Shown here: piece by piece, positions 1 to 64,000 of the stretch
Position numbering within the stretch: position 1 is the first letter of the stretch
How the letters are laid out: each line of letters opens with the position of its first letter
Source: a virus
Taxonomy: Duplodnaviria; Caudoviricetes
Reading direction: 5' to 3' (one strand)
DNA: 64,000 nt
Virus record (IMG/VR): IMGVR_UViG_3300014208_000024
Location: 160,001 to 224,000 of that record
Notes under the pieces: generated by a model
Told to the model about the DNA's origin: nothing
The model's input: the letters and a program-made list of their open reading frames with translations, nothing else
Database searches by the model: none
Program-made: the position numbers and the translations under genes

Positions 1-458
1 TCAATTATTTGAAAAAACTGACCTTTATAATTAACATAATCCCCCATTTTAATTTTAGTGATTATTATATTTCCATCTTCTCTTTCAATTAAATCTAATT
101 CTCTTATTTGTTCTAAATATATATGTGCAGTTAAATTACCAAAACCTTTTTTAGTAAGACCACCTTTAGTTTGATAAGAAGGATCAGTTACTTCTACGTT
201 TATTCTACCAAAAATTTCTATTGGAGATAAATAATGTTTTATTTTTGCTTCTCCATATAAAGGATGAACCTTAGTTTTTTTATAATCGATTTTAAATAAG
301 AGAAAACTTGTTTGTAATATTTCCTCAGTAATTTCTCTTCCAGTATTTGTAAAAAAATCTGCCTCTTTATCAGAAAAAAATGTTTTCAAACCCTTTACGT
401 CATGTAAAAGTTTAGATACATCTTCTTGATTTTTTCCTATTTCGTTTATATCAGCCAT
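1..458 (-). CDS. gp14: Neck/head-closure protein, T4 gp14-like (partial, runs off the left edge)
   Basis: Not in the ORF track. My translation from ATG 458 is open to the edge: MADINEIGKNQEDVSKLLHDVKGLKTFFSDKEADFF...FKIDYKKTKVHPLYGEAK...KMGDYVNYKGQFFQII. It lies directly downstream of the gp13-like gene, and the T..HPLYGEA segment fits the gp14/head-closure family. Confidence 0.65.
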   Translation of the reverse strand, partial: MADINEIGKNQEDVSKLLHDVKGLKTFFSDKEADFFTNTGREITEEILQTSFLLFKIDYKKTKVHPLYGEAKIKHYLSPIEIFGRINVEVTDPSYQTKGGLTKKGFGNLTAHIYLEQIRELDLIEREDGNIIITKIKMGDYVNYKGQFFQII

Positions 459-464
459 ATTGTT

Positions 465-1667
465 TTACCACAAATAAAGTCCCATTGGACCATAACTTAA
501 TGCTTTGTTTACATTTTCCTGGACTAAAGCTCTTTTTTCCATGATCTTGTCATAGCTTAATTCTTCCAATTGAAGTTTTAATTCTTCTTTTAAATCTTTT
601 TTATCTTCTCTTGCAGTGGAAATTAAATCATCTTTATTAAGAGTCATTTCTGCATCTGGTATTGGAAGTTGTCCATTAAATTTTCCCCTTATACCTATTC
701 CTAGTAATTCTTTTGACAGTGCTTGGGCATATTTTTTAACCCATGTTTGTGCCATAGAATTTAATTGCATAAAAGATAAATAATTTAGTTTTACTTGAGC
801 TGGAGAAGAAACCAACCCATTTCCTTGATATCCTTGTGATATTTGAGTTTGAGAATATCCTGTCCATCCAGGATTAGCTGAATTTCCAGAATAATCTGGA
901 TTTCCATAATTTCCAGATCTATCATAGTAATAATAAAACACAGTTCCAGGTGTTCCAGCACCCCCTCCAATTCCACCAGCATTATCACCACTTCCTATAC
1001 CATTATTTGGTCTTGGTATTGGATAAAGTGTTAAAACTTTTGTACCATCAGCTCCTGGCCTTATTAAATATGAATATTCAGCTCCTCTAACTCTATTTCT
1101 TAATTCAGCAGCCTGAGCAGTCATAATTGTATCAAAAACTGGCATTACATGATAAAGAGTGTGTCCAGCAAATGAAGCACCGAATTCAGAAAAAGCAATG
1201 TTTGTATTAGCGAATGGATCTAAACCAAATAAATTAATAAAAGAAGGAGTAAACCATAAAACATCGTTTACTTCACGATTTTGTGGAATTATATAATGTT
1301 GTGTTCCAGCAGTTAAAACTATAGATGTTAATTTTAACTCTCTAGTTCCATTAGCACCCAATCCCGCTTGTTCTGCAATAGCTTTTCCGAAACTTTCTTC
1401 AAAATATAAACTATTTGAAACATATTTCATTGTAAAATCTATGTCTGAGGATAAACCTAACATTTCTCCTAATCTATTTACGAGAACCCAATTGTTTATA
1501 TATGTAGAATATTCCTCTATAGATTCACAAATACATTCTTCTATTTGTTCATCTAATAGTTCAACTTGCATTACGGGGGCACCGATTTTCCTTCTTATTC
1601 TATTAATAAGAGAAGTTTTATCAGTTTCTGACATTCCCGAAAGACATCTATCTGTGCAAAATGACAT
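465..1667 (-). CDS. gp13: Neck/head-tail adaptor protein, T4 gp13-like
   Basis: The N-terminus RIRRKIGAPVMQVELLDEQIEECICESIEEY matches the gp13 pattern (RRLGAPV..VE....Q...CI..A.E.Y). The C-terminus WVKKYAQALSKELLG...KF.GQLP...MTLN...L also fits. Located in the head module. Confidence 0.8.
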   Translation of the reverse strand: MSFCTDRCLSGMSETDKTSLINRIRRKIGAPVMQVELLDEQIEECICESIEEYSTYINNWVLVNRLGEMLGLSSDIDFTMKYVSNSLYFEESFGKAIAEQAGLGANGTRELKLTSIVLTAGTQHYIIPQNREVNDVLWFTPSFINLFGLDPFANTNIAFSEFGASFAGHTLYHVMPVFDTIMTAQAAELRNRVRGAEYSYLIRPGADGTKVLTLYPIPRPNNGIGSGDNAGGIGGGAGTPGTVFYYYYDRSGNYGNPDYSGNSANPGWTGYSQTQISQGYQGNGLVSSPAQVKLNYLSFMQLNSMAQTWVKKYAQALSKELLGIGIRGKFNGQLPIPDAEMTLNKDDLISTAREDKKDLKEELKLQLEELSYDKIMEKRALVQENVNKALSYGPMGLYLW

Positions 1668-1685
1668 AGTGATTTTTATTTAAAA

Positions 1686-1973
1686 TTAATATCTGTAGTA
1701 AGGTTTTTGACTTCCAGGTTGGTTTTGATTTTTAAAACCAACAAACAATCCACTAGAAACAATACAGCTTCCCAATAATATATCTATTGATTGTCCAGGA
1801 GTTGCTCCCCAAGCGAATGTTCCACCACCCAATGCGGTCATTGAAATTGTACCAGCGCTTACGCAAAATACTTGATGAACTGTTGTTGCTGAAAAACCAT
1901 CACCTAAAGTTGATGCTGTGTATGAACCAGCAGGTAGAATTTTTGCTTCATAATTTGTATTAAAAGTTGCCAT
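1686..1973 (-). CDS. Small beta-rich late protein, candidate capsid decoration/spike-base protein (start revised to ATG 1973, 95 aa)
   Basis: MATFNTNY... start has an A-rich leader and a TATTTATA motif about 15 nt upstream. The ORF-track extension to 2024 crosses a terminator hairpin. Confidence 0.6.
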   Translation of the reverse strand: MATFNTNYEAKILPAGSYTASTLGDGFSATTVHQVFCVSAGTISMTALGGGTFAWGATPGQSIDILLGSCIVSSGLFVGFKNQNQPGSQKPYYRY

Positions 1974-1987
1974 AAAATTATTTTTTT

Positions 1988-1997
1988 TATAAATAGT
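1988..1997 (-). promoter_or_regulatory. Putative late promoter motif ACTATTTATA
   Basis: Sense-strand TATTTATA about 15 nt upstream of ATG 1973. The same motif recurs upstream of many virion genes. Confidence 0.6.
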
Positions 1998-2007
1998 TAT
2001 AAAATAT

Positions 2008-2034
2008 AAAAGCCCAACAAACAAATGGGCTTTT
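2008..2034. terminator. Intrinsic terminator hairpin
   Basis: AAAAGCCCA-acaaacaaa-TGGGCTTTT, downstream of the homing endonuclease gene. Confidence 0.75.
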
Positions 2035-2061
2035 ATAAAAATAGTTTTATGATGTTAAAAA

Positions 2062-3558
2062 TTAAAGTATAAGTTCATATTTAAATTTTCCACAATCCCA
2101 AATTCTATCATATTTTAACATTTGCATCATTTCCCATTCTGTTTTTTTTTCGTCATAAATTTCTGGAAATTTCTTTTTTAATGATGATTTTCCAAAAGAG
2201 AATTTGTGAAATCTTTTAAATCTACTAACTTTAGAATTATAATATGTATAGTCAGGTTTAAGAATTTGTGTTAATATAAATCCCGTCTTTGTATATAAAT
2301 TATTTTCTTTATTTAATGTCCATCTTCTATCGGCAAAACTTATTATTTTATTGGGATTATAATTTTTTATAAAAAATTTTAATATCTTACCAAAAATTCC
2401 AGGAACATTATAATTAAAATTTACACAGAATCTTTTAAGCTCAAACAAATCATTGTTTTTATTTTTTCCGTTCATTTGTCTTATATTGTCAAACGTCATT
2501 ACTGCAATTAATTCATTATTAAAAAAAGCACCTAATTTTATATTTGATTTATCTTCTCCTTGAATATGATATTTATTTAAAAAGATATCTTTTTCAATAG
2601 AATTTAATTCTTTTATTTGGCAACTTCTTGCATGAATATTTTTAAGATTTGATTTTTGAAATATATGTTTTAATTTATTTTTTACTATTTCATTTTTTAG
2701 TTCCCATTCATCTTCTGTAATGTGTATAAGAAAATAACCTTTTTTATTCATTAAATTTGTTTTATTTAAATGAAAATTTTTTAATTTACCTCCATAATTT
2801 TCGGTATGATATAAGTTTCCATTAAATTCTATTCCTATTTTATTTGTATGATTTATTATATCTATTTCTACACCACTTAAAAATTTTCTATTATTATTAT
2901 CAAAATCTATATTTAAAGAAGTTAAAAATTGTTTAAGTGAAATTTCAGGTTTTGATATATATGAATTTTTTATTTTTGTAGTGGCATTTTTTAAATTTTT
3001 TGAGGTTCTTTTTATAAATGATTGAGAATGATAAACTTCATTTGGATACATTTCTTTATATTTTTCTAAGTCTATTTTGTGTTTTTTTAAGTGTGTATTT
3101 GTTAATGTTTTTAATTTTTTATCACATATTTTACAAATAACATAATTATCTTTATTAGATAACATCTTTTCTTTATTTTTTTTGTTATCAACAAATGTTT
3201 TAAAAAGAAATTTTTCTTCTGGAAATTTTTTTAAATATTGTTCTGTATCTAAATTGTGATGTTTTAATAAATGTATTGTATATTGTCCTGAATTGTTGTT
3301 AATATCTTTGGTTTCCCAATTACAAAACTTACACTTTTTTAACTCTATTTCCTTTTCAATTTTTTTAATATCAAAATATTGTTCATGCCAAAATTTACCA
3401 GTATCTATTTTATATTTTCTTTTTATAAAATTAGATGGATGAATTAAATCTGGGTATATTTTTTTTATATGTTCTGTTAATACACCAGATGAATTTTTAT
3501 AGTCTTTAAAAACTTTTTTTGTTTTTTTACATGTTGCAACTATATATTCTTTTTTCAT
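2062..3558 (-). mobile_element. Free-standing homing endonuclease (Zn-finger repeats + PD-(D/E)xK domain + GNAT-like C-terminus; Hef-like architecture)
   Basis: C2H2-like fingers CKFCNW..HLLKHH and CKICDK..THLKKH. Nuclease motif EIDIINHTNKIGIEFNGNLYH. C-terminus ELKRFC...FADRRW...RIWDCGKFKY. Lys-rich, more AT-rich than its neighbours, and inserted between the capsid and neck genes. Confidence 0.75.
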
Positions 3559-3589
3559 AATGATATTTTTTATATTATACGTTTTTTAT

Positions 3590-3600
3590 TATAAATAGTT
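3590..3600 (-). promoter_or_regulatory. Putative late promoter motif AACTATTTATA
   Basis: About 32 nt upstream of the endonuclease ATG (3558). Confidence 0.55.
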
Positions 3601-3643
3601 ATAAAAAAAGTCAAAACACCTAATTTAGGAATTAAATTTAATT

Positions 3644-3676
3644 AAAAAAAAGAGGCTGAAAAATCAGCCTCTCTTT
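3644..3676 (-). terminator. Intrinsic terminator after the major capsid gene
   Basis: AGAGGCTGA-aaaa-TCAGCCTCT perfect stem with a poly-A run on the + strand (U-tract on the minus transcript). Confidence 0.85.
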
Positions 3677-3692
3677 ATTATAACTACTCAGA

Positions 3693-5375
3693 TTAGTAAG
3701 TATTGATGTTGTCAATGTAGATAACACCGTAGAACCTGTTGTTAACCATTTTCTTAGCGTAACGGGTCATGATACCTTTACGAGGTGTGAAGTCGTTAGG
3801 ATCAGTGATAGTTTGTGTTAATTGCAATGGAATATAAGGTGCATAGATGTAACCTGCTTCAAGGAAGGTGTTACCTTTATGTCCTAAGATTACCAAAGAT
3901 GCTGGTAAATAAGGATCTTTGTATACTACGTAACGTGAACCTAAGTTTCCAATTTTCTCAACTCCCAAGTTGTATTTTTCAGATTCTGGAGAAGCTGAAG
4001 TATCTACGTGGAAATATTCGAGATCATCAAAAATTGCTCCTGCTTCAGCAGAACAAACTACCCAGTTTGCACCACCACGAAGAGTTGCTTTGTGGATTTG
4101 TGCAGAAAGTTCGTTAATTCTAGTGATAAGAGTTTGATTCCAGTCTTTCTGTGTTCCAAAGAAGTTAGCGTTATTAGCTAAACCTTGGTAATCCCAACGA
4201 GCACGGAAAGGAGCTTGGTTTGCAATGTCAATAATAATTTCCCTGTCAATTTCAGCAGCAACGTGCTCTGATAACAAAGCTGTTAATTCAGCTTCAGCAT
4301 CAATTGAGTGGTATGCTTCTAAGTCTTGAGCTAATTCAGGAGTCCAATGTGCACGTAATTTACGTGTAATTGTGTTAACAGTTACAGATGAAAATCTCAA
4401 TGTGATTTCAGACATTTCTGACTTACCTTCAAGATCATTGTAAATTTCAAAAGCAGCATTAAAAGGAACTGCAAAAACAGAACCAAATGAACCAGCACCG
4501 TTATTTAACATATCTGTGTTAAAATCTGTACCAATTACTGAAGCTGGTCTTAAGTCAAACACTATATTTGCTAAACCGCTATCAAATTGATCAAGACCCC
4601 ATTGTTGCATTTGTGAGAAATAAGGAATACTTCCACCGTTAGCAACAATAAGAATGTTTTGTGAACCTGCACTGTAATAAATTGCTGTTTGAGCAGAAAA
4701 TCTTACAGTTGCGCTTGATTGTTGTTTGGAAATGTTAAAATCGTTTCCTAACCATGTAGTAACAGCTTTTAAACCATTAGCAAAATTACTTCCGCTTAAT
4801 ACTGTAGCAGGAGTATTTGAACTATTTGTATAAGCATGTGTTACTGTTTCACCAGTACCAAATGATAAGTCAAAACCACGGTTATTATAGAATCTTTCGT
4901 AAGCTGTTGTGCTTGCAAAATTAGGACCTGCATTTCCATTAGCTGTATTTGCAGGAGCTACGATACTTCTTTTACCGTTTGCAGTTTGCCATGCAGTTTC
5001 GTGAGAAATACCAGTTTGTTGTGTACTGTCTGTACCAGCAAAAGATACTCTTGCATCCATGTAGAATAAAAGACCTGAAGGCAATGCTAAAGGTTGTACA
5101 GATACGATTTCATTAGCTAAAAGACGAGAAAAAACTCTACGTACAATTGGAAAAGCTACTGTATCAAATCTACCTGCTGATGCATCCAATGTTACTTCAT
5201 TTAACATGTGGTGTGCTTGGTTTTCTAAAAGTTGTGCAATGTTAGTTTTCTTCATACCTTGAAGGTTTTCTAGAAGACCAGATTCACTCCAGTTTCTAAC
5301 GATTGCTTTTCTTTGTTCGGCGAGGTCTTTGAAAACTGTGAGACCTACTTTACCGCTGTTTAATAATTCACCCAT
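3693..5375 (-). CDS. gp23: Major capsid protein, T4 gp23-like (HK97 fold)
   Basis: gp23-family motifs: FPIVRRVF..LLANEIVSVQPL..PSGLLFY, TRKLRAHWTPELAQDLEAYHSIDAEAELTALLSEHVAAEIDREII, and YIYAPYIPLQ...DFTPRKGIMTRY. Confidence 0.95.
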   Translation of the reverse strand: MGELLNSGKVGLTVFKDLAEQRKAIVRNWSESGLLENLQGMKKTNIAQLLENQAHHMLNEVTLDASAGRFDTVAFPIVRRVFSRLLANEIVSVQPLALPSGLLFYMDARVSFAGTDSTQQTGISHETAWQTANGKRSIVAPANTANGNAGPNFASTTAYERFYNNRGFDLSFGTGETVTHAYTNSSNTPATVLSGSNFANGLKAVTTWLGNDFNISKQQSSATVRFSAQTAIYYSAGSQNILIVANGGSIPYFSQMQQWGLDQFDSGLANIVFDLRPASVIGTDFNTDMLNNGAGSFGSVFAVPFNAAFEIYNDLEGKSEMSEITLRFSSVTVNTITRKLRAHWTPELAQDLEAYHSIDAEAELTALLSEHVAAEIDREIIIDIANQAPFRARWDYQGLANNANFFGTQKDWNQTLITRINELSAQIHKATLRGGANWVVCSAEAGAIFDDLEYFHVDTSASPESEKYNLGVEKIGNLGSRYVVYKDPYLPASLVILGHKGNTFLEAGYIYAPYIPLQLTQTITDPNDFTPRKGIMTRYAKKMVNNRFYGVIYIDNINTY

Positions 5376-5414
5376 TTTTTTAATTTTTTGTTGTTTGTTT
5401 ATTTGTTTGAAAAC

Positions 5415-5425
5415 TATAAATAGTT
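5415..5425 (-). promoter_or_regulatory. Putative late promoter motif AACTATTTATA upstream of the major capsid gene
   Basis: Sense-strand motif about 40 nt upstream of ATG 5375. Confidence 0.65.
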
Positions 5426-5439
5426 AAAATTTTTTGAAA

Positions 5440-6804
5440 TTAGATATAGTCTTCATTTTTTTCGATTCCTGCTAAAACTTTTCTGCGTTTCATTTCAGCG
5501 CTTTCATATACTACTTCTTTTGCTTTCACTGTATTAGTGATAGTAGCTTTGATTTTTGAAGAATTGTCTTTAACAACAACTATTTTGTTTTCTTCCAAAA
5601 TTTTATTGTAAAGTTTTTTTTCTTCTTCTACAGTTTGAGTTTTATCAAACTCTTCTGCAATTCTAGCTTTGTCTGTTGTAGATAATCCACCGCTTGCAAA
5701 AATTTTATTAGCATAAGCTAATTTTGCATTGAAAGTTTGCATTTCGTCGAATTGTTTTCTTAAATCTTTAAAAGATTCCTGATAGTTTTTTATAACTTCA
5801 CTGAATTCTTTATTAGATTCGTTTAAACGTTTGTTTTCCTTTAATAGCTCGTCTATTTTAGACTCATTTTGAGCTTTTTTATTTTCATTAACAGGCATCG
5901 AAGATGTCTGTCTACTTCTATTTTTTACTGCGATTTCAGGACCAACACTTGTTCCTGTTGTTTTTTGTACTGAATTAGATTGTCCCATCATTTTAACTTC
6001 ATCTAATTCTTCTTCAGCTGTAGGTAAATCTATTTTTGGAAGTGATTTTTTCCAATCTGGTTTTTCACTTGTTATATCTGATAAAGCTAATTCTTTTGCT
6101 TCAGGATCATCATCTATTGTGAAATATTCTTCATCTTCTGGAATATCAAATTCCATCATATTTTCACCCATATTATTAATTTCTTCTAAAGAAAATTCTA
6201 ACAATTCATCCTCTTGAACTGGAGCTGGAGCAGGAGCAGGAGCTGGTGCTGGAACTTCTGTTGGAACTTCACTCGCTGGATTTGCTGCTGTTTCATCATC
6301 TATATAATCTACATCTACTCCTTGTTCACTTCCAGATTCTCCACCACTTACTTTTTTATCAATAATTTTATCAATAAGTTGTGCAAGTTCTAAAACATCA
6401 TTATCAACAGGATTAGTTTCTTCTGGAGCTGGAGCTGTTGAGTCACCCATTGGAGTTGCTTCTGGTGATTGTGGTTGGTCTTGTTCGATTGTTATCATTT
6501 CATCTATGTTTTTTTCAATTTCAATTTCTTCATCATCATCAAAATGACTTTCATCATTTTCTTCATTATCGTGTGTTGTCATATCTTCAACTTCTACTTC
6601 ACCATCATTTGTTAATTCAACAACTTTTTCATCTTTAGCTACAGTTATATTATTTTCATCATCAATTTCAATAGATAAAGATTCTTTTAAAATTTTTTCA
6701 ATCTTATCATTAATTTCGTTTTCAAATTCTTTTTTTGCAGCTTCAGTCGCAAATTTTTTAATTTCTTGATAATTAACTTTTGCTTCTTCTAATGATGTTT
6801 TCAT
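5440..6804 (-). CDS. Prohead scaffolding/core protein (gp22-like by position)
   Basis: Acidic, coiled-coil-rich protein between the protease and capsid genes. C-terminal segment N+KL.YANK+F...GL....K..I.E.FD...T.EE.K.LY..I is typical of T4-like scaffolds. Contains an APAPAPAPAP linker. Confidence 0.7.
   Translation of the reverse strand: MKTSLEEAKVNYQEIKKFATEAAKKEFENEINDKIEKILKESLSIEIDDENNITVAKDEKVVELTNDGEVEVEDMTTHDNEENDESHFDDDEEIEIEKNIDEMITIEQDQPQSPEATPMGDSTAPAPEETNPVDNDVLELAQLIDKIIDKKVSGGESGSEQGVDVDYIDDETAANPASEVPTEVPAPAPAPAPAPVQEDELLEFSLEEINNMGENMMEFDIPEDEEYFTIDDDPEAKELALSDITSEKPDWKKSLPKIDLPTAEEELDEVKMMGQSNSVQKTTGTSVGPEIAVKNRSRQTSSMPVNENKKAQNESKIDELLKENKRLNESNKEFSEVIKNYQESFKDLRKQFDEMQTFNAKLAYANKIFASGGLSTTDKARIAEEFDKTQTVEEEKKLYNKILEENKIVVVKDNSSKIKATITNTVKAKEVVYESAEMKRRKVLAGIEKNEDYI
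6220..6253 (-). repeat. 6-bp coding microrepeat (Ala-Pro)n
   Basis: ggagct/ggagca units encode PAPAPAPAPAP in the scaffold protein. Confidence 0.8.
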
Positions 6805-6864
6805 AGTTTTATTCTTTATGACTTTTTAATAAATATGAAAAAAAATATAAAAATTAATTTTTAT

Positions 6865-7605
6865 CTATATTTTTTTCCAAAATTCGTTATTAGATAATTT
6901 ATAAAGTTTTTCATATCCCTCACACATGCAATTTTCAGGTGTAATTATTTTTGGTGTTTCAGGAACAATTATTTTTGATTCATCAATCATATCTGTCATT
7001 CTACAAACACCATTTTGACATATCCATTTAATTTTTTTATACTGTTGTTCAGTAATTGGAGTCATCCCCCAATTTCTTCCTTCTTTAAATAAATATGCAC
7101 CAGGAGTTGATGGAGATGAAACAAAATCAAATGCAATTAATTCAAAATCATTTTGTACTATATCTTCGCCTTTTACAGTTTTTACAGAACCAACTCCTCT
7201 AGAAGAAATTCCAAGCATTACATTACTTTTCATTAATCCTCTTAATCTTCTTGCATCATCGCAATCTGGATCTAAAATTTCAACTTTACCATATAGTTCT
7301 TCACCTTGCCACCACATATCAATTACTTTGTGAGAAGATTGTCTTAAACTTACAACAGCACTATCGGGATGATCTAATTCTCCTAATGCTCTACCTTCTT
7401 CAACTGCTTCCATATATTTTGTTGCTTCTCTTCTAAGAATATCATATGGATAAACTCTACCATTTCTATTAAGCGTATTAGCTTTTTGTAAAATTCCACT
7501 TAATACTATTGGTTCATCTTTTTGTATTGCTTCTTTTATGAGTTTAACATTTGGTTTAAACTTATAAAATTCTCTAATAATATAATATTTACTATCTTGT
7601 TCCAT
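6865..7605 (-). CDS. gp21: Prohead core protease, T4 gp21-like
   Basis: Motifs GILQKA...NRNGRVYP, ALGELDHPD (catalytic His), GISSRGVGS (catalytic Ser) and FDFVSSPSTPGA. Confidence 0.92.
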   Translation of the reverse strand: MEQDSKYYIIREFYKFKPNVKLIKEAIQKDEPIVLSGILQKANTLNRNGRVYPYDILRREATKYMEAVEEGRALGELDHPDSAVVSLRQSSHKVIDMWWQGEELYGKVEILDPDCDDARRLRGLMKSNVMLGISSRGVGSVKTVKGEDIVQNDFELIAFDFVSSPSTPGAYLFKEGRNWGMTPITEQQYKKIKWICQNGVCRMTDMIDESKIIVPETPKIITPENCMCEGYEKLYKLSNNEFWKKI

Positions 7606-7640
7606 TATGTGTAATGTATTTTCATATAAATATTATAAAA

Positions 7641-7672
7641 TTTGATAATTGCGATTTTTTTTATTATATTTT
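7641..7672 (+). promoter_or_regulatory. Bacteroidota-type sigma70 promoter (variant)
   Basis: TTTG (7641-7644), 20-nt spacer, TATATTTT (7665-7672), upstream of ATG 7689. Confidence 0.5.
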
Positions 7673-7688
7673 TAAAAAACAGAAATAA

Positions 7689-8180
7689 ATGAACAAAAGA
7701 ACTGCAAGAGAAATAATTGTAAAAGATGAATTTTTAAATAATAATCAAATTAATGTAAAAATAGGTACCGTCGAAAACAGGGATTATCCTCAAACTATTT
7801 ACATTAATATAAGTTTCTGGATTAAGCCGAAAAAAGAAAATGTGGAAAGAAATTTTCTTGAGGGAAAATTAAAAAATATTTTAAATAACAAACTTGTAAA
7901 TTTTTTAAATAAAAATTATTTTTTTCCATATGAAAAAGAAAATATATACATTTATAATATTCCAGAAAATTTTAATTATAACAATAAATTTAATTTCATC
8001 TCATTGGAAATTTATCTTCACACATTAAATATAAAATCAGAAAAAAAATTTCCATTGAACATTAAAAAAAACACTGAATTATTTGAAGAATGTAAAAAAT
8101 TATCAAATTTTTTAGGGAATGAATTAAAAAAAATAGACAATATTTTTTATGTAAGAAAAAATTCAAAATCAAAAGAATAA
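7689..8180 (+). CDS. Hypothetical protein
   Basis: 163-aa ORF with its own promoter-like element and a downstream terminator. No motif recognised. Confidence 0.7.
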   Translation: MNKRTAREIIVKDEFLNNNQINVKIGTVENRDYPQTIYINISFWIKPKKENVERNFLEGKLKNILNNKLVNFLNKNYFFPYEKENIYIYNIPENFNYNNKFNFISLEIYLHTLNIKSEKKFPLNIKKNTELFEECKKLSNFLGNELKKIDNIFYVRKNSKSKE

Positions 8181-8206
8181 AAAAGCCCCAGTTTTTTGGG
8201 CTTTTT
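8180..8206. terminator. Bidirectional intrinsic terminator
   Basis: AAAAAGCCC-cagtttttt-GGGCTTTTT between convergent genes. Confidence 0.85.
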
Positions 8207-8208
8207 AT

Positions 8209-9021
8209 TTACATGTTTTTTAAATTATTTTTTAGTTCAGAATAAGATAAAATAAAATCATCTGCACTATATGTATCATAAGATCGAGAAATTTTTAATT
8301 TTTCTTTAAATCCTTCTAAAATTTTAATTCTTTCAAAATCTTTAGATTCTTTTAACATTCCATCAATAAGTTCAATATTTTCTTTTCTTAAATCTTCAAT
8401 ATGATTTATTTTTTTATTATCATCAGCCAGTAACATTGATAAAACTCTTTTCTCATCTTCATTTAAATGTTCATATCTTTCATTAAAATTATTTATAGCT
8501 AATTTTGTAATGAATTTCCAATTTTTTAAATCAGGGTTATCAATTTTTTCTTTAGAAGATTCTTTTATATCTGTTTTTCTTGTTAAATATTCTAAAACAC
8601 ATTCATAAGCTTGTTGTTCAGATTCCATGTTTGAAAAGTTTGGTTTTGTAATTGATTCAATTAATGAATGAATACTATTAAATAAATTATCTTTTTTTCC
8701 ACCAGTTGATTCAACATGACTATTTTCAAGTAAAGAAATTCTTATTTTTTTATTTTCATTAATAACATCTTGCCATTTTATTCCCTTCAATAAACTTAAA
8801 TTCTGACTTATAAATCTTTCTGCTAATCTTTCTTTTTCGAAAGGTTTACTGTCTTCTAAATTTTTAAATACATAATGTTGTTTTAATAAAACTGGACTTT
8901 TTTTCACTATTTCGGTAAATTTTTTAAGAGTATTACTTGTACTTTCTTTTAATATTTCTTGTGACGAAAGTCTTGTAATAGAATCTCTTATGGCTCCAAA
9001 GTTTAAAGTAACATCTTTCAT
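8209..9021 (-). CDS. Hypothetical late protein, possible prohead core component
   Basis: 270-aa helical protein with a TCTATTTATA motif upstream (9038-9047) and several I/L-x-E sites (ILKES, LLENS, IKES, MLKES). Confidence 0.6.
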   Translation of the reverse strand: MKDVTLNFGAIRDSITRLSSQEILKESTSNTLKKFTEIVKKSPVLLKQHYVFKNLEDSKPFEKERLAERFISQNLSLLKGIKWQDVINENKKIRISLLENSHVESTGGKKDNLFNSIHSLIESITKPNFSNMESEQQAYECVLEYLTRKTDIKESSKEKIDNPDLKNWKFITKLAINNFNERYEHLNEDEKRVLSMLLADDNKKINHIEDLRKENIELIDGMLKESKDFERIKILEGFKEKLKISRSYDTYSADDFILSYSELKNNLKNM

Positions 9022-9077
9022 TTTGTTAAAGTTTTAATATAAATAGATAAAAATTATGAGTTTTAAAAAAATATACT

Positions 9078-9085
9078 TATATTTG
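9078..9085 (+). promoter_or_regulatory. Bacteroidota -7 promoter element TATATTTG
   Basis: Exact TAnnTTTG match upstream of the vWA gene. The -33 element is weak. Confidence 0.55.
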
Positions 9086-9122
9086 CCTTTAAATATAATG
9101 TTTAATTAAAAATTATTATAAC

Positions 9123-11423
9123 ATGGTAAAATTTGTAAAAATTAAAGACGAACTTTTTTTGATTAATCAAAAAATTAAAAAAGAAAATGTTCAAGTAAAA
9201 ACAGTTGTGGTTAATACACACCACATTTTTATCGTTGACTGTTCGGGGTCAATGTATAGCGAACTTCCCCAAATCAGAAAAGATTTGTACAATAAAATTT
9301 CTACTGATTTAAAACCCGAAGATTCTTTAACAATTATATGGTTTTCAGGTAGAAATCAGTGTGGAATTATTCTTGAAGATTACCATATTAAAAGCAACCT
9401 TGGTTTAAACAAAGTAAAAGAATTAATTGACAGGTATTTAGTTACTGTTGGATTAACAGCTTTTAAAGATCCATTTGATAAATCTAAAGAGGTTATCAAT
9501 AAAATTATGACAAGTAAACCAAACGTTATTCACTCTTTATTTTTTATAACTGATGGATATGATAATCAATATTCAACAAAAGAAATTTTGTCAGCTGTAA
9601 GTGCAGTAAAAGAACAATTGTCAAGTTCAATAGTTGTTGAATACGGTTGGTATTGTAATAAAGAGCTTTTAGCTAAAATGGCCTGTGAGCTTGGTGGTGT
9701 TCATATTTTTAGTGAACATTTTCAAGATTATGAACCATACATCCAGAAAGAATTTAACAGTCAAAAAATTTCAAAAAGAAAATATGTTAAACTTGAAGGT
9801 GAGTTAAGTTTTGGAAGTCCATTTAATATTACACAAGATGGAGAAGTTATTAATTATGCTACAAATGATAAAAATGAAGTTTTTGTAAATGAAGATGATG
9901 ATGGATTTTATTATTTTTCGAAGTATTCAGTTGGTTCAGAAATTAAAATGAATATGCTTTCAGAATCATCTAGAAAAAAATCAGATGAAGAAAAAGATCA
10001 ATTCATGGATGCACTTTACGCTTCTTTATTTAGTTTTAGCAGAATTAGTGATTTTAACAAAGTTTCTGAAGTTCTTAAATTTATTGGTGATGCAAAATTT
10101 ATTGTAAAAAAAGCAAACACATTTGGTACACAAAAAATTAATGAACTTGAATCTGAATTTTTACAAGCTGTAAAAGATAAAAAATCAAGATTTGTTGAAG
10201 GATATAATCCAGATTTAGAACCAGCTGAAGATGCTTATTGTGTACTTAACATGATCGAAGATCTTATGGAAGAAGATGAAAACTTATGGTATCCCAATCA
10301 TGAAGCATTTAATTATAAAAGAATTGGTGCAAAAGCTGTAGCAAAAACAGGAATAACAGAAAAAGATAAAAAGGATTTGGAAAAATTGTTAAAAGAAGGA
10401 AAAGTTGATGAATTAAAAGATAAAGTTGATGAGGTTTCTAAAAAAGAAGACGGACTAGTATTTGAATACGAAGATGAAAATGGAGGTTATCCTATTACAG
10501 ACCTTGTTTGGAATGAAAAAAGAGCTAACCTTTCAGTTCAGGTAAGATATCCAGGACAAGTGGAACTTCCTGAAAACAATTTTAACTTACCTAAATTTTT
10601 TAAAACAAATAAATTTAGAAATTATACATTGATTAAAGACGGTATAATTCACACTTATACTCTTCCAATAAGTTTAACAAAAAACACTTTTAAACAGCTT
10701 CAAAATAATGGTCTTTTAAAAGGAGAAAAATATGAAGAAAATAAAATTTACATTTTAGATTTTTCTAATATTCCAGTTATTAATCGTTTAATGGTTAAAA
10801 CAATGTCGGCTGAACAGTTGTTTAAAAATGAATATGAACTTATAAAACTTAAAGCAAACAACACAGTTTTTAATCATTACAGAAAAGATAAAATTGGAAA
10901 AGTAAGTTTTGACTTCATTAAACAATATGGAGAAGCTGCAACTGAATGGTTAAAAGGTTTTGGAATTACTGCTTCTGGCTTTAATCCTCCAAGTACTTTA
11001 GAAAAAACTGGAGAAGAAATTTTTGTAAATTCTCTTAAAGTTAAAATCGATAAATTAACTTTAATGACTTCAAAAGATGATTTTCAAAAAGTTTTAGAAA
11101 AATATAAAAACGGAAAGCCTTTAACTCCAAGAGAATCTTTGTTAAAACCAGCAATTGAAGAATTTGAAAATTTTATGAAATCTGTAAAAGATGTACAAGA
11201 TGAAAGTCTTATTGAATCTTGGATTGATAAAAAATCAAAACTTTTCAAAAAAAGAAAGAATGAACTTATGAATGAAATTTCTAAAAGTAAATTTTTGTGT
11301 GTAGTTGGAAAATCTTGGTTCAAAGAATTTAAGAGCAGAGATGAAAAAGAAATGATTCTTAATTTAGATGGAATGGATATAAAATTTGAACTTGATGAAA
11401 AAATGGAAAAAGTAACTCTGTAA
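9123..11423 (+). CDS. von Willebrand factor A (vWA) domain protein with a large unknown C-terminal region
   Basis: MIDAS residues HHIFIVDCSGSM (DxSxS), GLTAF (T) and FFITDGYD (D). Confidence 0.85.
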   Translation: MVKFVKIKDELFLINQKIKKENVQVKTVVVNTHHIFIVDCSGSMYSELPQIRKDLYNKISTDLKPEDSLTIIWFSGRNQCGIILEDYHIKSNLGLNKVKELIDRYLVTVGLTAFKDPFDKSKEVINKIMTSKPNVIHSLFFITDGYDNQYSTKEILSAVSAVKEQLSSSIVVEYGWYCNKELLAKMACELGGVHIFSEHFQDYEPYIQKEFNSQKISKRKYVKLEGELSFGSPFNITQDGEVINYATNDKNEVFVNEDDDGFYYFSKYSVGSEIKMNMLSESSRKKSDEEKDQFMDALYASLFSFSRISDFNKVSEVLKFIGDAKFIVKKANTFGTQKINELESEFLQAVKDKKSRFVEGYNPDLEPAEDAYCVLNMIEDLMEEDENLWYPNHEAFNYKRIGAKAVAKTGITEKDKKDLEKLLKEGKVDELKDKVDEVSKKEDGLVFEYEDENGGYPITDLVWNEKRANLSVQVRYPGQVELPENNFNLPKFFKTNKFRNYTLIKDGIIHTYTLPISLTKNTFKQLQNNGLLKGEKYEENKIYILDFSNIPVINRLMVKTMSAEQLFKNEYELIKLKANNTVFNHYRKDKIGKVSFDFIKQYGEAATEWLKGFGITASGFNPPSTLEKTGEEIFVNSLKVKIDKLTLMTSKDDFQKVLEKYKNGKPLTPRESLLKPAIEEFENFMKSVKDVQDESLIESWIDKKSKLFKKRKNELMNEISKSKFLCVVGKSWFKEFKSRDEKEMILNLDGMDIKFELDEKMEKVTL

Positions 11424-11431
11424 ATAAAAAG

Positions 11432-11456
11432 AAAAGCCCCAAAAACTGGGGCTTTT
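11432..11456. terminator. Bidirectional intrinsic terminator
   Basis: AAAAGCCCC-aaaaact-GGGGCTTTTT between convergent genes. Confidence 0.85.
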
Positions 11457-12235
11457 TATTTTTCTATAATGATTTTATTAAATTGTTTAATTATAGATAA
11501 AAAATTAACATCTTTAGATATTATTTCCATAACTTTATCACAAATTTCTTTAGGAATATTTTTATAGTATGCTTCTGCAATTCCACCAGCCATAGCAGCA
11601 ATTGTATCGCTATCTCCACCAATAGATATTGCTTTTCTTATACAATCTTCAAAATTTTCTGATTCTAAAAAAGCAATTATAGCTTCTGGTACTGAACCTT
11701 GACAGGAAACATCAAAATGATAGTTTGGTCTAATTTCATTTAATGTTCTATTAAGATTATATCCAAATTTTTTTGTAATAAAATCTTTAATTTGTTCTTT
11801 TGTTCCCTCTTTTCTAGCTATAAAAATAGCACTTGCGATTGCCTGGGCCCCTTTTATTCCTTCAGAGTGGTTGTGGGTTACTGAAGCTGTTTTTTCAGAC
11901 TCACATAATACTTCTTCTAAAGTATCACACAACCAAGCTATCGAACTTACACGCATTGCAGATCCGTTTCCCCAGCTGTTATATGGCAACATACTATCTC
12001 CATCAACCCATTGAACAAAACTTCCTCCAAACCCAACTAAAGGGTGTTTTCTTGCATATTCTTTAAGCGTAATTGCATAATCTTTTTTATTCATAAAAGC
12101 ATCTGCAACCGCTATTGTTAAAACTGTATCATCTGTAAATCTTGTTTTTTCACAAAACAAAGGAAAGTTTGTACTTTTACAATTATAAAATTCGTAATAC
12201 GAACCAATTACATCACCAATTATAGCTCCAAACAT
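11456..12235 (-). CDS. ADP-ribosylglycohydrolase (DraG/ARH family)
   Basis: Motifs GAIIGDVIGS..E, FTDDT, SWGNGSAMR, SCQGSVP and GGDSDTIAAMAGGIA. Confidence 0.93.
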   Translation of the reverse strand: MFGAIIGDVIGSYYEFYNCKSTNFPLFCEKTRFTDDTVLTIAVADAFMNKKDYAITLKEYARKHPLVGFGGSFVQWVDGDSMLPYNSWGNGSAMRVSSIAWLCDTLEEVLCESEKTASVTHNHSEGIKGAQAIASAIFIARKEGTKEQIKDFITKKFGYNLNRTLNEIRPNYHFDVSCQGSVPEAIIAFLESENFEDCIRKAISIGGDSDTIAAMAGGIAEAYYKNIPKEICDKVMEIISKDVNFLSIIKQFNKIIIEK

Positions 12236-12241
12236 ATGTTA

Positions 12242-13594
12242 TTACAATAAATGTTTTTGAGATACATCAAAAGGGTTTATTTTAAATTGTGGATTACTCA
12301 TTATAAATCTTTTTTTTGCATATTCATCCAACGTTCCATTTTCTTTTTCGAAAATTATTTTTTTATAGAAACTAACACGATCTTTAGTTACATTTTCAAG
12401 TTTATATCTGTCTTTTACAAATTCATTAAGATTATTTGCCAATTCTTCTCTCATTTGTGGATTTAAAATTAATTCCCTCATTGCCTTATACCAATCTTTT
12501 TTATTATCAGAAATCAAAATTCCAGTTTTTCTATCTTTTAATAACTGTTTATAAATTCCAAAATTTTGAGCAATTAAAACCTTCTTTTTCATTCCTGCTT
12601 CTATAATTTTTAATTCAGATTTAACTTCATTAAACATATGAACTCTTCTGGTAATTGTACCCTTTTCATCTTTAAACATTTCGGTTTCGTCTAATGGAGC
12701 CAAACAAACATCGCAATAATCATAATGTTTTCCATATTGAGTTAATGGCAAAGTCCACCTTCTTATATAATTTTCCAATTCAAAACCTGGATAATTTTCT
12801 TTGTTAATTTTTTTAAGATATTCAACATATTCTTTGTTTTTAATTAAAGAATAATCACTGGTAAAAATTTGTTCAAATTTATTCCAAACACTTTCATGTG
12901 GTTGAATGTTTCTCACATTTGTTGATCCATCTGGTCTAATTTCCGTTATTGTACCTCTAATGTCAAATCCACACATTACTATTTGATATTTATCTTGAAG
13001 TTCTTGTGAAGAATTTAATTTTAACATAGATTCTTTTAATAAAAGTAAATCATGAAAATGAGAAGATCCACCAATCCAAGAAATTCTACATTTCCCAGAT
13101 TTATTTTCTTGCACTTCCGATTTCCACATTTTATGATTCATGTCTAATGCATTTGGAATAACATGAACATACGGATTATGTTTTAAAATATATTTTTTAA
13201 AAATATCTGTTGTTGTTGTAACACAATCAACATATTTAAAGTTATTTAATATTTTTTCAGAAAGTTTTTCATTTTTTACAACTTCATATAGAGGATGTGT
13301 GTTTGCTGGATCCCAATAATCATCAATATCCATTATTAAAATTACTCCGTTATTTCTAAGTCTTTCTGATAATTCTGAAATTTTTGAATAATCACCAAAT
13401 TGTCTATGAAAGTGTATTATATCAAATTGTGATAAATAATTTATATTATTAAAATCGGTATCAATACCTATTTCTATTTCAAATTCTTGCCCAAAGTTTT
13501 TTTGTAATGATTGAGCTGGCCAAATAGTTCTAAAATGTCCAACACCTTGATTATCACTTGGTTGCATTAAAATTTTAATTTTCCCATTTTTCAT
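12242..13594 (-). CDS. Glycosyltransferase (GT-B fold, GT4-like)
   Basis: GVGHFRT.WP N-terminus, MDIDDYW, ISWIGGSSHFHDL, DVCLAPL...FNEVKSELKIIEAG, GILI....DWYKAMRELI. Confidence 0.85.
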   Translation of the reverse strand: MKNGKIKILMQPSDNQGVGHFRTIWPAQSLQKNFGQEFEIEIGIDTDFNNINYLSQFDIIHFHRQFGDYSKISELSERLRNNGVILIMDIDDYWDPANTHPLYEVVKNEKLSEKILNNFKYVDCVTTTTDIFKKYILKHNPYVHVIPNALDMNHKMWKSEVQENKSGKCRISWIGGSSHFHDLLLLKESMLKLNSSQELQDKYQIVMCGFDIRGTITEIRPDGSTNVRNIQPHESVWNKFEQIFTSDYSLIKNKEYVEYLKKINKENYPGFELENYIRRWTLPLTQYGKHYDYCDVCLAPLDETEMFKDEKGTITRRVHMFNEVKSELKIIEAGMKKKVLIAQNFGIYKQLLKDRKTGILISDNKKDWYKAMRELILNPQMREELANNLNEFVKDRYKLENVTKDRVSFYKKIIFEKENGTLDEYAKKRFIMSNPQFKINPFDVSQKHLL

Positions 13595-13614
13595 GTTTGT
13601 TGTTTTTAATTTAT

Positions 13615-13644
13615 AAAAAAAATCCTATATCTAAATATAGGATT
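13615..13644 (-). terminator. Hairpin/terminator
   Basis: AATCCTATAT-ctaa-ATATAGGATT preceded by poly-A on the + strand, downstream of the 13672-14106 gene. Confidence 0.7.
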
Positions 13645-13671
13645 CTTAAAATTTAAAATAAATAGTTTTTT

Positions 13672-14106
13672 CTAATTGTTTAAATATTTTATTTCTCCAG
13701 TGGAAATATTTAAAATAAAACGAAATGTTTTTAATGTATCATTTTCATTATAATAAACCCATCCAAACAAATTGTTACTTAAGACAGTTGGTAAATCGCT
13801 AATTGTATTATAGGCATTTAATTTTTCATTATCACGAAATTGTTCAACTCTTCCACTTTTTCCTGAAAATTCTAATTTAACTTTTATTAAATCAATAAAA
13901 TTTAAATTTTTTATTATTTGACATTTTAATTCTTCAATTGATACTATTTCCCATGCTTTTTTTAAAATTATTCTATGAATAGCATGAGCTATTTCTTTAC
14001 ATATACTATCTAAAGAAGGAATGTGAGTCCATTCTAATTCAGTTAATTTTTCTCCAGAAATTTCAAATTCTAAATCTACTGGACAATCAAGTAAATTATT
14101 TTGCAT
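13672..14106 (-). CDS. Hypothetical protein
   Basis: 144-aa ORF overlapping the upstream gene end (coupled). No motif recognised. Confidence 0.6.
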   Translation of the reverse strand: MQNNLLDCPVDLEFEISGEKLTELEWTHIPSLDSICKEIAHAIHRIILKKAWEIVSIEELKCQIIKNLNFIDLIKVKLEFSGKSGRVEQFRDNEKLNAYNTISDLPTVLSNNLFGWVYYNENDTLKTFRFILNISTGEIKYLNN

Positions 14107-14368
14107 AGCTATCGGCCTTTTGTTTTGCTTTATCTAAAAAAGACTCATCATAAGCTTTGGCTAATTCTAAAGAATAAATGTTTTCAAATTCTTCAATAGA
14201 AACTTTTTTTGTTTTTGACTGCTTATCCAGTGGTGCTGTCATTTGTTGTTTTCCTAAACAAAATTGATTTGGCTGTAGAATAATACCAGGAGCCACATTA
14301 GATTTAACGCAGACAGTAAGTTTTACTGGAGAAGCTGTAATGTTTTTTATTTTCCAAAATTTTTCCAT
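14096..14368 (-). CDS. Hypothetical protein
   Basis: 90-aa ORF with an A-rich leader and a variant motif ATCTATTTAC at 14409-14418. Confidence 0.6.
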   Translation of the reverse strand: MEKFWKIKNITASPVKLTVCVKSNVAPGIILQPNQFCLGKQQMTAPLDKQSKTKKVSIEEFENIYSLELAKAYDESFLDKAKQKADSYAK

Positions 14369-14428
14369 AATGTTTTTTGTTATAAATTTATTAATTTGTA
14401 ATGTTAAAGTAAATAGATAACAAAAAAA

Positions 14429-15496
14429 TTATTCAACATAACATTTTCTTATGGACATTGGATTAGATGGGAAAAAATATTTTCTTTCATTTAGTTTATA
14501 TACTTTTATCCCTCTATTGTCGCTCAACAAAGTAGCTGACTTAGATTTTCCCTCTATAGTTTCTATAAGTTCTTTAGGCGTATCAATTTTTTTCAATTTA
14601 TCCACCATATCTTTTATTGTAACTATAAACCCCTCCGATACTGGATAAGCGATTCCTTGTGATGTCATAGCAGGAATTCCAGATCCTATTGGATTATGAT
14701 TTGTTGGAAAAGTTGTAAAATTTTGAGATTGATCAATTTGTGCTTTTTCTGAATTTGTTAGAAAATAATTTTTAACAATATTAGTTATAACATCATTTAT
14801 TTTTGATTCAATATCCACAGTGTTTCTAACATAATTTTCTATTTCTTTTTCTGGTTGACCAGCATATGGATTTTGTTTATATTGCTGTTGTATGTTTAAA
14901 TCTGGTTCAGCTGATTTTTCTATAAATTGAGACATTCCACTTTTATAATCAAACACAACTTCTCCAATTTTTTCAAATTTTGTTTGATAAACTTCAGCTT
15001 TAGTAATTCCATTTTCAGACCACATTTGTTGCATTGACTTTTGAACATCTGGATTATCCATTGTTTTAAAAGGTTTGCTCGAAAGATTTTCTCCACCAAC
15101 ACTTAATTCATTAAAATCATATACAAATATTTTTTCAGGTTTTACATCTTTTAAAAAATCTGGAATTTCTGGAATAATTGCCATTTTTGGTTCAACTGGA
15201 ACATTTAATGGTTGTGAACCAGCTTCCATTCCAATTTTTTCAGTTTGTTGATTTGTCTGTGGTTGAACTCCTGGTGCTACTTTAAATTGTTCTTCATCTT
15301 CAGGATTTGGAAAATCTGTTGGTCCCTGTGCAACTGCAGGATTTTCCATTTCAGTAATGCCTTGAGACATTTCTTGAATCTTTTTCATAACTTTTTCTCT
15401 TACAGTATTCAATTTAATAGCATCATTTAAACCTGCTTTTCTAATTTCAGCTGCAAGTAAAGCATTTACTTCATCTTGATTTATCATTTTTTCCAT
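14429..15496 (-). CDS. Hypothetical late protein, candidate internal head protein
   Basis: 355 aa with a Q/P/E-rich linker. AATATTTATA motif at 15510-15519 just upstream. I/V-x-E sites (ITEM, VSEG). Confidence 0.65.
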   Translation of the reverse strand: MEKMINQDEVNALLAAEIRKAGLNDAIKLNTVREKVMKKIQEMSQGITEMENPAVAQGPTDFPNPEDEEQFKVAPGVQPQTNQQTEKIGMEAGSQPLNVPVEPKMAIIPEIPDFLKDVKPEKIFVYDFNELSVGGENLSSKPFKTMDNPDVQKSMQQMWSENGITKAEVYQTKFEKIGEVVFDYKSGMSQFIEKSAEPDLNIQQQYKQNPYAGQPEKEIENYVRNTVDIESKINDVITNIVKNYFLTNSEKAQIDQSQNFTTFPTNHNPIGSGIPAMTSQGIAYPVSEGFIVTIKDMVDKLKKIDTPKELIETIEGKSKSATLLSDNRGIKVYKLNERKYFFPSNPMSIRKCYVE

Positions 15497-15533
15497 TGTT
15501 TTATTTACATATAAATATTTTAATTTTTCTTTT

Positions 15534-15565
15534 TTTGATTTTTATTGTTTTTATTATTATATTTG
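15534..15565 (+). promoter_or_regulatory. Bacteroidota-type sigma70 promoter upstream of phoH
   Basis: TTTG (15534-15537), 20 nt, TATATTTG (15558-15565). Confidence 0.7.
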
Positions 15566-15591
15566 TATCAAATCAACTAATACAAAGAAAA

Positions 15592-16353
15592 ATGAAAAGG
15601 AGAGATCATGAAAGTAATAGAACTCAAATAAAAGATGAGTTAAAAAAAGAAGTTAAAGAATATAACAGTAGACCAAAATCAAAAATGTCAATAAAAAAAG
15701 AAGAAATAGAAAGAGCCAATATAGAATTAACTCAAAAACAACATGAGTTATATAAGGGAATTCGAAACAATATTTTTACACTAGTTCAAGGACCAGCAGG
15801 AACGTCAAAAACATTTACTGCTTGTTATACATCTCTTTGTTTGCTGGCCGATAGAAAAATAGAAAAAATAGTCTTAACAAAACCAATTCAAGAAAGTGGT
15901 GAAAACTTAGGGTTTCTACCTGGAAATGTTGATGAAAAGACAGCTCCATTTATGAGAAGCTATATGTCTAATTTTGAAAAAATAATTGGGAAACAAAGCG
16001 CAGAATTTTTAAAATCTTCTGGAGATATTTGTGTAGAACCACTTGCTTATATGAGGGGAGTCACATATGACAATTCAATAATTTTATTAGATGAGGCCCA
16101 AAATGCAACAATGAAACAATTGGTATTGTGGATCACTAGATTGGGAAAAAATTCAAAAGCAGTTGTAATGGGAGATATAAGTCAATATGACATAAAAAAG
16201 AAAGATTCAAAATTTTTAGATTTTATTGAAATGGTAAAAGGAATCAATGAAGTAAACACTTTTGAATTTACCTCTGAAGATATTGTTAGAAACAAATTTT
16301 TAATTGAAATTGTAGATAGATATGAACAATATAAATTAAAAGAAGGAAATTAA
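15592..16353 (+). CDS. phoH: PhoH-family ATPase (start revised to ATG 15592)
   Basis: Walker A GPAGTSKT, KIVLTKP, LGFLPG, EPLAYMRGVTYDNS.ILLDEAQN and VVMGDISQYD. The ORF-track N-terminal extension runs through the promoter. Confidence 0.92.
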   Translation: MKRRDHESNRTQIKDELKKEVKEYNSRPKSKMSIKKEEIERANIELTQKQHELYKGIRNNIFTLVQGPAGTSKTFTACYTSLCLLADRKIEKIVLTKPIQESGENLGFLPGNVDEKTAPFMRSYMSNFEKIIGKQSAEFLKSSGDICVEPLAYMRGVTYDNSIILLDEAQNATMKQLVLWITRLGKNSKAVVMGDISQYDIKKKDSKFLDFIEMVKGINEVNTFEFTSEDIVRNKFLIEIVDRYEQYKLKEGN

Positions 16354-16364
16354 AACTATTTATA
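16354..16364 (+). promoter_or_regulatory. Putative late promoter motif AACTATTTATA
   Basis: Here the motif is on the + strand, matching the + strand gene at 16386, which shows strand specificity. Confidence 0.6.
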
Positions 16365-16385
16365 AAAACATTGAAATATAATAAT

Positions 16386-16559
16386 ATGGAAAATAATAAT
16401 CAAAAAAACAGGGGAGATGGTTTAATAGATCCACAAAAAGGTGGACAACCTGAAAAAAAACAACCAAAAAAGATTTCTACTAATCAAGACGGATTAATGG
16501 AAAGAGAACAGAACAAGGTTTTAACTGAAGATGGAAGAGAGCTTCTTAAAGAAAATTAA
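16386..16559 (+). CDS. Small hypothetical late protein (57 aa; start revised to ATG 16386)
   Basis: MENNNQKNRGDG...GLMEREQNKVLTEDGRELLKEN, with its own motif upstream and a terminator downstream. Confidence 0.65.
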   Translation: MENNNQKNRGDGLIDPQKGGQPEKKQPKKISTNQDGLMEREQNKVLTEDGRELLKEN

Positions 16560-16562
16560 AAT

Positions 16563-16590
16563 AAAAAACCGCCTTTTGAGCGGTTTTTTT
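16563..16590. terminator. Bidirectional intrinsic terminator
   Basis: AAAAAACCGC-cttttga-GCGGTTTTTT between convergent genes. Confidence 0.85.
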
Positions 16591-16609
16591 ATTTGTTTCT
16601 GTTTTAAGT

Positions 16610-17374
16610 TTATTCGTTAAAATCATTTTTTCTAATTCCAGAAAGAATTTGCATCCTTTTCTTTGTTGATTCGCTTACCAATTGGTCTGCTTTAGGAATT
16701 TCTGTTTTTCCATTATCAAAAGGAACGGCGTTTTTAGGTTTTTGTTCTTGAGCAACACTTGTTCCGTCTTGTTCTTTAACAACACCATCTTCTTCTTTGT
16801 TTTCTTTTTCGTCAATGTTTTCTTCTGGTTCATCAATTGGAACTTCTTCGGCAGGAACCTCTTCAGTTGGAATTTCTTCCACAGGAGCTTCTTCAGAATT
16901 TTCTCCACCCATTTTAGCATCAACAGTAGTTTCTATTTTATCCTCAATAGCATCAGCAAGTTTTGCAAGAATTGCTTCAATGTCCAAATCGCCTTCTAAA
17001 TTTTCATCGTCCCCAATAGGCATTTCATCACCAACAGGCATTTCATCACCAACAGGTATTTCATCACCCATTTCATCTCCTACAGGAGATATTTCTTCTT
17101 CTGGCTCATCTTCTTCTACTAAGTGACTTCCTTTTTTCTCAAATTTTGGTTGCCATTTTTTATCGCCATTTTTTTCACCAGTCCATCCAGTTGAACGAAC
17201 ACTTTCTTTTCCGCCAGTTGTTACTTCTTCTAAATCGTCCTCTGCAATGATTTGTTGCATTTCTTCATTTATTTTCTGAAGTCTGTTTTTCAACTTTATT
17301 TCAGTGAGTTTTTTGAAGTATTCCTCTTTTATCATTTGTTTAACTTCTTCTTTAGAAATTTTAATTTTTGCCAT
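16610..17374 (-). CDS. Acidic hypothetical late protein, candidate internal head/scaffold-like protein
   Basis: ACTATTTATA motif upstream (17397-17406), GDEMPV and EEVP repeats, and a C-terminal motif shared with the scaffold (SESTKKRMQILSGIRKND). Confidence 0.7.
   Translation of the reverse strand: MAKIKISKEEVKQMIKEEYFKKLTEIKLKNRLQKINEEMQQIIAEDDLEEVTTGGKESVRSTGWTGEKNGDKKWQPKFEKKGSHLVEEDEPEEEISPVGDEMGDEIPVGDEMPVGDEMPIGDDENLEGDLDIEAILAKLADAIEDKIETTVDAKMGGENSEEAPVEEIPTEEVPAEEVPIDEPEENIDEKENKEEDGVVKEQDGTSVAQEQKPKNAVPFDNGKTEIPKADQLVSESTKKRMQILSGIRKNDFNE
17012..17086 (-). repeat. 18-bp coding tandem repeat (PVGDEM-like units)
   Basis: caggcatttcatcaccaa units encode SPVGDEMGDEIPVGDEMPVGDEMPIGDD. 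Confidence 0.8.
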
Positions 17375-17426
17375 AACTTTTTTGTTTTAAGTTTTCTATA
17401 AATAGTAAAAAAAAATGAAATTATAA

Positions 17427-18482
17427 TTATTTAACTTGACTTAGTAAATTTATTACTTTGTCATATTGTCCACCAATATAATCCATCTGTTTTTGATGTT
17501 CAGCTTGTGCAGCTGCCTTTTCAGCATTTACTTTATTTTGGTCTTCTGGACCTTGTTGTCCTGCAGAGTTTATATCAGAAACATATTGACCAACTTTTCC
17601 AACAACATTTTGTGCTGCACCTGCAACTTTTCCAGCAACGTTTCCAGCTGCATTTGCAACTTTTCCAGCAACATTACTAACACCTTTTGAAATATCACCA
17701 CCTACTTTTTTTGCTGCTCCTTTTAAGAAACCACCCAAACCTTCTTCTAAACCCTCTATTGTACCAACTTCTTCACCCTCTTCAAGTGTAACAACTGAAG
17801 GATTAGCTCCGCCGATATATTTATATCCAGCTTGAGATAAAATGTTTTGAATTTCTTTATAATCAATTTTACCATTTTGCATTGCCTTAGCTTTCGCCTG
17901 AGATAATAAAGATGTGATCTCTTGTTTTTTTGTTGCAATATCTTGAGATTGTCTTGTTTGTTGATATTGTTGTTGACCAGCTTCTTTTCCAGCCTTTACA
18001 GCCGCTTGTGCTCCAGTTTTAATGGCCTGATAACCTGCTTTTGTTTTATCCCATAAACCTTCATTTAAAGCTCCAACAGCATCTTGAATTTGTGCAAGTT
18101 GAGCTTTTAACTTTTCATTTTCATCCTTCAAAGATTGAATATCATTAATTTCAGAAGAGCTTTCAATTTCATTTTCATCTCCACCAAATTCCTCGATATC
18201 TTTTTCTAATTTTGGAAATTGGTCAAGTTCACAACCGCATTCTTCTCCTTCTGGTTTTTCTTCTTCATAATTTGAAGTAGTAACTAAACCCATAACTGGA
18301 CTTGGGCCTTCATAATTTTTAAAACCATGTCCAAGCATGGCGCCTGGATGTCCATATTCGTTTAATTTTTTAAGTTCTTTATTTATTTTTTGAGCCTCTT
18401 TAAAGAGTTCTTTTTTCCTTTTAATAGTTAAAGCTTCATTTAAGATAGCTTGTAAAATTTCATTCTGGCTAATTTTTTTCAT
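17427..18482 (-). CDS. Hypothetical late protein with amphipathic 11-mer repeats, candidate internal/ejection protein
   Basis: AATATTTATC motif upstream (18504-18513), N-terminus similar to 16610-17374, LNE/LEE sites and G/A/K/V-rich repeats. Confidence 0.65.
   Translation of the reverse strand: MKKISQNEILQAILNEALTIKRKKELFKEAQKINKELKKLNEYGHPGAMLGHGFKNYEGPSPVMGLVTTSNYEEEKPEGEECGCELDQFPKLEKDIEEFGGDENEIESSSEINDIQSLKDENEKLKAQLAQIQDAVGALNEGLWDKTKAGYQAIKTGAQAAVKAGKEAGQQQYQQTRQSQDIATKKQEITSLLSQAKAKAMQNGKIDYKEIQNILSQAGYKYIGGANPSVVTLEEGEEVGTIEGLEEGLGGFLKGAAKKVGGDISKGVSNVAGKVANAAGNVAGKVAGAAQNVVGKVGQYVSDINSAGQQGPEDQNKVNAEKAAAQAEHQKQMDYIGGQYDKVINLLSQVK
17584..17682 (-). repeat. 33-bp (11-aa) coding tandem repeat
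   Basis: SNVAGKVANAA / GNVAGKVAGAA / QNVVGKVGQYV; the DNA unit caacttttcca recurs at a 33-bp period. Boundaries approximate. Confidence 0.75.
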
Positions 18483-18511
18483 AATTCTTAAGAGTTATTT
18501 TTAGATAAATA

Positions 18512-18543
18512 TTTGAAAATTTTGTTTTTTTTTATTATCTTTA
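18512..18543 (+). promoter_or_regulatory. Bacteroidota-type promoter at the start of the glycan island
   Basis: TTTG (18512-18515), 20 nt, TATCTTTA (18536-18543). Confidence 0.55.
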
Positions 18544-18569
18544 CATAAATAGAAAAAAAAACATCAATA

Positions 18570-19370
18570 ATGATAAATTCAATAATTTTTAGTTTTGACA
18601 GAGCCGCTCAATTACACTTACTTTTAGAATCAATTGAAAAAAACGCAAAAAACATTTTTAACATCAGTGTTTTATATAAATCATCTAACGAAGAATTTGA
18701 AAAATCTTATTCTTTATTAGCATCAAGATTTATTAATATAAATTGGGTGCCAGAAACTAATTTTAAAGAACAAACTTTAAAATTATTAGATTCCAATTTA
18801 GATTACACTTGCTTTTTTACAGATGATGATATAATATATAATGGTGTAAAAGAGGAAGAAATCATTGATTGTTTAAAAGATAATGATATTTTTTGTTTTA
18901 GCTTAAGATTAGGATTTAATGTAAATGTTTGCTATTCCATGAAGTGTGAAAATGTTCTTATTCCAGACAAACAAGATCAAAAATTTGTTTGGTGGAACTG
19001 GGTAAAAAGTTATGCAGATTTTGGATATCCTTTATCGGTAGATGGTCACATTTTTAGAACTAAAGAAATTAAAAAATTAATTAGGGCAATAAATTTCCTT
19101 AATCCAAATACTTTAGAAGGGGGTTTACAAATTTTTGATAACTATCCTAAAGAAATTATGGTCGCATATAAAACAAGCTCTTTAGTTAATTCTCCTAATA
19201 ATATTGTTAATGAAACACATCCTAATAGAAAAGGAGAAAAATATAAATTTTTAGCAGAAGAATTAAATGAAATATATTTAAGTGGTAAAATAATAGATTA
19301 TAATTCGATAGATTTTTCTGACATAAAAGGATGTCATCAAGAATTAGATTTTAAATTTAAAAACATATAA
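18570..19370 (+). CDS. GT-A fold glycosyltransferase-like protein
   Basis: IIFSFDRAAQLHLLLESI N-terminus and a CFFTDDDII DxD-type motif. First gene of the glycan island. Confidence 0.65.
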   Translation: MINSIIFSFDRAAQLHLLLESIEKNAKNIFNISVLYKSSNEEFEKSYSLLASRFININWVPETNFKEQTLKLLDSNLDYTCFFTDDDIIYNGVKEEEIIDCLKDNDIFCFSLRLGFNVNVCYSMKCENVLIPDKQDQKFVWWNWVKSYADFGYPLSVDGHIFRTKEIKKLIRAINFLNPNTLEGGLQIFDNYPKEIMVAYKTSSLVNSPNNIVNETHPNRKGEKYKFLAEELNEIYLSGKIIDYNSIDFSDIKGCHQELDFKFKNI

Positions 19371-19371
19371 A

Positions 19372-20172
19372 ATGACCAAAATGTTGTCTCCAATTTTTGT
19401 TTCACCAGGATTTTCATCTGTTGAATATGATAAAAACTTAATTAAAATAATTGTTCCATTTTATAATGCTGAAAATTTTATTGAAAAAAGTATGATGTCC
19501 GCATTAACTCAAAAATATGAAGATTTTAAAGTTATTTTTATTGATGATGCATCAACAGATGGTTCATGGGAAAAGTTGCCACATGATAATGAAAAAGCAA
19601 TATGTATAAGAAATGATGTTAATTTAACCGCATTGCCAAATATACATAAAGCCATAATGGAGTATTGTAACCCAAATGATATTGTTGTTCTTTTAGATGG
19701 AGATGATTGGCTCCCAAATAATAAGGTTCTTCAATATATTAATGAGTTTTATTGTAAAAACGATTGTTGGATAATGTATGGACAAGCAACTTGGAGCAAT
19801 GGTCAAAAGGGGTGTGCTTATGAATATACAGAAGAAGAATTTAATCACTTGAGAAAATCTGCATTTAAGGTTTCTCACATAAGAACTTTTAGAGCTGGAT
19901 TATATCAAAAAATAAAAGAACAAGATTTTAATTTCTCATGTATGAAAGATAAAGATGGAAAGTGGTATAAAATGACATATGATGTGGGAATAATGTTTCC
20001 AATTATGGAAATGGCAGGCTATAATAAAATTAAATATAATGATAAATCACTTTACGTTTATAACTTCGAAAATCCAATCAGTGATCATAGAGTTAACCAA
20101 CAACTACAATGGGATATCCATAAAGAAATATCAAACAAACAACCTTTTAAAAAAATAGAAAGCTATCTATAA
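19372..20172 (+). CDS. Glycosyltransferase family 2
   Basis: IIVPFYNAENFI..., FIDDASTDGS and LLDGDDWL. Confidence 0.9.
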   Translation: MTKMLSPIFVSPGFSSVEYDKNLIKIIVPFYNAENFIEKSMMSALTQKYEDFKVIFIDDASTDGSWEKLPHDNEKAICIRNDVNLTALPNIHKAIMEYCNPNDIVVLLDGDDWLPNNKVLQYINEFYCKNDCWIMYGQATWSNGQKGCAYEYTEEEFNHLRKSAFKVSHIRTFRAGLYQKIKEQDFNFSCMKDKDGKWYKMTYDVGIMFPIMEMAGYNKIKYNDKSLYVYNFENPISDHRVNQQLQWDIHKEISNKQPFKKIESYL

Positions 20173-20915
20173 TGAACAATCATTTTACCATAGCAATAGA
20201 CACTTGTAATCACCAAGATTGGATTGAAAGGTGTTTAAATACGTGTTTAACACAGAAATATGATAATTATGAAGTTATCTTGGTAGATGCGATTTCTAAT
20301 GATAAAACTTTTGAAATTGCAAAAAAATATGAAAAAGAATTTAATATTTTAAAAACTTATCAAAATGAAATTAGAATTCCACAGGTTGCTAATTTTTTGT
20401 GGCTTGCAGAATTATCAAAACCGAAAACTATAATAGTTTCAATAGATGGGGACGATTGGTTAAAAAACAGCAAGGTTCTTCAAAAATTAAACAATGTATA
20501 CAACTCTGGTAATGTTTGGATGACTTATGGCACTTATGAAGAATATCCTTATAGAAGTGTTTCTCATATTTATAAACCTTATCCTGATGATGTTATAAAA
20601 AACAATTCATTTAGAGAATATCAATGGTTGGCATCCCATCTTAGAACTTTTAAAAGAGAGCTTATTTTAAAAATAAATAAAGACGATTGTAAAAGAGAAG
20701 ACGGAGAATGGCTTGACACAGCAGGAGATCAAGCTATAATGCTTCCAATGTTAGAAATGTCAGGAACAAGAAGTAGATATATCTCAGATGTTTTATATAT
20801 TTATAACGTAGCAAATCAACAAAGAGATGGAGCTATTAATGAACCAAGACAAGTGACTCTAGCAAATTATGTTAGGTCAAAGAAAAAATATAATGTAATT
20901 GAAACTTTAGAATAA
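20172..20915 (+). CDS. Glycosyltransferase family 2 (paralog of the preceding gene)
   Basis: LVDAISNDKT, SIDGDDWL and SHLRTFK; extensive motif sharing with 19372-20172. Confidence 0.88.
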   Translation: MNNHFTIAIDTCNHQDWIERCLNTCLTQKYDNYEVILVDAISNDKTFEIAKKYEKEFNILKTYQNEIRIPQVANFLWLAELSKPKTIIVSIDGDDWLKNSKVLQKLNNVYNSGNVWMTYGTYEEYPYRSVSHIYKPYPDDVIKNNSFREYQWLASHLRTFKRELILKINKDDCKREDGEWLDTAGDQAIMLPMLEMSGTRSRYISDVLYIYNVANQQRDGAINEPRQVTLANYVRSKKKYNVIETLE

Positions 20916-21586
20916 TGGTTGTAGGAAATGGAATGTTAGCAAAAGCCTTTAAAATGTACGAAAACAACGGAGATGTTGTTATCTTTGCATCTGGCGTATC
21001 TAATTCTAAAGAAGAAAATATTTTTGAATATAAAAGAGAATTGAGTTTATTGAAAAAATATATAAATTCTAAAAAAATAATTTATTTTAGCACCATTAGT
21101 ATTTTTGATGAAAGTTTAAGTAGATTAAAATATATATCACACAAGTTAGAAGTAGAGAAATTTATAAAAGAAAATTGGCAAAATTATATAATTTTTAGAT
21201 TACCAAACGTTGTTGGAAAATCAGAAAACACAAATACGTCTTTTAATTTTTTTAAAGACAAAATTTTAAAAAATGAAGAAATACAAATACAAAAAAATGC
21301 CATTAGGTATTTTATAGATGTTGATGATTTATCAAATATTTTACCTATCATTATTTCAAAAGAAACTAAAAAAACAATAAATGTTTGTTTTGATAATAAA
21401 ATTTTTATAACTGAAATGATTTTGTTTTTTGAAGAATTATTAAAAATTAAAGCAAAAAAAACACTTATAGAGGGCGGAGAAAATTATGAAATTGATAATT
21501 ATTATTTTATGAATATAGTAAAAGAAAATAATATTATATTTAATAGTGAATATAACAAAAACTTAATTAAAAAATATTTATACTAA
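20915..21586 (+). CDS. NAD-dependent epimerase/dehydratase-like (short SDR)
   Basis: VVGNGMLAKAF Rossmann start, IFASGVSNS, YFSTIS, YISHK (YxxxK-like) and IFRLPNVVG. Confidence 0.75.
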   Translation: MVVGNGMLAKAFKMYENNGDVVIFASGVSNSKEENIFEYKRELSLLKKYINSKKIIYFSTISIFDESLSRLKYISHKLEVEKFIKENWQNYIIFRLPNVVGKSENTNTSFNFFKDKILKNEEIQIQKNAIRYFIDVDDLSNILPIIISKETKKTINVCFDNKIFITEMILFFEELLKIKAKKTLIEGGENYEIDNYYFMNIVKENNIIFNSEYNKNLIKKYLY

Positions 21587-21587
21587 T

Positions 21588-22469
21588 ATGCAAAAACCAT
21601 TTGTTTTTACAGAAGCATATGACTGCGGTTTGATTTTAAAAAAGTGTCTTGAATCATTTTTTAAATACCATCCAGATACAAAAGTTAATGTTTTTGGTAC
21701 TGCCAAAGACTTTAAAGAAGTAGGAAAATTCAAAAACATAGAGTATTTTGAAATGAGCGACGATAATGAACTTAAAGAATGTTTTAAACATGGTCATCTT
21801 GGAACTGCACATATTGGCACCAGGGTAATAAAGGAATTTTCTATTGGACATGACTACATAATTCATTTTGATAGTGATGTTATATTTAGAAAAGAATCTA
21901 TTTCTCTACTTACAAATAAAATAGAAGAAGGATATGATTTAATTGGACCAGTTAGGTGTTATAAAAATAATATGAATGGAAGAAAAGATTTGTCCGAATT
22001 GAAAGATATCACACAAACTTATTTTTATGCATTTAATAAAAATAAAATAAGCCAATATGATTTTAACACACTAAGACAAATGATTGTTGGATATTATAAT
22101 CCACTTAATCATCCAATTTTAGATTACTTTGATCCAGTTGGTTTTGATATTCTAAAAAATGACGGAAAAATATGCTTTTTAAATACAGACGAAGTTGGCG
22201 GATTAACAATAGATGGGAATAGAAAAAACAAATTTGAACAACTAAACAGTGATATGGATTTTGGAGAAAACTTAATGCATTTTGCTGGAGTAGGATCAGG
22301 AATGAAATTTTACTTCAAAGACAAAGGAACGGCACATCAATCATATGTTGATTGGGCAAAATCAAAATTTGCCTTATATTATAAGCTTTTTTATAATACT
22401 GATTTGAAAGATGTTTTAATCGATAATGAAAAATATGAATTACTAAAAAATTATTTAAATTATGAATGA
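21588..22469 (+). CDS. GT-A fold glycosyltransferase-like protein
   Basis: YIIHFDSDVIF DxD motif; island context. Confidence 0.6.
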   Translation: MQKPFVFTEAYDCGLILKKCLESFFKYHPDTKVNVFGTAKDFKEVGKFKNIEYFEMSDDNELKECFKHGHLGTAHIGTRVIKEFSIGHDYIIHFDSDVIFRKESISLLTNKIEEGYDLIGPVRCYKNNMNGRKDLSELKDITQTYFYAFNKNKISQYDFNTLRQMIVGYYNPLNHPILDYFDPVGFDILKNDGKICFLNTDEVGGLTIDGNRKNKFEQLNSDMDFGENLMHFAGVGSGMKFYFKDKGTAHQSYVDWAKSKFALYYKLFYNTDLKDVLIDNEKYELLKNYLNYE

Positions 22470-23346
22470 ATTGATAAATAAAATATTAAGTAAAAAGATA
22501 GATTATGAATATATAAAAAATGAAGATTCACATTTTTTATTATTTGATGAAGACCAGGATTTTGATATAAATGTAATAATTGGAACCAGAGGCAGAAAAG
22601 AGTTTTTAAATCCATTAATAGATAGCTTTAAAGAAGCAATAAAAAATACTGATAAAAAAATTTGTTTAACAATTATTAATCACGCTATTTTTCCAGAACA
22701 CTTAAAATATTGCAAGACAAATAAAATAAATTATATTTGGACAAAAGGAAACGAAGTTGAACAATATAGTAGAAGTTTTGTGTATAATTTTGGAGTAAAA
22801 TATGGAAATCAATCAAAATTTTATTTGCTCCATGATTTAGATATATTAGTAAAGAAAAATTTCTTCAAAGAATTATATAAAAACCTAAAAAATTATAAAT
22901 GTTTACAAACATATGGAAAAAGAAGGGTATTATATTTATCAGAAGAATTAACAAAAAAAATAATTTCTAAAGAAATTGATTATAACAATTTTGATGAAAA
23001 TTCTACAGGAGTTTCTTTGCCAATGTATAATGGTCACCCAGCACTAGGATCAAAAGGAGGTTCTATATTAATTGAAAAGGATCTATTTTTTAATGTTGGA
23101 GGATTTGATCCAGAATTATTTTGGGGATATGCAGCAGAAGATCAATTTTTTTGGGAAAAAGTTAACATTGTTTCGAATGTTGGATTTGCAGACGAACCTT
23201 CAATTGATTTATTTCATATGTGGCATCCCCCATCAGTATCTTCAAACCCTTTATTGTACGATATGGAAAAAGATTGGTTATGTTTTAAAAACATGAATCA
23301 AAATGAAAAAAAAGAAATTATAGAATTAAAAAAACAATTATTTTAA
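22462..23346 (+). CDS. Glycosyltransferase, GT2/GT7-like (galactosyltransferase C-terminal motif)
   Basis: SRSFVYNFGV, LLHDLDILV, GGFDPELFWGYAAEDQFF and LFHMWHP. Confidence 0.8.
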   Translation: MNELINKILSKKIDYEYIKNEDSHFLLFDEDQDFDINVIIGTRGRKEFLNPLIDSFKEAIKNTDKKICLTIINHAIFPEHLKYCKTNKINYIWTKGNEVEQYSRSFVYNFGVKYGNQSKFYLLHDLDILVKKNFFKELYKNLKNYKCLQTYGKRRVLYLSEELTKKIISKEIDYNNFDENSTGVSLPMYNGHPALGSKGGSILIEKDLFFNVGGFDPELFWGYAAEDQFFWEKVNIVSNVGFADEPSIDLFHMWHPPSVSSNPLLYDMEKDWLCFKNMNQNEKKEIIELKKQLF

Positions 23347-23352
23347 ATTATT

Positions 23353-24021
23353 ATGGAATATAATTCAGAAAACAAATTAATCTTAAAAAATGTTACTCTT
23401 ATCGCTGTTTCATCTGTAAAATTAAGTGCCACAATAAAAGCGATAGAACACAGTATAAAAAACATTGAGTTTGGAAGTGTAAAATTAGTTACTGATGCAA
23501 ATTTAACACACGATAAAATAAAAATAGAAAAATGCAATAACATTTTCAGTTTGGATGAATATAGTAGGTTTATGATTTATGACTTAAATAAATATGTAGA
23601 CACAGATTTTGTTATAACAGTACAACATGACGGTTTTGTTGTAAATCCAGATAAATGGAAAAACGAGTTTCTAAATTATGATTATATCGGTGCACCATGG
23701 CCAGATAAGCTTTTTTATGATGATTTTGGAGAAATGATAAGAGTTGGAAATGGCGGATTTAGCTTAAGAAGTAAAAAATTATTAAATATTTTTTTAAAAC
23801 ACAATATTGAATGGCGATCATATAGAAACTATTGGAATGAAGATGGATTTATTTCAATGCACAATCTTCATTTTTTAAGAGATAATGGAGTTAAATTTCC
23901 AGATGTGAATCTTGCATATAAATTTTCAAGAGAATATAATTGTGATGAATTAGATAATTCAATAGAGCCATTTGGGTTTCACAACTACAGAGATAAAAAT
24001 TCACAATATCCTAGATTTTAA
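23353..24021 (+). CDS. DUF5672-family protein (putative glycosyltransferase)
   Basis: TVQHDGFV, FLNYDYIGAPW, VGNGGFSLRSKK, NEDGF and PFGFH. Confidence 0.8.
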   Translation: MEYNSENKLILKNVTLIAVSSVKLSATIKAIEHSIKNIEFGSVKLVTDANLTHDKIKIEKCNNIFSLDEYSRFMIYDLNKYVDTDFVITVQHDGFVVNPDKWKNEFLNYDYIGAPWPDKLFYDDFGEMIRVGNGGFSLRSKKLLNIFLKHNIEWRSYRNYWNEDGFISMHNLHFLRDNGVKFPDVNLAYKFSREYNCDELDNSIEPFGFHNYRDKNSQYPRF

Positions 24022-24045
24022 AATATACTAATTAAAAAACAAAAA

Positions 24046-24780
24046 ATGGAAACTCAAGAATTTAAATATACCGACAGTTATAAAGCAGCTCAAACATATG
24101 AGCTTGCTTGTAATAATGATTTTGTAGAAAAAAACATAGATTGTATTAATGTTTTTAAAAAATTATTTGGTGACATAAAAGAATTTAAAAAAAATGGTTA
24201 TATTACAGATATATCAAAAGGATTTTCTTGGCAAACAATAATTGAAGAATTCTTTAAAGGATCTGTTAGTGATTTTTATGAATTTATAGAAAAAATAAAA
24301 TATAAAAACAATTTAGAAATAGGCTCTGGACCTTGTGGATTATTAAATTCATTATATTGGATTGAAAAAAGGAATATTATAGAACCTTTAATAAAAGAAT
24401 ATAAACAAAAACAAATAGAGTTATATGGTGAAACATTATTTGACAATTCAATTAATTTATATTCACAACCAGCAGAAATAATAATCCAAGAATTAATTAA
24501 TAACATTGATGGAGTTATTATTTGCAGAAATTGTCTTGATCATACTCAAGATTGGAAAATTATTGTAGAAAACATCAGTAAATATGCAGCATTGGGTTCG
24601 TATTTATTACTTTGGACCGATTTGTTTCACATAGGAACAGATGCTGGACATTTTAATATTACAAAGGATAAAAAATATTTTATAGAATATGTACAAAATT
24701 TAGGATATGAAATTATAAATGAATGGGAAATGTCGCAAAGGCAAGGTGTAAACATAGGTTTTATTGCAATAAAAATTTAA
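24046..24780 (+). CDS. Class I SAM-dependent methyltransferase
   Basis: LEIGSGPCG motif I and CRNCLDHT. Confidence 0.75.
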   Translation: METQEFKYTDSYKAAQTYELACNNDFVEKNIDCINVFKKLFGDIKEFKKNGYITDISKGFSWQTIIEEFFKGSVSDFYEFIEKIKYKNNLEIGSGPCGLLNSLYWIEKRNIIEPLIKEYKQKQIELYGETLFDNSINLYSQPAEIIIQELINNIDGVIICRNCLDHTQDWKIIVENISKYAALGSYLLLWTDLFHIGTDAGHFNITKDKKYFIEYVQNLGYEIINEWEMSQRQGVNIGFIAIKI

Positions 24781-24790
24781 TTTTATTAAA

Positions 24791-25825
24791 ATGAAAATAG
24801 CAATAATTGGTGCAGGATTTTATGGTTGTTTTTTAGCAAAAGAATTTTTAAAAAACAACATTGTACATATATATGAAAAGGAATGTGAAATTTTCCCAAA
24901 GCAATCGGCAATACTTAACAATCAGCATAGACTACATAATGGATTTCATTATCCACGATCTTTCGAAACAATTGAACAAGCTATAAGATGTTATATCCCA
25001 TTTTTCGACGAATTTAAAAAATATTGTTATATACCAAACAATAATATTTATTTAATACACAAAAATTCAAAAGTCAACTTTGATGAATATTTAAAAATTT
25101 ATAAAAATTATAATATTTGCTTTGAAGAAATAAATTTAGATAAAATAAAAAAATTAAAAAATAAGGAACAATTTGATGGTGCAATAAGAGTTGGTGAGGG
25201 AATTATAGATACTCATGAGATAAAAAAGTTTTTTGAAAAAATAATATATAAAAACAGTAATTTGAAAATATTTTTTAATAAAACAATAAATGAGTGTGAT
25301 ATCGAAAAAATGAAAGATCAATATGATGTTTTATTAAATTGTTCTTATAATCATTGTAATATAGGATTGAAAAAAAAATTTAATATAAAACACGAACTTT
25401 GTTCTTTATTATTAATTAAAAATTTTTCCAGCAAAAACGATGCATACACAATAATGGATGGAGAATTTGTTTCTATATATCCGACTTTGTTAAATTATCA
25501 CACAATATCATCAGTAACAGAAACTCCTTTTTTAAAATCAAAAAGCGTTGATATAAAAATGACATATCAAGATTTATACAATCACTATATTGAGCATAAT
25601 GTTAAAGAACGCATAATTGAACATACTAAAAAATTTATAGAATTTAAAGAAGATGATGTGTTTGGACAATACTTAACAATAAAAACAAAATTTAATAATG
25701 ACGTTAAAGACAGAAGACGAAATACTCTTATAAAAACTGAAGACAATTACTCAAGTGTATTGTGTGGTAAAATATCTGCGGTTTATGATGTTTTAAGTGA
25801 AATAAAAAAACAATTTAATTTATAA
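24791..25825 (+). CDS. FAD-dependent oxidoreductase
   Basis: MKIAIIGAGFYG, NQHRLHNGFHYPRS, TIMDGEFVSIYP and GKI at the C-terminus. Confidence 0.88.
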   Translation: MKIAIIGAGFYGCFLAKEFLKNNIVHIYEKECEIFPKQSAILNNQHRLHNGFHYPRSFETIEQAIRCYIPFFDEFKKYCYIPNNNIYLIHKNSKVNFDEYLKIYKNYNICFEEINLDKIKKLKNKEQFDGAIRVGEGIIDTHEIKKFFEKIIYKNSNLKIFFNKTINECDIEKMKDQYDVLLNCSYNHCNIGLKKKFNIKHELCSLLLIKNFSSKNDAYTIMDGEFVSIYPTLLNYHTISSVTETPFLKSKSVDIKMTYQDLYNHYIEHNVKERIIEHTKKFIEFKEDDVFGQYLTIKTKFNNDVKDRRRNTLIKTEDNYSSVLCGKISAVYDVLSEIKKQFNL

Positions 25826-25826
25826 A

Positions 25827-26576
25827 ATGGATACTTTAATAGGACATACGGGGTTTATTGGAAAAAACTTTTCTAAAAGATCGAGTTTTAATTTATATAA
25901 CTCAAAGAACATTCACATGTTGTCAGAAAAGCAACATAATGTTATTTTTTGCGCAGCTCCAAGTGCAGAAAAATGGAAAATAAATGTTTCTCCAGAAGAA
26001 GATTTAAATAATATAAATACAATTTTATTAAATCTTAAATCTTCAAGTTTTAAAAAAATAGTATTGTTTTCAACCATAGATGTGTATGATAACACAGTAA
26101 ATTTTGATGAAAGTCATGAGATTTTATCTTGTAATCACAATTATGGTAAAAACAGATTATATTTTGAAAAAGAAATAAAAAAATTTCCAAACTGGATTAT
26201 TATTAGATTACCAGGACTATTTGGAAATGAACTTAAAAAAAATGTAATATTTGATTTGTTAAACGATAACATTTTAGGAAAAATAAATTTAAACGACAGA
26301 TACCAGTGGTATTTTATAGATTGGCTTTTTAATGATGTACAGCTTATTATAAACTCAAAAAATAAAATTTTTAACTTTTTTACAGAACCTGTTGAAAACG
26401 AGATTATAATAAACGATTTTTTTCCATTTCATGACAAATCTTTTTTTATAAAATCTATTCCTTTTAAAAATTATGATTTAAAAACATTAAATAAACAAGG
26501 TGGGTATTTTAAAACAAAACAAGAAGTTCTAGAAAAATTAAATTTATATATAGAAAATGAAAAATCAAAAAAATAA
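25827..26576 (+). CDS. NAD(P)-dependent epimerase/dehydratase-like
   Basis: LIGHTGFIGK, FCAAPSAEKW, VLFSTIDVY, YGKNRL and RLPGLFG. Confidence 0.8.
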   Translation: MDTLIGHTGFIGKNFSKRSSFNLYNSKNIHMLSEKQHNVIFCAAPSAEKWKINVSPEEDLNNINTILLNLKSSSFKKIVLFSTIDVYDNTVNFDESHEILSCNHNYGKNRLYFEKEIKKFPNWIIIRLPGLFGNELKKNVIFDLLNDNILGKINLNDRYQWYFIDWLFNDVQLIINSKNKIFNFFTEPVENEIIINDFFPFHDKSFFIKSIPFKNYDLKTLNKQGGYFKTKQEVLEKLNLYIENEKSKK

Positions 26577-27318
26577 TTTTGGCATATCCAATTTAGCATG
26601 GGATTATAAAAAAAACAAAGAGGTTTTTGAAATTCTTAAATCTTTTAATGTTAAAAATATAGAAGTTGCTCCAACAAAAATTTGTGACTGGGAAAGCGAC
26701 AGTTTTTTTGAGTCTTTGAAAAAATATAAAAAAGAACTCGAAAGTTACGAACTAAGAGTGTGCGGTCTTCAATCGATTTTTTTCAATAAAAACATAAATT
26801 TATTTAAAGAAAATAAAGAGTTTATTAAACATTTTGTTTTAATTATAGATGTGTGTAGACTTTTTAATGCAAAATATATTGTATATGGATCTCCTAAAAC
26901 CAGAAAAATTTCACAAGATGACGACATAAATATATTTATTAACACATTTATTGAATTATCTGAAATTGCTAATGAAATTGACATTTGTATAGAACCAAAT
27001 CCAAAAGAGTATGGGTGCAATTTTATTACAAATATGAAAGAGTGTGAAGAAGTTTTAAAAAAAATTAATAAGTCAAACATTAAATCACACATAGATCTAT
27101 CTTCAATAATTTTAAACAATGAAAATGTTAAAAGTTTTAATTGTGATTTTTACAAAACAGCGCATATATCAAACCCCTATTTAAAAACAATATCAAAAGA
27201 TTTTGATAATTTATATAATGATTTATTTAGTTTAAATTTAAATTTTATTACACTAGAAACAATAGGGGATAATGTTGAAGTTCTGAAAGAACAATTAGAA
27301 ATTTTAAAATTAAAATAA
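26557..27318 (+). CDS. Sugar phosphate isomerase/epimerase (xylose-isomerase-like TIM barrel)
   Basis: GISNLAW, IEVAPTKI, VYGSPKTR, ICIEPNPKEYGCNF, HID and HISNP. Confidence 0.85.
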   Translation: MKNQKNNFGISNLAWDYKKNKEVFEILKSFNVKNIEVAPTKICDWESDSFFESLKKYKKELESYELRVCGLQSIFFNKNINLFKENKEFIKHFVLIIDVCRLFNAKYIVYGSPKTRKISQDDDINIFINTFIELSEIANEIDICIEPNPKEYGCNFITNMKECEEVLKKINKSNIKSHIDLSSIILNNENVKSFNCDFYKTAHISNPYLKTISKDFDNLYNDLFSLNLNFITLETIGDNVEVLKEQLEILKLK

Positions 27319-27319
27319 A

Positions 27320-28309
27320 ATGGTAAAAATTTATACAGCAGCACACAAGAGGTGTGATTTTATTACAATGCAATATAATTCGATAAAAAAACACGTTAAG
27401 GGTGGATTTGAATACATCGTGTTAAACAATGCTATCGATTGTCAATCTCAGTCTCAACAAATATATAAAGTGTGTAAAGAACTTGGGGTAAAATGTTTGA
27501 TGGTAGAAAAGTGTTCACAACTAAATGTTGATTTTGGAAAAATATTTAAAAACAACGGATATTCAGACGCAAGTAATGCATTATACTATCCAGTGACCTG
27601 GGCGTTCCAAAAAATAATGCAAGATAATGATAAAATATGTTTTATTGATTCTGATATGTTTTTTACAAGAGACATCAATCTCTCAAGCATAATGGATGAT
27701 TCAGAGTTTATTTTTTTCCCACAGTATAGAAATGGATTTTTATACATTACTCCAGCACTAATTTGTATAGACACAAATAAAGTTAAAAACTTTAGAGAAT
27801 TAGATTGGGGATTTTATTATAGCCAAGGCGTTTCTACTGATGTTGGTGGAAAAACTAATGAGTTTTTAAAAAACAACGAAAAAATAAATAAAAAATACCT
27901 TGAACAATATACTCTTTATGATATTGTAATGGATAAAGAATTAGTAAAAGTTCATTTTATAATCAACGGAAATATTAATTATGAAATTATAGAAAACTAT
28001 CTTAAAAATGAATTGATCTCAATAAAACACATAAATGGACAAATTCCAATAAGTGAAAAAAAGTCTTTTATTCACCAAATTGAAAATGATAATTATCCAC
28101 AAAAAATATATTCAGAATACTTAAAAATAAAAAAATATATTGATGTAGAAAATTTACCAAAGCCCCTACAATTAGGATTTGTCAAAATAATGGATGATGA
28201 AGAATTTTTTATATTACATTACACAATAGGGTCTAATTATGCAAACTATTGTACAGATGTGTACAACGATGCAAAAACAAAAATCACAAATAAAATATTA
28301 AATTTATAA
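27320..28309 (+). CDS. GT-A fold glycosyltransferase-like protein
   Basis: ICFIDSDMFF DxD motif, TDVGG, and FILHY..GSNY at the C-terminus. Confidence 0.6.
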   Translation: MVKIYTAAHKRCDFITMQYNSIKKHVKGGFEYIVLNNAIDCQSQSQQIYKVCKELGVKCLMVEKCSQLNVDFGKIFKNNGYSDASNALYYPVTWAFQKIMQDNDKICFIDSDMFFTRDINLSSIMDDSEFIFFPQYRNGFLYITPALICIDTNKVKNFRELDWGFYYSQGVSTDVGGKTNEFLKNNEKINKKYLEQYTLYDIVMDKELVKVHFIINGNINYEIIENYLKNELISIKHINGQIPISEKKSFIHQIENDNYPQKIYSEYLKIKKYIDVENLPKPLQLGFVKIMDDEEFFILHYTIGSNYANYCTDVYNDAKTKITNKILNL

Positions 28310-28311
28310 TA

Positions 28312-28343
28312 TTTGTTTTTTTATAAAAAATTTATTATATTTA
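28312..28343 (+). promoter_or_regulatory. Internal Bacteroidota-type promoter
   Basis: TTTG (28312-28315), 20 nt, TATATTTA (28336-28343), in one of the few intergenic gaps of the island. Confidence 0.55.
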
Positions 28344-28358
28344 ACTAAAAATAAAATT

Positions 28359-28979
28359 ATGCAAAAACAATCAATTAGGCAATTAATCAATTCAGCATCA
28401 CCTGTAATATTTGAAATAGGTGCAGCAAACGGAGAAGATACTTTAGAATTTATAAACACATTTAATGATTTAAATTTTAAAATGTACTGTTTTGAACCTG
28501 ATCTAAGGAACATAGATGCTTTTAAAAAAAGAATAAATGATCCAAGAGTTAAGTTGTTTGAAATGGCCGTCGGTGATAAAGATGGAAGGGCAATTTTTAA
28601 CCAATCTGCTGATATTTATAATTTATCTTCTTCTTTAAAAAAGCCAAATATGGTTAATATGAAGGCAACGTGGCCACTAATGGAATTTGATAAAACATAT
28701 GAGGTGGATGTTATTACAATAGATACATTTTTACAACAACAAAATATTCCCTTGGTTGATTTTATATGGGCAGATGTTCAAGGTGCGGAAGATCTTATGA
28801 TAAATGGTGCAAAAAACAGTTTGATTGACAAAATAAGATTCCTTTTTACAGAATATAGTGATGTGGAATATTACGAAAATGAACCAAACTTAAATGAAAT
28901 AAAAAGACTTATGGGTGATACTTGGGATATTATACAAATTTTTAGAGCAGATGTTTTGTTAAAAAATAGAAATTTATAA
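28359..28979 (+). CDS. FkbM-family methyltransferase
   Basis: IFEIGAANGED, CFEPDLRN, AVGDKDG, SSSLKKP and FIWADVQGAE. Confidence 0.9.
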   Translation: MQKQSIRQLINSASPVIFEIGAANGEDTLEFINTFNDLNFKMYCFEPDLRNIDAFKKRINDPRVKLFEMAVGDKDGRAIFNQSADIYNLSSSLKKPNMVNMKATWPLMEFDKTYEVDVITIDTFLQQQNIPLVDFIWADVQGAEDLMINGAKNSLIDKIRFLFTEYSDVEYYENEPNLNEIKRLMGDTWDIIQIFRADVLLKNRNL

Positions 28980-28983
28980 ATAC

Positions 28984-29781
28984 ATGGAAACAAACGATTG
29001 TAATATTGGATGGGAAAAGTGTCCTAAAGATAAGCTGGAAAATTATCTACAAAAGTGTACATTGTTTTCAAATAATGATGAATTTTTTAAAAATTTTAGA
29101 AGAGATTCGGATTATGAAGTTATCACTGGAGATGGGGGAGAAATTCTTGGTAAAATGTACATAGAAAACATAAAAGAAAAAAATGAATTTGGCTTTCTTC
29201 TGGATAACATAAGTTTATTTAAAGAAAATGACTTAATTGGAAATCCAAGAATTTTTGAATATGAAAAAATTGGGAAAATATCTGGAGCAACACTTAGATA
29301 TGTAAGTAATTTAATAAACATTAAATCTTTATTGGGGAATTATAAACCAAAAAAAATAGTGGAAGTTGGTGCTGGATATGGAGGTTTATGTAAAATTATA
29401 AGTACGATTTATTGTTTTGATGAATATGTAATAATAGACTTACCACAAGTAATAAGTTTTTGTAAAAAATATATTGAAAAATTTGATGTTTTAAAAAATA
29501 AAATAAGATTTATTTCATCTGATGATGATGTAAAGGAAGAAAATATTGATTTGTTTATAAGTGATGCTGCGTTTTCAGAACTTAGTATAGAATATCAAAA
29601 TAAATATATAAATAATTTTATTAAAAATTCACAATACAGTTATGTTTCATTTAACACATGTCACATATTAAAATCAAAAGGTGAATGCCAAAATTTCTCA
29701 GACATATTACAAGAAACAAATTCAATAAATACCTTTATAGAAAATGACGGGAGATTAATTTATAATTTAAAAAAAATTTAA
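28984..29781 (+). CDS. Putative sugar O-methyltransferase
   Basis: IGNPRIFEY, ATLRYV, IVEVGAGYGGLC, IIDLP and AFSEL. Confidence 0.8.
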   Translation: METNDCNIGWEKCPKDKLENYLQKCTLFSNNDEFFKNFRRDSDYEVITGDGGEILGKMYIENIKEKNEFGFLLDNISLFKENDLIGNPRIFEYEKIGKISGATLRYVSNLINIKSLLGNYKPKKIVEVGAGYGGLCKIISTIYCFDEYVIIDLPQVISFCKKYIEKFDVLKNKIRFISSDDDVKEENIDLFISDAAFSELSIEYQNKYINNFIKNSQYSYVSFNTCHILKSKGECQNFSDILQETNSINTFIENDGRLIYNLKKI

Positions 29782-29782
29782 T

Positions 29783-30475
29783 ATGATATTATACAATAAA
29801 ACAAAATTTGATAAATTGAAATACAAATTTAGTTTATCAGAAACAATAGAAAGAAATTATTCTCAAGCATATCAAGATATGTTTGTTTTGTCAATGTTAA
29901 ATGGTAAAAAAAATGGAACCTATATTGAAATAGGTGCCATGGATGCTGTTTTTATAAATAACACATATTTGTTAGAGCGTGATTTTGGCTGGAAAGGTTT
30001 ATCTATAGACATAGATTCATCATCAAAATCTACATTTAATAATAATGGTAGAAAAAATGATTTTATTTTAGGAGACGCATTGTTAATTGATTATGAAAAA
30101 GTTTTTGAACAAAACGGATATCCTAAACAAATAGATTATTTGCAACTGGATATAGAACCACAATCTCAAACGTTAGCTTGTCTTAAAAAACTTCCTCACG
30201 ATAAATATCGTTTTTCTGTAATAACATTTGAGACAGATTTTTATGACAAAACCGTAGACCCAAAAGAATCTTTAAAAAACAGAGAAGAATCGAGAGAGTT
30301 TTTGTTGTCTAAAGGATATGAAATGGTTGTAGGAAACCTTGCAAATGTTAGCAAAGATGATCCGTTTGAAGATTGGTATATTGACCCAAGTATTGTAAGC
30401 AAAGAAATTGTTAAAATATTTAAGAATTCTTCGGAATACAATAACACATCAGAGTCTTTTATGTTAAATCTATAA
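29783..30475 (+). CDS. FkbM-like methyltransferase
   Basis: YSQAYQD, KNGTYIEIGA, NNTYLLE..FGWKGLSID, IDYLQLDIEP and FEDWY. Confidence 0.82.
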   Translation: MILYNKTKFDKLKYKFSLSETIERNYSQAYQDMFVLSMLNGKKNGTYIEIGAMDAVFINNTYLLERDFGWKGLSIDIDSSSKSTFNNNGRKNDFILGDALLIDYEKVFEQNGYPKQIDYLQLDIEPQSQTLACLKKLPHDKYRFSVITFETDFYDKTVDPKESLKNREESREFLLSKGYEMVVGNLANVSKDDPFEDWYIDPSIVSKEIVKIFKNSSEYNNTSESFMLNL

Positions 30476-30477
30476 GA

Positions 30478-31470
30478 ATGATAACTACAGAAATTTATAA
30501 CGGACAAGGGCTGGGAAATCAAATGTGGGCATATTCAATTACTAGAGTAATTGCTGATCACAATAATTGTAAATTCTCAATTTTATCAAAACACCAATTT
30601 AAAGGAAAAGATTTTATGGATATTGATTTTGGTGAAGAGTTAAAAAATTATCCTTCCCACGATGGCCCATCATCAGATCTACCAGATGGAATCGAACATC
30701 ATTATATAGAAAAAAAAGAAGTCCATGCTTCATTAAATAACAATGTTGATATTTCAAGAACTGACGAAAAAATTTTTACAATTCCAATCAACACTAAAAT
30801 AGATGGGAATTTACAATCTACAAAATATATTAAAGGTAGAAGAGAAAAGATTTTAAGTTGGTTTAAAATTAAAGACGAATATAAACAATATGTTCCTGAC
30901 GAAAATGTTTGTTTAATTCATTTAAGGTGTGGAGATTATTATGGACAAAGAGATGTTTTTTTACCAATTTCTTATTACACAAACGCTATGAACATCATAA
31001 AAAACATTAATCCAAATGTAAGATTTTGTTGTGTAACAGATCAACCAGAAATTGCTGTAAATTTTTTTGGCAATGTACAAATCACAGGTTCTTCTGTAAA
31101 TGGAAAAAAAGACACAAATATGGCATCTCATCACCTTGGTGGGGATTTGGGAGTAGATTTTTCATATCTTAAAAATGCTAAATATTTAATTATACCTAAT
31201 TCTAGTTTTTCCTGGTGGGCAGCTTATTTAAATACTTCTGCTAAAATAATTATAGCGCCAAAATATTGGGCAAGGTTTAATATTTCAAATGATTTTTGGT
31301 CTACTGGAGACATTATTACAGATGAGTTTATGTATATTGATAGACAAGGAAAAATGTTTTCTCCAAAAGAATGTTGGGAAGAAAAAGAAAATTTCGTTAA
31401 AAACAACGAAAACTTACATATAAGTATAAGAGATCAACATTATAAAAACATATGGAGACCAGCGCTATGA
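30478..31470 (+). CDS. Alpha-1,2-fucosyltransferase-like (GT11)
   Basis: GQGLGNQM, HLRCGDY (HxRxGDY) and IPNSSFSWWAAYL. Confidence 0.9.
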   Translation: MITTEIYNGQGLGNQMWAYSITRVIADHNNCKFSILSKHQFKGKDFMDIDFGEELKNYPSHDGPSSDLPDGIEHHYIEKKEVHASLNNNVDISRTDEKIFTIPINTKIDGNLQSTKYIKGRREKILSWFKIKDEYKQYVPDENVCLIHLRCGDYYGQRDVFLPISYYTNAMNIIKNINPNVRFCCVTDQPEIAVNFFGNVQITGSSVNGKKDTNMASHHLGGDLGVDFSYLKNAKYLIIPNSSFSWWAAYLNTSAKIIIAPKYWARFNISNDFWSTGDIITDEFMYIDRQGKMFSPKECWEEKENFVKNNENLHISIRDQHYKNIWRPAL

Positions 31471-32240
31471 AAATGTATTGTATAGTTGGAAAAAGTAGAG
31501 AAAGCCAAAATGTTTGTTATTCTTATAATCACATGTATCTACCTCTTGCAAAATATGGAAATTGTTACACAGGAGAGTTTCAAGAAAACACAACTCATGT
31601 TTTATTCATTGATGTTATACAAAATGTTGGAAAAATGAGAGGTGAGATTAACGAATTTAAAAAAAATGGTATAAAAATAATAGGAGTAACTTTTGATCCT
31701 GCAAATTTTGCAGACACAGATTGTTATATTGCAGAAAAACTTTTAGATAAACTTTTTCTTTTTGATAAACAATTTAAAAATCGCTTTGATTTTAATGTTT
31801 GTGTCTCTGATTTATTTTTAAACCAAGATTTATTTCCACCTTTATATGAAGGAGAACATAACGGGGTGTGTTATTTTGGACATCTTATAAAAGCGTATGA
31901 AAGAACTAATGAATATAATCTACCAGTAATTGAAGATTTCAGTAGTTATCCAGCACTTTATGAAAAAGTTCAAAAATATAATGGAGTTTGTGTATATGAT
32001 ACAGGAAGAGGAGAAGATCCAAATGTAGTAGTTCACCATAATAAAGCCAAAGCACTAGAAGCTTTAATGTGTGGAGTAAATGCATATTGTCAAGATGGTA
32101 TAAAAACAATAAATTATGATAAATATTTGAAAAAATTTGACCAAATTCCAAACCCCGTTCCAATAGATTTTGACAGAGAAGAAATTTTTAAAATAAACGA
32201 AAAGGTTGTTAAAGAATTTTTAACAGAATGTGAAAAATAA
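31452..32240 (+). CDS. Hypothetical protein in the glycan island (possibly GT-B-related)
   Basis: Translationally coupled 262-aa ORF. NKAKALEALMCG resembles a GT-B donor-binding helix (weak). Confidence 0.5.
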   Translation: METSAMKMYCIVGKSRESQNVCYSYNHMYLPLAKYGNCYTGEFQENTTHVLFIDVIQNVGKMRGEINEFKKNGIKIIGVTFDPANFADTDCYIAEKLLDKLFLFDKQFKNRFDFNVCVSDLFLNQDLFPPLYEGEHNGVCYFGHLIKAYERTNEYNLPVIEDFSSYPALYEKVQKYNGVCVYDTGRGEDPNVVVHHNKAKALEALMCGVNAYCQDGIKTINYDKYLKKFDQIPNPVPIDFDREEIFKINEKVVKEFLTECEK

Positions 32241-33123
32241 AAAATATAATATGAAAAAAAGAAAAATTTATGATTGTTTTGCGTTTTTTAATGAATTAGA
32301 TTTATTGGAATTAAGATTGAACATATTAGACCAATATGTGGATTATTTTATCATTTCAGAAGCATCTGTTACGCACACTGGAAAAGAAAAGCCTTTTTAT
32401 TTTGAAGAAAATAAAAAAAGATATGAAAAATTTTTACCAAAAATAATACACTTAAAAATAGAAGATACGCCATCAAATTTTGTTAACTTACAAATAATTC
32501 AAGAACCAAAAACAAAAGATGAAGAATATTTGAATGAAATATATGAGTTCATTAGAAAACAAACTAATGCTTTTAACATTCATACTCAAAGTGAATATGG
32601 AAGAGATTTTTTTCAAAAAGAATGTATAAGGCGTGGAATGCAAACGTGTAACGATGAAGACATTATAATTTCTTCAGATTGTGATGAAATTCCAAATCCA
32701 GAAATTTTAAAAAATTTGGATTCTTTTTTTGAACCAAACAAGATGTATACATTTAATCAAACAATGTATTATTATTATCTTAATGTTCTCAAAGAACTTA
32801 ATTGGAAAGGATCAAGAATGGGAACGTTTGGTGAATTAAAAAATTATTCATATTGTCAATTAAGAATTCAAGATAATATAAACATTGAAAATGGGGGGTG
32901 GCATTTTAGTTTTATGGGTGGAGCTGAAAAAGTTAAAGAAAAAATTCAATCTTTTTCTGCTCAAGAAATGAACAACAGTAATGTAATTAACAGTATTTCT
33001 TCTAACATGGAAAACAATGTGGACCCATTTTTTAGGTGTAAATTAAAAAAAGTTGATATTGATAGTTCATATCCAAAATATATTTTAGAAAATTTAGAAA
33101 GTTATAAACACATGGTTAAATGA
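32230..33123 (+). CDS. Glycosyltransferase family 17 (MGAT3/GnT-III-like)
   Basis: IYDCFAFFNELDLLELRL, YFIISEA..THTGKEKP, ISSDCDEIP and GGWHFSF. The start may be a later Met. Confidence 0.88.
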   Translation: MKNKKYNMKKRKIYDCFAFFNELDLLELRLNILDQYVDYFIISEASVTHTGKEKPFYFEENKKRYEKFLPKIIHLKIEDTPSNFVNLQIIQEPKTKDEEYLNEIYEFIRKQTNAFNIHTQSEYGRDFFQKECIRRGMQTCNDEDIIISSDCDEIPNPEILKNLDSFFEPNKMYTFNQTMYYYYLNVLKELNWKGSRMGTFGELKNYSYCQLRIQDNINIENGGWHFSFMGGAEKVKEKIQSFSAQEMNNSNVINSISSNMENNVDPFFRCKLKKVDIDSSYPKYILENLESYKHMVK

Positions 33124-33842
33124 TATCTTTAGCTACAACTGTTTATGATAAGAATTTAGATTTTGTTTTATCAAATGATAGCTGGTTTTTAAATTATGAA
33201 AACGAGCTTATAAAAGAAAAAATCTTAGTTGTAAATAACATTTCAAACAAAGACGTTTTTTTGGAAAAAATTCAAAAAAATGAAAAGGCAAAACTTTTAA
33301 ACGTTGTATTTGTAGATTTATTTAAAGAAGAAGCAAAAAAGTTTTTTAACATAAATATAAACGAAAGCACTCTTGGATATTTTTACACTATTCAATATTT
33401 TGTTTTGTTGTTAAAATGCAACAATCCATTTTTATTTAATGTAAGTACAGATTGTACATTAAATTTTGAAAAAGATTTTCTTTATGATTCGATTGATGAG
33501 TTAAAAAAAAATGAACGTGCAATAGCAACGACAATTCCGTGGTGTACAAATGTAAATTGTGGCCTTGGAGAAGAAGAACGAACTTTTAAAATGATTGAAG
33601 AAGAGGAAAAACATCTTGATAAGTTTTATTATAGTGTGTTTTTTTCAGATCAAGTTTTTTTGTCAGATGTAGAAAAAATGAAAAAAATAAACTTTAACAC
33701 AAATCATCCATTGTCCAATTTTTTTCCAATATATGGAGGAAATTGTTTCGAAAAGCGTGTTTGTAGTCATTTTTTAACAGAAAAAAACTTTAGATTAGTT
33801 TATAAAAAACACAATTACATTCATCCAAATAATCTATATTAA
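33120..33842 (+). CDS. Hypothetical protein in the glycan island
   Basis: Coupled ORF of 240 aa. No confident motif. Confidence 0.55.
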   Translation: MISLATTVYDKNLDFVLSNDSWFLNYENELIKEKILVVNNISNKDVFLEKIQKNEKAKLLNVVFVDLFKEEAKKFFNININESTLGYFYTIQYFVLLLKCNNPFLFNVSTDCTLNFEKDFLYDSIDELKKNERAIATTIPWCTNVNCGLGEEERTFKMIEEEEKHLDKFYYSVFFSDQVFLSDVEKMKKINFNTNHPLSNFFPIYGGNCFEKRVCSHFLTEKNFRLVYKKHNYIHPNNLY

Positions 33843-33859
33843 AAAACTCCTTTGTTTTC

Positions 33860-33890
33860 TTGATATATTCTTTTGATTTTATTATATTTG
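33860..33890 (+). promoter_or_regulatory. Internal Bacteroidota-type promoter
   Basis: TTG (33860-33862), 20 nt, TATATTTG (33883-33890). Confidence 0.65.
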
Positions 33891-33908
33891 TGAACAAAAC
33901 TTTAATAA

Positions 33909-35228
33909 ATGACAAAAACATCTGTTCACGAACAAATAGAAAATTTAATTAATAGTATTGGAAAAGAATTTAACACACTCAAATATGTTTATAACGATGC
34001 TAAGTTTGTTCCAGGAACTACTCCAGCTTATTATTCTGGTCCTTATTGGGATTCAACAGAAATAGTAGAAGCAATAAAATCTCTTATATTAGGCTCTTGG
34101 CTTTCTGCTGGAGAAAATGTTGATTTATTTGAAAAAGTTTTTTCTATTAAATTTAACCAAAGACATTCAGTTATGGTTAATTCTGGTAGCTCTGCTAATT
34201 TAATGTTAATTGCTGCATTAAAAAAAGTTTTTGGATGGAAAGATGGTGATGAAATAATTTTGTCTGTCGTTGGTTTCCCAACAACATTATCTGCAATTGT
34301 AATTAACAATTTAAAACCTGTCTTTATAGACATAGAAATTGATACTTTAAATTTTGATTTATCTTTAATTGAAAAAAATATAAATTCAAAAACAAAAGCA
34401 ATATTTTTATCTCCAGTTTTAGGAAACACATGTGATATTGATTTTCTCGTAGAATTATGTAACAAAAAAAACATTATGCTTGTTTTGGATAATTGTGATA
34501 GTTTAGGGAGTAAATGGAATGGGAAATTTTTAAACGAATACGCAATTGCATCTTCTCAATCTTTTTATCCAGCACATCATATTACCACTGGAGAGGGTGG
34601 AATGGTCTGTTCAGACAATTATGAAATCATAAAAACAGCAAGAAGTATAGCTTGGTGGGGAAGAGATTGTTCTTGTGTTGGATCTCAAAACATAATACCA
34701 AATGGAATATGTAAAAAAAGATTTGCAAAATGGCTTCCAGATTATGATAAAATTATAGATCACAAATATTTTTTTGTAAACTTAGGATATAATTTAAAAC
34801 CATTAGATTTACAAGGATCAATTGGACAAGTTCAAATAAAAAAATTTGATGAAATTCACAAAAAACGTGTTAACAGTAAAAATAAAATACAAAAAATATT
34901 TGAAAAATATATTCCAGAAGCAAGAATAATAAACGAATTACCAAAAGCATCAACATCTTGGTTTGGAACTCCAGTAATTTGTGACAATTATGATTTTAAA
35001 CAAAAACTTGTAACATATCTTGAAAAAAATAAAATACAAACAAGAAATTATTTTGCTGGAAACCTATTGTTACACCCCGCATACAAAGAATTTGGCGATT
35101 TTAAAGATTATCCAGTTGCAAATAGAGTTTTAGATGAAGTTTTTTTTGTTGGGGCCTCTCCACATTATAATGAAGAAATTTTTGGTTATTTCGAAACAGT
35201 TTTAAAAAATTTTAAAAATGAAAAGTAG
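33909..35228 (+). CDS. rfbH: CDP-4-keto-6-deoxyglucose 3-dehydrase-like (RfbH/AscC E1; DegT fold, His-type)
   Basis: SFYPAHHITTGEGG (His in place of the Schiff-base Lys), DNCDSLG, WGRDCSC...GICKKRF (Fe-S Cys cluster), HKYFF..LGYNLK and TRNYFAGN. Confidence 0.85.
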   Translation: MTKTSVHEQIENLINSIGKEFNTLKYVYNDAKFVPGTTPAYYSGPYWDSTEIVEAIKSLILGSWLSAGENVDLFEKVFSIKFNQRHSVMVNSGSSANLMLIAALKKVFGWKDGDEIILSVVGFPTTLSAIVINNLKPVFIDIEIDTLNFDLSLIEKNINSKTKAIFLSPVLGNTCDIDFLVELCNKKNIMLVLDNCDSLGSKWNGKFLNEYAIASSQSFYPAHHITTGEGGMVCSDNYEIIKTARSIAWWGRDCSCVGSQNIIPNGICKKRFAKWLPDYDKIIDHKYFFVNLGYNLKPLDLQGSIGQVQIKKFDEIHKKRVNSKNKIQKIFEKYIPEARIINELPKASTSWFGTPVICDNYDFKQKLVTYLEKNKIQTRNYFAGNLLLHPAYKEFGDFKDYPVANRVLDEVFFVGASPHYNEEIFGYFETVLKNFKNEK

Positions 35229-35910
35229 ATTAATTTTAGGAGATGGTCTTTTGGGGAGTCAAATTCACAAAATCACAAATTGGGATTTTATAAGTAGAAA
35301 AAAAAATAAAATTGATTTTAATAACATTCATTCATATTATGATTATTTAAATAACTATGAAGAAATAATTAACTGCATTGCAAATACAAACACATATTCT
35401 ACAGACAAAGATTTAATGTGGAAAACAAATGTGGTCGGGCTTTCTGATTTGGTTGACACATGTTCAATTTGTAAAAAAAAGATTATTCATATTTCATCAG
35501 ACTATATTTATTCCAATTCAATAGAGAATGCATCAGAAGAAGATGTTCCAGTGCATTGCGCAAACTGGTATGGATACACAAAACTCATAGGAGATGCATA
35601 TGTTCAACTAAAAGCTGGTGAATATTTACTAATAAGAACTACACAAAAGAAAAAACCATTTACTCATGAATGTGCATTTATAAATCAAATTGGTAACTTT
35701 GATTATGTTGACAAAATAGCTCCAATAATAGTTGATTTAATTGAAAAAAATGCCACAGGAGTATTTAATGTTGGAACCGAATTAAAAACTATGATGGATT
35801 TAGCAAAACAAACTAAAAATGATGTTAAACCAGGAACTTATTTGTTTGATCCAACAATGCCTACAAATGTTTCTATGAATATTAATAAATTAAAAAATTT
35901 TTTAAAATAA
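35218..35910 (+). CDS. RmlD-like NDP-4-keto-6-deoxysugar reductase
   Basis: LILGDGLLG, IHISSDYIY and WYGYTKL (YxxxK). Confidence 0.82.
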   Translation: MKSRLILGDGLLGSQIHKITNWDFISRKKNKIDFNNIHSYYDYLNNYEEIINCIANTNTYSTDKDLMWKTNVVGLSDLVDTCSICKKKIIHISSDYIYSNSIENASEEDVPVHCANWYGYTKLIGDAYVQLKAGEYLLIRTTQKKKPFTHECAFINQIGNFDYVDKIAPIIVDLIEKNATGVFNVGTELKTMMDLAKQTKNDVKPGTYLFDPTMPTNVSMNINKLKNFLK

Positions 35911-35916
35911 AATAAT

Positions 35917-36537
35917 ATGTACAACAGCCAGCACCTACAAGATAAATATATGAATGAAAATATCTTTAAAAATAAAAGAAATGGTGTTTTTTTAGATATT
36001 GGAGCCAATGATGGAATTGCTATAAACAATACTTTGTTTTTTGAAAAAGAACTTGGATGGACTGGGATATGTATAGAACCCTATCCTTCTATTTTTGAAA
36101 AACTAAAAAATAATAGAAGTTGCATTTGTATCAATGGTTGTATTGCTAAAGAAACGAAAAAAGATATTTTTTTAGAGGTTTCAGGATATCCAGCAATGCT
36201 TAGCGGATTAAAGTCGGAATATTGTGAAAAGCATTTACAAAGAATAGATTATGAAATAGGATTGTTTGGGGGATCTAAAAAAGAAATAGAAGTTCAATGC
36301 TACAACATAAACGAAGTCTTAACACAACATAATATGTTTAATATTGATTTTTGCAGCTTAGATATAGAAGGTGGAGAGTTTAATGTTCTTCAAACAATAG
36401 ATTTTGATAAAATAAACATACATGCTTTCAGTATAGAAAACGCATATAGTGAATCAAAATTTAAAAAATTTATGAAAACAAAAGGATATAAACTAATTGA
36501 TGTATTAGAGTGTGATGATATATATGTTAAACAATAA
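35917..36537 (+). CDS. FkbM-family methyltransferase
   Basis: YNSQHLQD, FLDIGANDG, NNTLFFEKELGWTGICIEP and SLDIEGGE. Confidence 0.9.
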   Translation: MYNSQHLQDKYMNENIFKNKRNGVFLDIGANDGIAINNTLFFEKELGWTGICIEPYPSIFEKLKNNRSCICINGCIAKETKKDIFLEVSGYPAMLSGLKSEYCEKHLQRIDYEIGLFGGSKKEIEVQCYNINEVLTQHNMFNIDFCSLDIEGGEFNVLQTIDFDKINIHAFSIENAYSESKFKKFMKTKGYKLIDVLECDDIYVKQ

Positions 36538-36548
36538 TTTTTAAAGCT

Positions 36549-37199
36549 ATGTTAAATTTTTATGGTCAAGAAAGAAAAATTCTAGTTTATTGCGGAATCA
36601 ATAACGGAGATGGTTTAATGGAAGAAATTAACGATTATGATATTATATATGGATTTGATGCAAATATTGATAAAGTAAAAATTTGTCAAGAAAGATTTAA
36701 ATCTAACATGAAAAAAACTTTTAAATTCTTTAATTATGCCCTAACAGAAAATGATAATGAATTTATTAGATTTAATATATTTGAAAACTGGGATGCCTCT
36801 TCTACAATCGGAACAGTTAATCCAGAATATGGACATTTAAAAAACGAAAATGGAGTTTTACACAATTCGCCTATAAAATCAATAGAGGTAAAAACTATAA
36901 ATTTGGGAAATTTTTTAAAAAAAATGGGCATAAAAAAAATTCACAAATTAGTCACTGACTTACAGGGATACGATTTAACGGTTTTAAAAACATTAAAAGA
37001 GTTTATCGATACTCAAAATATTGATATGATTAAAAGTGAAGTGGAATGGGATAAAACCCCTCCAATTCACATCAATTCACCTTCAAATAAATTTTCTGAT
37101 TTTGAAAAACTTTTTGATGGAAAATACGAAAAATACTGGCATCTTCCAGAATCAGAAGAGTGGTGGGAAACTGATATGGTCTTTATTCCTAAAAAATAA
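36549..37199 (+). CDS. Divergent FkbM-like methyltransferase
   Basis: LVYCGINNGD, YGFDAN, FNYALT, ASSTIG, VKTINL and LVTDLQGYD. Confidence 0.7.
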   Translation: MLNFYGQERKILVYCGINNGDGLMEEINDYDIIYGFDANIDKVKICQERFKSNMKKTFKFFNYALTENDNEFIRFNIFENWDASSTIGTVNPEYGHLKNENGVLHNSPIKSIEVKTINLGNFLKKMGIKKIHKLVTDLQGYDLTVLKTLKEFIDTQNIDMIKSEVEWDKTPPIHINSPSNKFSDFEKLFDGKYEKYWHLPESEEWWETDMVFIPKK

Positions 37200-37201
37200 G
37201 C

Positions 37202-39160
37202 ATGAAACAAAAATATACAATACAACTTGTACAATTTAACAACAAATATGGTTCACAAGTTTATTTGCCTTATAGTGTTGGAGTATTATCAAGTTACGTA
37301 TCAACAGATAAGTTTATATTAGATAAATTCGAATTTAAAGAATTTGTTTTTATTACAGAAAAATTACATGATTTAATTAAAAGAATAGGAAAAGTCGATA
37401 TATTGGGAATTTCTTGTTATAATTGGAACTGGGCGTTAAGTTTAAAATTGGCCGAAGAGGTTAAAAAAAACAACCCAAGTTGTTTAATAATTTTAGGAGG
37501 TCCACAAGTTCCAAATGAAACATCTGATTTTTTTAAAAAAAATCCATTTATTGATATTACAGTTCATGGAGAAGGAGAAAAAACTTTCTATGAAATATTA
37601 AAAAATTATTCACAATCTAATTTTGAAACTCTTAAGCATATTTCTGGAACTACATTCTATGATAGAAAAAACGATGAGGTTGTAAAATCGCTTCAAAGGA
37701 ATTTTATTGAAGACTTAAGTAGTATGCAATCTCCATATCTAGATGGAACATTTGATGATTTGTTAAATAACAAAAAATATGCTTGGATGATAATTTGGGA
37801 AACAAACCGTGGATGTCCTTTTAAATGTTCTTTTTGTGATTGGGGTTCTGCCACTAAATCTAAAATTAGAAAGTTTGACAATGACAGATTGATAAAAGAA
37901 TTAGATTACTTTGCAGAAAAAAAAATAGAACTTATATTTGGAGCAGATGCTAATTTTGGAATCTTCAAAAGAGATAAAGATTATGCAATTAAAATGACAC
38001 AGAATAAAAAAAAATATGGATATCCAAAACAATTTAGAGTTTGCTTTACTAAAAATTCAACAGATAAAGTTTTTGAATTGTCTAAAATCTTTGATGATGC
38101 TGGAATGAATAAGGGAATATCGATAAGTATGCAATCGCTAAACGAACAGGCATTGGTTAACATACAAAGAACAAATATTAAAATGGAATTTTTTAATGAA
38201 TTACAAAAAAAATATACTACAAATGGACTTATAACATATACTGAATTGATATTACCACTTCCAGGAGAAACTTATGATTCTTTTGTAGAAGGAATAGATT
38301 CTTTATTAAATAACTCACAACATTCTGGTATAGTTGTATATAACTGTGTTATAATGCCAAATGCAAAAATGGGAGATAAAAATTACCAGCAAGAATTTGG
38401 ATTGAAAAATGTTGAAATTCCAATATTTCAAGCACATTCTGATTTTAAGGATTCAAGTTGTATTATAGAAAAAGAAGAAATTGTTGTTGAAACAAAAACT
38501 ATGAATAAATATGATTACATTAGATCATTTAAATATAGTTGGATAATTCAAAGCATGCACACTCTAGGAATGTTGCAAGTTGTTTCTATAATATTTAAAT
38601 ATCATTTTGGAATTAAATATTCAGAATTTTATAGTAGTATTATAAAATATGGAGAAGACAATCCTTGTACAATTATTGGAAAAGAATTAAAAAAGATTGA
38701 TACATTATTAAACGGGGTACTATCTGGAAGTGGATTTGATCAGGAAGTTCCTGGGTTTGAATCTGTGTCTTGGCCTCCAGAAGAAGCTACATATTTGAGA
38801 GTATCAGAGAAAATTGATGACTTTTATTTTGAAATAAAAAAATTTTTACAAAGTAAGTATAAAAATTTATTTATAGATAACAAAGTTTTATCTGATGTTT
38901 TCGATTACCAAAAAGCCAGAAGTGTGAGATTTGATAATCAAGATTCACAAAGCATTTTGTTGTCTTATGATATACATAACTTTTTTGAAAACTGTAGAGC
39001 TGGAATTATCGATGAACTTAAAAAAACAAAAATGAACTTAATAACAAATCCAAAAATGAGTTTTACGGATAAAAAAGAATTTTCAAGAGAAATTGTTTGG
39101 TATGGAAGAAAGGGTGGAAAATTCTTTCATCCAATTAAAAATAAAATTGATATAAAATGA
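37202..39160 (+). CDS. B12-binding radical SAM enzyme (class B methyltransferase-like)
   Basis: N-terminal cobalamin-binding domain (YLPYSVG..., GISCYNWN, ILGGPQVP, VHGEGE) and a CxxxCxxC motif ETNRGCPFKCSFCDWG. Confidence 0.92.
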   Translation: MKQKYTIQLVQFNNKYGSQVYLPYSVGVLSSYVSTDKFILDKFEFKEFVFITEKLHDLIKRIGKVDILGISCYNWNWALSLKLAEEVKKNNPSCLIILGGPQVPNETSDFFKKNPFIDITVHGEGEKTFYEILKNYSQSNFETLKHISGTTFYDRKNDEVVKSLQRNFIEDLSSMQSPYLDGTFDDLLNNKKYAWMIIWETNRGCPFKCSFCDWGSATKSKIRKFDNDRLIKELDYFAEKKIELIFGADANFGIFKRDKDYAIKMTQNKKKYGYPKQFRVCFTKNSTDKVFELSKIFDDAGMNKGISISMQSLNEQALVNIQRTNIKMEFFNELQKKYTTNGLITYTELILPLPGETYDSFVEGIDSLLNNSQHSGIVVYNCVIMPNAKMGDKNYQQEFGLKNVEIPIFQAHSDFKDSSCIIEKEEIVVETKTMNKYDYIRSFKYSWIIQSMHTLGMLQVVSIIFKYHFGIKYSEFYSSIIKYGEDNPCTIIGKELKKIDTLLNGVLSGSGFDQEVPGFESVSWPPEEATYLRVSEKIDDFYFEIKKFLQSKYKNLFIDNKVLSDVFDYQKARSVRFDNQDSQSILLSYDIHNFFENCRAGIIDELKKTKMNLITNPKMSFTDKKEFSREIVWYGRKGGKFFHPIKNKIDIK

Positions 39161-39954
39161 AGCAAATTATAAATTCTTACACATATCCAGATTGGCCAAA
39201 CATAGAGGTTGATTATAAAAAAAAAATTAGATATTTTGTTGATGGGTTCCATGGATATAATCCATCTGAAGATAGCTTTAAAGTCCTACATATAAAAGAG
39301 GCAGAAGCTATATGTAAATTAAGAGAAGAAGTTATAAAAAATCAAGAAAAATTTGATGTCATAATAACTTTTGATGAAGAAATTTTAAAAAATTGCAAAA
39401 ACTCTTATTTTTTCCCATTTGGAACAACTTGGGTCCACAAATACTCATTTATAGAAAAAAGATTTCAAATTTCAAACATCACTGGACATAAAGAAATAAC
39501 AGAAGGCCATATTTTAAGAAAAAAAATACACTATAAACAAACAAAAATTTCTAATCCAACCGATTTTTACATAAGTAAACATTTAGGTGTAGAAAATTTT
39601 AATAATAACAAAATTCTTGGAGATTTAAAAGAGCCTTTATTTGATTCTCAATTTCACATTTGTATAGAAAACTCAAAACAAAAAAACTATTTTACTGAAA
39701 AAATAATGGATTGTTTTGTAACCAAAACAGTTCCTATATATTGGGGATGTCCAAATATAAAAGATTTTTTTGACACAAGCTCAATCATCATAGTCAATGA
39801 TTTTAAGGAAATTATTGATGTTTGTAACAGTTTGACTTCTGAAAGTTATAAAAAAATGCTTCCTGGAATAGAAAAAAATTTGATTTTATCAAAAAATTAT
39901 ATAGATTTAGTTAGAAATATCAAGAAATTATTAATAGAAAAAATTTTATTATGA
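39157..39954 (+). CDS. Alpha-1,3-fucosyltransferase-like (GT10)
   Basis: QFHICIENS...YFTEKIMDCF...TVPIYWG GDP-fucose-binding motif. Confidence 0.85.
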   Translation: MKQIINSYTYPDWPNIEVDYKKKIRYFVDGFHGYNPSEDSFKVLHIKEAEAICKLREEVIKNQEKFDVIITFDEEILKNCKNSYFFPFGTTWVHKYSFIEKRFQISNITGHKEITEGHILRKKIHYKQTKISNPTDFYISKHLGVENFNNNKILGDLKEPLFDSQFHICIENSKQKNYFTEKIMDCFVTKTVPIYWGCPNIKDFFDTSSIIIVNDFKEIIDVCNSLTSESYKKMLPGIEKNLILSKNYIDLVRNIKKLLIEKILL

Positions 39955-40874
39955 AAGCAATAGTAACAGGAGCAAATGGTCTTTTGGGATCAGCATTGAA
40001 AAAACAACTTGGAGAAGATCATATTTATCACACAAGACAACAGTGTGACCTACTAAGAATAAACGAAATAAATCAATATTTTTACCATATAAACGAAACA
40101 GAGCATCCAGACACACTCATACACTGTGCCGCAAAGGTTGGTGGGGTGCAAGCCAATATAAATGATAATAGTGGATTCTTTTTACAAAATCTTTTTATAA
40201 ACAACAATGTAATCGGGACTGCAATTGTTTATGAATACAAAAACGTTGTAAACATATTGTCAACCTGTGTATTTCCTGACAAAGAAGTGATATATCCATT
40301 AACGGCAAACCAAATAGACAATGGAAAACCACATCCATCTAATCACGGCTATTCTTATGCAAAAAGACTTTTGTATTATTCAACAAAATACGCAAGAGAA
40401 ATAACTGGAAATAATTGGATTTCTATTATACCGACCAACATCTATGGTGAACAAGATAATTTTAATTTAGAAAACGGACACTTAATGCCAGCTTTAATTA
40501 ATAAAGCACACACAGCATCAAAATTAAATCAAGATTTTGTTGTTTGGGGAGATGGAACACCATTAAGACAATTTATATATTCAGAAGATTTGGCAAAAAT
40601 AATTTTATGGGCCATTGATAATTGGAAATCTGGAACCCCAATGATGGCTGTAAATGAAAAAGAATATTCAATTAAAGACATTGTTAACATTATAGCAGAC
40701 AGATTTAAAATTTCACAAGAAAGAATTAAATTTGACATTACAAAACCAAATGGACAATTTAGAAAACCAGCAAAACCTGATGTTCCTGCAGATTTTAAAT
40801 TTACACCGTTGGATGAAGGAATAAATAAAACAATTGATTGGTATTTAAAAAACATAAACAATGCTAGAAAATAA
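39951..40874 (+). CDS. fcl: GDP-L-fucose synthase / ColC-like epimerase-reductase
   Basis: VTGANGLLG, HCAAKVGG, LSTCVFP, YSYAKR, PTNIYG.QDNF, VWGDGTPLRQF and PNGQFRK. Confidence 0.92.
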   Translation: MKAIVTGANGLLGSALKKQLGEDHIYHTRQQCDLLRINEINQYFYHINETEHPDTLIHCAAKVGGVQANINDNSGFFLQNLFINNNVIGTAIVYEYKNVVNILSTCVFPDKEVIYPLTANQIDNGKPHPSNHGYSYAKRLLYYSTKYAREITGNNWISIIPTNIYGEQDNFNLENGHLMPALINKAHTASKLNQDFVVWGDGTPLRQFIYSEDLAKIILWAIDNWKSGTPMMAVNEKEYSIKDIVNIIADRFKISQERIKFDITKPNGQFRKPAKPDVPADFKFTPLDEGINKTIDWYLKNINNARK

Positions 40875-42039
40875 TATGAAAAAAATTACATTAGTAAGCG
40901 ACACAATAAACAAAGATGACGTTAATGCAATAATAGAATGGTTAAAACAAGATCCAACTCCTAAATTAACAAAAGGCGATTTGACCATTTTGCTAGAAAA
41001 AAGATGGGCAGAAAAAGTTGGTACAAAACATTCTATATTTGTTAATTCTGGTTCTTCTGCTATTTTATTATTACTTGCAGCACTCAAGGAAACTGGAAAG
41101 TATAGTAATAAAATTGTTTGTCCAGCTCTTAGTTGGATAACAGATGTTAGCACTCCAATCTTATTAGGTTTTGATCCAATATTGTGTGATTGTAACTTGG
41201 AAGATTTGTCTTGTGATCTAAATGAGTTGGAAAATATATTTAAAAAAAACCAAAGTGACAAACCAATGCTTTTTATTTCTGTTTCTACTTTAGGAATAGT
41301 TCCAAAAATTAATGAATTACTTTGTTTATGTAAAAAGTATAACGTAGAACTAATAGAAGACAATTGTGAAAGCATGGGTTCCACTTACGAAAACAAGATG
41401 CTTGGATCGTTTGGCCTTGCATCAGTGTATAGTATGTACTTCGGTCACCACATATCAACAATAGAGGGTGGGTTTATTAATACAAGCGACGAAGAATTAA
41501 ATACAATTTTACTTTCAATGAGAAGTCATGGATGGAATAGAGATTTGTCATATGAAGCAAAACAAAGTTTAAAAAAAGAATGGAATACATCTGACTTTGA
41601 TGAGTTGTATTGCTTTTATTATCCAGGACTTAATCTTAGATCAACCGATCTTCAAGCGTTTATTGGATTAAGAGCAATAGAAAAACTTGATTTTTATAGC
41701 TTAATGAGAAATAAAAATTTTTTTTACTACCAAAAGACAATAAAAAACAATGAACTTAAAATAGAAAAAAGAGAAAACTCATTTATATCAAATCTTGGTT
41801 ATCCAGTTTTAAATAAAAATAGAAATTTAATTGCAAAAGAGTTACAAAAAAACAATATAGAATCAAGACCATTAATAGCAGGCTCAATAGCAAACAAACC
41901 GTTCTGGATTAAAAAGTATGGTAGATCATCTTTTACAAATGCAGATAAAGTTGATAAATTTGGTTTGTATTTGCCTAATCACCACGATTTATTAGAATGC
42001 GATATAGAAACTATAGCAAATATTATTAATAAATTTTAA
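40861..42039 (+). CDS. colD: GDP-4-keto-6-deoxy-D-mannose 3-dehydratase (ColD-like; DegT fold, His-type)
   Basis: SMYFGHHISTIEGG (His at the Lys position), EDNCESMG, LLSMRSHGWNR, YPGLNLRSTD and SRPLIAG. Confidence 0.82.
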   Translation: MLENNMKKITLVSDTINKDDVNAIIEWLKQDPTPKLTKGDLTILLEKRWAEKVGTKHSIFVNSGSSAILLLLAALKETGKYSNKIVCPALSWITDVSTPILLGFDPILCDCNLEDLSCDLNELENIFKKNQSDKPMLFISVSTLGIVPKINELLCLCKKYNVELIEDNCESMGSTYENKMLGSFGLASVYSMYFGHHISTIEGGFINTSDEELNTILLSMRSHGWNRDLSYEAKQSLKKEWNTSDFDELYCFYYPGLNLRSTDLQAFIGLRAIEKLDFYSLMRNKNFFYYQKTIKNNELKIEKRENSFISNLGYPVLNKNRNLIAKELQKNNIESRPLIAGSIANKPFWIKKYGRSSFTNADKVDKFGLYLPNHHDLLECDIETIANIINKF

Positions 42040-42113
42040 AAAGTGTTTTATTATTGGATTTGATGGTTTAAAAATTTTTTACTATATAAAAACAAAAAAT
42101 ACAAAATAGAATT

Positions 42114-43142
42114 ATGAAAAAAATCGCATTTTGCACAGGAATAAATGGACAGGATGGAAGTTATCTATCTGAAATGTTGTTAGAGAAAGGATATGAAGTT
42201 CATGGAATGATTAGAAGGAGCAGTTCTTTTAATACAAAAAAGATAGACCACATTTATGATAAGTTAAAATTACATTTTGGAGACGTAACAGATCCGTTGG
42301 TTATTTCAGCTTTAATTTCAAAAATACAACCAGATGAAATTTATAATCTAGCAGCTCAATCACACGTTAAGGTTTCTTTTGAAATACCGTATTATACAGG
42401 ACAAGTAGATGCAATTGGAACATTAAACATACTTGAGGCCATTAAAAACCATTGTCCAAAAGCTAAGTTTTATCAAGCTTCTACATCTGAATTGTATGGA
42501 AAGGTTCAAGAAATTCCACAAAAAGAAACGACTCCGTTTTATCCAAGAAGCCCCTATGGTGTTGCAAAGCTTTATGGTTATTGGATTGTTAAAAATTACA
42601 GAGAAGCTTATGGGGTGTTTGCTTGTAACGGAATATTGTTTAATCACGAATCTCCTAAAAGAGGACTTACTTTTGTTACAAGAAAAATAACATCAGAGCT
42701 TGTAAAAATAAAACATGGAGAGAAAAAAACCCTTCTCCTCGGAAATTTGGATGCAAAAAGAGATTGGGGACACGCAAAAGAATATGTAGAAGGAATGTGG
42801 AGAATGCTTCAATTAGATGAACCAGAAGACTTTGTTTTAGCAACTGGAAAGGCATATTCTGTTAGACATTTTATTGAAGTTGCTACAGAATATCTTGGAT
42901 ATGAAATTGAGTGGATAGGAGATGGAATAGATGAAAAGGGATATGATAAAAAAACTGGACAATTATTAATTGAAATTGATCCAAAATATTTTAGACCATC
43001 AGAGGTTGATTTTTTACTTGGTGATGCAACAAAAGCAAAAGAAATATTGGGCTGGGAACCAAAAATTCACTTTAATGAACTAATTATAGACATACTAAAG
43101 GGAGACATTGAACAGTATGAAAAATTTGGAAAAATAGAATAA
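42114..43142 (+). CDS. gmd: GDP-mannose 4,6-dehydratase
   Basis: [58 protein letters not shown] and RDWGHA. Confidence 0.97.
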
Positions 43143-43144
43143 AT

Positions 43145-43176
43145 TTTGCATTATTGAATTTTTTTTTATATATTTG
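43145..43176 (+). promoter_or_regulatory. Bacteroidota-type sigma70 promoter
   Basis: TTTG (43145-43148), 20 nt, TATATTTG (43169-43176). Confidence 0.7.
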
Positions 43177-43197
43177 CAAAAAAACAAAACAAAGACT

Positions 43198-44769
43198 ATG
43201 AAATTCAAAAACCTAAAACAGACAGATATTGATTATGCACGTAGAATCTACAAAGATAAATCAATGACTTTTCAACAGAGAATGAATATTTTAACAGATT
43301 ATTTCGAAAAAGATGAACGAACAATTCGCAGATGGTTTTCAAAAAAATTAGAAGGTTTTAAAGAAAAAGAAGATATAGTTGTAGAAAGCGAACATTTTAA
43401 ATTAGCAAAATTAGCACAAATTGATAAAGGGAGAAAATATTATTTAATTTCATCTGCTCAAAACAACACCCTTCCAAATGCAGAATTTATAAAAAACATA
43501 GAGGCATATAGTAATTTTTTAAAAGGACAATTAATTCTCGTTCCATATAGATACAAAAATCCAACATCAATATTTTCAAAAGCAGATAAAGAAAGTGAGT
43601 TTTGGCATCCGAGTCTTGTTAAATATTTGAACGCAAACAGAATAGATTTAAATTCAAAGTTAACTGTTCTTGGAGACATTAAAATTCAGCCTACAAATTC
43701 TGATCCATTGCGAGGAATTCAAGGTATAAGCTCTAAAAAAAGTTGTATTTTGGCACATCCATCAATACATTTTAAAACTATGCATGTTTTAGAAGGATAT
43801 GATAAAAAATTCATGATGACAACTGGCTCTGTAACAAAAGAAAACTATACTGACACTCTATTAGGAAAAAAAGGATCATTTAATCACACATATTCGTTTG
43901 TAATTGTAGAAATTGTTAATGAAGATAAATTTTATTGTAGACAAGTTACGGCAAATTCATCTGGATCTTTTACAGACCTTCATTTTAAAGTTTCTAATGG
44001 AGAAGTGAAAAAAATAAATAGTTGTGGTGCTGTTGTGTTTGGAGACATTCATTCGGGTGACCACAACAAAAAAGTTGTAGACTGTGGTATGGAATTGTGT
44101 AAAAAAATAAACCCCGAACACATTGTTCTTCACGATTTGTTTAATGCTAAATCCATAAATCATCACGAATTTAACAATCCTTTTATTCAATATGAATTGG
44201 AAAAAGAAAATAAAAATTCTTTGAAAAAAGAAATAGACGAGATGCTAAATTGGCTTGAACAATTAAATAAATTTAATGTTGTTGTTGTAAAAAGCAATCA
44301 TGATGATTTTGTATCAACATGGTTAATGCAAGATTGGCGCAAAATGAGCACCTGTAAAAATTCAATAGAATATGTAAAATTTGCATCAATATTATTAGAA
44401 GGAAAAGCAAAAAACGGAATTATTCCTTACTTAATAAATGAAAAATTTCCTAAAATCAAATGTTTAACGGCAAATGATAGTTTTATTGTTAATTCTTGGG
44501 AGCTTGCGCAACACAGTTCTGTTGGAAGTTCGGGAACAAGAGGGTCTTTAAATTCTTATAGTTCTTTAAGTATAAAATGTGTATTGGGACACGGGCATAC
44601 GGCCACTAGAAAAATGGGTACTATAATGGTTGGAACATTTACCAATTTACGTGTTGGATATAATAATGGCCCTAGCAACTGGGTAAACTCTTTAGTAATC
44701 ATTCACAATGACAAAAAAGCACAATTAATTATAATGGACGAGGATGGAAAATTTACTACTTTGAAATAA
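43198..44769 (+). CDS. HTH + calcineurin-like metallophosphoesterase, T5 A1-like (start revised to ATG 43198)
   Basis: N-terminal HTH (FEKDERTIRRW), ISSAQNNT, PYRYKNPTS, FGDIHSG, LHDLF, SNHDD and GHGHT. The A1 assignment is from recall of this family. Confidence 0.7.
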   Translation: MKFKNLKQTDIDYARRIYKDKSMTFQQRMNILTDYFEKDERTIRRWFSKKLEGFKEKEDIVVESEHFKLAKLAQIDKGRKYYLISSAQNNTLPNAEFIKNIEAYSNFLKGQLILVPYRYKNPTSIFSKADKESEFWHPSLVKYLNANRIDLNSKLTVLGDIKIQPTNSDPLRGIQGISSKKSCILAHPSIHFKTMHVLEGYDKKFMMTTGSVTKENYTDTLLGKKGSFNHTYSFVIVEIVNEDKFYCRQVTANSSGSFTDLHFKVSNGEVKKINSCGAVVFGDIHSGDHNKKVVDCGMELCKKINPEHIVLHDLFNAKSINHHEFNNPFIQYELEKENKNSLKKEIDEMLNWLEQLNKFNVVVVKSNHDDFVSTWLMQDWRKMSTCKNSIEYVKFASILLEGKAKNGIIPYLINEKFPKIKCLTANDSFIVNSWELAQHSSVGSSGTRGSLNSYSSLSIKCVLGHGHTATRKMGTIMVGTFTNLRVGYNNGPSNWVNSLVIIHNDKKAQLIIMDEDGKFTTLK

Positions 44770-45838
44770 TATTAGCCTTTAACAACATTTCTTCTATATT
44801 TTCATTATATTTTATAACTACAAGTAAAATTTTGTTGTTTTTACAATATTCCATTTTTATTTTATCTCTTTTTTGCTGAGATTTAAACATTTTTTCTCCA
44901 CCAAACCATTCAATGGGTTCATAGTGTTGTATTCCATGAAATTCTATGCAAATTTTTTTGTCTAACAAATAAAAATCAAAAGGAAGTGTATATTTATCAT
45001 AACAATCGATAAATCTTTTTTGCTGTTTAAAACAAATACCAAATTTAAGCAACATGAATTTAATTTGTGTTTCTCCAGTAGGTTCTTTACAAATTGGACA
45101 CCCTTTTCTTCGAAGGTGATTGTTTGGAGTCTGTAAAAATAAACCATGTTTATTACAAACTATACTTACTTTAATGTTGTCCCCTTTGTATTCTACAAAA
45201 TCATAATTATATTTATTGCCATGAATTTTTTCAAATTGCTTTATTAAAAAATCTGTTTTATTAACAGCATTGTGTTTAGTACATTTTACATGATAATTAT
45301 AAGGTAATATAAGGTGTTCTGTGTTATAATCTTTATTTATAATAGTTATTTTTGTATTGGCATTAATATAATTTATTTTTGAATAATCATATTTATCTCC
45401 ATGAATATTTTTAAATCTTTTAATTATATCATTATTTGAGTAATTAAAGTGTCTTCCATTACATTTTGGACATCCACTACCAAACATGTGACTTCCTGGC
45501 GTTTGTTTAAAATCTCCATGAAGTTTACATGTAATGATTATTTTTGTTTTTTCATCTTTATAAGTTACTTTTGAATAATCATATTTTTCTCCGTGCTTTT
45601 TAACAAATCTTTTTATTAAAACATCTAATGGGATTTTAAATTTATCAAATGCACATTTTTTACATATGCATCCATTTATGTGATCATGCGCTATTTGTAA
45701 AAATTCTCCATGTGTTGGACACACTATTTTTACTTTTGTGTGATTATTTATATATTCAACTAAACCATAATCATATTTATCTCCATGTACAAATTTAGCT
45801 TTTTCTACAAATTCTTGTGTTGTTAATTTTTTAGGCAT
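44756..45838 (-). mobile_element. Free-standing homing endonuclease with HGxKYDY repeats and a C-terminal PD-(D/E)xK domain (start revised to ATG 45838)
   Basis: Four repeats of the HGDKYDYS.V.Y.....K+.I.C..HG.F.Q type, CPKC/CPIC zinc knuckles and LPFDFYL..KKICIEFHGIQHY. Confidence 0.8.
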
Positions 45839-45839
45839 A

Positions 45840-45995
45840 TCATTTATTTTTAACCTGATTAAAATGTTCAATTAACAACCATTCAATAAACTTAGACTTA
45901 TTTTTTATTTCCTCTAAATGAATATATAATTCATTAGGTATTCTTACAGCAATTGTCTGTTTCTGCTTTTCTAAATTTATTTTTCTTCTTCCCAT
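45840..45995 (-). CDS. Ribbon-helix-helix protein 1 (51 aa; missed by the ORF track)
   Basis: My translation: MGRRKINLEKQKQTIAVRIPNELYIHLEEIKNKSKFIEWLLIEHFNQVKNK. It has an alternating beta ribbon TIAVRIP and a helix-SK.I-helix. The stop TGA is 1 nt before the endonuclease ATG, and a TCTATTTATA motif lies at 46019-46028. Confidence 0.75.
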   Translation of the reverse strand: MGRRKINLEKQKQTIAVRIPNELYIHLEEIKNKSKFIEWLLIEHFNQVKNK

Positions 45996-46061
45996 AATAA
46001 ATAATTTTTAGTGTTTATTATAAATAGAAGAAAAAAATAAAAACAGAACAGGTCGTGTAAA

Positions 46062-46196
46062 TTATTTTTTGTTTTTTTCTATATATTCTTTTAACAATCG
46101 TATTATCAACTTACTACGATTATAATCGCCATCATCTAATTTTTTTATAATTTCTGGAGGAAGCGTTATGCTTAATTTTATTGATTTGTCTTTCAT
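46062..46196 (-). CDS. Ribbon-helix-helix protein 2, CopG/Arc/MetJ-like (44 aa; missed by the ORF track)
   Basis: My translation: MKDKSIKLSITLPPEIIKKLDDGDYNRSKLIIRLLKEYIEKNKK. It shows the classic xSITLPxE...LD...NRSxLI..LL..Y pattern. Confidence 0.8.
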   Translation of the reverse strand: MKDKSIKLSITLPPEIIKKLDDGDYNRSKLIIRLLKEYIEKNKK

Positions 46197-46211
46197 AGTT
46201 TTTCTTTTTTT

Positions 46212-46242
46212 TAAATATAATCAAAAAAATTATAAATACAAA
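46212..46242 (-). promoter_or_regulatory. Overlapping host-type and late-type promoter motifs for RHH2
   Basis: On the minus strand, TTTG-N19-TATATTTA with a TATTTATA motif (46231-46238) inside the spacer. Confidence 0.5.
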
Positions 46243-46254
46243 AAATTTTTTTTT

Positions 46255-46288
46255 AAAAAAAACCTTTACTATTGTAGAGGCTTTTTTT
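46255..46288. terminator. Terminator-like hairpin in a divergent intergenic region
   Basis: A-run, CCTTTAC-tatt-GTAGAGG (one G:U pair), T-run. Confidence 0.45.
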
Positions 46289-46314
46289 ATATTATGTGCA
46301 TAAAATAAAAAAAA

Positions 46315-46752
46315 ATGTACTTAAAAAATGAAATAAATTGGTACGATTCTGGGCTGATAGATGGAATACATTCAGACAAAATGAAAGATAAAGTTATAAG
46401 GTCTTTTAATGTAGCCAGGGAATTAATACTTGAAAATAATTCTAACAAAAAACTTCCACAATTAAGGGAGTGTGTGAATGTAGTTGTCTTCCCAATAATA
46501 CGAAGATGTTTATATGTAAACGACTCAGAACTCAGTTGTATTAAAGATGAGGAATTTGAATTTGATAGAGAAAAAATGAATTCTTTTTTATGGATGATAA
46601 GTGATCTTTCTGATATATATTTAATAGAGAAGCATTTTAGAACTTTAGATGCTCAGGCGGAAATATGCTCTCATCTGTGTACATTGTATGTTGCTGAGCA
46701 AAACAACACATTTAGAACTCAACAAAGATTAATTAAGAAACAAATAAACTAA
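46315..46752 (+). CDS. Stand-alone paralog of the major capsid protein N-terminal segment (145 aa)
   Basis: WYDSGLIDGI...FNVARELILE...VVVFPIIRRCL aligns with the capsid protein's WSESGLLENL...LENQAHHMLNE...TVAFPIVRRVF at similar spacing. Confidence 0.65.
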   Translation: MYLKNEINWYDSGLIDGIHSDKMKDKVIRSFNVARELILENNSNKKLPQLRECVNVVVFPIIRRCLYVNDSELSCIKDEEFEFDREKMNSFLWMISDLSDIYLIEKHFRTLDAQAEICSHLCTLYVAEQNNTFRTQQRLIKKQIN

Positions 46753-46757
46753 CTAAC

Positions 46758-47522
46758 ATGAAAAAATTAGGAATTTCAATTGATGGTGTTATCAGAAACT
46801 ATCTTGATGCTTTTGACAAGCAATATCGAAAACATTTCATTCACAACGAAAGCATTGTAGAAATGAATGAAGAATTTCAATACAAAGAACCAACGGAACA
46901 AGATTTTGAAGAAAAGACAAAACAAATAGAAGCAAGAATAAAAGAATTAATATCATTGCCTGTTGATTCTCCAGATTTGTTAAATCATTATCAATTTAAA
47001 GAAATAAAAGAATTCGAAACTGAAAACGCATTTAAGCCAGAGGAAGAAAATGTTATTTTTGAAAATTTTAAATCATTTGAGAACAAAATTTTAACACCCC
47101 AAGAAGCTTTAAATCAATTTATGTATGAAAAACATCCATTTAGAATCTTTGGAGATTCAGAAGAATATCAAAATGCAATGAGTCATTTTAACAGAATTCA
47201 GGCTTATGGATTACAAAAAGGGTTATTTGAAACTGTTTTAATTACTGATTTAAAAGCATCTGCAATATCTGCAAACTATTTCTTTCTACACAGAACTGGA
47301 TGTAGAGCAAGAAATGTACAAATAGCAAAAGATGATGCCGACAAATGGAATTATTGTGATATTTTGGTGGATGCATCTCCATTGGCAATTCAAGCAAAAC
47401 CAGAAGGAAAAACATCAATTAAAATTGATAGATTATACAATCAATATGATGAGGCCGATTATACACTTAAACATTTAAAAGATTTAAACAACGAAATGTT
47501 ACTAAAAAAATTATTTGAATAA
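46758..47522 (+). CDS. HAD-fold 5'(3')-nucleotidase-like protein with a degenerate motif I
   Basis: KLGISIDGVIRN (canonical G+DIDGV) and C-terminal K...WNYCDILVDASP. Confidence 0.65.
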   Translation: MKKLGISIDGVIRNYLDAFDKQYRKHFIHNESIVEMNEEFQYKEPTEQDFEEKTKQIEARIKELISLPVDSPDLLNHYQFKEIKEFETENAFKPEEENVIFENFKSFENKILTPQEALNQFMYEKHPFRIFGDSEEYQNAMSHFNRIQAYGLQKGLFETVLITDLKASAISANYFFLHRTGCRARNVQIAKDDADKWNYCDILVDASPLAIQAKPEGKTSIKIDRLYNQYDEADYTLKHLKDLNNEMLLKKLFE

Positions 47523-47527
47523 AAATT

Positions 47528-48505
47528 ATGAAAAAGAAAATTAAAAATTCTGTAAAAACAGAAATGAAAAACATGGTTCAAAAAGAATTGTCAAGAATCA
47601 TGGCAAAACAAATCTCAAACGAAGACTTTTTTAAAGAAATGGTACAAGAAGTTATAAGTGACTTTTATGAAGTAGAAAAAGAAGAGATAAAAGAAAAAAC
47701 AAGTTATGATTCAATTAAAGAGTTTGGAAGAGATAAGGCTAGTGTTATTAATGATATTATGGAAGGAAAATATAGAGAAGATTTTTCTAAAATAATAAAC
47801 AAAGATATTAATAAAAACAAAACCGAAGTTTGCTTTGATCCAATTTCTCAGTTAAAAACAAGAGTTTCAAACTCTAAGATTGAATTAACTCCAGAACAAA
47901 TGAATGTTTTATTTGGAAAAAGAAAAGAAAATTCAGAACCTGAAATAGAAAATAAATTACTTTTTTCGCAACCAAACCCACATAATCTTAACATTTTAAA
48001 AAACATAAATGGAGAACAAGCAATTCAAGATTATGAAAGGATTCAATACACAAAAGAGGTTATAAAAGATTTGTTTGATTATATTGAAAAAAACAAATCT
48101 CACTTGAAAGCTATACATGAACAAATGCATATAAACAATAAATCTGTTGAAATATATAAAATTCAAAACGAAGCTGAAAAAGATTTGATAAATGATTTTA
48201 GAATATATAAAACTTTTTCCACAAGAATAAATCCAGAATATTTTTCTTTTGAAGTAGAAATTAAAACAAGTGAAATAACAAAACAGAAAATTATTGCTTT
48301 AAAAAACGTAGTAATGAAAAGTGTTGATATTTCTGATGGAGTTATTGGAGCAGAAGATGCAGAAAAATTGTTAGAAATAGCTCAGGACATTTATTCTAAC
48401 ACTACAATTAAACCGCTTTCTCAAACAGAACCAATTACAAAAGAAGAAATTCTTGTAACAAAAAAATTAAAAAATAAAAAAAAACAAATAAAAGTAAAAA
48501 AATAA
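47528..48505 (+). CDS. Hypothetical protein (helical, K/E-rich)
   Basis: 325-aa ORF. No motif recognised. Confidence 0.65.
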   Translation: MKKKIKNSVKTEMKNMVQKELSRIMAKQISNEDFFKEMVQEVISDFYEVEKEEIKEKTSYDSIKEFGRDKASVINDIMEGKYREDFSKIINKDINKNKTEVCFDPISQLKTRVSNSKIELTPEQMNVLFGKRKENSEPEIENKLLFSQPNPHNLNILKNINGEQAIQDYERIQYTKEVIKDLFDYIEKNKSHLKAIHEQMHINNKSVEIYKIQNEAEKDLINDFRIYKTFSTRINPEYFSFEVEIKTSEITKQKIIALKNVVMKSVDISDGVIGAEDAEKLLEIAQDIYSNTTIKPLSQTEPITKEEILVTKKLKNKKKQIKVKK

Positions 48506-48570
48506 AATAACCATTTATTTTATTTTTAAAAATAAGTATAATTTATTTAAATAATTGTAAAAAAATTAAT

Positions 48571-49758
48571 ATGGAAAAAGAAGTTATTGATAACACACAG
48601 ATTGATCACAACACATTAGTTCAATCTGTAATTGAAAAAGTAAGAAATAATGAATCAAAATATTATTTCTATTGTCCTGCATTAAATTCTCCCAGTGGCG
48701 GAATTAGTGTTTTGATAAAATTGGCAAAAATATTAAAAGACGGGGGATATAATTCTAAAATCGTTTTTGAACCAAGACAAGATCAAAAGGCATCTTATGA
48801 AGAATCAAGAAAACAAAATAAACAAGTTGTAATATTTGAAAAATTTAACCCAACATGGTTAGATTTTGATTATTCAGATGTTGAATTTATTCCACTTGGA
48901 GATAAAGATATTGTTTATAATGATGGAACAAAACAGGCGTGTTTACCTTTGAATGTTAATCCTGAAGATTTTTTTATAATTCCAGAAGGGTTTCCAAATG
49001 TAATGAAAAAAACTGCACAAGTAGCTTGTAAAAAAATTGTTTTAGCACAAAGTTGGTTTTATGTTCTTAATGCCTTAAATACTGGAGAAACATGGCAAGG
49101 AATGGGTGTTTTTGATGTAATTTCAGTATCAGATGCAATTACAGAATATTTAAATACAGTTATGCCTGGTTTAAGAATTAAAAACTTTTCACAAGGAATC
49201 AATAGAAAGATTTTCCGTGTTCCTGGAAAAAAATCCTCTAAATATCCAATGATTGGATTTACTGGAAACAGAGGTCAAGAAAATCAAATGAAAACATTTA
49301 ACATTATAAAAACATTTCAAGCTTTTTATCCACACTTAAGGTGGGTTAGGTTTATTCAATTAAGTGGATTGTCCAAAAAAGAATTTGCAGAAAGATTACA
49401 AAGTTGCGCATTTGTTTTGTATACAGATGATGTTGCTGGATTTGGAACCCTCCCTCTTGAATCAATGGCATCTGGAACTCATGTTGTAGGATGGAATTCA
49501 TATGGTGGAAAAGAGTATGTAACACAAGATAATGGATTTTGGACTGTTAATGGAGATATTTTCCAGACAGCAGAAATTCTAGGTGTTGCCGTTGATAAAT
49601 GGTTAAATGGAGAATTAGATGTCAACGAAATTCAAGAGTCTTATGAAAAAACTCTCGAAAGATATACAGAAGATGGAGAAAAAGAAGGCTTTTTAAATAT
49701 TATTAACGAATATAAAAATGAAAGAATCAATGAACTTGAAGGACTTAAAAAACAGTAA
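48571..49758 (+). CDS. Glycosyltransferase (GT-B fold, GT4-like)
   Basis: PSGGISVLIKLA, IIPEGF, KIVLAQSW and EFAERLQSCAFVLYTDDVAGFGTLPLESMASGTHVVG. Confidence 0.85.
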   Translation: MEKEVIDNTQIDHNTLVQSVIEKVRNNESKYYFYCPALNSPSGGISVLIKLAKILKDGGYNSKIVFEPRQDQKASYEESRKQNKQVVIFEKFNPTWLDFDYSDVEFIPLGDKDIVYNDGTKQACLPLNVNPEDFFIIPEGFPNVMKKTAQVACKKIVLAQSWFYVLNALNTGETWQGMGVFDVISVSDAITEYLNTVMPGLRIKNFSQGINRKIFRVPGKKSSKYPMIGFTGNRGQENQMKTFNIIKTFQAFYPHLRWVRFIQLSGLSKKEFAERLQSCAFVLYTDDVAGFGTLPLESMASGTHVVGWNSYGGKEYVTQDNGFWTVNGDIFQTAEILGVAVDKWLNGELDVNEIQESYEKTLERYTEDGEKEGFLNIINEYKNERINELEGLKKQ

Positions 49759-50671
49759 CATACTTGTCTCTATATTTATAGACGACTTAAGTAATTTAAT
49801 CACATTAGAAGAAACTCTTTATAGTGTTTCTAAACAAAGTCATAATGTGGATTTATTAGTGTTGCACTCAGAAGATTTTTCTGAAGAACAACTTAATTTA
49901 TTAAAAAATGCACTTAACAATCCTAAACTTATTTTAAGAAAGAAAAATCAACAAGGGTTGTTAGAGGAACAAATATTAGAAACTGATGGAAGAGTAAATT
50001 ATTTTCTAAAATCATCTAGTATTAATAATTTTCCAAAAATTTTTAATGAAACATTTAATATTGCTTTAGAAAATGAATATGAATTCTTTTCTGCAATAGA
50101 ACCAAACGATGTTGTTGGGTTAAACTGGTTTTTGCAAGCAAACTTATATGCAATTGAAAATGAAAATATTTCAATTTTTTTCCCAATCATTAGAAATACA
50201 GTAAATGGAATTTTCAATGGTCTACTTAATGAAGCTCCTTGGGCTGAGGGACTCTCAGAAGAAGCTGGAAAAGTAGATATTAATCTTTTAAACCGCTTTA
50301 ATTGTATGGTTCCTATTGGTACAATGTTTAGAGTAAGTGGGATTAAAGAATATAGCGAACAAAAAGAAGATGGAAAATATTACCCATTCAAAGAAAGTAT
50401 AAAAATTAGTCATTATTATGAGTTTTTAATGAGAATGGTATATAATGATGTAAAAGCAATGTGTGTTCCAAGAATTGGATATGAATTTAAAGCAAAAAAC
50501 AGTGACGTTTTCAAACACATATATTGTAAAATTCCAGGTAATATTTCACAAATTCCAATAGAAAAAGGAGGAATAACTCCAGCTGAAGGAAAGTTTTGGA
50601 TGGATTTAGCTAAAAAAGAATATTTCTTTGATGAAGATAGAAATAAAGTCTATGAAGAAGAAAAACAGTAA
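49718..50671 (+). CDS. GT-A/GT2-like glycosyltransferase (divergent)
   Basis: TLYSVSKQS, FPKIFNETF, FFSAIEPND (degenerate DxD) and YYEFLMRM...PRIGYEF. Coupled to the upstream GT. Confidence 0.6.
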   Translation: MKESMNLKDLKNSNILVSIFIDDLSNLITLEETLYSVSKQSHNVDLLVLHSEDFSEEQLNLLKNALNNPKLILRKKNQQGLLEEQILETDGRVNYFLKSSSINNFPKIFNETFNIALENEYEFFSAIEPNDVVGLNWFLQANLYAIENENISIFFPIIRNTVNGIFNGLLNEAPWAEGLSEEAGKVDINLLNRFNCMVPIGTMFRVSGIKEYSEQKEDGKYYPFKESIKISHYYEFLMRMVYNDVKAMCVPRIGYEFKAKNSDVFKHIYCKIPGNISQIPIEKGGITPAEGKFWMDLAKKEYFFDEDRNKVYEEEKQ

Positions 50672-51668
50672 AAAGAATAAAAAACAAAGTTTTGATAAAC
50701 AAAATGAAAATGGAGTTTTGTTTTCTTTAAGTGAAGAGTGTGATGGAAGGTTAAAAATTGAAGACACTCTAAGCCCAGAGGATTCAGCTTTATTAAATGA
50801 AGAAATTGAAGATGAACTTTCTGAAGTAATCACTGAAGTCAAAGAATTAGCTCTTGATGAAAAAAGTATTAAAACCTATTGGACAGATGATACTGAAACT
50901 GGAATTATTGATTTTCTTTATTTAAACGAGTTCTTTTACGAAAATAGAATAAAAGAAGAACACGAAGAAGCAGAAAAAGAAAAAAGAGTTGTAAATAAAT
51001 TTTATTGCAATGAAATGCAAAGAAGAAAAGATGAAGTTTTACAAATTGTAGATCGTGCAGAACAAAGAGAGAAAATTTTTAGAAATAAAATAGAAACTCC
51101 GCTAAAAAAGCTGGTAGAGAATATTCTTTTTAACTACAGACTTTTTCTTCCAGACACAGACGCAAGAACACAACAAAAGGACTGTTTCACTTTTTTATAT
51201 CTTAAATTTTCAAATTTTAATCCATGGAGAAAAACAAAATCATTTTCTTATTTTGGAACCATAGCAAAACATTATTTTCTTGGAAACAAAAAAGAATATT
51301 CAAAAAGTGTAAAAATTCTTTATGATTATGATTCTAATAAAGAAGAAGCCGACAATAAAAAAATAGAAGATCCAAAACCATATGTAAAAGAAGATGTATC
51401 GTTAGACCTATTTAATTTTATTATTAATTCAATAGAAACAGAGTTAAATAAAAGTTCGTTGTCAAAAAATGATCAAAAAGTTGGTGATGCTATTATACAA
51501 ATATTTAAAAATCATGAAATATTAGGAGTTTACAATAAAAATCAAGTTTATCAACTGATCAAAGAAAATACTGGACTAGAAACAAAAGATATAACTTATT
51601 CCTTGCATAGATTTAGAATAGTCTATAAAGTTTTAAAACAAGATTTTGTGCAAAAAAGAGAAGATTGA
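50652..51668 (+). CDS. Phage RNA polymerase sigma factor (late sigma, gp55-like; start revised to ATG 50652)
   Basis: YWTDDTETGIIDF...PLKKLVENILFNY...DCFTFLYLKFSNFNP...KSFSYFGTIAKHYF resembles sigma70 regions 2.1-2.3 as seen in phage late sigmas. Confidence 0.7.
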   Translation: MKKKNSKKNKKQSFDKQNENGVLFSLSEECDGRLKIEDTLSPEDSALLNEEIEDELSEVITEVKELALDEKSIKTYWTDDTETGIIDFLYLNEFFYENRIKEEHEEAEKEKRVVNKFYCNEMQRRKDEVLQIVDRAEQREKIFRNKIETPLKKLVENILFNYRLFLPDTDARTQQKDCFTFLYLKFSNFNPWRKTKSFSYFGTIAKHYFLGNKKEYSKSVKILYDYDSNKEEADNKKIEDPKPYVKEDVSLDLFNFIINSIETELNKSSLSKNDQKVGDAIIQIFKNHEILGVYNKNQVYQLIKENTGLETKDITYSLHRFRIVYKVLKQDFVQKRED

Positions 51669-51683
51669 TTTTTTTTTAGCCAC

Positions 51684-51692
51684 ATATTTATA
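51684..51692 (+). promoter_or_regulatory. Putative late promoter motif ATATTTATA at the start of the tail/baseplate operon
   Basis: On the + strand about 14 nt upstream of ATG 51707. Confidence 0.6.
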
Positions 51693-51706
51693 AAAAAATA
51701 ATAGTT

Positions 51707-52081
51707 ATGGCTGAAAAATTAGAAATTTCAAAAGATGGGTATCTAAATTTAATAGAGAAAGTTTTCAAAAACAAACTTGAAGAAAGAGAACTTGCTTTAG
51801 ATAGATACAGAAAAGCTGATGACCAAATGGAAACCGCAGAGCAGTTTGTGTTAATGGGAAAAAATGCTGTTGCATTTTTAAATTTAGCTTCAGTTTCAAC
51901 AAATGACTTAGCAACTCTAGCTAAGGAAATTAAAAGTATTGTTTATAAAGATGAAATAACTGGAGATATAAATGTTAATCTTCCAGATAGTTGGAAAGAC
52001 GCTATTTCTGACAGAATTGAGGAAGTGGAAAAAACAAGAAACAAAAGAGTTATTACAGAAACAGATAACGAAGAAAAATAA
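51707..52081 (+). CDS. Hypothetical late protein
   Basis: 124-aa helical ORF, first gene of the + strand structural operon. Confidence 0.65.
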   Translation: MAEKLEISKDGYLNLIEKVFKNKLEERELALDRYRKADDQMETAEQFVLMGKNAVAFLNLASVSTNDLATLAKEIKSIVYKDEITGDINVNLPDSWKDAISDRIEEVEKTRNKRVITETDNEEK

Positions 52082-53520
52082 TGGCATACACAGTACCATT
52101 AGATCAACCATTAAGTGAAAGCCAAGCAAAGTTGATTTCCCAAATGGGAACAATGAAAAACTTAGCAGACATACCTTTTTTGAAAAAATTTAAAATCAAA
52201 AAAGAAGATGGGGTATCTATGTTTGATTATATGATAAAAGTATTGAGATCGATGGGTATTGATCCACAGTTAATATTAACTGCATTTCTTAATGAATTAT
52301 TTAGAACAGAAAAGCTCATATCGTTAATATTACAAGGAATGGCCCAATTGTGTACAGCAATGAAAATTAAGTTAGATTCAAATAATACGACATTTATTAT
52401 GCCGCCTGGAAGTTTAACTTCAGATCAAAAAAAAGAATTGTCAAAAATAAACTATAATTGGTTAAACTCTGGAATTATAAAAAGCTCTTTGTCTATAGTA
52501 GTTGAAGCTCTTAAAACAAGAATTTTACAAGAACTTATGGTTTTGATTTTTGGAAAACCAAAAAAAGCCAACACTGGGGAAAATGAACTAGTAAATAGCG
52601 ATGAAAGAATGAGTGATCTTATTGATGAAGCTACTTGTGGAGGAGATCAAATTTTTAGTTTATCAAGTCCAGCAAACATAAACTATGGAGAAGTGGAATA
52701 TAATAAATTAAAAAAACTAGAACAGATACAAAACGGAAATCTTTCATTTCAAATTACTTGCCAAGGTGTAAACATTAGTATACCAGACGATCCAATGTAT
52801 TTATTTAAAACAGCTCCACCAGGATTGCCTGGAGGAGAAACTGTAACTCCACAAGAAGCTATGTCTAATGTCTTTAGTTTTACTCAAAATCAAATTCAGA
52901 AAAAAACATCTGGAGACAGCAGTTTGTCAAATGCAAAAACAGGATCGAAAAGTTTTATTCAAAAATTTTTAGAGACACTAATTTCATCTATAACTTGTTT
53001 ATTAAAACCATTTTTCGTGGGAGTTATTGGTACAGTTCCTGGAGAAGCTAATGGTGTTGCTGGAGATGCATATGTAATGTTGATGAATGGATTGATGGGG
53101 TATTTAGTCGGTATGCCAAATTCCCCAGTTCCACCAACATTTAAAACTGATTGTTACCCAGCATCAAGTTGTGAAATTACAAAAGGTGGATATGATAAAA
53201 ACAATCTAACGGAAGTGCAAAAAAAGAAAGTTTCTTTAATGATTATATTATGTAACTTAATATTGAATATGGCGATAGGTTTTATTTTGGCATATGTTAT
53301 TGAAAAAGTTAAAAAATTAATTAAAAAATATATAGCTAAAAGAGCCCAGGAAAAAATGAAAAGAAAGACAGAAAAAATGAAAGCTAATTATGATATAAAA
53401 TATGGTGGTGCACAAAGAAAAAAAGCACAAAAATCAGCAACACAAGTGGCGCTTTTAAAAGTTGTGCAACCAGCTTTGCAACCATCAGAAAACACAATTG
53501 AATTACCGTTTAACGTTTAA
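52081..53520 (+). CDS. Hypothetical structural protein (tail/baseplate region)
   Basis: 479-aa ORF coupled to the previous gene. No motif recognised. Confidence 0.6.
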   Translation: MAYTVPLDQPLSESQAKLISQMGTMKNLADIPFLKKFKIKKEDGVSMFDYMIKVLRSMGIDPQLILTAFLNELFRTEKLISLILQGMAQLCTAMKIKLDSNNTTFIMPPGSLTSDQKKELSKINYNWLNSGIIKSSLSIVVEALKTRILQELMVLIFGKPKKANTGENELVNSDERMSDLIDEATCGGDQIFSLSSPANINYGEVEYNKLKKLEQIQNGNLSFQITCQGVNISIPDDPMYLFKTAPPGLPGGETVTPQEAMSNVFSFTQNQIQKKTSGDSSLSNAKTGSKSFIQKFLETLISSITCLLKPFFVGVIGTVPGEANGVAGDAYVMLMNGLMGYLVGMPNSPVPPTFKTDCYPASSCEITKGGYDKNNLTEVQKKKVSLMIILCNLILNMAIGFILAYVIEKVKKLIKKYIAKRAQEKMKRKTEKMKANYDIKYGGAQRKKAQKSATQVALLKVVQPALQPSENTIELPFNV

Positions 53521-53528
53521 TTTTTATT

Positions 53529-53951
53529 ATGGCACTCCCATTTATAGATATAGACCCAAGTTTAAACATAGCAGATGAAGTATCAGAATTGCTCTTGACT
53601 TTTATTAGCGATTCCTTTGAATTCAATAGAAATTTAACTGTTTATGAAATTTTAGCACAAAAAACAAGATCAGGATTAAATTCTGAAGTTATATCAAATG
53701 CTATTATATCTAGATTTGATTCCATTGGAATACCACGTGGCCCACTTGTAAATGGAGCTCCGAATGTTATGGAATTATTAGTTGTTGCCATATGTGAAGA
53801 GTTGGTAGATTCAATACAAAATGATATGAGAGTTGATATTGGTATTTTTCCAGGAGGAACTGTAAATGCTAATGGAGCAAATGCAGGAGGGCCTGTTGCA
53901 TCTATTGGAACAACTATTAATGCCCAAGAGGGAATTGGAGTTGCAAATTAA
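53529..53951 (+). CDS. Hypothetical baseplate protein with a Gly-rich beta C-terminus
   Basis: C-terminus IFPGGTVNANGANAGGPVASIGTTINAQEGIGVAN, located upstream of the gp5-like gene. Confidence 0.6.
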   Translation: MALPFIDIDPSLNIADEVSELLLTFISDSFEFNRNLTVYEILAQKTRSGLNSEVISNAIISRFDSIGIPRGPLVNGAPNVMELLVVAICEELVDSIQNDMRVDIGIFPGGTVNANGANAGGPVASIGTTINAQEGIGVAN

Positions 53952-53952
53952 T

Positions 53953-54114
53953 ATGGAAGAAAATAAAAAAAATAAAAAAGATTTACTTGAGTATGCTCAA
54001 AAAATGGCAGAAAAACATGCTGAATTAAAATCAATAGTCATAAGCATGCTTGATGAAATGGATAAAATTGAATTGGAATATTTAAAAACTATTGAAGAAA
54101 TTAAAAAAAATTAA
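53953..54114 (+). CDS. Small coiled-coil protein (53 aa; start revised to ATG 53953)
   Basis: MEENKKNKKDLLEYAQKMAEKHAELK..., filling the gap between flanking genes. Confidence 0.6.
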   Translation: MEENKKNKKDLLEYAQKMAEKHAELKSIVISMLDEMDKIELEYLKTIEEIKKN

Positions 54115-54117
54115 CAA

Positions 54118-55446
54118 ATGGGCGGAGCAAGTGGTTTAGATATTTTATCGCAAAGCGGTTTACAACAATCTGGAATAGGAGATTACAGTGGTTCTTTAGC
54201 AAATAATAGAACTGTTTGGCCTGCTATTGTTGTTCCATTTGGAACCAATGATAATTCTGAACAGAACAGAATAAGAGTTAGAATAGTAAAACTAGATGAA
54301 AATGGAAATATTGTAGGAAAGATGTCAAGTAATGATGAAAATTATAATAATTACGCAGGAAAAGATCAAAATATACCAGACAACAAATTAGTTATATGTG
54401 TACCTCTTCTTCCAGAATTTTTTCACGTAAGGCCACAAGTGGGAGAAATGGTTTTTGTTATAATGGAAAATTCCAAAGAAAATTCAGGAACAAGATATTG
54501 GATAGGTCCAATTATTACATCAAAATTAAAATTAAATGGGCAACTTTATGAAGAATCTGTAAAAATATTTAACGAAACTACATTTATATCTAATAGAAAA
54601 ATAGAAAGTTCTCAAGAATTAATGTCCATATTTCCACAAGATTCTGATGTTGCGATACAAGGAAGAAATGATGCAGATTTAATATTAAAAAACAGAGAAA
54701 CATTACTTATTGCTGGAAAATTGAACAGAGAAAACTTTATTATAAATACAGAAACCCCATCGTATTTAAGATTAAAACAAGTTGATCAAATAAATAAAAC
54801 AGAAATAAAAGAAAGTCCAAAAAAAATAACACATAACATTAATACGTTTTTAGAAATAGACACAAATGGAAGATTTGTGGGGACAATAGTTATAACAGAA
54901 TTAAAAACAAACTTTCAATTAAAAAACGATAAAAACTCTTATTCAGTAAGAAAAATGACAATTGATTGGTTAGATTCAGAAATTAAAGCAGCAAAAGAAA
55001 AATATAAAACATGGAGCTTTACAACAACCATTCAAGAATATAAAAACTTACCAGCTAATTATAACATAAAAGCAACTCCAACTGCTACAACACCTCCTTC
55101 TACGACAAACAATCAAGATTTGCTAACAAAATTTTCTCAAGCAACTTTAGTGTCAACAAGCATCAACATGTATTCTCCAAGAGGAAAATTTAGGGGAAAT
55201 GATTTAAAACCTTTTGAAAAAAACAAAGATTTAAAATCTTTTGGCGATTTTTCAGATTCACTTCATCCATCTATTTTTGGAGATGAGGCAGTTAGATTGT
55301 TTGACCTAATAATTAGGCTGTTGTTAACGCACTCACATCACCCACAAAAACCTTTGTTGCAAACTTCAATATCCGATGAGTTAAAAAAATACACAGTAGA
55401 TGGTTGGTTACAAAATCTTTTATCTAATCACGTAAGGATTAATTAA
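54118..55446 (+). CDS. gp5: Baseplate hub/spike protein with a gp5-like OB-fold N-terminus
   Basis: RIRVRIV...CVPLLPEFFHVRPQVGEMVFVI...RYWIGPII (gp5/VgrG OB pattern). The C-terminus has IFGDE...LLTHSHHP. Confidence 0.65.
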   Translation: MGGASGLDILSQSGLQQSGIGDYSGSLANNRTVWPAIVVPFGTNDNSEQNRIRVRIVKLDENGNIVGKMSSNDENYNNYAGKDQNIPDNKLVICVPLLPEFFHVRPQVGEMVFVIMENSKENSGTRYWIGPIITSKLKLNGQLYEESVKIFNETTFISNRKIESSQELMSIFPQDSDVAIQGRNDADLILKNRETLLIAGKLNRENFIINTETPSYLRLKQVDQINKTEIKESPKKITHNINTFLEIDTNGRFVGTIVITELKTNFQLKNDKNSYSVRKMTIDWLDSEIKAAKEKYKTWSFTTTIQEYKNLPANYNIKATPTATTPPSTTNNQDLLTKFSQATLVSTSINMYSPRGKFRGNDLKPFEKNKDLKSFGDFSDSLHPSIFGDEAVRLFDLIIRLLLTHSHHPQKPLLQTSISDELKKYTVDGWLQNLLSNHVRIN

Positions 55447-56858
55447 AAAGGTTTTACCACACGCAAATCTATTCTTTCTGGCATTACTCTTTGGGTTCCA
55501 GCTTCGCTTATTTTAAAGCTTATTTGATAGGTTTGGTTATGTAGTAACCAGGAAGCATCTAAATCAAAATAATTGGTTTTACAGTCATCTAATACAGCTT
55601 GGTTGACCTCTGTCCATGGAACAACTTCTTCTTGATTGTTCATAATTATTCTGTATTGTAAAGAATAAGACGTAGACGGTTTACTTGTGCTAAAATTAAC
55701 TCTTAAGTCACAATATATTCTTAATTTTTCATCTTGATGAACAATCATTCCTTGTTCTACCCCATATGTTTCTATTACATAATCATTAATTGAAGGTTTG
55801 GTAGCTGTAAAATAATTCTTTTGTATTTGAAAAGATTGTTCTATATTTTGATTATCATAAATACTAAAGCTTACATTTTTCCAGGTGTCAGTATATTTTT
55901 CTCCAGCTGTTGCTCCAGACATCCAAACATTAATGTAATATATTCCAGTAGAAAGTTGGTTTGGAATCAAATCAGAATAAATAACTGTATTCCCCTTTTT
56001 TATATCAACTGTTACAGCTGTTAAATTAACATTTGCAAAGTTATGCCCACTAAAAGCATAAAAAAATAGATTTGATGGCCTATTGTTTGAAACTTGCTTT
56101 CTATCGTCTTGAATTACTTGATTATAATTAACCTCCAAAAATGGTTTAAATGCTGAATTTGTTTTTTCTGTAAAAAACGAACAAATATATCTTGTGTCAG
56201 TACTTAATATTTCATAATCTCTTCTAAATGCGATTCCTAGACCGTAGTTTTGGGAACCGCCACTCAACCAATTTTTAACTATATCTGTTATGTCTACATC
56301 TATATCTTCGTTTCCTATGTCAAAATGTTGTGTAGTATAAAACGCTGTGGATGCAGTTGGGTTTTCATATACCCCTGGTTCATTCCAACTTACAGTAGAA
56401 GTTGCACTATTCCAATTAGAAACACCAGAAACTTGATAATTTCCAAACTGTCTTGCTACGTAAATTTCTTTTGTTAAATCATATCCTCTTCCTTCTTCCC
56501 AATATTTATTTATTGGGAAAAAAATTAAATCAAAAGAAGTTGCCACTTTTTTGAATAATACATCATATTCATATTCATCTTCAAGAGCCAAATCGCTTGG
56601 CTTTGAATTTTTTAGCTTTAATTTATATGAAGACACTAAAGATTCATTAATTTCTTTACTACTAAATTTTTGTTGTAAATCAGATAAATCAAAATTAAGT
56701 AAAAATCTGCTAATTGAATTTCTTTTACTTGGAGCAGTGTCAGTTCCTCCGCCACCATACCATAGGTCTGTTACAGAATTTTGTCCTGAATTTATACTGC
56801 TATATACTCCAGAAGCAATCGTATTGCTTTTTGATGGGTAGATTCTAAAAATTGACAT
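55443..56858 (-). CDS. Beta-rich virion protein with a DNRLRE-like domain
   Basis: ISRFLLNFDLSDL (SRxLLxFD), YWEEGRGYD, DIDVDITDIVKNWLSG..NYGLGI and FFTEKTNSAFKPFLEVNY. GATATTTATA motif upstream (56872-56881). Confidence 0.65.
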   Translation of the reverse strand: MSIFRIYPSKSNTIASGVYSSINSGQNSVTDLWYGGGGTDTAPSKRNSISRFLLNFDLSDLQQKFSSKEINESLVSSYKLKLKNSKPSDLALEDEYEYDVLFKKVATSFDLIFFPINKYWEEGRGYDLTKEIYVARQFGNYQVSGVSNWNSATSTVSWNEPGVYENPTASTAFYTTQHFDIGNEDIDVDITDIVKNWLSGGSQNYGLGIAFRRDYEILSTDTRYICSFFTEKTNSAFKPFLEVNYNQVIQDDRKQVSNNRPSNLFFYAFSGHNFANVNLTAVTVDIKKGNTVIYSDLIPNQLSTGIYYINVWMSGATAGEKYTDTWKNVSFSIYDNQNIEQSFQIQKNYFTATKPSINDYVIETYGVEQGMIVHQDEKLRIYCDLRVNFSTSKPSTSYSLQYRIIMNNQEEVVPWTEVNQAVLDDCKTNYFDLDASWLLHNQTYQISFKISEAGTQRVMPERIDLRVVKPF

Positions 56859-56871
56859 TTTCTTTTTTTAT

Positions 56872-56952
56872 TATAAATATCTCAGTTTATTATTTTTCAC
56901 AAATGCTTAATGAAAAATATAAATGTTTATTTTTTTTTAAGCAATATTTATA
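56872..56952. promoter_or_regulatory. Back-to-back late motifs serving divergent structural genes
   Basis: TATAAATA on + (56872-56879; TATTTATA on the minus strand) and AATATTTATA on + (56943-56952). Confidence 0.6.
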
Positions 56953-56968
56953 TTTAAACAAAACAATT

Positions 56969-57349
56969 ATGCAATCATTAGGAATAAAGTTTCCGTTTAC
57001 AGAAACATACAACGGAGGCGTAATCGGATATACAGAATTAGATACTGACGCTATAAGGTCTAATTTAACAGCATTTTTAACTTTAAAAAAGAGACAAAGG
57101 GTAATGAATAACAAACTTTATTCCCCGCTATATGATTACATTATGGAAATATGGGATCCGATAAGTGAATCTATTTTAACTGATGAGTTAAAAAAGAAGC
57201 TTACGGAATTTTTTCCAGAAATAAGTGTAAAAAAAATAAAATTTGAATTCGAAGAAGAATCAAATCTTTTACATTTATCTCTTTATTATATCATTAATGA
57301 TTTAAAAATAGAAGACTCTGTTTCTGTAAGCATATATGTTCAATCTTAA
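56969..57349 (+). CDS. gp25: Baseplate wedge/sheath-initiation protein, gp25-like (start revised to ATG 56969)
   Basis: LGIKFPF...AIRSNL..FLTLKKRQRVMN..LYS.LYDYIME...I..FFPEI.V..I. Confidence 0.8.
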   Translation: MQSLGIKFPFTETYNGGVIGYTELDTDAIRSNLTAFLTLKKRQRVMNNKLYSPLYDYIMEIWDPISESILTDELKKKLTEFFPEISVKKIKFEFEEESNLLHLSLYYIINDLKIEDSVSVSIYVQS

Positions 57350-57360
57350 AAAATTAAAAA

Positions 57361-59262
57361 ATGGCAAATCTAAATTTAAACGCACAATTTACTCAGTCAA
57401 TAGTTGGAATTAAACAAGTTAACTATCTAAGTAGAGATTTTCAAACCATAAGAACAGATTTAATTAATTATTTAAAAGCTTTTTTCCCAGATCAATGGCA
57501 AGATTTCAATGTTGCTTCCCCAGGTATGGCGCTTTTGGAATTAAATTCTTATGTTGGAGATTTACTTTCTTATTCAATTGATAAGAAATATAATGAACTT
57601 TTTATAGATGGAGTAACACAAAGAAGTTCTGTGTACAGAATGGCAAAAACATTTGGATTTAAGGTTCCAGGAGTTCGTCCTGCACTTACAATTGTAGACG
57701 TAATTGTAGAAGTTCCAACTACAGCAAATGGGCCCGATTATTCATATACACCAGTTTTAAGAACAGGACTTCAAATTGGAGGAGGGGGACAAACTTTTGA
57801 AACTGTTTATGATATCGATTTTTCTAGTGACTTTAGTGAAGACGGTAAAGCAAATAGAACAATACAACCAGTATTAAACGGAAACCAAGATCTTGTAAAA
57901 TATAGAATTCTCAAAAGAGAAATGGTTAAAGCTGGAGTTTCAAAAATATTAAAAGTAGAAATTGTATCTGGAGAAGAAAAACCATTCATGCAAATTACAC
58001 TTCCAGAAACAAATGTTTTGGAAATAGTTGATGTAATGGTAGAACCTGGGGTTGGATTAAATAAAACTCCTACATATGAAGATTTTCATGACAACTCAAA
58101 AAGATTCTGGGAAGTTGATTATTTAGCAACAGACAAAATTTTTGTTGAAGATGATAATGAACCATCAGTTAATGGAGTAAAAATAGGAAAATACTTACAG
58201 GTATCAAAAAGATTTATTAAAGAATTTATGTCTGATGGAACTTGTAAATTAACTTTTGGCGGGGGATCTGAAAATTATGATTCATATGAAGAATATTTAA
58301 CAAATTTAACAAGTACAAGTTGTTGTGATATAACAACCAGCCTCAATGTATCTTCTTTACTTTTAAATCCATCATTAGGAGAAATGGTTCCTGGAAATTC
58401 AACGCTGTATATAAAATATAGAATTGGTGGAGGAATTTTAAGTAACGTGGGATCAAATGTTTTACAATCTGTTGGTAATGTAAAAGGGGTTATATTAGGA
58501 TCTGATGCATCTATAAACCAATCAGTGTTATCTTCTATTAGAGCAAATAACCCAATTCCAGCTATAGGCGGAAGAGGTCTTCCTACTGTTAGTGAAATAA
58601 AGAATTTTATAGCTTCAAATTTTGCTTCACAAGATAGATGTGTTACCCTAGAAGATTACATTTCGAGATCATATCAAATACCTGGAAAGTTTGGTGCCCC
58701 ATTTAGAATTCATGGAGAAGTGAATGATAATAAAGTTATCTTATATATACTAACTAAAGATGCAAATGGAAGATTAAACGCAACATCAACAGGGGAAGTT
58801 AAAAGAAATTTGGCAACTTATGTGATTCCATATAGAATGATTAATGATTTTATTGAAATTAATGATGGAAAATTTGTAAACATAGAAGTTCAAGCTGATT
58901 TATTTATAGATAAAACATATAATGGTAGCGAAGTAAAATTAAATTCTATATTAAAAATTAAAGACTTTTTTGATACAGATAATTGGCAAATGAATCAACA
59001 TATATATGTTTCTCAATTAACAGACATTTTGAGAGAAATTCCTGGAGTAATAAACGTTGTTGATGTTAGATTTTATAATATTGAAAATGGTGCGTATTCA
59101 TCTACTCTTTGTTCACAAGCTACTGGAGGGAGAACGGAAGATACTACAGCTGGGGTTTATAAAACTCAAATAGAATTTATAGACAATACTATATTTAGTA
59201 CCCCACTTTCTATGTTCGAAGTGCGTTTCCCTGAAAAAGACATAAAAATCAGAATTGCTTAA
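57361..59262 (+). CDS. gp6: Baseplate wedge protein, gp6/baseplate J-like
   Basis: YLSRDFQTIR..LINYLK, WQDFN.ASPG..LLEL.SYVGD, AKTFGF, YRIGGG..SNVG, GGRGLPT..EI and QDRCVTLEDY. Confidence 0.9.
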   Translation: MANLNLNAQFTQSIVGIKQVNYLSRDFQTIRTDLINYLKAFFPDQWQDFNVASPGMALLELNSYVGDLLSYSIDKKYNELFIDGVTQRSSVYRMAKTFGFKVPGVRPALTIVDVIVEVPTTANGPDYSYTPVLRTGLQIGGGGQTFETVYDIDFSSDFSEDGKANRTIQPVLNGNQDLVKYRILKREMVKAGVSKILKVEIVSGEEKPFMQITLPETNVLEIVDVMVEPGVGLNKTPTYEDFHDNSKRFWEVDYLATDKIFVEDDNEPSVNGVKIGKYLQVSKRFIKEFMSDGTCKLTFGGGSENYDSYEEYLTNLTSTSCCDITTSLNVSSLLLNPSLGEMVPGNSTLYIKYRIGGGILSNVGSNVLQSVGNVKGVILGSDASINQSVLSSIRANNPIPAIGGRGLPTVSEIKNFIASNFASQDRCVTLEDYISRSYQIPGKFGAPFRIHGEVNDNKVILYILTKDANGRLNATSTGEVKRNLATYVIPYRMINDFIEINDGKFVNIEVQADLFIDKTYNGSEVKLNSILKIKDFFDTDNWQMNQHIYVSQLTDILREIPGVINVVDVRFYNIENGAYSSTLCSQATGGRTEDTTAGVYKTQIEFIDNTIFSTPLSMFEVRFPEKDIKIRIA

Positions 59263-59311
59263 TAATCAAATAGTTACAACATAAAAACGGCAAAAAAATA
59301 TAACTATTAAC

Positions 59312-62300
59312 ATGCAAGAAGAAATTTTAATAAATAGAAGCAGAACTGGTACGACAATTTATTTTTTTAACACAGACATCAATGAATATAATTATTCTGT
59401 TTCAACTGATCCTGCTGTTTTAAAATTTGGTACAACAGAAAGTGTTCCAATAGAGCTTGGGGTTTTTGATGGTGTTTTTTTATCTGCAAATCCAACTACT
59501 GTTTTGTGGAAAAGAAATACACAACAAAATAACATATTCAGTCCTGAAATAAGAATGGATTTTATATTAGACACACCTTATTCTCCACCTTCTGCCGATG
59601 ATTTACTAACAAGAAGTTCTTATACAACTTTTTCAACAAACAATCACGTTTCTTTTGCATTAGATCATATTACAGGAAGAACTTTTTCTCAAGTCAATAA
59701 TACAAAATTATCACAATCACAAAAAGATTCTATTACAAATAGATTTTTACAATCTATGAATTCTTTGTTTACTGCAGGAACAACTTCTTATGTGTTCTTT
59801 GAAGATATGCCAATTGATGATTTTTATGCAAACATTAAATTAGAAAGAAGTTTTGATGTTCTTAACACTTTAAATATTTACAACAAAGTAAGCGGAGAAT
59901 ATTCTTTAAGAGAATCTGCAACTGGAGTAGTTTTTGGTAAACTTGAGGCTGTTCAAAAATTAACCGACTCTGATGGTAATAAAATTAGAATTCCATTAAG
60001 AAATGTTCCAATTGGAATATTTAATTCATCAAATGATTTTGAAACCCCAAACTCATTAGATGCAGATGGAAATAGATTGAGATTAAACTTTAGACCTTTA
60101 GATTCAAGCGAAGATAATTATCCACGTGATCATTTAAATGAATATTTTAATATAGAAACTTCTACATTTGATAATAAATTTTTAAATGGAATTCCATTGG
60201 ATGGTTTAAATATTCATCCAACTTTCAAAAATGTTGTTTATACAAATGAAAATGGAGAATTTTTCCTACATGATATAAGCGTTGGTGCACAAATATTGTT
60301 TTTTGAAGTTGACTTATTAAAACAAGGTTTAACAAAAGATGAAGTTGCTTTGAATTATTTTCCTTATCCACCTTCTTTTGAAAACTTTTCTATTGACACT
60401 ATTCCTCATTATTTTTATAGAGCATTACCAATCGAAGTTGTTCCTTCGTGGGGAGAATTTGGACAAACTGGATATACACAAATAAATGTTTCGGTAAATT
60501 TAGATCTAAGAAAATGGTCAACATATATAATCCCGCCCGTTACATATAAGGGTTTTCCAATAGACTCTGCAGGATATCAAGATTATTCAAGGGCTCCTCT
60601 TATTGTACAGGTTAGAGATATGTCAAAATTTAACCAAAAAGTGGCTAGTGCACAAACCCCTGAAGAAAGATTAGAGACTTATCCTTCGAGACAAATTCAA
60701 ATGGTTGAAATATTAGATATAATTGACAGAAGTGTTGAGCAACAATGGGATTTTGCAAATGAATTTTCTCAAATAAAAGATAAGGCTATTTTTCACACAT
60801 ACGGATATCATGCTATAAAACTTCCATCAAACATATATGATGATGCTGGATATAAAACTGACAAATTTGGAGATCCAATGTCTTCAAATACATCAACAAA
60901 AGGGGTTTGGTTGTGTGGATACCAACTTAAAATGTTTTTAACAAAAGAATCAGAATTGTATAGAACAACAAGCTTAGCACTCTCACATGATGCAAATGGT
61001 ACTTGGTATGACAGAGACCATTTCCACTGCTGTTTAAATGAAGAAATACAAAACTACTACTCTTCTTCATATGATGCATATGAAAAAAGAGGAAGTGGAA
61101 TCGGAATATTTCCATACGAAAAAGCCTGGGACAAAAATTACCCAGAAAGATATTCAATTCCTAAATGTCCAAAAGAAAAAACATATGTTGATTATTATCT
61201 AAATAATTACAGAGACAGAATAGAATGTCCAGAATTTCAAGATGGAGATTTAATTAAAGGAAATTCTATGATAAATCCTGGAATTAATGGCCAAAACTGG
61301 AATGGTTTTGGATTAAGTTGGAATGGTTGGATAGAACAGTATACAGATTTTTCAACAGATGTAATTGGAAGTGCTCCAACTTCTGGAATGTATAAATATG
61401 AACCAATTGGAATGGGTAAATATGGACAAAATCAATATTTTGGATGCTATGCTAGTGGATATTACAACGACATTGATTACATAATAGGGAAACACTCAGA
61501 AGTAAAAAATGCAGAAAACTATCAAAGATTAGAAGCTGGTTATGGATATTTTTTGTTTCCATCAAGCATGCCAAGAATTGTTCCAGTAATTACCGAATCA
61601 TCAATTAGGGTTGATGGATTTTTACCAACAGAAGTAGATTCTACACACAGAAAACATGTTCAAAATTATTGTCAAACAACCATTGATGAATACGTTGATA
61701 ATAGTACAACAGACCTTGGAATGTCTAAAAACTCTTTAAACTTAAAAGGAACTGCAAATCACATGATTTCTTTTAGTGTGTTAAACAACGGAAAAACTAT
61801 TGCAATGGATTTATCTAAAAAACTAGGAACATTTCCTTTAATAAATGATAAATTAAATATTTATAGAATTATTGACAGTAAATATACAGTTTCTCATGAT
61901 ACTTTACAACCAACTATTCCAACTTTTACTTCTTTTGTTTTTGAAGAATTTAGAGTTACTAAAGAAAAAATTTACAAATCAGTATTGATACCATTTGTTA
62001 AATATGATTACAACAGAGTTATTCCAGAAGAAGAGCCTTTGTTAACAGATTCTGGGTCAATTAATCTTGATGTAGCTACTATTGAAATTTATAACACAGG
62101 AGATATTCCGCTTGTTCTTTTAATTCAATCAGAGGGCCAAGGTACTGATTTGGAAATAACTATTGAAGTAGGATTTAAAATAATTTTATATACTGGAGAT
62201 GTTAATTTTATAGAAACAACAACAGATACACAAAAAATGATAGATGTAGTTATGAAAAAAATTAAAATATTAGCCAGTGGAAATAAAGATTATGACGAGG

Positions 62301-62851
62301 TAGATAATAGATATACAAACACATCTATAACTTTTAAATTTTCAGCCAGTTGGCCTGGAGAATATAATTGTTCTAAAGTAATAAGTATACCAATAAAAGA
62401 TAAAGCTAATGTTAATTGCGTATTTCCAGCAAGTAATACTAAATATGATATTGAAAGTCAATATTATGCAAACACAATATGGAGAGCTGTAGATGTTAAA
62501 ACATATAAAAACTGGGATTCAAATGGATGGTTGGAAAATACAAATAATAATAAAAAGAATTATGATGGATATAGACTTTATTCAAGTGGTGTTTTTGCAA
62601 ATCCTGGAAAATACAATGCAATGGGTGCCGATTCAAATGGAACTTCTTTTGCATATATAGATGACAGCTGTTCAGCTAACACTAACGATTATAGAACTGA
62701 AAGAATGAATGCAGGTGGAACAATGGAGTTATATTGGTCTAAAGGAGAAAGAAAAAATCCAAATGCAAGCTTTACTCCAAATCTTCAATTGTTAAGTGAT
62801 GCGAAATGGGATGTTAATGAATTATGGAAATTAACCGATCCTCAATATTAA
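59312..62851 (+). CDS. Large baseplate/tail structural protein
   Basis: 1179 aa, directly after the gp6-like gene. GVVFGKL, RIPLRNVPIGIF and TNENGEFFLHDISVGAQILFFEVDL (carboxypeptidase-regulatory/Ig-like segment). Confidence 0.6.
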   Translation: MQEEILINRSRTGTTIYFFNTDINEYNYSVSTDPAVLKFGTTESVPIELGVFDGVFLSANPTTVLWKRNTQQNNIFSPEIRMDFILDTPYSPPSADDLLTRSSYTTFSTNNHVSFALDHITGRTFSQVNNTKLSQSQKDSITNRFLQSMNSLFTAGTTSYVFFEDMPIDDFYANIKLERSFDVLNTLNIYNKVSGEYSLRESATGVVFGKLEAVQKLTDSDGNKIRIPLRNVPIGIFNSSNDFETPNSLDADGNRLRLNFRPLDSSEDNYPRDHLNEYFNIETSTFDNKFLNGIPLDGLNIHPTFKNVVYTNENGEFFLHDISVGAQILFFEVDLLKQGLTKDEVALNYFPYPPSFENFSIDTIPHYFYRALPIEVVPSWGEFGQTGYTQINVSVNLDLRKWSTYIIPPVTYKGFPIDSAGYQDYSRAPLIVQVRDMSKFNQKVASAQTPEERLETYPSRQIQMVEILDIIDRSVEQQWDFANEFSQIKDKAIFHTYGYHAIKLPSNIYDDAGYKTDKFGDPMSSNTSTKGVWLCGYQLKMFLTKESELYRTTSLALSHDANGTWYDRDHFHCCLNEEIQNYYSSSYDAYEKRGSGIGIFPYEKAWDKNYPERYSIPKCPKEKTYVDYYLNNYRDRIECPEFQDGDLIKGNSMINPGINGQNWNGFGLSWNGWIEQYTDFSTDVIGSAPTSGMYKYEPIGMGKYGQNQYFGCYASGYYNDIDYIIGKHSEVKNAENYQRLEAGYGYFLFPSSMPRIVPVITESSIRVDGFLPTEVDSTHRKHVQNYCQTTIDEYVDNSTTDLGMSKNSLNLKGTANHMISFSVLNNGKTIAMDLSKKLGTFPLINDKLNIYRIIDSKYTVSHDTLQPTIPTFTSFVFEEFRVTKEKIYKSVLIPFVKYDYNRVIPEEEPLLTDSGSINLDVATIEIYNTGDIPLVLLIQSEGQGTDLEITIEVGFKIILYTGDVNFIETTTDTQKMIDVVMKKIKILASGNKDYDEVDNRYTNTSITFKFSASWPGEYNCSKVISIPIKDKANVNCVFPASNTKYDIESQYYANTIWRAVDVKTYKNWDSNGWLENTNNNKKNYDGYRLYSSGVFANPGKYNAMGADSNGTSFAYIDDSCSANTNDYRTERMNAGGTMELYWSKGERKNPNASFTPNLQLLSDAKWDVNELWKLTDPQY

Positions 62852-62860
62852 TAAATTAAA

Positions 62861-64000
62861 ATGGATAATAGAAAAAAAATATTATTAGGCAATAAAGATA
62901 TTTTATCAAGGACTGTTAAAGACTTTTATATTGATGTAAATCTTTCTAAAGACAATAGAGAAATTTGGCAATATAAATATGATAATGTTTTTGACATTAC
63001 ATATTTTTACAACAAAGAGCGTAGGGAAAGTAGGGAATTTATTATATATGGAGCAATTGATTCTTATTTGTGTGATTGTAATGATTTAATAATAAAAGTT
63101 TATGACAATAGTCAATGCATTGGACAACCAATTGCAACCACAAATTCAAAAGAGTTGGTTAGTCAGTATATGCCTTTTAAAAATCTATACGGAAAAAGAA
63201 GAGGAAGATATATTGTTGACAACATTCCTTTAGGGTTTTCTGGATTTTCTATCTACATGAAAGTAGAATCTCAAAATAGTTCAATAAATGATATAATACA
63301 ACATAATGTTTACGAACAACAAATAATATTTACAACATTAACTTTTAGTAATTCTGGAGAAAAAATAGTTGAGAAATTAGATTATGGGTTAAACGAAGCT
63401 GTTACTGATTGTGACGGAAATGTTTTCGAAGTAAATAATGATTTTGATTTTTTTTATAACAAACATTGGATTAAAAAAAATTTAAACATTATTAACTCTA
63501 ATAAAATTTGGATTGGTGATGAAAGTACAAAATATTGTGCAACAGAAGTAAAAAAACTTTATCATGATAGAATAGTTGTAGGAATTTTTAACACTGGATA
63601 TTTTGAATTTGTAAAAACTATGGAAGTTTACGAAATAGATATGTCTCCTACTGGAAATATTGAATTTAACGACGCTTCAAATATTGAACATTATCAACCG
63701 CCAATATATAATGACGGAATGTGTCCAATTCCAAAAGAATTTTCATTAAAAATAGAGATTCTTTTTTCTCCAGCTGATGGAAACAATTTTTTTACTGCGC
63801 CAACAGACAACATATTACTTTCTGTTTCTCCCGACGATTTTATTTTTGATAGCAACCAACCTGTTAGAAAATACCTTGAAACTGAAACAGTTACAGTAAT
63901 AATAGAAAACAATAATCCTCTATGGGAGTTTAATGATTTTTATTTAAACTCACAGCCTCAAAATTTAAATTCCTCTTTAAGTGTAAAAATGTTACAAGAC
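62861..64000 (+). CDS. Tail/baseplate-associated protein (partial, runs off the right edge)
   Basis: Not in the ORF track. Open frame from ATG 62861 to the end: MDNRKKILLGNKDILSRTVKDFYIDVNL...FYNKERRESREFIIYGAI... Confidence 0.65.
   Translation, partial: MDNRKKILLGNKDILSRTVKDFYIDVNLSKDNREIWQYKYDNVFDITYFYNKERRESREFIIYGAIDSYLCDCNDLIIKVYDNSQCIGQPIATTNSKELVSQYMPFKNLYGKRRGRYIVDNIPLGFSGFSIYMKVESQNSSINDIIQHNVYEQQIIFTTLTFSNSGEKIVEKLDYGLNEAVTDCDGNVFEVNNDFDFFYNKHWIKKNLNIINSNKIWIGDESTKYCATEVKKLYHDRIVVGIFNTGYFEFVKTMEVYEIDMSPTGNIEFNDASNIEHYQPPIYNDGMCPIPKEFSLKIEILFSPADGNNFFTAPTDNILLSVSPDDFIFDSNQPVRKYLETETVTVIIENNNPLWEFNDFYLNSQPQNLNSSLSVKMLQD

Follow-up and report, generated by a model that had tools for sequence, protein, structure and literature searches.

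The window, the whole 64,000-nucleotide stretch of DNA that was analysed, belongs to the 372-kb (372,283-bp) record of an uncultured groundwater jumbo phage and carries an island of glycan genes whose products are predicted to be wholly soluble enzymes. Our best explanation, which we offer tentatively, is that the island may build a large, heavily methylated, deoxy-sugar-rich glycan directly on virion proteins in the cytoplasm. Each of the 28 island genes could be placed in a family or fold, about seven of them weakly; they comprise 12 glycosyltransferase-like proteins (g1, g2, g3, g5, g6, g7, g12, g16, g17, g18, g19 and g25), seven methylating enzymes and nine donor or redox enzymes. The initial annotation had counted about 10 transferases and about seven methylating enzymes, and had described 28 tightly coupled plus-strand genes, a description that held exactly:

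18570..43142, + strand: glycan-gene island of exactly 28 ORFs, co-oriented and near gap-free

At 23 of the 27 junctions the neighbouring genes overlap or are separated by no more than 11 nt, the remaining four gaps measure 24-74 nt, and the coding fraction is 0.99. GC skew is above zero along the whole island and its GC is the same as in the rest of the phage genome. Phage structural genes flank it on both sides, those for the head to its left and those for the baseplate to its right, and the sheath gene is found just upstream of the window. The island is located within the morphogenesis region of this phage, a large T4-like lytic-type myovirus. A misassembly is countered by these flanks, by the related phage L013, in which the same island is followed by the same downstream genes, and by identical pieces of the island in an independent, second groundwater study. 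The downstream flank is also similar in the relative E08AVBVw. The island is genuine phage DNA.

Nine genes were assigned to sugar-nucleotide and redox chemistry (Gmd, Fcl/ColC-like, ColD, E1/RfbH, RmlD-like, two short SDR-like proteins, an FAD oxidoreductase and a xylose-isomerase-type TIM barrel):

20915..21586, + strand: g4, short SDR-like protein (PF01370, E 4e-5, profile positions 141-240)
24791..25825, + strand: g9, FAD-dependent oxidoreductase of the DAO family (weak PF01266 match)
25827..26576, + strand: g10, short SDR-like protein, paralogue of g4 (Rossmann motif GHTGFIG)
26557..27318, + strand: g11, xylose-isomerase-type TIM barrel, sugar isomerase or epimerase (PF01261, E 5e-10)
33909..35228, + strand: g20, E1/RfbH-type NDP-4-keto-6-deoxyhexose 3-dehydratase (NF011936, 344 bits, cut-off 423)
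35218..35910, + strand: g21, short RmlD-like SDR reductase (PF04321, E 2e-14; motifs GDGLLG and YGYTK)
39951..40874, + strand: g26, Fcl/ColC-like GDP-4-keto-6-deoxymannose 3,5-epimerase/4-reductase (PF01370, E 2e-39)
40861..42039, + strand: g27, ColD-type GDP-4-keto-6-deoxymannose 3-dehydratase (best PDB match ColD/WbdK 2GMS, E 4e-51)
42114..43142, + strand: g28, GDP-mannose 4,6-dehydratase, Gmd (TIGR01472 equivalog, 534 bits, cut-off 415)

The donor genes named initially (gmd, fcl, colD-like, rfbH-like and RmlD-like) correspond to g28, g26, g27, g20 and g21. Gmd, which is 64-67% identical to cyanomyovirus Gmd, converts host GDP-mannose to GDP-4-keto-6-deoxymannose, from which g27 and g26 could produce GDP-L-colitose and/or GDP-L-fucose; g26 reached 181 bits against the GDP-L-fucose synthase model (cut-off 500). 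The catalytic His of g27 is retained (GHHIST, at the H-to-N mutant position of 3B8X), hence there is no Schiff-base Lys. The best structural-database match of g20 is PDB 3BCX (E 8e-67), and this protein keeps the catalytic His (AHHIT, aligned with the residue mutated in 3BB8) and four Cys. Together with the short reductase g21, whose orthologue in the related phage L016 carries a fused GT2 domain, g20 can turn a host NDP-4-keto-6-deoxyhexose into a second 3,6-dideoxyhexose. The g4 match covers a C-terminal portion of the epimerase-family profile, most of the 138 homologues of g9 contain PF01266 or PF13450, and epimerase equivalog matches of g11 were weak. The genes g9, g10, g11 and g12 form a four-gene cassette that provides a further modified sugar with its own transferase. 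No NDP-glucose 4,6-dehydratase was found in the island, nor a nucleotidyltransferase, ManB/ManC or E3 reductase, and a sugar nucleotidyltransferase (NTP_transferase) was not found in the whole 372,283-bp record. Donor synthesis therefore begins with GDP-mannose and an NDP-hexose supplied by the host, and the pathway, earlier called complete, is incomplete, relying on the host for sugar activation.

The transferase-like proteins are as follows:

18570..19370, + strand: g1, GT-D-fold glycosyltransferase-like protein of 266 aa (no Pfam match)
19372..20172, + strand: g2, GT2 glycosyltransferase (PF00535, E 4e-17)
20172..20915, + strand: g3, GT2 glycosyltransferase, paralogue of g2 at 30% identity (PF00535, E 3e-14)
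21588..22469, + strand: g5, probable GT-A-type glycosyltransferase on a weak match (PF00535, E 4e-4, under cut-off)
22462..23346, + strand: g6, probable GT-A-type glycosyltransferase, weak (Glyco_tranf_2_2, E 3e-4; Glyco_transf_7C, E 8e-3; phrog_26327)
23353..24021, + strand: g7, DUF5672 protein (PF18922, E 1e-23)
27320..28309, + strand: g12, GT-A-like glycosyltransferase from a family seen only in viruses (feature score of 0.98 against viral clusters in the Atlas)
30478..31470, + strand: g16, GT11 transferase, alpha-1,2-fucosyl or colitosyl-type (PF01531, E 5e-9)
31452..32240, + strand: g17, compact GT-B glycosyltransferase (AF2 model, pLDDT 89.6)
32230..33123, + strand: g18, GT17-family transferase (PF04724, E 6e-25)
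33120..33842, + strand: g19, GT-A-fold glycosyltransferase (AF2 model, pLDDT 93.2)
39157..39954, + strand: g25, GT10 transferase, alpha-1,3/4-fucosyl-type (PF00852, E 4e-10)

The Atlas model of g1 matched a PF08759 GT-D cluster with a TM of 0.90 over 255 aa; its own family is mostly viral, and the gene is kept in L013 and L016. A 19-aa N-terminal extension of g2 is unique to this phage and missing in three orthologues, and g5, 74% identical in relatives, gave weak PDB matches to ArnC. The g7 protein was counted as transferase-like, weakly, from its context; its cyanomyovirus homologues adjoin DegT or 3-dehydratase genes. For g12, the structure matched GT2, GT8 and GT92 clusters at TM 0.53-0.64 with a model of moderate confidence (pLDDT 0.64). 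The best PDB neighbours of g17 are BshA, Gtf3 and GtfC (E 4e-5 to 1e-3), and g17 occurs with GT10, GT11, ColD and Gmd in five other phage loci. The g19 model gave 324 PDB matches at E<=1e-3, with Mimivirus R699, XXYLT1, GnT-I and SpsA on top. The 12 transferases, including the fucosyl-type GT10 and GT11 enzymes, would attach sugars singly.

The methylating enzymes include two class-I, four FkbM and one B12 radical-SAM protein:

24046..24780, + strand: g8, class-I SAM methyltransferase-like protein (no Pfam match of its own)
28359..28979, + strand: g13, FkbM-family methyltransferase (PF05050, E 1e-16)
28984..29781, + strand: g14, class-I methyltransferase-like protein, weak (Methyltransf_2, E 3e-4, and RMNT_CmcI, E 8e-3, both below cut-off)
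29783..30475, + strand: g15, FkbM-like methyltransferase (BLASTP to g22, E 8e-9)
35917..36537, + strand: g22, FkbM-family methyltransferase (PF05050, E 9e-18)
36549..37199, + strand: g23, FkbM-family methyltransferase (PF05050, E 3e-10)
37202..39160, + strand: g24, B12-binding radical-SAM (class B) methyltransferase (PF02310 and PF04055)

In the 191 representative homologues of g8 the matched region is their Methyltransf_23/11 domain, often fused to GT2. The g24 protein has its CxxxCxxC motif (CPFKCSFC) at residue 205 and scored 294 bits against the KedN5-family C-methyltransferase model, under the cut-off of 700. The six SAM methyltransferases would O-methylate sugars, and g24 might methylate an unactivated carbon.

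B12 radical-SAM methylases of the KedN5 type, like FkbM enzymes, are characteristic of natural-product pathways, and it is conceivable, if improbable, that the product is a soluble or lipid-anchored cytoplasmic compound not attached to the virion, for example a storage-type polysaccharide with many methyl groups, comparable to mycobacterial MMP/MGLP, or a glycosylated small molecule altering host physiology in the course of infection. Polymethylated polysaccharides of the cytoplasm are synthesised by soluble transferases and methyltransferases and need no export, and a methylmannose-polysaccharide mannosyltransferase is one structural neighbour of g17. However, the island contains no PKS, NRPS, lipid or aglycone gene, no benefit of such a product to the phage is known, and 12 different transferases favour a defined hetero-oligosaccharide over a homopolymer.

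A DNA base had also been suggested as acceptor; the transferases would then glycosylate hydroxymethylated pyrimidines of the phage DNA to escape restriction, a strategy known from T-even phages and MT/5mYOX/GT clusters. Phage glycosyltransferases related to LPS enzymes can indeed put mono- to trisaccharides on 5hmC (10.1101/2023.12.21.572611). The Atlas feature search set g17 near clusters partly assigned to the T4 beta-glucosyltransferase family (score 0.92-0.93), but T4 BGT was not among the top 50 PDB matches of the g17 model. Throughout the 372-kb record both the Tet_JBP dioxygenase and the T4-Gluco-transf family are absent, and the sole thymidylate-synthase homologue, encoded after a dUTPase, shows the motifs of an ordinary ThyA, among them the Asn that specifies dUMP. 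DNA glycans known so far are at most trisaccharides of common sugars, and we know of nothing like the product of 12 transferases and seven methylases on DNA. We regard this acceptor as highly improbable.

Membrane helices were assessed as the maximum Kyte-Doolittle hydropathy in a 19-residue window for all 28 proteins. The maximum stayed below 1.6 in 27 of them and was 1.62 in g20, in a buried helix of this PLP enzyme; none of the 28 has a hydrophobic N-terminus, in line with the earlier statement that the island lacks transmembrane helices. The search for export genes was extended to the 372,283-bp record, where Bac_transf, Glycos_transf_4, Polysacc_synt (Wzx) and Wzy_C were all without match and no ligase, initiating transferase, flippase or polymerase was found. 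No real ABC transporter was found there either, the sole ABC_tran matches being two P-loop fragments under cut-off, and no polytopic transporter-like protein, since the only ORFs of more than 400 aa with at least three hydrophobic segments encode a tape-measure-like protein and a 461-aa coiled-coil protein. Two island proteins have identical copies on a 455,767-bp contig, so that the record may be incomplete, with about 83 kb of the longer assembly outside the search. In view of this negative search for export genes, attachment of the sugar chain probably takes place intracellularly, most likely on the virus particle.

Bacterial O-antigen-locus transferases are normally peripheral and likewise free of membrane helices, and solubility is therefore compatible with lipid-linked acceptors too; moreover, GT10, GT11, ColD and RfbH are classic O-antigen enzymes, which counts against a virion-protein acceptor. 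The phage enzymes could instead act at the inner membrane face on host undecaprenyl-phosphate-linked intermediates of the O-antigen, capsule or general O-glycosylation pathway of Bacteroidota, the host exporting the altered glycan, so that the surface of the infected cell is changed and e.g. superinfection is blocked. This is the main rival reading, which we consider less likely; it is also the hypothesis currently put forward for the homologous clusters of cyanomyoviruses (PMC1079782; PMC12801897). GT2, GT10, GT11, Gmd, ColD, RfbH and FkbM are all families of bacterial O-antigen loci, and through its need for host GDP-mannose and NDP-hexose the pathway is already joined to host sugar metabolism. 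Yet the product of up to 12 transferases and seven methylations would have to be handled by the flippase, polymerase and ligase of the host, all of which normally discriminate in favour of their own units, and the record encodes no membrane component, whereas membrane proteins, GtrA/B/C or Wzy for example, are found in known seroconverting phages. A lytic-type T4-like myovirus would also gain from a surface change only in the latent period, and remodelling of the host envelope predicts neither a location among virion genes nor cassette variation among close relatives.

Promoter-like boxes bear on the same question. CTATTTAT, a probable late-promoter box, precedes the capsid and other structural genes and does not occur on the island's + strand, where a box of another class, TATATTTG, lies 26 nt upstream of g20. 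Co-regulation with virion genes is thus not obvious, and the boxes are consistent with expression before virion assembly, as host-envelope remodelling would have it; chlorovirus transferases are likewise early genes. Two further glycosyltransferase genes lie outside the island:

12242..13594, - strand: GT-B-like glycosyltransferase among head-side genes (phrog_7162, E 9e-36; Glycos_transf_1, E 4e-5, 23.6 bits, under the cut-off of 26.4)
48571..49758, + strand: GT1-family (GT-B) glycosyltransferase downstream of the island (PF00534, E 8e-8)

The former has a late-type CTATTTAT box upstream; the latter stands among unannotated late-region genes and is kept in relatives (62% identity, syntenic in L013). 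Both are possible partners of the island.

Glycosylation of virion proteins is favoured by these two GT-B genes among structural genes, by the solubility of all 28 products together with the lack of export and lipid-carrier genes in the 372-kb record, by the position in the morphogenesis region with the same downstream flank in L013, and by a core that relatives share while differing in cassettes. The acceptor would be a capsid, sheath, fibre or decoration protein of the virion, modified in the cytoplasm before or during assembly. The GT-D fold of g1 is shared with dGT1, a characterised member that takes part in cytoplasmic O-glycosylation of serine-rich adhesins (PMC5063993). Gtf3 and GtfC, neighbours of g17, belong to the same pathway, but these matches are modest (TM 0.57-0.65) and common to non-protein transferases such as BshA and WbnH. 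An SRRP-like Ser/Thr repeat protein is not present, only ordinary S/T-rich fibre-like proteins. Chloroviruses glycosylate their capsid at a cytoplasmic site with gmd and gmer, transferases without transmembrane domains and a methyltransferase domain (PMC5408694), and mycobacteriophage capsid and tail-tube subunits are glycosylated according to the summary of Freeman 2023 in PMC12619734; tblastn revealed no g1 or g7 homologues in mycobacteriophages.

Although the island had been proposed as an undescribed system, the cyanomyoviruses S-B05, P-SSM2 (24 genes; PMC1079782) and S-SCSM2R (22 genes including 13 glycosyltransferases; PMC12801897) are already known to carry comparable clusters without export genes. 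Its kind is already known from other large phages, and the present one is unusually large. At least four related metagenomic phages have 17-25-gene versions, in which a common core of about 17 genes (40-76% identity) is combined with exchanged cassettes that differ as a whole, as would be expected of a surface structure on which diversifying selection acts. If built on virion proteins, the glycan would coat the particle and differ between relatives by cassette exchange.

Exactly 28 plus-strand ORFs occupy positions 18570-43142 of the window at a coding density of 0.99. The genes (g1 to g28 in order) are tightly packed: 23 of the 27 junctions overlap or are spaced by 11 nt or less, and the remaining four gaps measure 24-74 nt. 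Gene assignments came from Pfam and NCBIfam, from the comparison of paralogues, from Atlas look-ups, from Foldseek searches with two AlphaFold models, and from PDB alignments and an exhaustive HMMER search. A family or fold could be assigned to all 28 genes, about seven of these assignments being based on weak or below-cut-off evidence. Twelve products were transferase-like: a GT-D enzyme (g1), two GT2 enzymes (g2, g3), two weak GT-A-like proteins (g5, g6), a DUF5672 protein (g7), a GT-A-like protein (g12), and GT11 (g16), GT-B (g17), GT17 (g18), GT-A (g19) and GT10 (g25) enzymes. Seven were methylating enzymes, namely FkbM (g13, g22, g23), FkbM-like (g15) and class-I (g8 and, weakly, g14) proteins and g24, a B12-binding radical-SAM enzyme whose CxxxCxxC motif is intact. 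The nine donor or redox enzymes comprised Gmd, an Fcl/ColC-like epimerase-reductase, ColD-type and E1/RfbH-type 3-dehydratases, an RmlD-like reductase, two short SDR-like proteins, an FAD oxidoreductase and a xylose-isomerase-type TIM barrel. The initial annotation had counted 28 genes, about 10 transferases and about 7 methylating enzymes, which was accurate. Single-sequence PDB searches gave no match for g8, g9, g12 and g19 and weak matches only for g5 and g6, and PHROGs assigned no function to the unassigned island genes or to the flanks of a distant related locus, L008.

The donor enzymes point to rare deoxy sugars. The Gmd protein g28 scored 534 bits against TIGR01472, above the cut-off of 415. 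The best PDB alignment of g27 was to E. coli ColD (2GMS, E 4e-51), and its catalytic His (GHHIST) is kept at the H-to-N position of mutant 3B8X, with no Schiff-base Lys there. Together with the Fcl/ColC-like g26, these two enzymes would constitute a GDP-colitose route, and g26 with Gmd alone could yield GDP-fucose as well; g26 is a candidate for either ColC or Fcl, its score against the Fcl equivalog being 181 bits where the cut-off is 500. GT10 and GT11 are fucosyl-type families, and a GT11 member is able to transfer colitose. The second 3-dehydratase, g20, aligned with Yersinia E1 (3BCX, E 8e-67) and keeps both the His (AHHIT) marked by the H-to-K mutant 3BB8 and four aligned Cys, its score against the RfbH equivalog being 344 bits, below the cut-off of 423. 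In combination with the RmlD-like reductase g21, it implies a predicted second 3,6-dideoxyhexose.

RfbF, RfbG and the E3 reductase of the CDP-3,6-dideoxyhexose pathway were not found, and a search for an E3-like iron-sulfur flavoprotein gave no protein with a plant-type 2Fe-2S motif. Likewise, NTP_transferase (PF00483), and hence a ManC/RfbF-type nucleotidyltransferase, was absent from the record. A lone extended SDR was located far from the island, beside an HD-domain gene (genome 7371-8354, minus strand; Epimerase 202 bits, GDP_Man_Dehyd 164 bits). As the sole candidate for an NDP-hexose 4,6-dehydratase, it could supply NDP-4-keto-6-deoxyhexose. Since there is no nucleotidyltransferase, no E3 and only this distant SDR, the pathway depends on the host, which has to provide GDP-mannose and an NDP-hexose as starting points. 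The complete pathway initially proposed thus lacks a nucleotidyltransferase and an E3-like protein and was not borne out.

The target of the glycan cannot be read from the sequence, and four readings were weighed: virion protein, host lipid-linked glycan, phage DNA and a free cytoplasmic product, part of the probability being left to none of the four. When hydropathy was analyzed (Kyte-Doolittle, 19 residues), values stayed below 1.6 in 27 of the 28 island proteins; the exception, g20, was borderline at 1.62 due to a buried helix of this PLP enzyme. Hydrophobic N-termini were found in none of the 28 proteins. The scan of the full set thus confirmed the earlier view that transmembrane helices are lacking, and all 12 GT-like proteins are soluble virus-encoded transferases with no TM helix.

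The initial annotation had also called for a search of the rest of the genome for export genes. Six-frame family searches were run over the 372-kb record, the same searches giving matches in 10-14 of 14 control genomes, and no export gene was found. Absent from the record were initiating phosphoglycosyltransferases (Bac_transf/WbaP and Glycos_transf_4/WecA, E<=0.01), a Wzx flippase (Polysacc_synt, PF01943) and a polymerase or ligase (Wzy/WaaL; Wzy_C, PF04932); the ABC exporter search (ABC_tran, PF00005) returned just two sub-threshold P-loop fragments, and no polytopic transporter-like ORF was present in the record. Two multi-helix ORFs longer than 400 aa occur in the genome, one tape-measure-like and the other a coiled-coil protein of 461 aa, both without a Pfam match. 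Both were rejected as flippase candidates, the former for its tape-measure likeness and the latter for its combination of 3-4 helices with a coiled coil. The record itself is a single linear IMG/VR virus sequence of 372,283 bp without end repeats, rated complete (100%) by CheckV, and the window covers its bases 160001-224000. Letter-identical copies of the g9 (24791-25825) and g19 (33120-33842) proteins are recorded on a contig of 455,767 bp. Despite the CheckV value, the real genome may therefore be about 83 kb longer than the record, and the absence of export genes applies to 372 kb but may not extend to the virus as a whole.

Compared with O-antigen and capsule loci, the clustered nucleotide-sugar enzymes and glycosyltransferases are present in the island, and the initiating enzyme, exporter and polymerase/ligase are absent. 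The island resembles the bacterial colitose loci (Gmd-ColD-ColC of E. coli O55/O111) and 3,6-dideoxyhexose loci (RfbF-G-H/E1-E3 of Salmonella/Yersinia) in its Gmd equivalog, a ColD whose Schiff-base Lys is replaced by His, an E1 with His and a Cys cluster, GT11 and GT10. Unlike those loci it is virus-encoded and contains no ManB/ManC, RfbF, RfbG, E3, initiating transferase, Wzx, Wzy or Wzz. The O-antigen-type enzyme families would fit a product that is built onto lipid-linked glycans of the host, and cyanophage clusters have classically been explained by modification of host glycans (PMC1079782, PMC12801897). This reading, the main rival to glycosylation of virion proteins and less likely than it, would need the flippase, polymerase and ligase of the host to accept a very elaborate foreign unit.

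The island is surrounded by genes of a T4-like tailed-phage backbone (major head protein, prohead protease, baseplate wedge and gp18 sheath), arranged as follows.

Just upstream of the window (genome 156272-158701): T4 gp18-type tail sheath
3693-5375, minus strand: T4-type major head protein (phrog_138, E 4e-66)
Left of the island, minus strand: prohead protease, homing endonuclease, VWA protein, ADP-ribosylglycohydrolase, GT-B-like transferase and PhoH
Right of the island: T5 A1-like protein, HNH endonuclease, an unannotated run including a GT1-family transferase, and baseplate wedge protein

Bacterial contig sequence on the flanks, which had been named as a sign of misassembly, was not found; phage genes stand on both sides. 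Misassembly was ruled out by these flanks together with matching GC content (26.2% in the island, 28.7% in the genome; window and genome about 27-29%), synteny with a related metagenomic phage locus and identical pieces in a second study. In the syntenic locus, L013, the island is followed by an A1-like gene and the same five downstream genes at 42-62% identity. In the second, independent groundwater study (2022, as compared with 2018), comparison of window 17000-36999 with run X2 gave low-depth contig pieces that match the island at 100% identity, indicating that the same phage genotype persists or recurs in groundwater.

The DNA originates from groundwater metagenomes and the phage is uncultured. 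Among cultured phages, those of Flavobacteriia were the nearest to both the head protein and the A1-like protein, the former additionally matching huge uncultured phages, and a Bacteroidota host is plausible from these similarities. Alignment of the 560-aa major head protein (3693-5375, minus strand) with its homologues from Flavobacterium phages and huge phages fell into two pieces with a coverage of only 61%, and the protein may contain a lineage-specific inserted region. Two HNH/homing-endonuclease genes were seen, both on the minus strand, one beside the major head gene (2062-3558) and the other directly after the A1-like gene at the right edge of the island (44756-45871). Between the head genes and the island (9123-12235 and 15496-16353) lie genes for a VWA-domain protein (phrog_2426), an ADP-ribosylglycohydrolase and PhoH, the last with a strongly hydrophobic N-terminal segment. 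An ADP-ribosylglycohydrolase is also on the list of sugar-related genes of chloroviruses (PMC5408694).

Island versions of 17-25 genes were recovered from the related loci L011/L012 and L016/L017 and from a 27.8-kb ENA contig. Genes g1-g7, g13, g15, g16, g18 and g25-g28 form a core with 36-76% identity in two or three relatives, and g17 is common to L011, L013 and more distant phages. Two cassettes, g9-g12 (oxidoreductase, SDR, TIM barrel and transferase) and g20-g21 (E1 dehydratase and reductase), were shared with L016 only. The genes g8, g14, g19 and g22-g24 had no counterpart in the relatives sampled; they encode four methylating enzymes, a transferase and a further FkbM protein. In the distant phages L008 and L014 the set is smaller, consisting of GT11, Fcl-like, ColD, GT10, g17-like and methyltransferase genes, with Gmd in addition in L008. 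Altogether, the gene content of the relatives characterizes the island as a lineage-conserved module with exchanged accessory parts. When the whole island was compared with GenBank phages by megablast, no match was obtained.

Some further features of the relatives were recorded. In L016 (7949-9325), the RmlD-like reductase orthologous to g21 is fused to a GT2 domain in a 458-aa protein, and this fusion of donor maker and transferase argues that the reductase product is used by the fused transferase. The island edges show signs of rearrangement in relatives, an IS605 OrfB/TnpB gene adjoining the island in one of them. Between g1 and g2 a small ORF is present in L011 (139-783) and L013 (453-725), the L011 copy with a weak T4 gp13-like match. 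The A1-like protein retrieved no related loci from IMG/VR when used as query, and as a synteny anchor it was discarded for being too widespread.

Expression signals were analyzed over the whole genome. The motif CTATTTAT occurs in 70 copies, of which 32 precede a gene of their own strand by no more than 70 nt, against 4.6% expected, a ten-fold enrichment; the typical distance to the ATG is 20-30 nt. Examples from the window are the following.

3591, 5416, 9039, 13658 and 17398, minus strand: CTATTTAT
16356, plus strand: CTATTTAT

Among the genes downstream of it are the GT-B gene at 12242-13594 and those for the sheath and the major head protein, and CTATTTAT is probably a late-promoter box. 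The T4 late box TATAAATA was also enriched, but most of its copies are the real motif, CTATTTAT, read as its reverse complement. No copy of CTATTTAT was found on the plus strand inside the island. A second promoter-like box, TATATTTG, has 19 sites genome-wide and is about 4-fold enriched upstream of genes (sites in the window at 33883 and 9078); one copy 26 nt before g20 suggests an internal promoter of a different class within the island. Sigma-70 and terminator scans stayed at background level, and the Bacteroidota TAnnTTTG pattern was not enriched as such.

Our favoured explanation is that the phage enzymes would build the glycan in the cytoplasm on virion proteins, which we regard as having close to an even chance of being correct. 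It fits the total absence of membrane steps, the position of the island among morphogenesis genes and the way in which cassettes differ from one close relative to another. It also fits the presence, amid the structural genes, of two extra GT-B genes, one of them behind a late-type box. The GT-D fold of g1 hints in the same direction, as a characterized GT-D member acts in cytoplasmic adhesin O-glycosylation (PMC5063993). The closest solved structures of the g17 model (AlphaFold, Foldseek) include Gtf3 and GtfC (TM 0.57-0.65) alongside BshA and WbnH, and the likeness to Gtf3/GtfC may be taken as a further hint. In the adhesin system, the glycan is attached to a protein and grows step by step in the cytoplasm through the action of transferases (PMC5063993, PMC5207161). 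The likeness of the island to O-glycosylation of serine-rich repeat adhesins (GtfA/B, Gtf3/GtfC and dGT1 with DUF1792/GT-D) lies in the GT-D-fold g1 and the small GT-B g17 and is structural only, and modest for g17; in contrast to the adhesin system, a GtfA/B pair was not identified and there is no serine-rich repeat acceptor and no accessory Sec system. Two observations speak against virion proteins as acceptors: the acceptor search gave nothing SRRP-like, only ordinary S/T-rich fibre-like proteins (genome 146-158 kb and 225-243 kb), and the island has no CTATTTAT and one internal box of the TATATTTG class.

Virus-encoded cytoplasmic glycosylation has precedents. Chloroviruses glycosylate their capsid protein in the cytoplasm by their own gmd and gmer, TM-less transferases and a methyltransferase domain, and in PBCV-1 this results in capsid glycans containing fucose and methyl-rhamnose (PMC5408694). 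The island resembles the PBCV-1 system for the major capsid protein Vp54 by shared families, having gmd, a GDP-4-keto-6-deoxymannose epimerase/reductase, TM-less transferases and methylating functions. PBCV-1 is, however, a eukaryotic giant virus with scattered genes, and its glycan and acceptor are experimentally known; those of the island are predicted. In the mycobacteriophages Che8, Corndog and Myrna, soluble transferase genes lie near virion genes, and the capsid and tail-tube subunits carry glycans added in the cytoplasm, according to the account of Freeman et al. 2023 given in PMC12619734. Soluble transferase genes near virion genes in a tailed phage are likewise found here, but the mycobacteriophages belong to a different host phylum and are not known to have a donor pathway of such size. 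Mycobacteriophage glycosylation cassettes consist of a few genes only. In tblastn searches, g1 and g7 had no mycobacteriophage homologues.

The N-terminus of the GT2 enzyme g2 carries a 19-aa extension (window 19372-19431; ..IFVSPGFSSVEYD) that is absent from three orthologues and unique to the present phage; it was considered as a candidate mimic of the sheath arm. The sheath, homologous to gp18, has an N-arm that can be aligned with the T4 N-arm, and its N-terminus (genome 158654-158701; ..IFVSPGVYTREQD) resembles the g2 extension in 8 of 16 residues, with IFVSPG in common. This hexamer is one of 89 six-mers common to island and non-island proteins. Statistical support for the likeness is weak, and it is not taken as evidence.

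Phage DNA as the acceptor, the DNA base of the initial annotation, would mean base glycosylation of the T-even type or as in MT/5mYOX/GT clusters and is highly improbable. An Atlas lead had pointed to g17 as a T4-like DNA glucosyltransferase; this candidate was rejected, the model having no T4 BGT among its top 50 PDB matches and the search for the T4-type glucosyltransferase family PF09198 being empty over the record at E<=1. The other prerequisite, a route to hydroxymethyl-pyrimidine, is missing too: the Tet_JBP dioxygenase is absent from the record, and the sole Thymidylat_synt homologue shows ordinary ThyA motifs and is probably not a dUMP hydroxymethylase. DNA glycans known so far are, moreover, small. 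That the product is a free cytoplasmic glycan or glycoside has no positive support and seems improbable.

Of the known systems, the 'LPS' or cell-wall synthesis and modification clusters of the cyanomyoviruses P-SSM2, S-SCSM1, S-SCSM2R and S-B05 are similar in having a T4-like myovirus backbone, long co-directional runs of epimerases/dehydratases, GT2/GT10/GT11 and O-methyltransferases, and no annotated export genes. S-B05 has about 24 such genes adjoining fibre genes, with homologous members. The Gmd of the island is 64-67% identical to cyanomyovirus Gmd, and its DUF5672 protein (g7) is 41% identical to a cyanomyovirus counterpart that adjoins DegT/3-dehydratase genes. As for the island, the function of these clusters is putative (PMC1079782, PMC12801897). 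Differences concern the probable Bacteroidota host, the groundwater origin and the jumbo-sized genome, as well as gene arrangement: the single 28-gene block contrasts with 24 genes in two clusters in P-SSM2 (PMC1079782) and with 22 scattered genes in S-SCSM2R, whose 13 transferases were called possibly the highest number in a marine phage (PMC12801897). Two 3-dehydratase branches, a B12 radical-SAM methylase, a GT-D enzyme and documented cassette-level variation among relatives also set the island apart from the cyanomyovirus clusters.

Because export-less sugar clusters occur in P-SSM2, S-SCSM2R and S-B05, the description of the island as an undescribed system could not be upheld. Rather than founding a new kind, it is an unusually large example of a known, functionally unsolved one. 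It stands out by packing 28 genes into one block, by its two 3-dehydratase branches and its GT-D enzyme, and by having seven methylating enzymes, one of which is a class-B radical-SAM enzyme. Further distinguishing features are that no membrane step is encoded over 372 kb and that relatives share a core-plus-cassette architecture. Tentatively, and with some doubt, we propose that the phage would autonomously make a giant-virus-style complex glycan on its own particle, with at least 10 linkages, two 3,6-dideoxyhexoses, multiple O-methyls and a radical-SAM C-methyl. Relatives would re-tailor this coat by cassette swaps, giving jumbo phages a modular, strain-specific 'glycan shield'.

'LPS-like' gene clusters have been known in large phages for twenty years, and to our knowledge nobody has shown what they glycosylate. 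The island is the clearest case that we could build for such clusters needing no membrane machinery, on the grounds that all 28 proteins are soluble, that no export, initiating or ligating function was detected in the 372 kb searched, that the setting is one of virion genes and that a shared core is combined with swapped cassettes. It is also a compact enzyme source for rare sugars, namely colitose, a predicted second 3,6-dideoxyhexose and O- and C-methylated sugars. Were the host surface the target, a lytic jumbo phage would be rewriting Bacteroidota envelope glycans with cytoplasmic enzymes only. Were it the virion, large phages in general would wear glycan coats, which would then be more than a mycobacteriophage curiosity, and phage-host recognition, environmental stability, grazing and immune recognition would be affected.

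Follow-up and report, generated by a model that had tools for sequence, protein, structure and literature searches.

The window (bases 160001-224000 of the 372,283-bp record of an uncultured T4-related phage; GC ~27%) is a stretch of 64,000 nucleotides, and the sequence occurs, at the DNA level, in two groundwater metagenome studies, one of them possibly the source sample; no RNA data set was listed as containing it. Its plus strand carries a 145-residue open reading frame, ORF145, which a preliminary description made from the letters alone had proposed to be a free-standing copy of the N-terminus of the major capsid protein (MCP); the position, strand and length of the frame are exactly as given there. 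The features of the locus are as follows.

44756..46196, minus strand: insert upstream of ORF145, comprising an HNH-type endonuclease and two small RHH-like ORFs
44756-45871, minus strand: HNH-type homing endonuclease (phrog_559, 5e-77)
45840-45995 and 46062-46196, minus strand: two tiny RHH/CopG-like ORFs (weak Pfam matches, E 0.015-0.05)
46263..46290, plus strand: terminator-like hairpin with T-run and A-run flank, possibly bidirectional, conserved before the L005 and L006 orthologs
46265..46293, plus strand: sigma-70-like promoter candidate, TTTACT-N17-TATATT, 21 nt before the ATG and overlapping the hairpin
46315..46752, plus strand: ORF145 (P0001), 145 aa, member of the mini-MCP family (ORF and family homologues)
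46321..46512, plus strand: ORF145 residues 3-66, judged homologous to MCP residues 23-82 by hhalign and hmmsearch, with W-x-x-SGL, helix 21-43 and the FPIIRR helix 54-66
46645..46701, plus strand: ORF145 residues 111-129 (LDAQAEICSHLCTLYVAEQ), start of the long C-terminal helix, resembling the start of the MCP spine helix (second hhalign match)
46758..48505, plus strand: two genes (254 and 325 aa) after ORF145, with 5-nt gaps; slot conserved in relatives

ORF145 and the 254- and 325-aa genes are probably co-transcribed. The late-type TATTTATA motifs at 46019-46026 and 46231-46238 drive the small RHH-like ORFs leftward. In none of the relatives examined was the HNH/RHH insert found ahead of the family gene: L009 and L010 have another minus-strand gene, of 401 aa, at this place, and since L006 has only a 98-nt spacer, the block looks like a mobile insertion. 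Further upstream lies a 531-aa gene (window 43174-44769, plus strand) that matches the phrog_1745 'DNA transfer protein' at 4.5e-126, with a weak signal for a metallophosphoesterase. Its identity to the L006 ortholog is 47%, while most genes downstream of ORF145 are 79-88% identical and the 325-aa gene (g325) 54%; it is a second fast-evolving gene adjoining ORF145.

Gene order around ORF145 follows a conserved slot, in which a glycosyltransferase island precedes a PhoH-type or phrog_1745-type gene, the family gene and a 200-260-aa protein; the slot continues with unknowns and glycosyltransferases, and then with a trio of 124-130, 479 and 140-149 aa. More distant family members have a SNF2 helicase and DNA polymerase B as neighbors, or follow a block of glycosyltransferase genes. 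No family member examined lies in the head module, and the neighbors are glycosyltransferase, PhoH, helicase or polymerase genes.

The MCP gene lies on the opposite strand at a distance of 40.9 kb, in agreement with the previous estimate of about 41 kb. The head module and the parts of the MCP that concern us here are the following.

3693..5375, minus strand: MCP gene, gp23 type, 560 aa (Pfam PF07068, 3e-73), with the late motif CTATTTATAG 48 nt upstream
5121..5321, minus strand: MCP codons 19-85, the region judged homologous to ORF145 (hhalign, HMM), comprising the predicted propeptide up to L-N-E60 and the start of the N-arm at FPIVRR
4248..4304, minus strand: MCP codons 358-376, start of the spine helix (IDAEAELTALLSEHVAAEI; T4 gp23 alignment, hhalign)
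5440..6804, minus strand: putative scaffold (gp22-like) gene, 454 aa, acidic, pI 4.3, assigned by position
6865..7605, minus strand: prohead protease, T4 gp21/Peptidase_S77 type (phrog_207, 4e-48; orthologs with PF03420)

The scaffold assignment follows from the placement of the gene between the S77 protease and the MCP, an order conserved in L025-L028. No gp24-like full-length paralog of the MCP was found in the genome. Beside the MCP gene is a 498-aa gene (window 2062-3558, minus strand) with weak matches to ROS/MucR zinc fingers and restriction endonucleases, probably another mobile nuclease; a similar gene of 491 aa follows the MCP in L027 and is absent from that position in L025, L026 and L028.

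HMMER aligns MCP residues 73-108 (VAFPIVRRVFSRLLANEIVSVQPL...) to residues 94-129 of T4 gp23 (AVMGMVRRAIPNLIAFDICGVQPM...). Just before this segment, all five MCPs examined from this branch carry a (L/I)-x-x-E or L-x-E motif (MLNE, LISE, IVSE, LLKE and LFNE), and the T4 prohead protease has the specificity L/I-x-E (PMC9026906). The presence of a cleavage-type motif in front of the aligned segment therefore identifies the region shared with ORF145 as the predicted propeptide and the start of the N-arm. In T4, the cleaved propeptide and the N-arm of gp23 face the scaffold core of the prohead (PMC9546572, PMC9958956). The first ordered gp23 residue in the unexpanded T4 head is L106; the part that precedes it lies inside the shell, where it probably touches the scaffold core, and head-length mutations map to it (PMC9546572). 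The alignment and the T4 literature thus both agree with the earlier assignment of this part of gp23 to the cleaved propeptide and N-arm.

All three motifs through which ORF145 had been likened to the MCP are present in both proteins (ORF145/MCP: WYDSGLIDGI/WSESGLLENL, ARELILE/HHMLNE and VVFPIIRR/VAFPIVRR), and the W-to-F spacing is similar, as claimed, at 50 residues in ORF145 and 46 in the MCP. The pairwise similarity taken alone appears marginal, with a BLASTP E-value of 3e-4 as a single comparison and of 0.05-0.09 when all 1592 ORFs of the genome serve as the search space. A profile comparison of the gp23 N-region with ORF145, proposed in the preliminary description, gave far better statistics and clean controls. 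Using hhalign, the family alignment matched 24 MCPs with a probability of 96.5% and an E-value of 8e-10 over 60-76 columns, pairing ORF145 residues 3-66 with MCP residues 23-82. The reversed-profile control had an E-value of 0.64, and 20 column-shuffled profiles gave 0.23 or worse, with scores of at most 15.5 compared to 69 for the real profile. Searching the 1592 genome ORFs with the family profile (hmmsearch) retrieved the MCP at an E-value of 2.6e-8 over residues 19-84 (domain E 1.5e-7). The comparisons indicate that the first ~66 residues of ORF145 are homologous to MCP residues ~19-85.

The family profile also matches the MCP N-termini of Microcystis phage Mel-JY01 (1e-5) and Flavobacterium phage immuto (7e-4) and, among huge uncultured phages, those of LR756508 (6e-3) and LR756511 (6e-2). 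It found nothing in the T4 genome, gp23 included; the signal is therefore specific to this branch of gp23-type capsids. Against the PDB sequences it retrieved neither gp23 nor gp24, the best E-value being 0.12 for unrelated proteins. Neither Pfam nor PHROGs returned anything meaningful for ORF145 and all 17 aligned family members, and Pfam Gp23 was absent from all 17 at E-values up to 10. The family libraries are blind to ORF145 because the PF07068 model begins only at approximately MCP residue 69, leaving the shared region outside it.

A second, colinear hhalign match places the C-terminal helix of ORF145 on the start of the MCP spine helix (19 columns, P 0.003-0.007), aligning LDAQAEICSH(L) at ORF145 residues 111-129 with IDAEAELTAL(L) at MCP residues 358-376. 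Its score is 25, versus at most 15.5 in 21 control profiles, and the motif of the C-terminal helix is the most conserved one among the paralogs. The match is suggestive of an origin of the last ORF145 helix from the start of the spine helix. The remainder of the protein had been described as unrelated to the MCP; because of this colinear match the statement is only partly right.

The marginal genome-wide E-value (0.05-0.09) of the pairwise comparison would be compatible with a chance resemblance, or with ORF145 being a functionless, decaying relic of a partial MCP duplication. The profile statistics and their controls argue against both, as do the intact ORFs of conserved length in many phages, the conserved synteny and the confidently predicted fold, and we regard chance or relic status as excluded for practical purposes. 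ORF145 derives from the N-terminal, inward-facing portion of the MCP of the same phage and is conserved, though it evolves fast.

AlphaFold2 modeling with the family alignment produced a compact five-helix structure (helices 21-43, 54-66, 85-98, 101-107 and 113-144) with a pLDDT of 91.5 and a pTM of 0.85, in which the W-SGL motif sits in an ordered, non-helical N-terminal segment; the protein is predicted to form a stable helical domain of 16 kDa. With 145 residues and an all-helical model, ORF145 has no HK97 body (E-loop, P-domain sheet, A-domain); together with the missing Pfam Gp23 match this bears out the reported absence of the HK97 core. It is well supported that ORF145 keeps the propeptide/N-arm domain of the MCP and has lost the E-loop, insertion domain, P-sheet and A-domain; it probably also keeps the start of the spine helix. 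In the ESM Atlas, the model that matches ORF145 best belongs to a Gp23-family protein (TM 0.65, 127 residues aligned). Foldseek searches of the PDB and BFVD with the ORF145 model returned nothing at an E-value of 0.001 or better, the best BFVD row being an uncharacterized 166-aa myovirus protein (TM 0.49). VIA-align, run against 48,161 chains, gave a best Z-score of 6.3 (TBC domain, IE1), which lies inside the tool's stated noise for helical bundles. An ESM Atlas feature search with ORF145 returned unnamed clusters only, and the Atlas's own model of ORF145 is poor. To our knowledge, the gp23 propeptide is disordered or absent in every solved T4 head structure; since it is missing from all solved heads, the lack of a clear match among solved structures is expected.

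The relationship to the gp23 propeptide and N-arm extends to W-x-x-(S/T)GLL, the helix that follows, and FP-I-(I/V)-RR (MGMVRR in T4), in the same order and with similar spacing, and in the closest family members to an L/I-x-E at the predicted cleavage position of the MCP. ORF145 differs in being a free-standing protein of 145 aa in which additional helices close the bundle and no HK97 body follows. Known duplicated capsid genes encode full-length vertex or decoration paralogs. The T4 vertex protein gp24 is, like ORF145, a duplicate of the MCP gene kept as a separate gene; however, gp24 retains the whole HK97 fold and is part of the shell, whereas ORF145, which retains the helical N-domain and perhaps the spine helix, is unable to build a capsomer. 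The family, conserved and present in several copies, reduces a T4-type MCP to its scaffold-facing N-domain and is a variation on the known theme of capsid-gene paralogs.

ORF145 belongs to a family of 130-160-aa proteins of huge uncultured phages. An exhaustive search of 1.8e9 representative proteins yielded 19 homologues of 106-160 aa, with E-values down to 1.5e-31. A word-based homologue search recovered only ORF145 itself when started from the single protein, and three further distant members when started from the alignment; tblastn of ORF145 against 50,697 phage records gave no match. Alignments revealed the family motifs W-x-x-x-G-L, FP-x-I-R-R, F-E-F-x-x-E-K-M, I-D-x-E-A-E and Y-V-x-x-Q-N. 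The W-x-x-SGL and FPIIRR-type motifs are among the best conserved columns, and conservation spans the whole domain. The preliminary description had staked its claim on the motifs being kept in the homologues, and they are. The C-terminal RLIKKQIN of ORF145 does not end in Glu, and other family members do not conserve it.

ORF145 is indeed a separate ORF, but it is not a lone copy, being one of three, perhaps four, paralogs in the genome. In genome coordinates (G000:C1), the additional members are as follows.

73409-73783, minus strand: paralog, 124 aa (BLASTP against the MCP N-terminus, E 4e-4; family HMM, 1e-11)
311014-311430, plus strand: paralog, 138 aa (BLASTP against ORF145, E 2e-4; family HMM, 3e-4)
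98327-98731: possible fourth, marginal member (family HMM, 0.03)

The 124-aa paralog matches the MCP N-terminus better than ORF145 does (BLASTP, 1592 ORFs). ORF145 and the two clear paralogs share W-x-[ED]-SGLL, FP-x-[IL]-[RY]-R and a C-terminal [IT]-D-[AI]-E-A-E...C..YV. The 144-aa ORF at window 13672-14106 was considered as a further mini-MCP and rejected, being unlike both the family and the MCP (hhalign E 0.17-0.27). The marginal member is situated between a UvrD-type helicase and, directly upstream, a sigma-70-family factor with regions 1.2, 2, 3 and 4 (G000:C1:98736-99575, minus strand), in an operon with a late-type motif. By eye, a tRNA-like sequence can be made out at approximately G000:C1:74170-74250 (minus strand), immediately ahead of the small operon to which the 124-aa paralog belongs.

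Using the family profile, small family ORFs were also found in LR756508 and LR756511. The distribution, another point on which the earlier proposal could be checked, is that of a family of huge relatives (372-595 kb), and the profile did not detect it in cultured relatives of 160-190 kb. As far as our searches of Pfam, PHROG, solved structures and the literature show, a stand-alone family derived from the gp23 N-domain is undescribed.

ORF145 evolves much faster than its neighbors. It is 35% identical to its L006 ortholog, with flanking genes at 79-88%, and 48% identical to its L005 ortholog, with flanking genes at 86%. Across the orthologs of its clade the identity is 25-49%, whereas the clade MCPs are 75-89% identical and their residues 1-111, which include the shared region, are almost invariant. 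An L/I-x-E motif at the position aligned with the predicted MCP cleavage site is found in approximately one quarter of the family members.

Promoter classes were derived from strand-biased upstream words. The late-type class, (A/C)TATTTATA in sense orientation, occurs 84 times, mostly 10-30 nt before start codons with a sharp peak at 20-29 nt, and TATTTATA is found ahead of the MCP gene, the protease gene and the majority of the large structural genes. No positional peak is seen for its reverse complement, TATAAATA; the late-type motif of this phage is the reverse complement of T4's TATAAATA. An early-type class, TCCCACTTTT-N-AATTTGCTTTATATA, stands before 28 small genes at 317-350 kb of the genome (G000:C1:317000-350000). 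Upstream of ORF145 we found neither TATTTATA nor the TCCCACTTTT...AATTTGCTTTATATA class, as had been noted for the late motif on this strand, and the two TATAAATA words on the plus strand there are the late motifs of the leftward small genes. Located 41 kb from the head module and lacking TATTTATA, ORF145 is no late head-cluster gene. A sigma-70-like pattern, TT[GT]AC[AT]-N16-18-TAxxxT, is present 14-41 nt ahead of the start codon, both in the window and in L005, L006, L007 and L009, and these four orthologous loci have at least three unrelated upstream sequences. The pattern precedes only 7 of the 464 genes of this genome, which is an indication and not a test because the pattern was chosen post hoc. 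At the three closest loci the site overlaps the hairpin and T-run that end the preceding operon.

What became of the capsid-mimic proposal can be divided between origin and function. With respect to origin and shape it is upheld by the significant homology, the missing HK97 β-core and the missing late-type promoter. With respect to function, our first choice, held at a probability of roughly 0.35, is that ORF145 acts in head assembly as a soluble mimic of the scaffold-facing N-domain of the MCP. According to this proposal, a host-type promoter would drive ORF145 before the late genes are expressed, and the protein, by mimicking the inner face of the MCP, would occupy one of the partners to which the N-domain binds. 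The gp22-like scaffold is the likeliest of these, with unassembled MCP and the gp21-like protease as alternatives. In this way ORF145 would assist or adjust assembly of the head of a very large capsid, in a role comparable to that of the small prohead-core proteins of T4 or of a free-standing HK97-type delta domain. Mimicry of the inner face is proposed because the homologous T4 region points inward and probably touches the scaffold core before the protease removes it.

The preliminary description had suggested a co-fold of ORF145 with assembly partners. ORF145 (17-row alignment) was co-folded with the full scaffold protein (5-row alignment) alongside three controls, which produced an ipSAE of 0.36 (0.41, 0.36 and 0.31 in individual runs) versus 0.00 for the best control, a result that the tool rates as 'weak support', a level at which passes are wrong more often than they are right, save for guesses that were already likely. 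The contacts agreed to at least 92%, the partner had a pLDDT of 82 or more, and no interface was reported. The assembly role is our first choice because of this co-fold, the T4 precedent for the region and the restriction of the family to huge relatives. Maintenance in a fixed syntenic slot, with three to four paralogs per genome, also indicates that the family is functional, and the T4 precedent includes the length mutations in the core-facing part of gp23 before L106 (PMC9546572). On the other hand, ORF145 has no late-type motif, unlike the MCP, the protease and ~80 other genes, and a conserved sigma-70-like promoter precedes the orthologs instead. Neither the gene nor the relatives examined ever lie in the head module. 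Fast divergence is odd for a protein that would share a partner with the almost invariant MCP residues 1-111, the L/I-x-E motif is retained by few members, and the complex score is weak. Should the assembly role be correct, the family would provide a handle on nucleation and size control in very large capsids, and a soluble substitute, able to fold, for the propeptide region of gp23.

A role toward the host would fit several features of the gene about as well. A non-late promoter, non-structural neighbors, fast evolution and paralogy form the classic signature of host-interaction genes. Because ORF145 bears this signature, we keep as possible, though rather doubtful, the reading that it is a decoy or blocker: an early mimic of the MCP N-region that would bind a host sensor or factor without activating it and so shield the late MCP from abortive infection. 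The host-type promoter, an evolutionary rate well above that of the neighbors, the several paralogs per genome, the consistently non-structural surroundings and the accessory distribution, with detection in huge phages and not in smaller relatives, are all in keeping with this. A model may be sought by analogy in the Gol region of T4 gp23, which we take to be approximately residues 93-122. Gol is the most conserved part of gp23; it binds EF-Tu and triggers the Lit protease (PMC3014915). The FPIIRR of ORF145 aligns with the start of T4 gp23 94-129, and thus of the corresponding, most conserved segment of the MCP, but only ~10 residues of this Gol-equivalent segment are shared. Moreover, a mimic of a trigger could equally set off the sensor, our literature search gave no precedent for a decoy derived from a structural protein, and no defense system is known to sense this MCP, which comes from a groundwater metagenome. 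A decoy or host-factor role is nearly as likely as the assembly role and, if correct, would amount to a new counter-defense principle in which a phage copies its own conserved structural epitope.

Early expression of a mimic of an assembly-critical MCP region, which is probable here, could also serve to poison the capsids of competing phages in a dominant-negative fashion or to exclude superinfection. We consider this very improbable. ORF145 lacks every lattice-forming element (E-loop, P-sheet and A-domain), which makes the lattice poison the least likely of the three functions originally suggested. Within the clade the N-region of the MCP hardly differs, so that the phage's own assembly would be struck as well, and there is no sign of selectivity.

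Pieces of the MCP are also found in other contexts. P0020, a 389-aa protein encoded in the ORF145 slot of another phage on a 5-kb contig, combines a complete family domain, a second family domain that lacks the last helix and a module resembling the MCP A-domain; it is the single example of such a fusion. The module matches MCP residues 386-430 at an E-value of 6e-8 to 9e-8 and is closer still (2e-13) to the C-terminal half of a second fusion protein encoded in the genome studied here.

G000:C1:16446-17321 (L004:1345-2217), minus strand: fusion of a dCMP/cytidine deaminase with an MCP module, 291 aa (Pfam dCMP_cyt_deam_1, 8e-26)

The deaminase-fused module is 36% identical to MCP residues 394-501, which comprise A-domain helices and strands. 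P0020 and the deaminase fusion show that at least two pieces of the MCP serve these phages as modules, and the makeup of P0020 lends independent support to a colinear MCP origin of the family. In four other phages the A-domain module was found only in their MCPs, although two of them carry small family members.

The P0020 fusion suggests that proteins of the ORF145 type may pair with the A-domain-like module of the deaminase, in which case an exapted capsid block, a split mini-MCP, would tether or regulate enzymes of nucleotide metabolism. The logic is that of a Rosetta-stone fusion: the P0020 module is closest to the deaminase one (2e-13, versus 9e-8 for the MCP), the deaminase fusion is real as judged by the Pfam match and the identity to the MCP, and the neighbors of the family are metabolic or replication genes. 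We nevertheless think this unlikely, as there is one fusion, on a 5-kb contig, and in the four other phages the A-domain module was found only in the MCPs, although two of them have small family members. For the decoy reading, P0020 would add a second MCP piece, the A-domain, and so widen the mimicry.

A broader reading, which we put forward tentatively, is that huge T4-related phages have split their capsid gene into modules that act early as capsid mimics, either blinding host sensors of the invariant MCP N-region or tethering enzymes as split mini-capsomers. The modules may be the mini-MCP, consisting of the N-domain and spine helix and present in three to four copies, and the A-domain, carried on a dCMP deaminase or on a mini-MCP. 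If this is true, decoys or adaptors derived from structural proteins would form a class that is not described as far as our literature search shows. Either way, the mini-MCP family, P0020 and the deaminase/A-domain fusion demonstrate a modular reuse of MCP pieces in huge phages.

Returning to the assembly role that we favor, several known systems are instructive. The delta domain of HK97 gp5 and scaffolding proteins likewise show that an inward-facing, helical N-terminal region of an MCP does scaffold-type work, either fused or as a separate protein. However, a gp22-like scaffold is already encoded by this phage, and ORF145 is a globular protein, not an elongated coiled coil, whose gene is outside the head module; the likeness drawn here is one of idea. 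T4 gp67 and gp68 and the CTS-tagged proteins IPI-III and Alt are small proteins that have been proposed to join or influence the prohead core by virtue of an affinity for its components, as is suggested here for ORF145, which in contrast is neither late nor in the head cluster. No PHROG 'prohead core' family is among the matches of the 17 family members. The CTS-tagged internal proteins carry a short N-terminal L/I-x-E tag on variable cargo, whereas ORF145 has no such tag and consists of one conserved domain; its N-terminus, MYLKNEINW, is not shared with unrelated proteins. A resemblance of T4 gp67 to gp23, considered as possible support, is not stated in PMC9958956 or PMC9026906 and is not used here. 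The T4 genes alt.-1 and alt.-2 (NC_000866, 123065-123450; L014) are, according to their annotation, an old duplicate of the beginning of alt and are a small precedent for free-standing copies of the N-terminus of a head protein.
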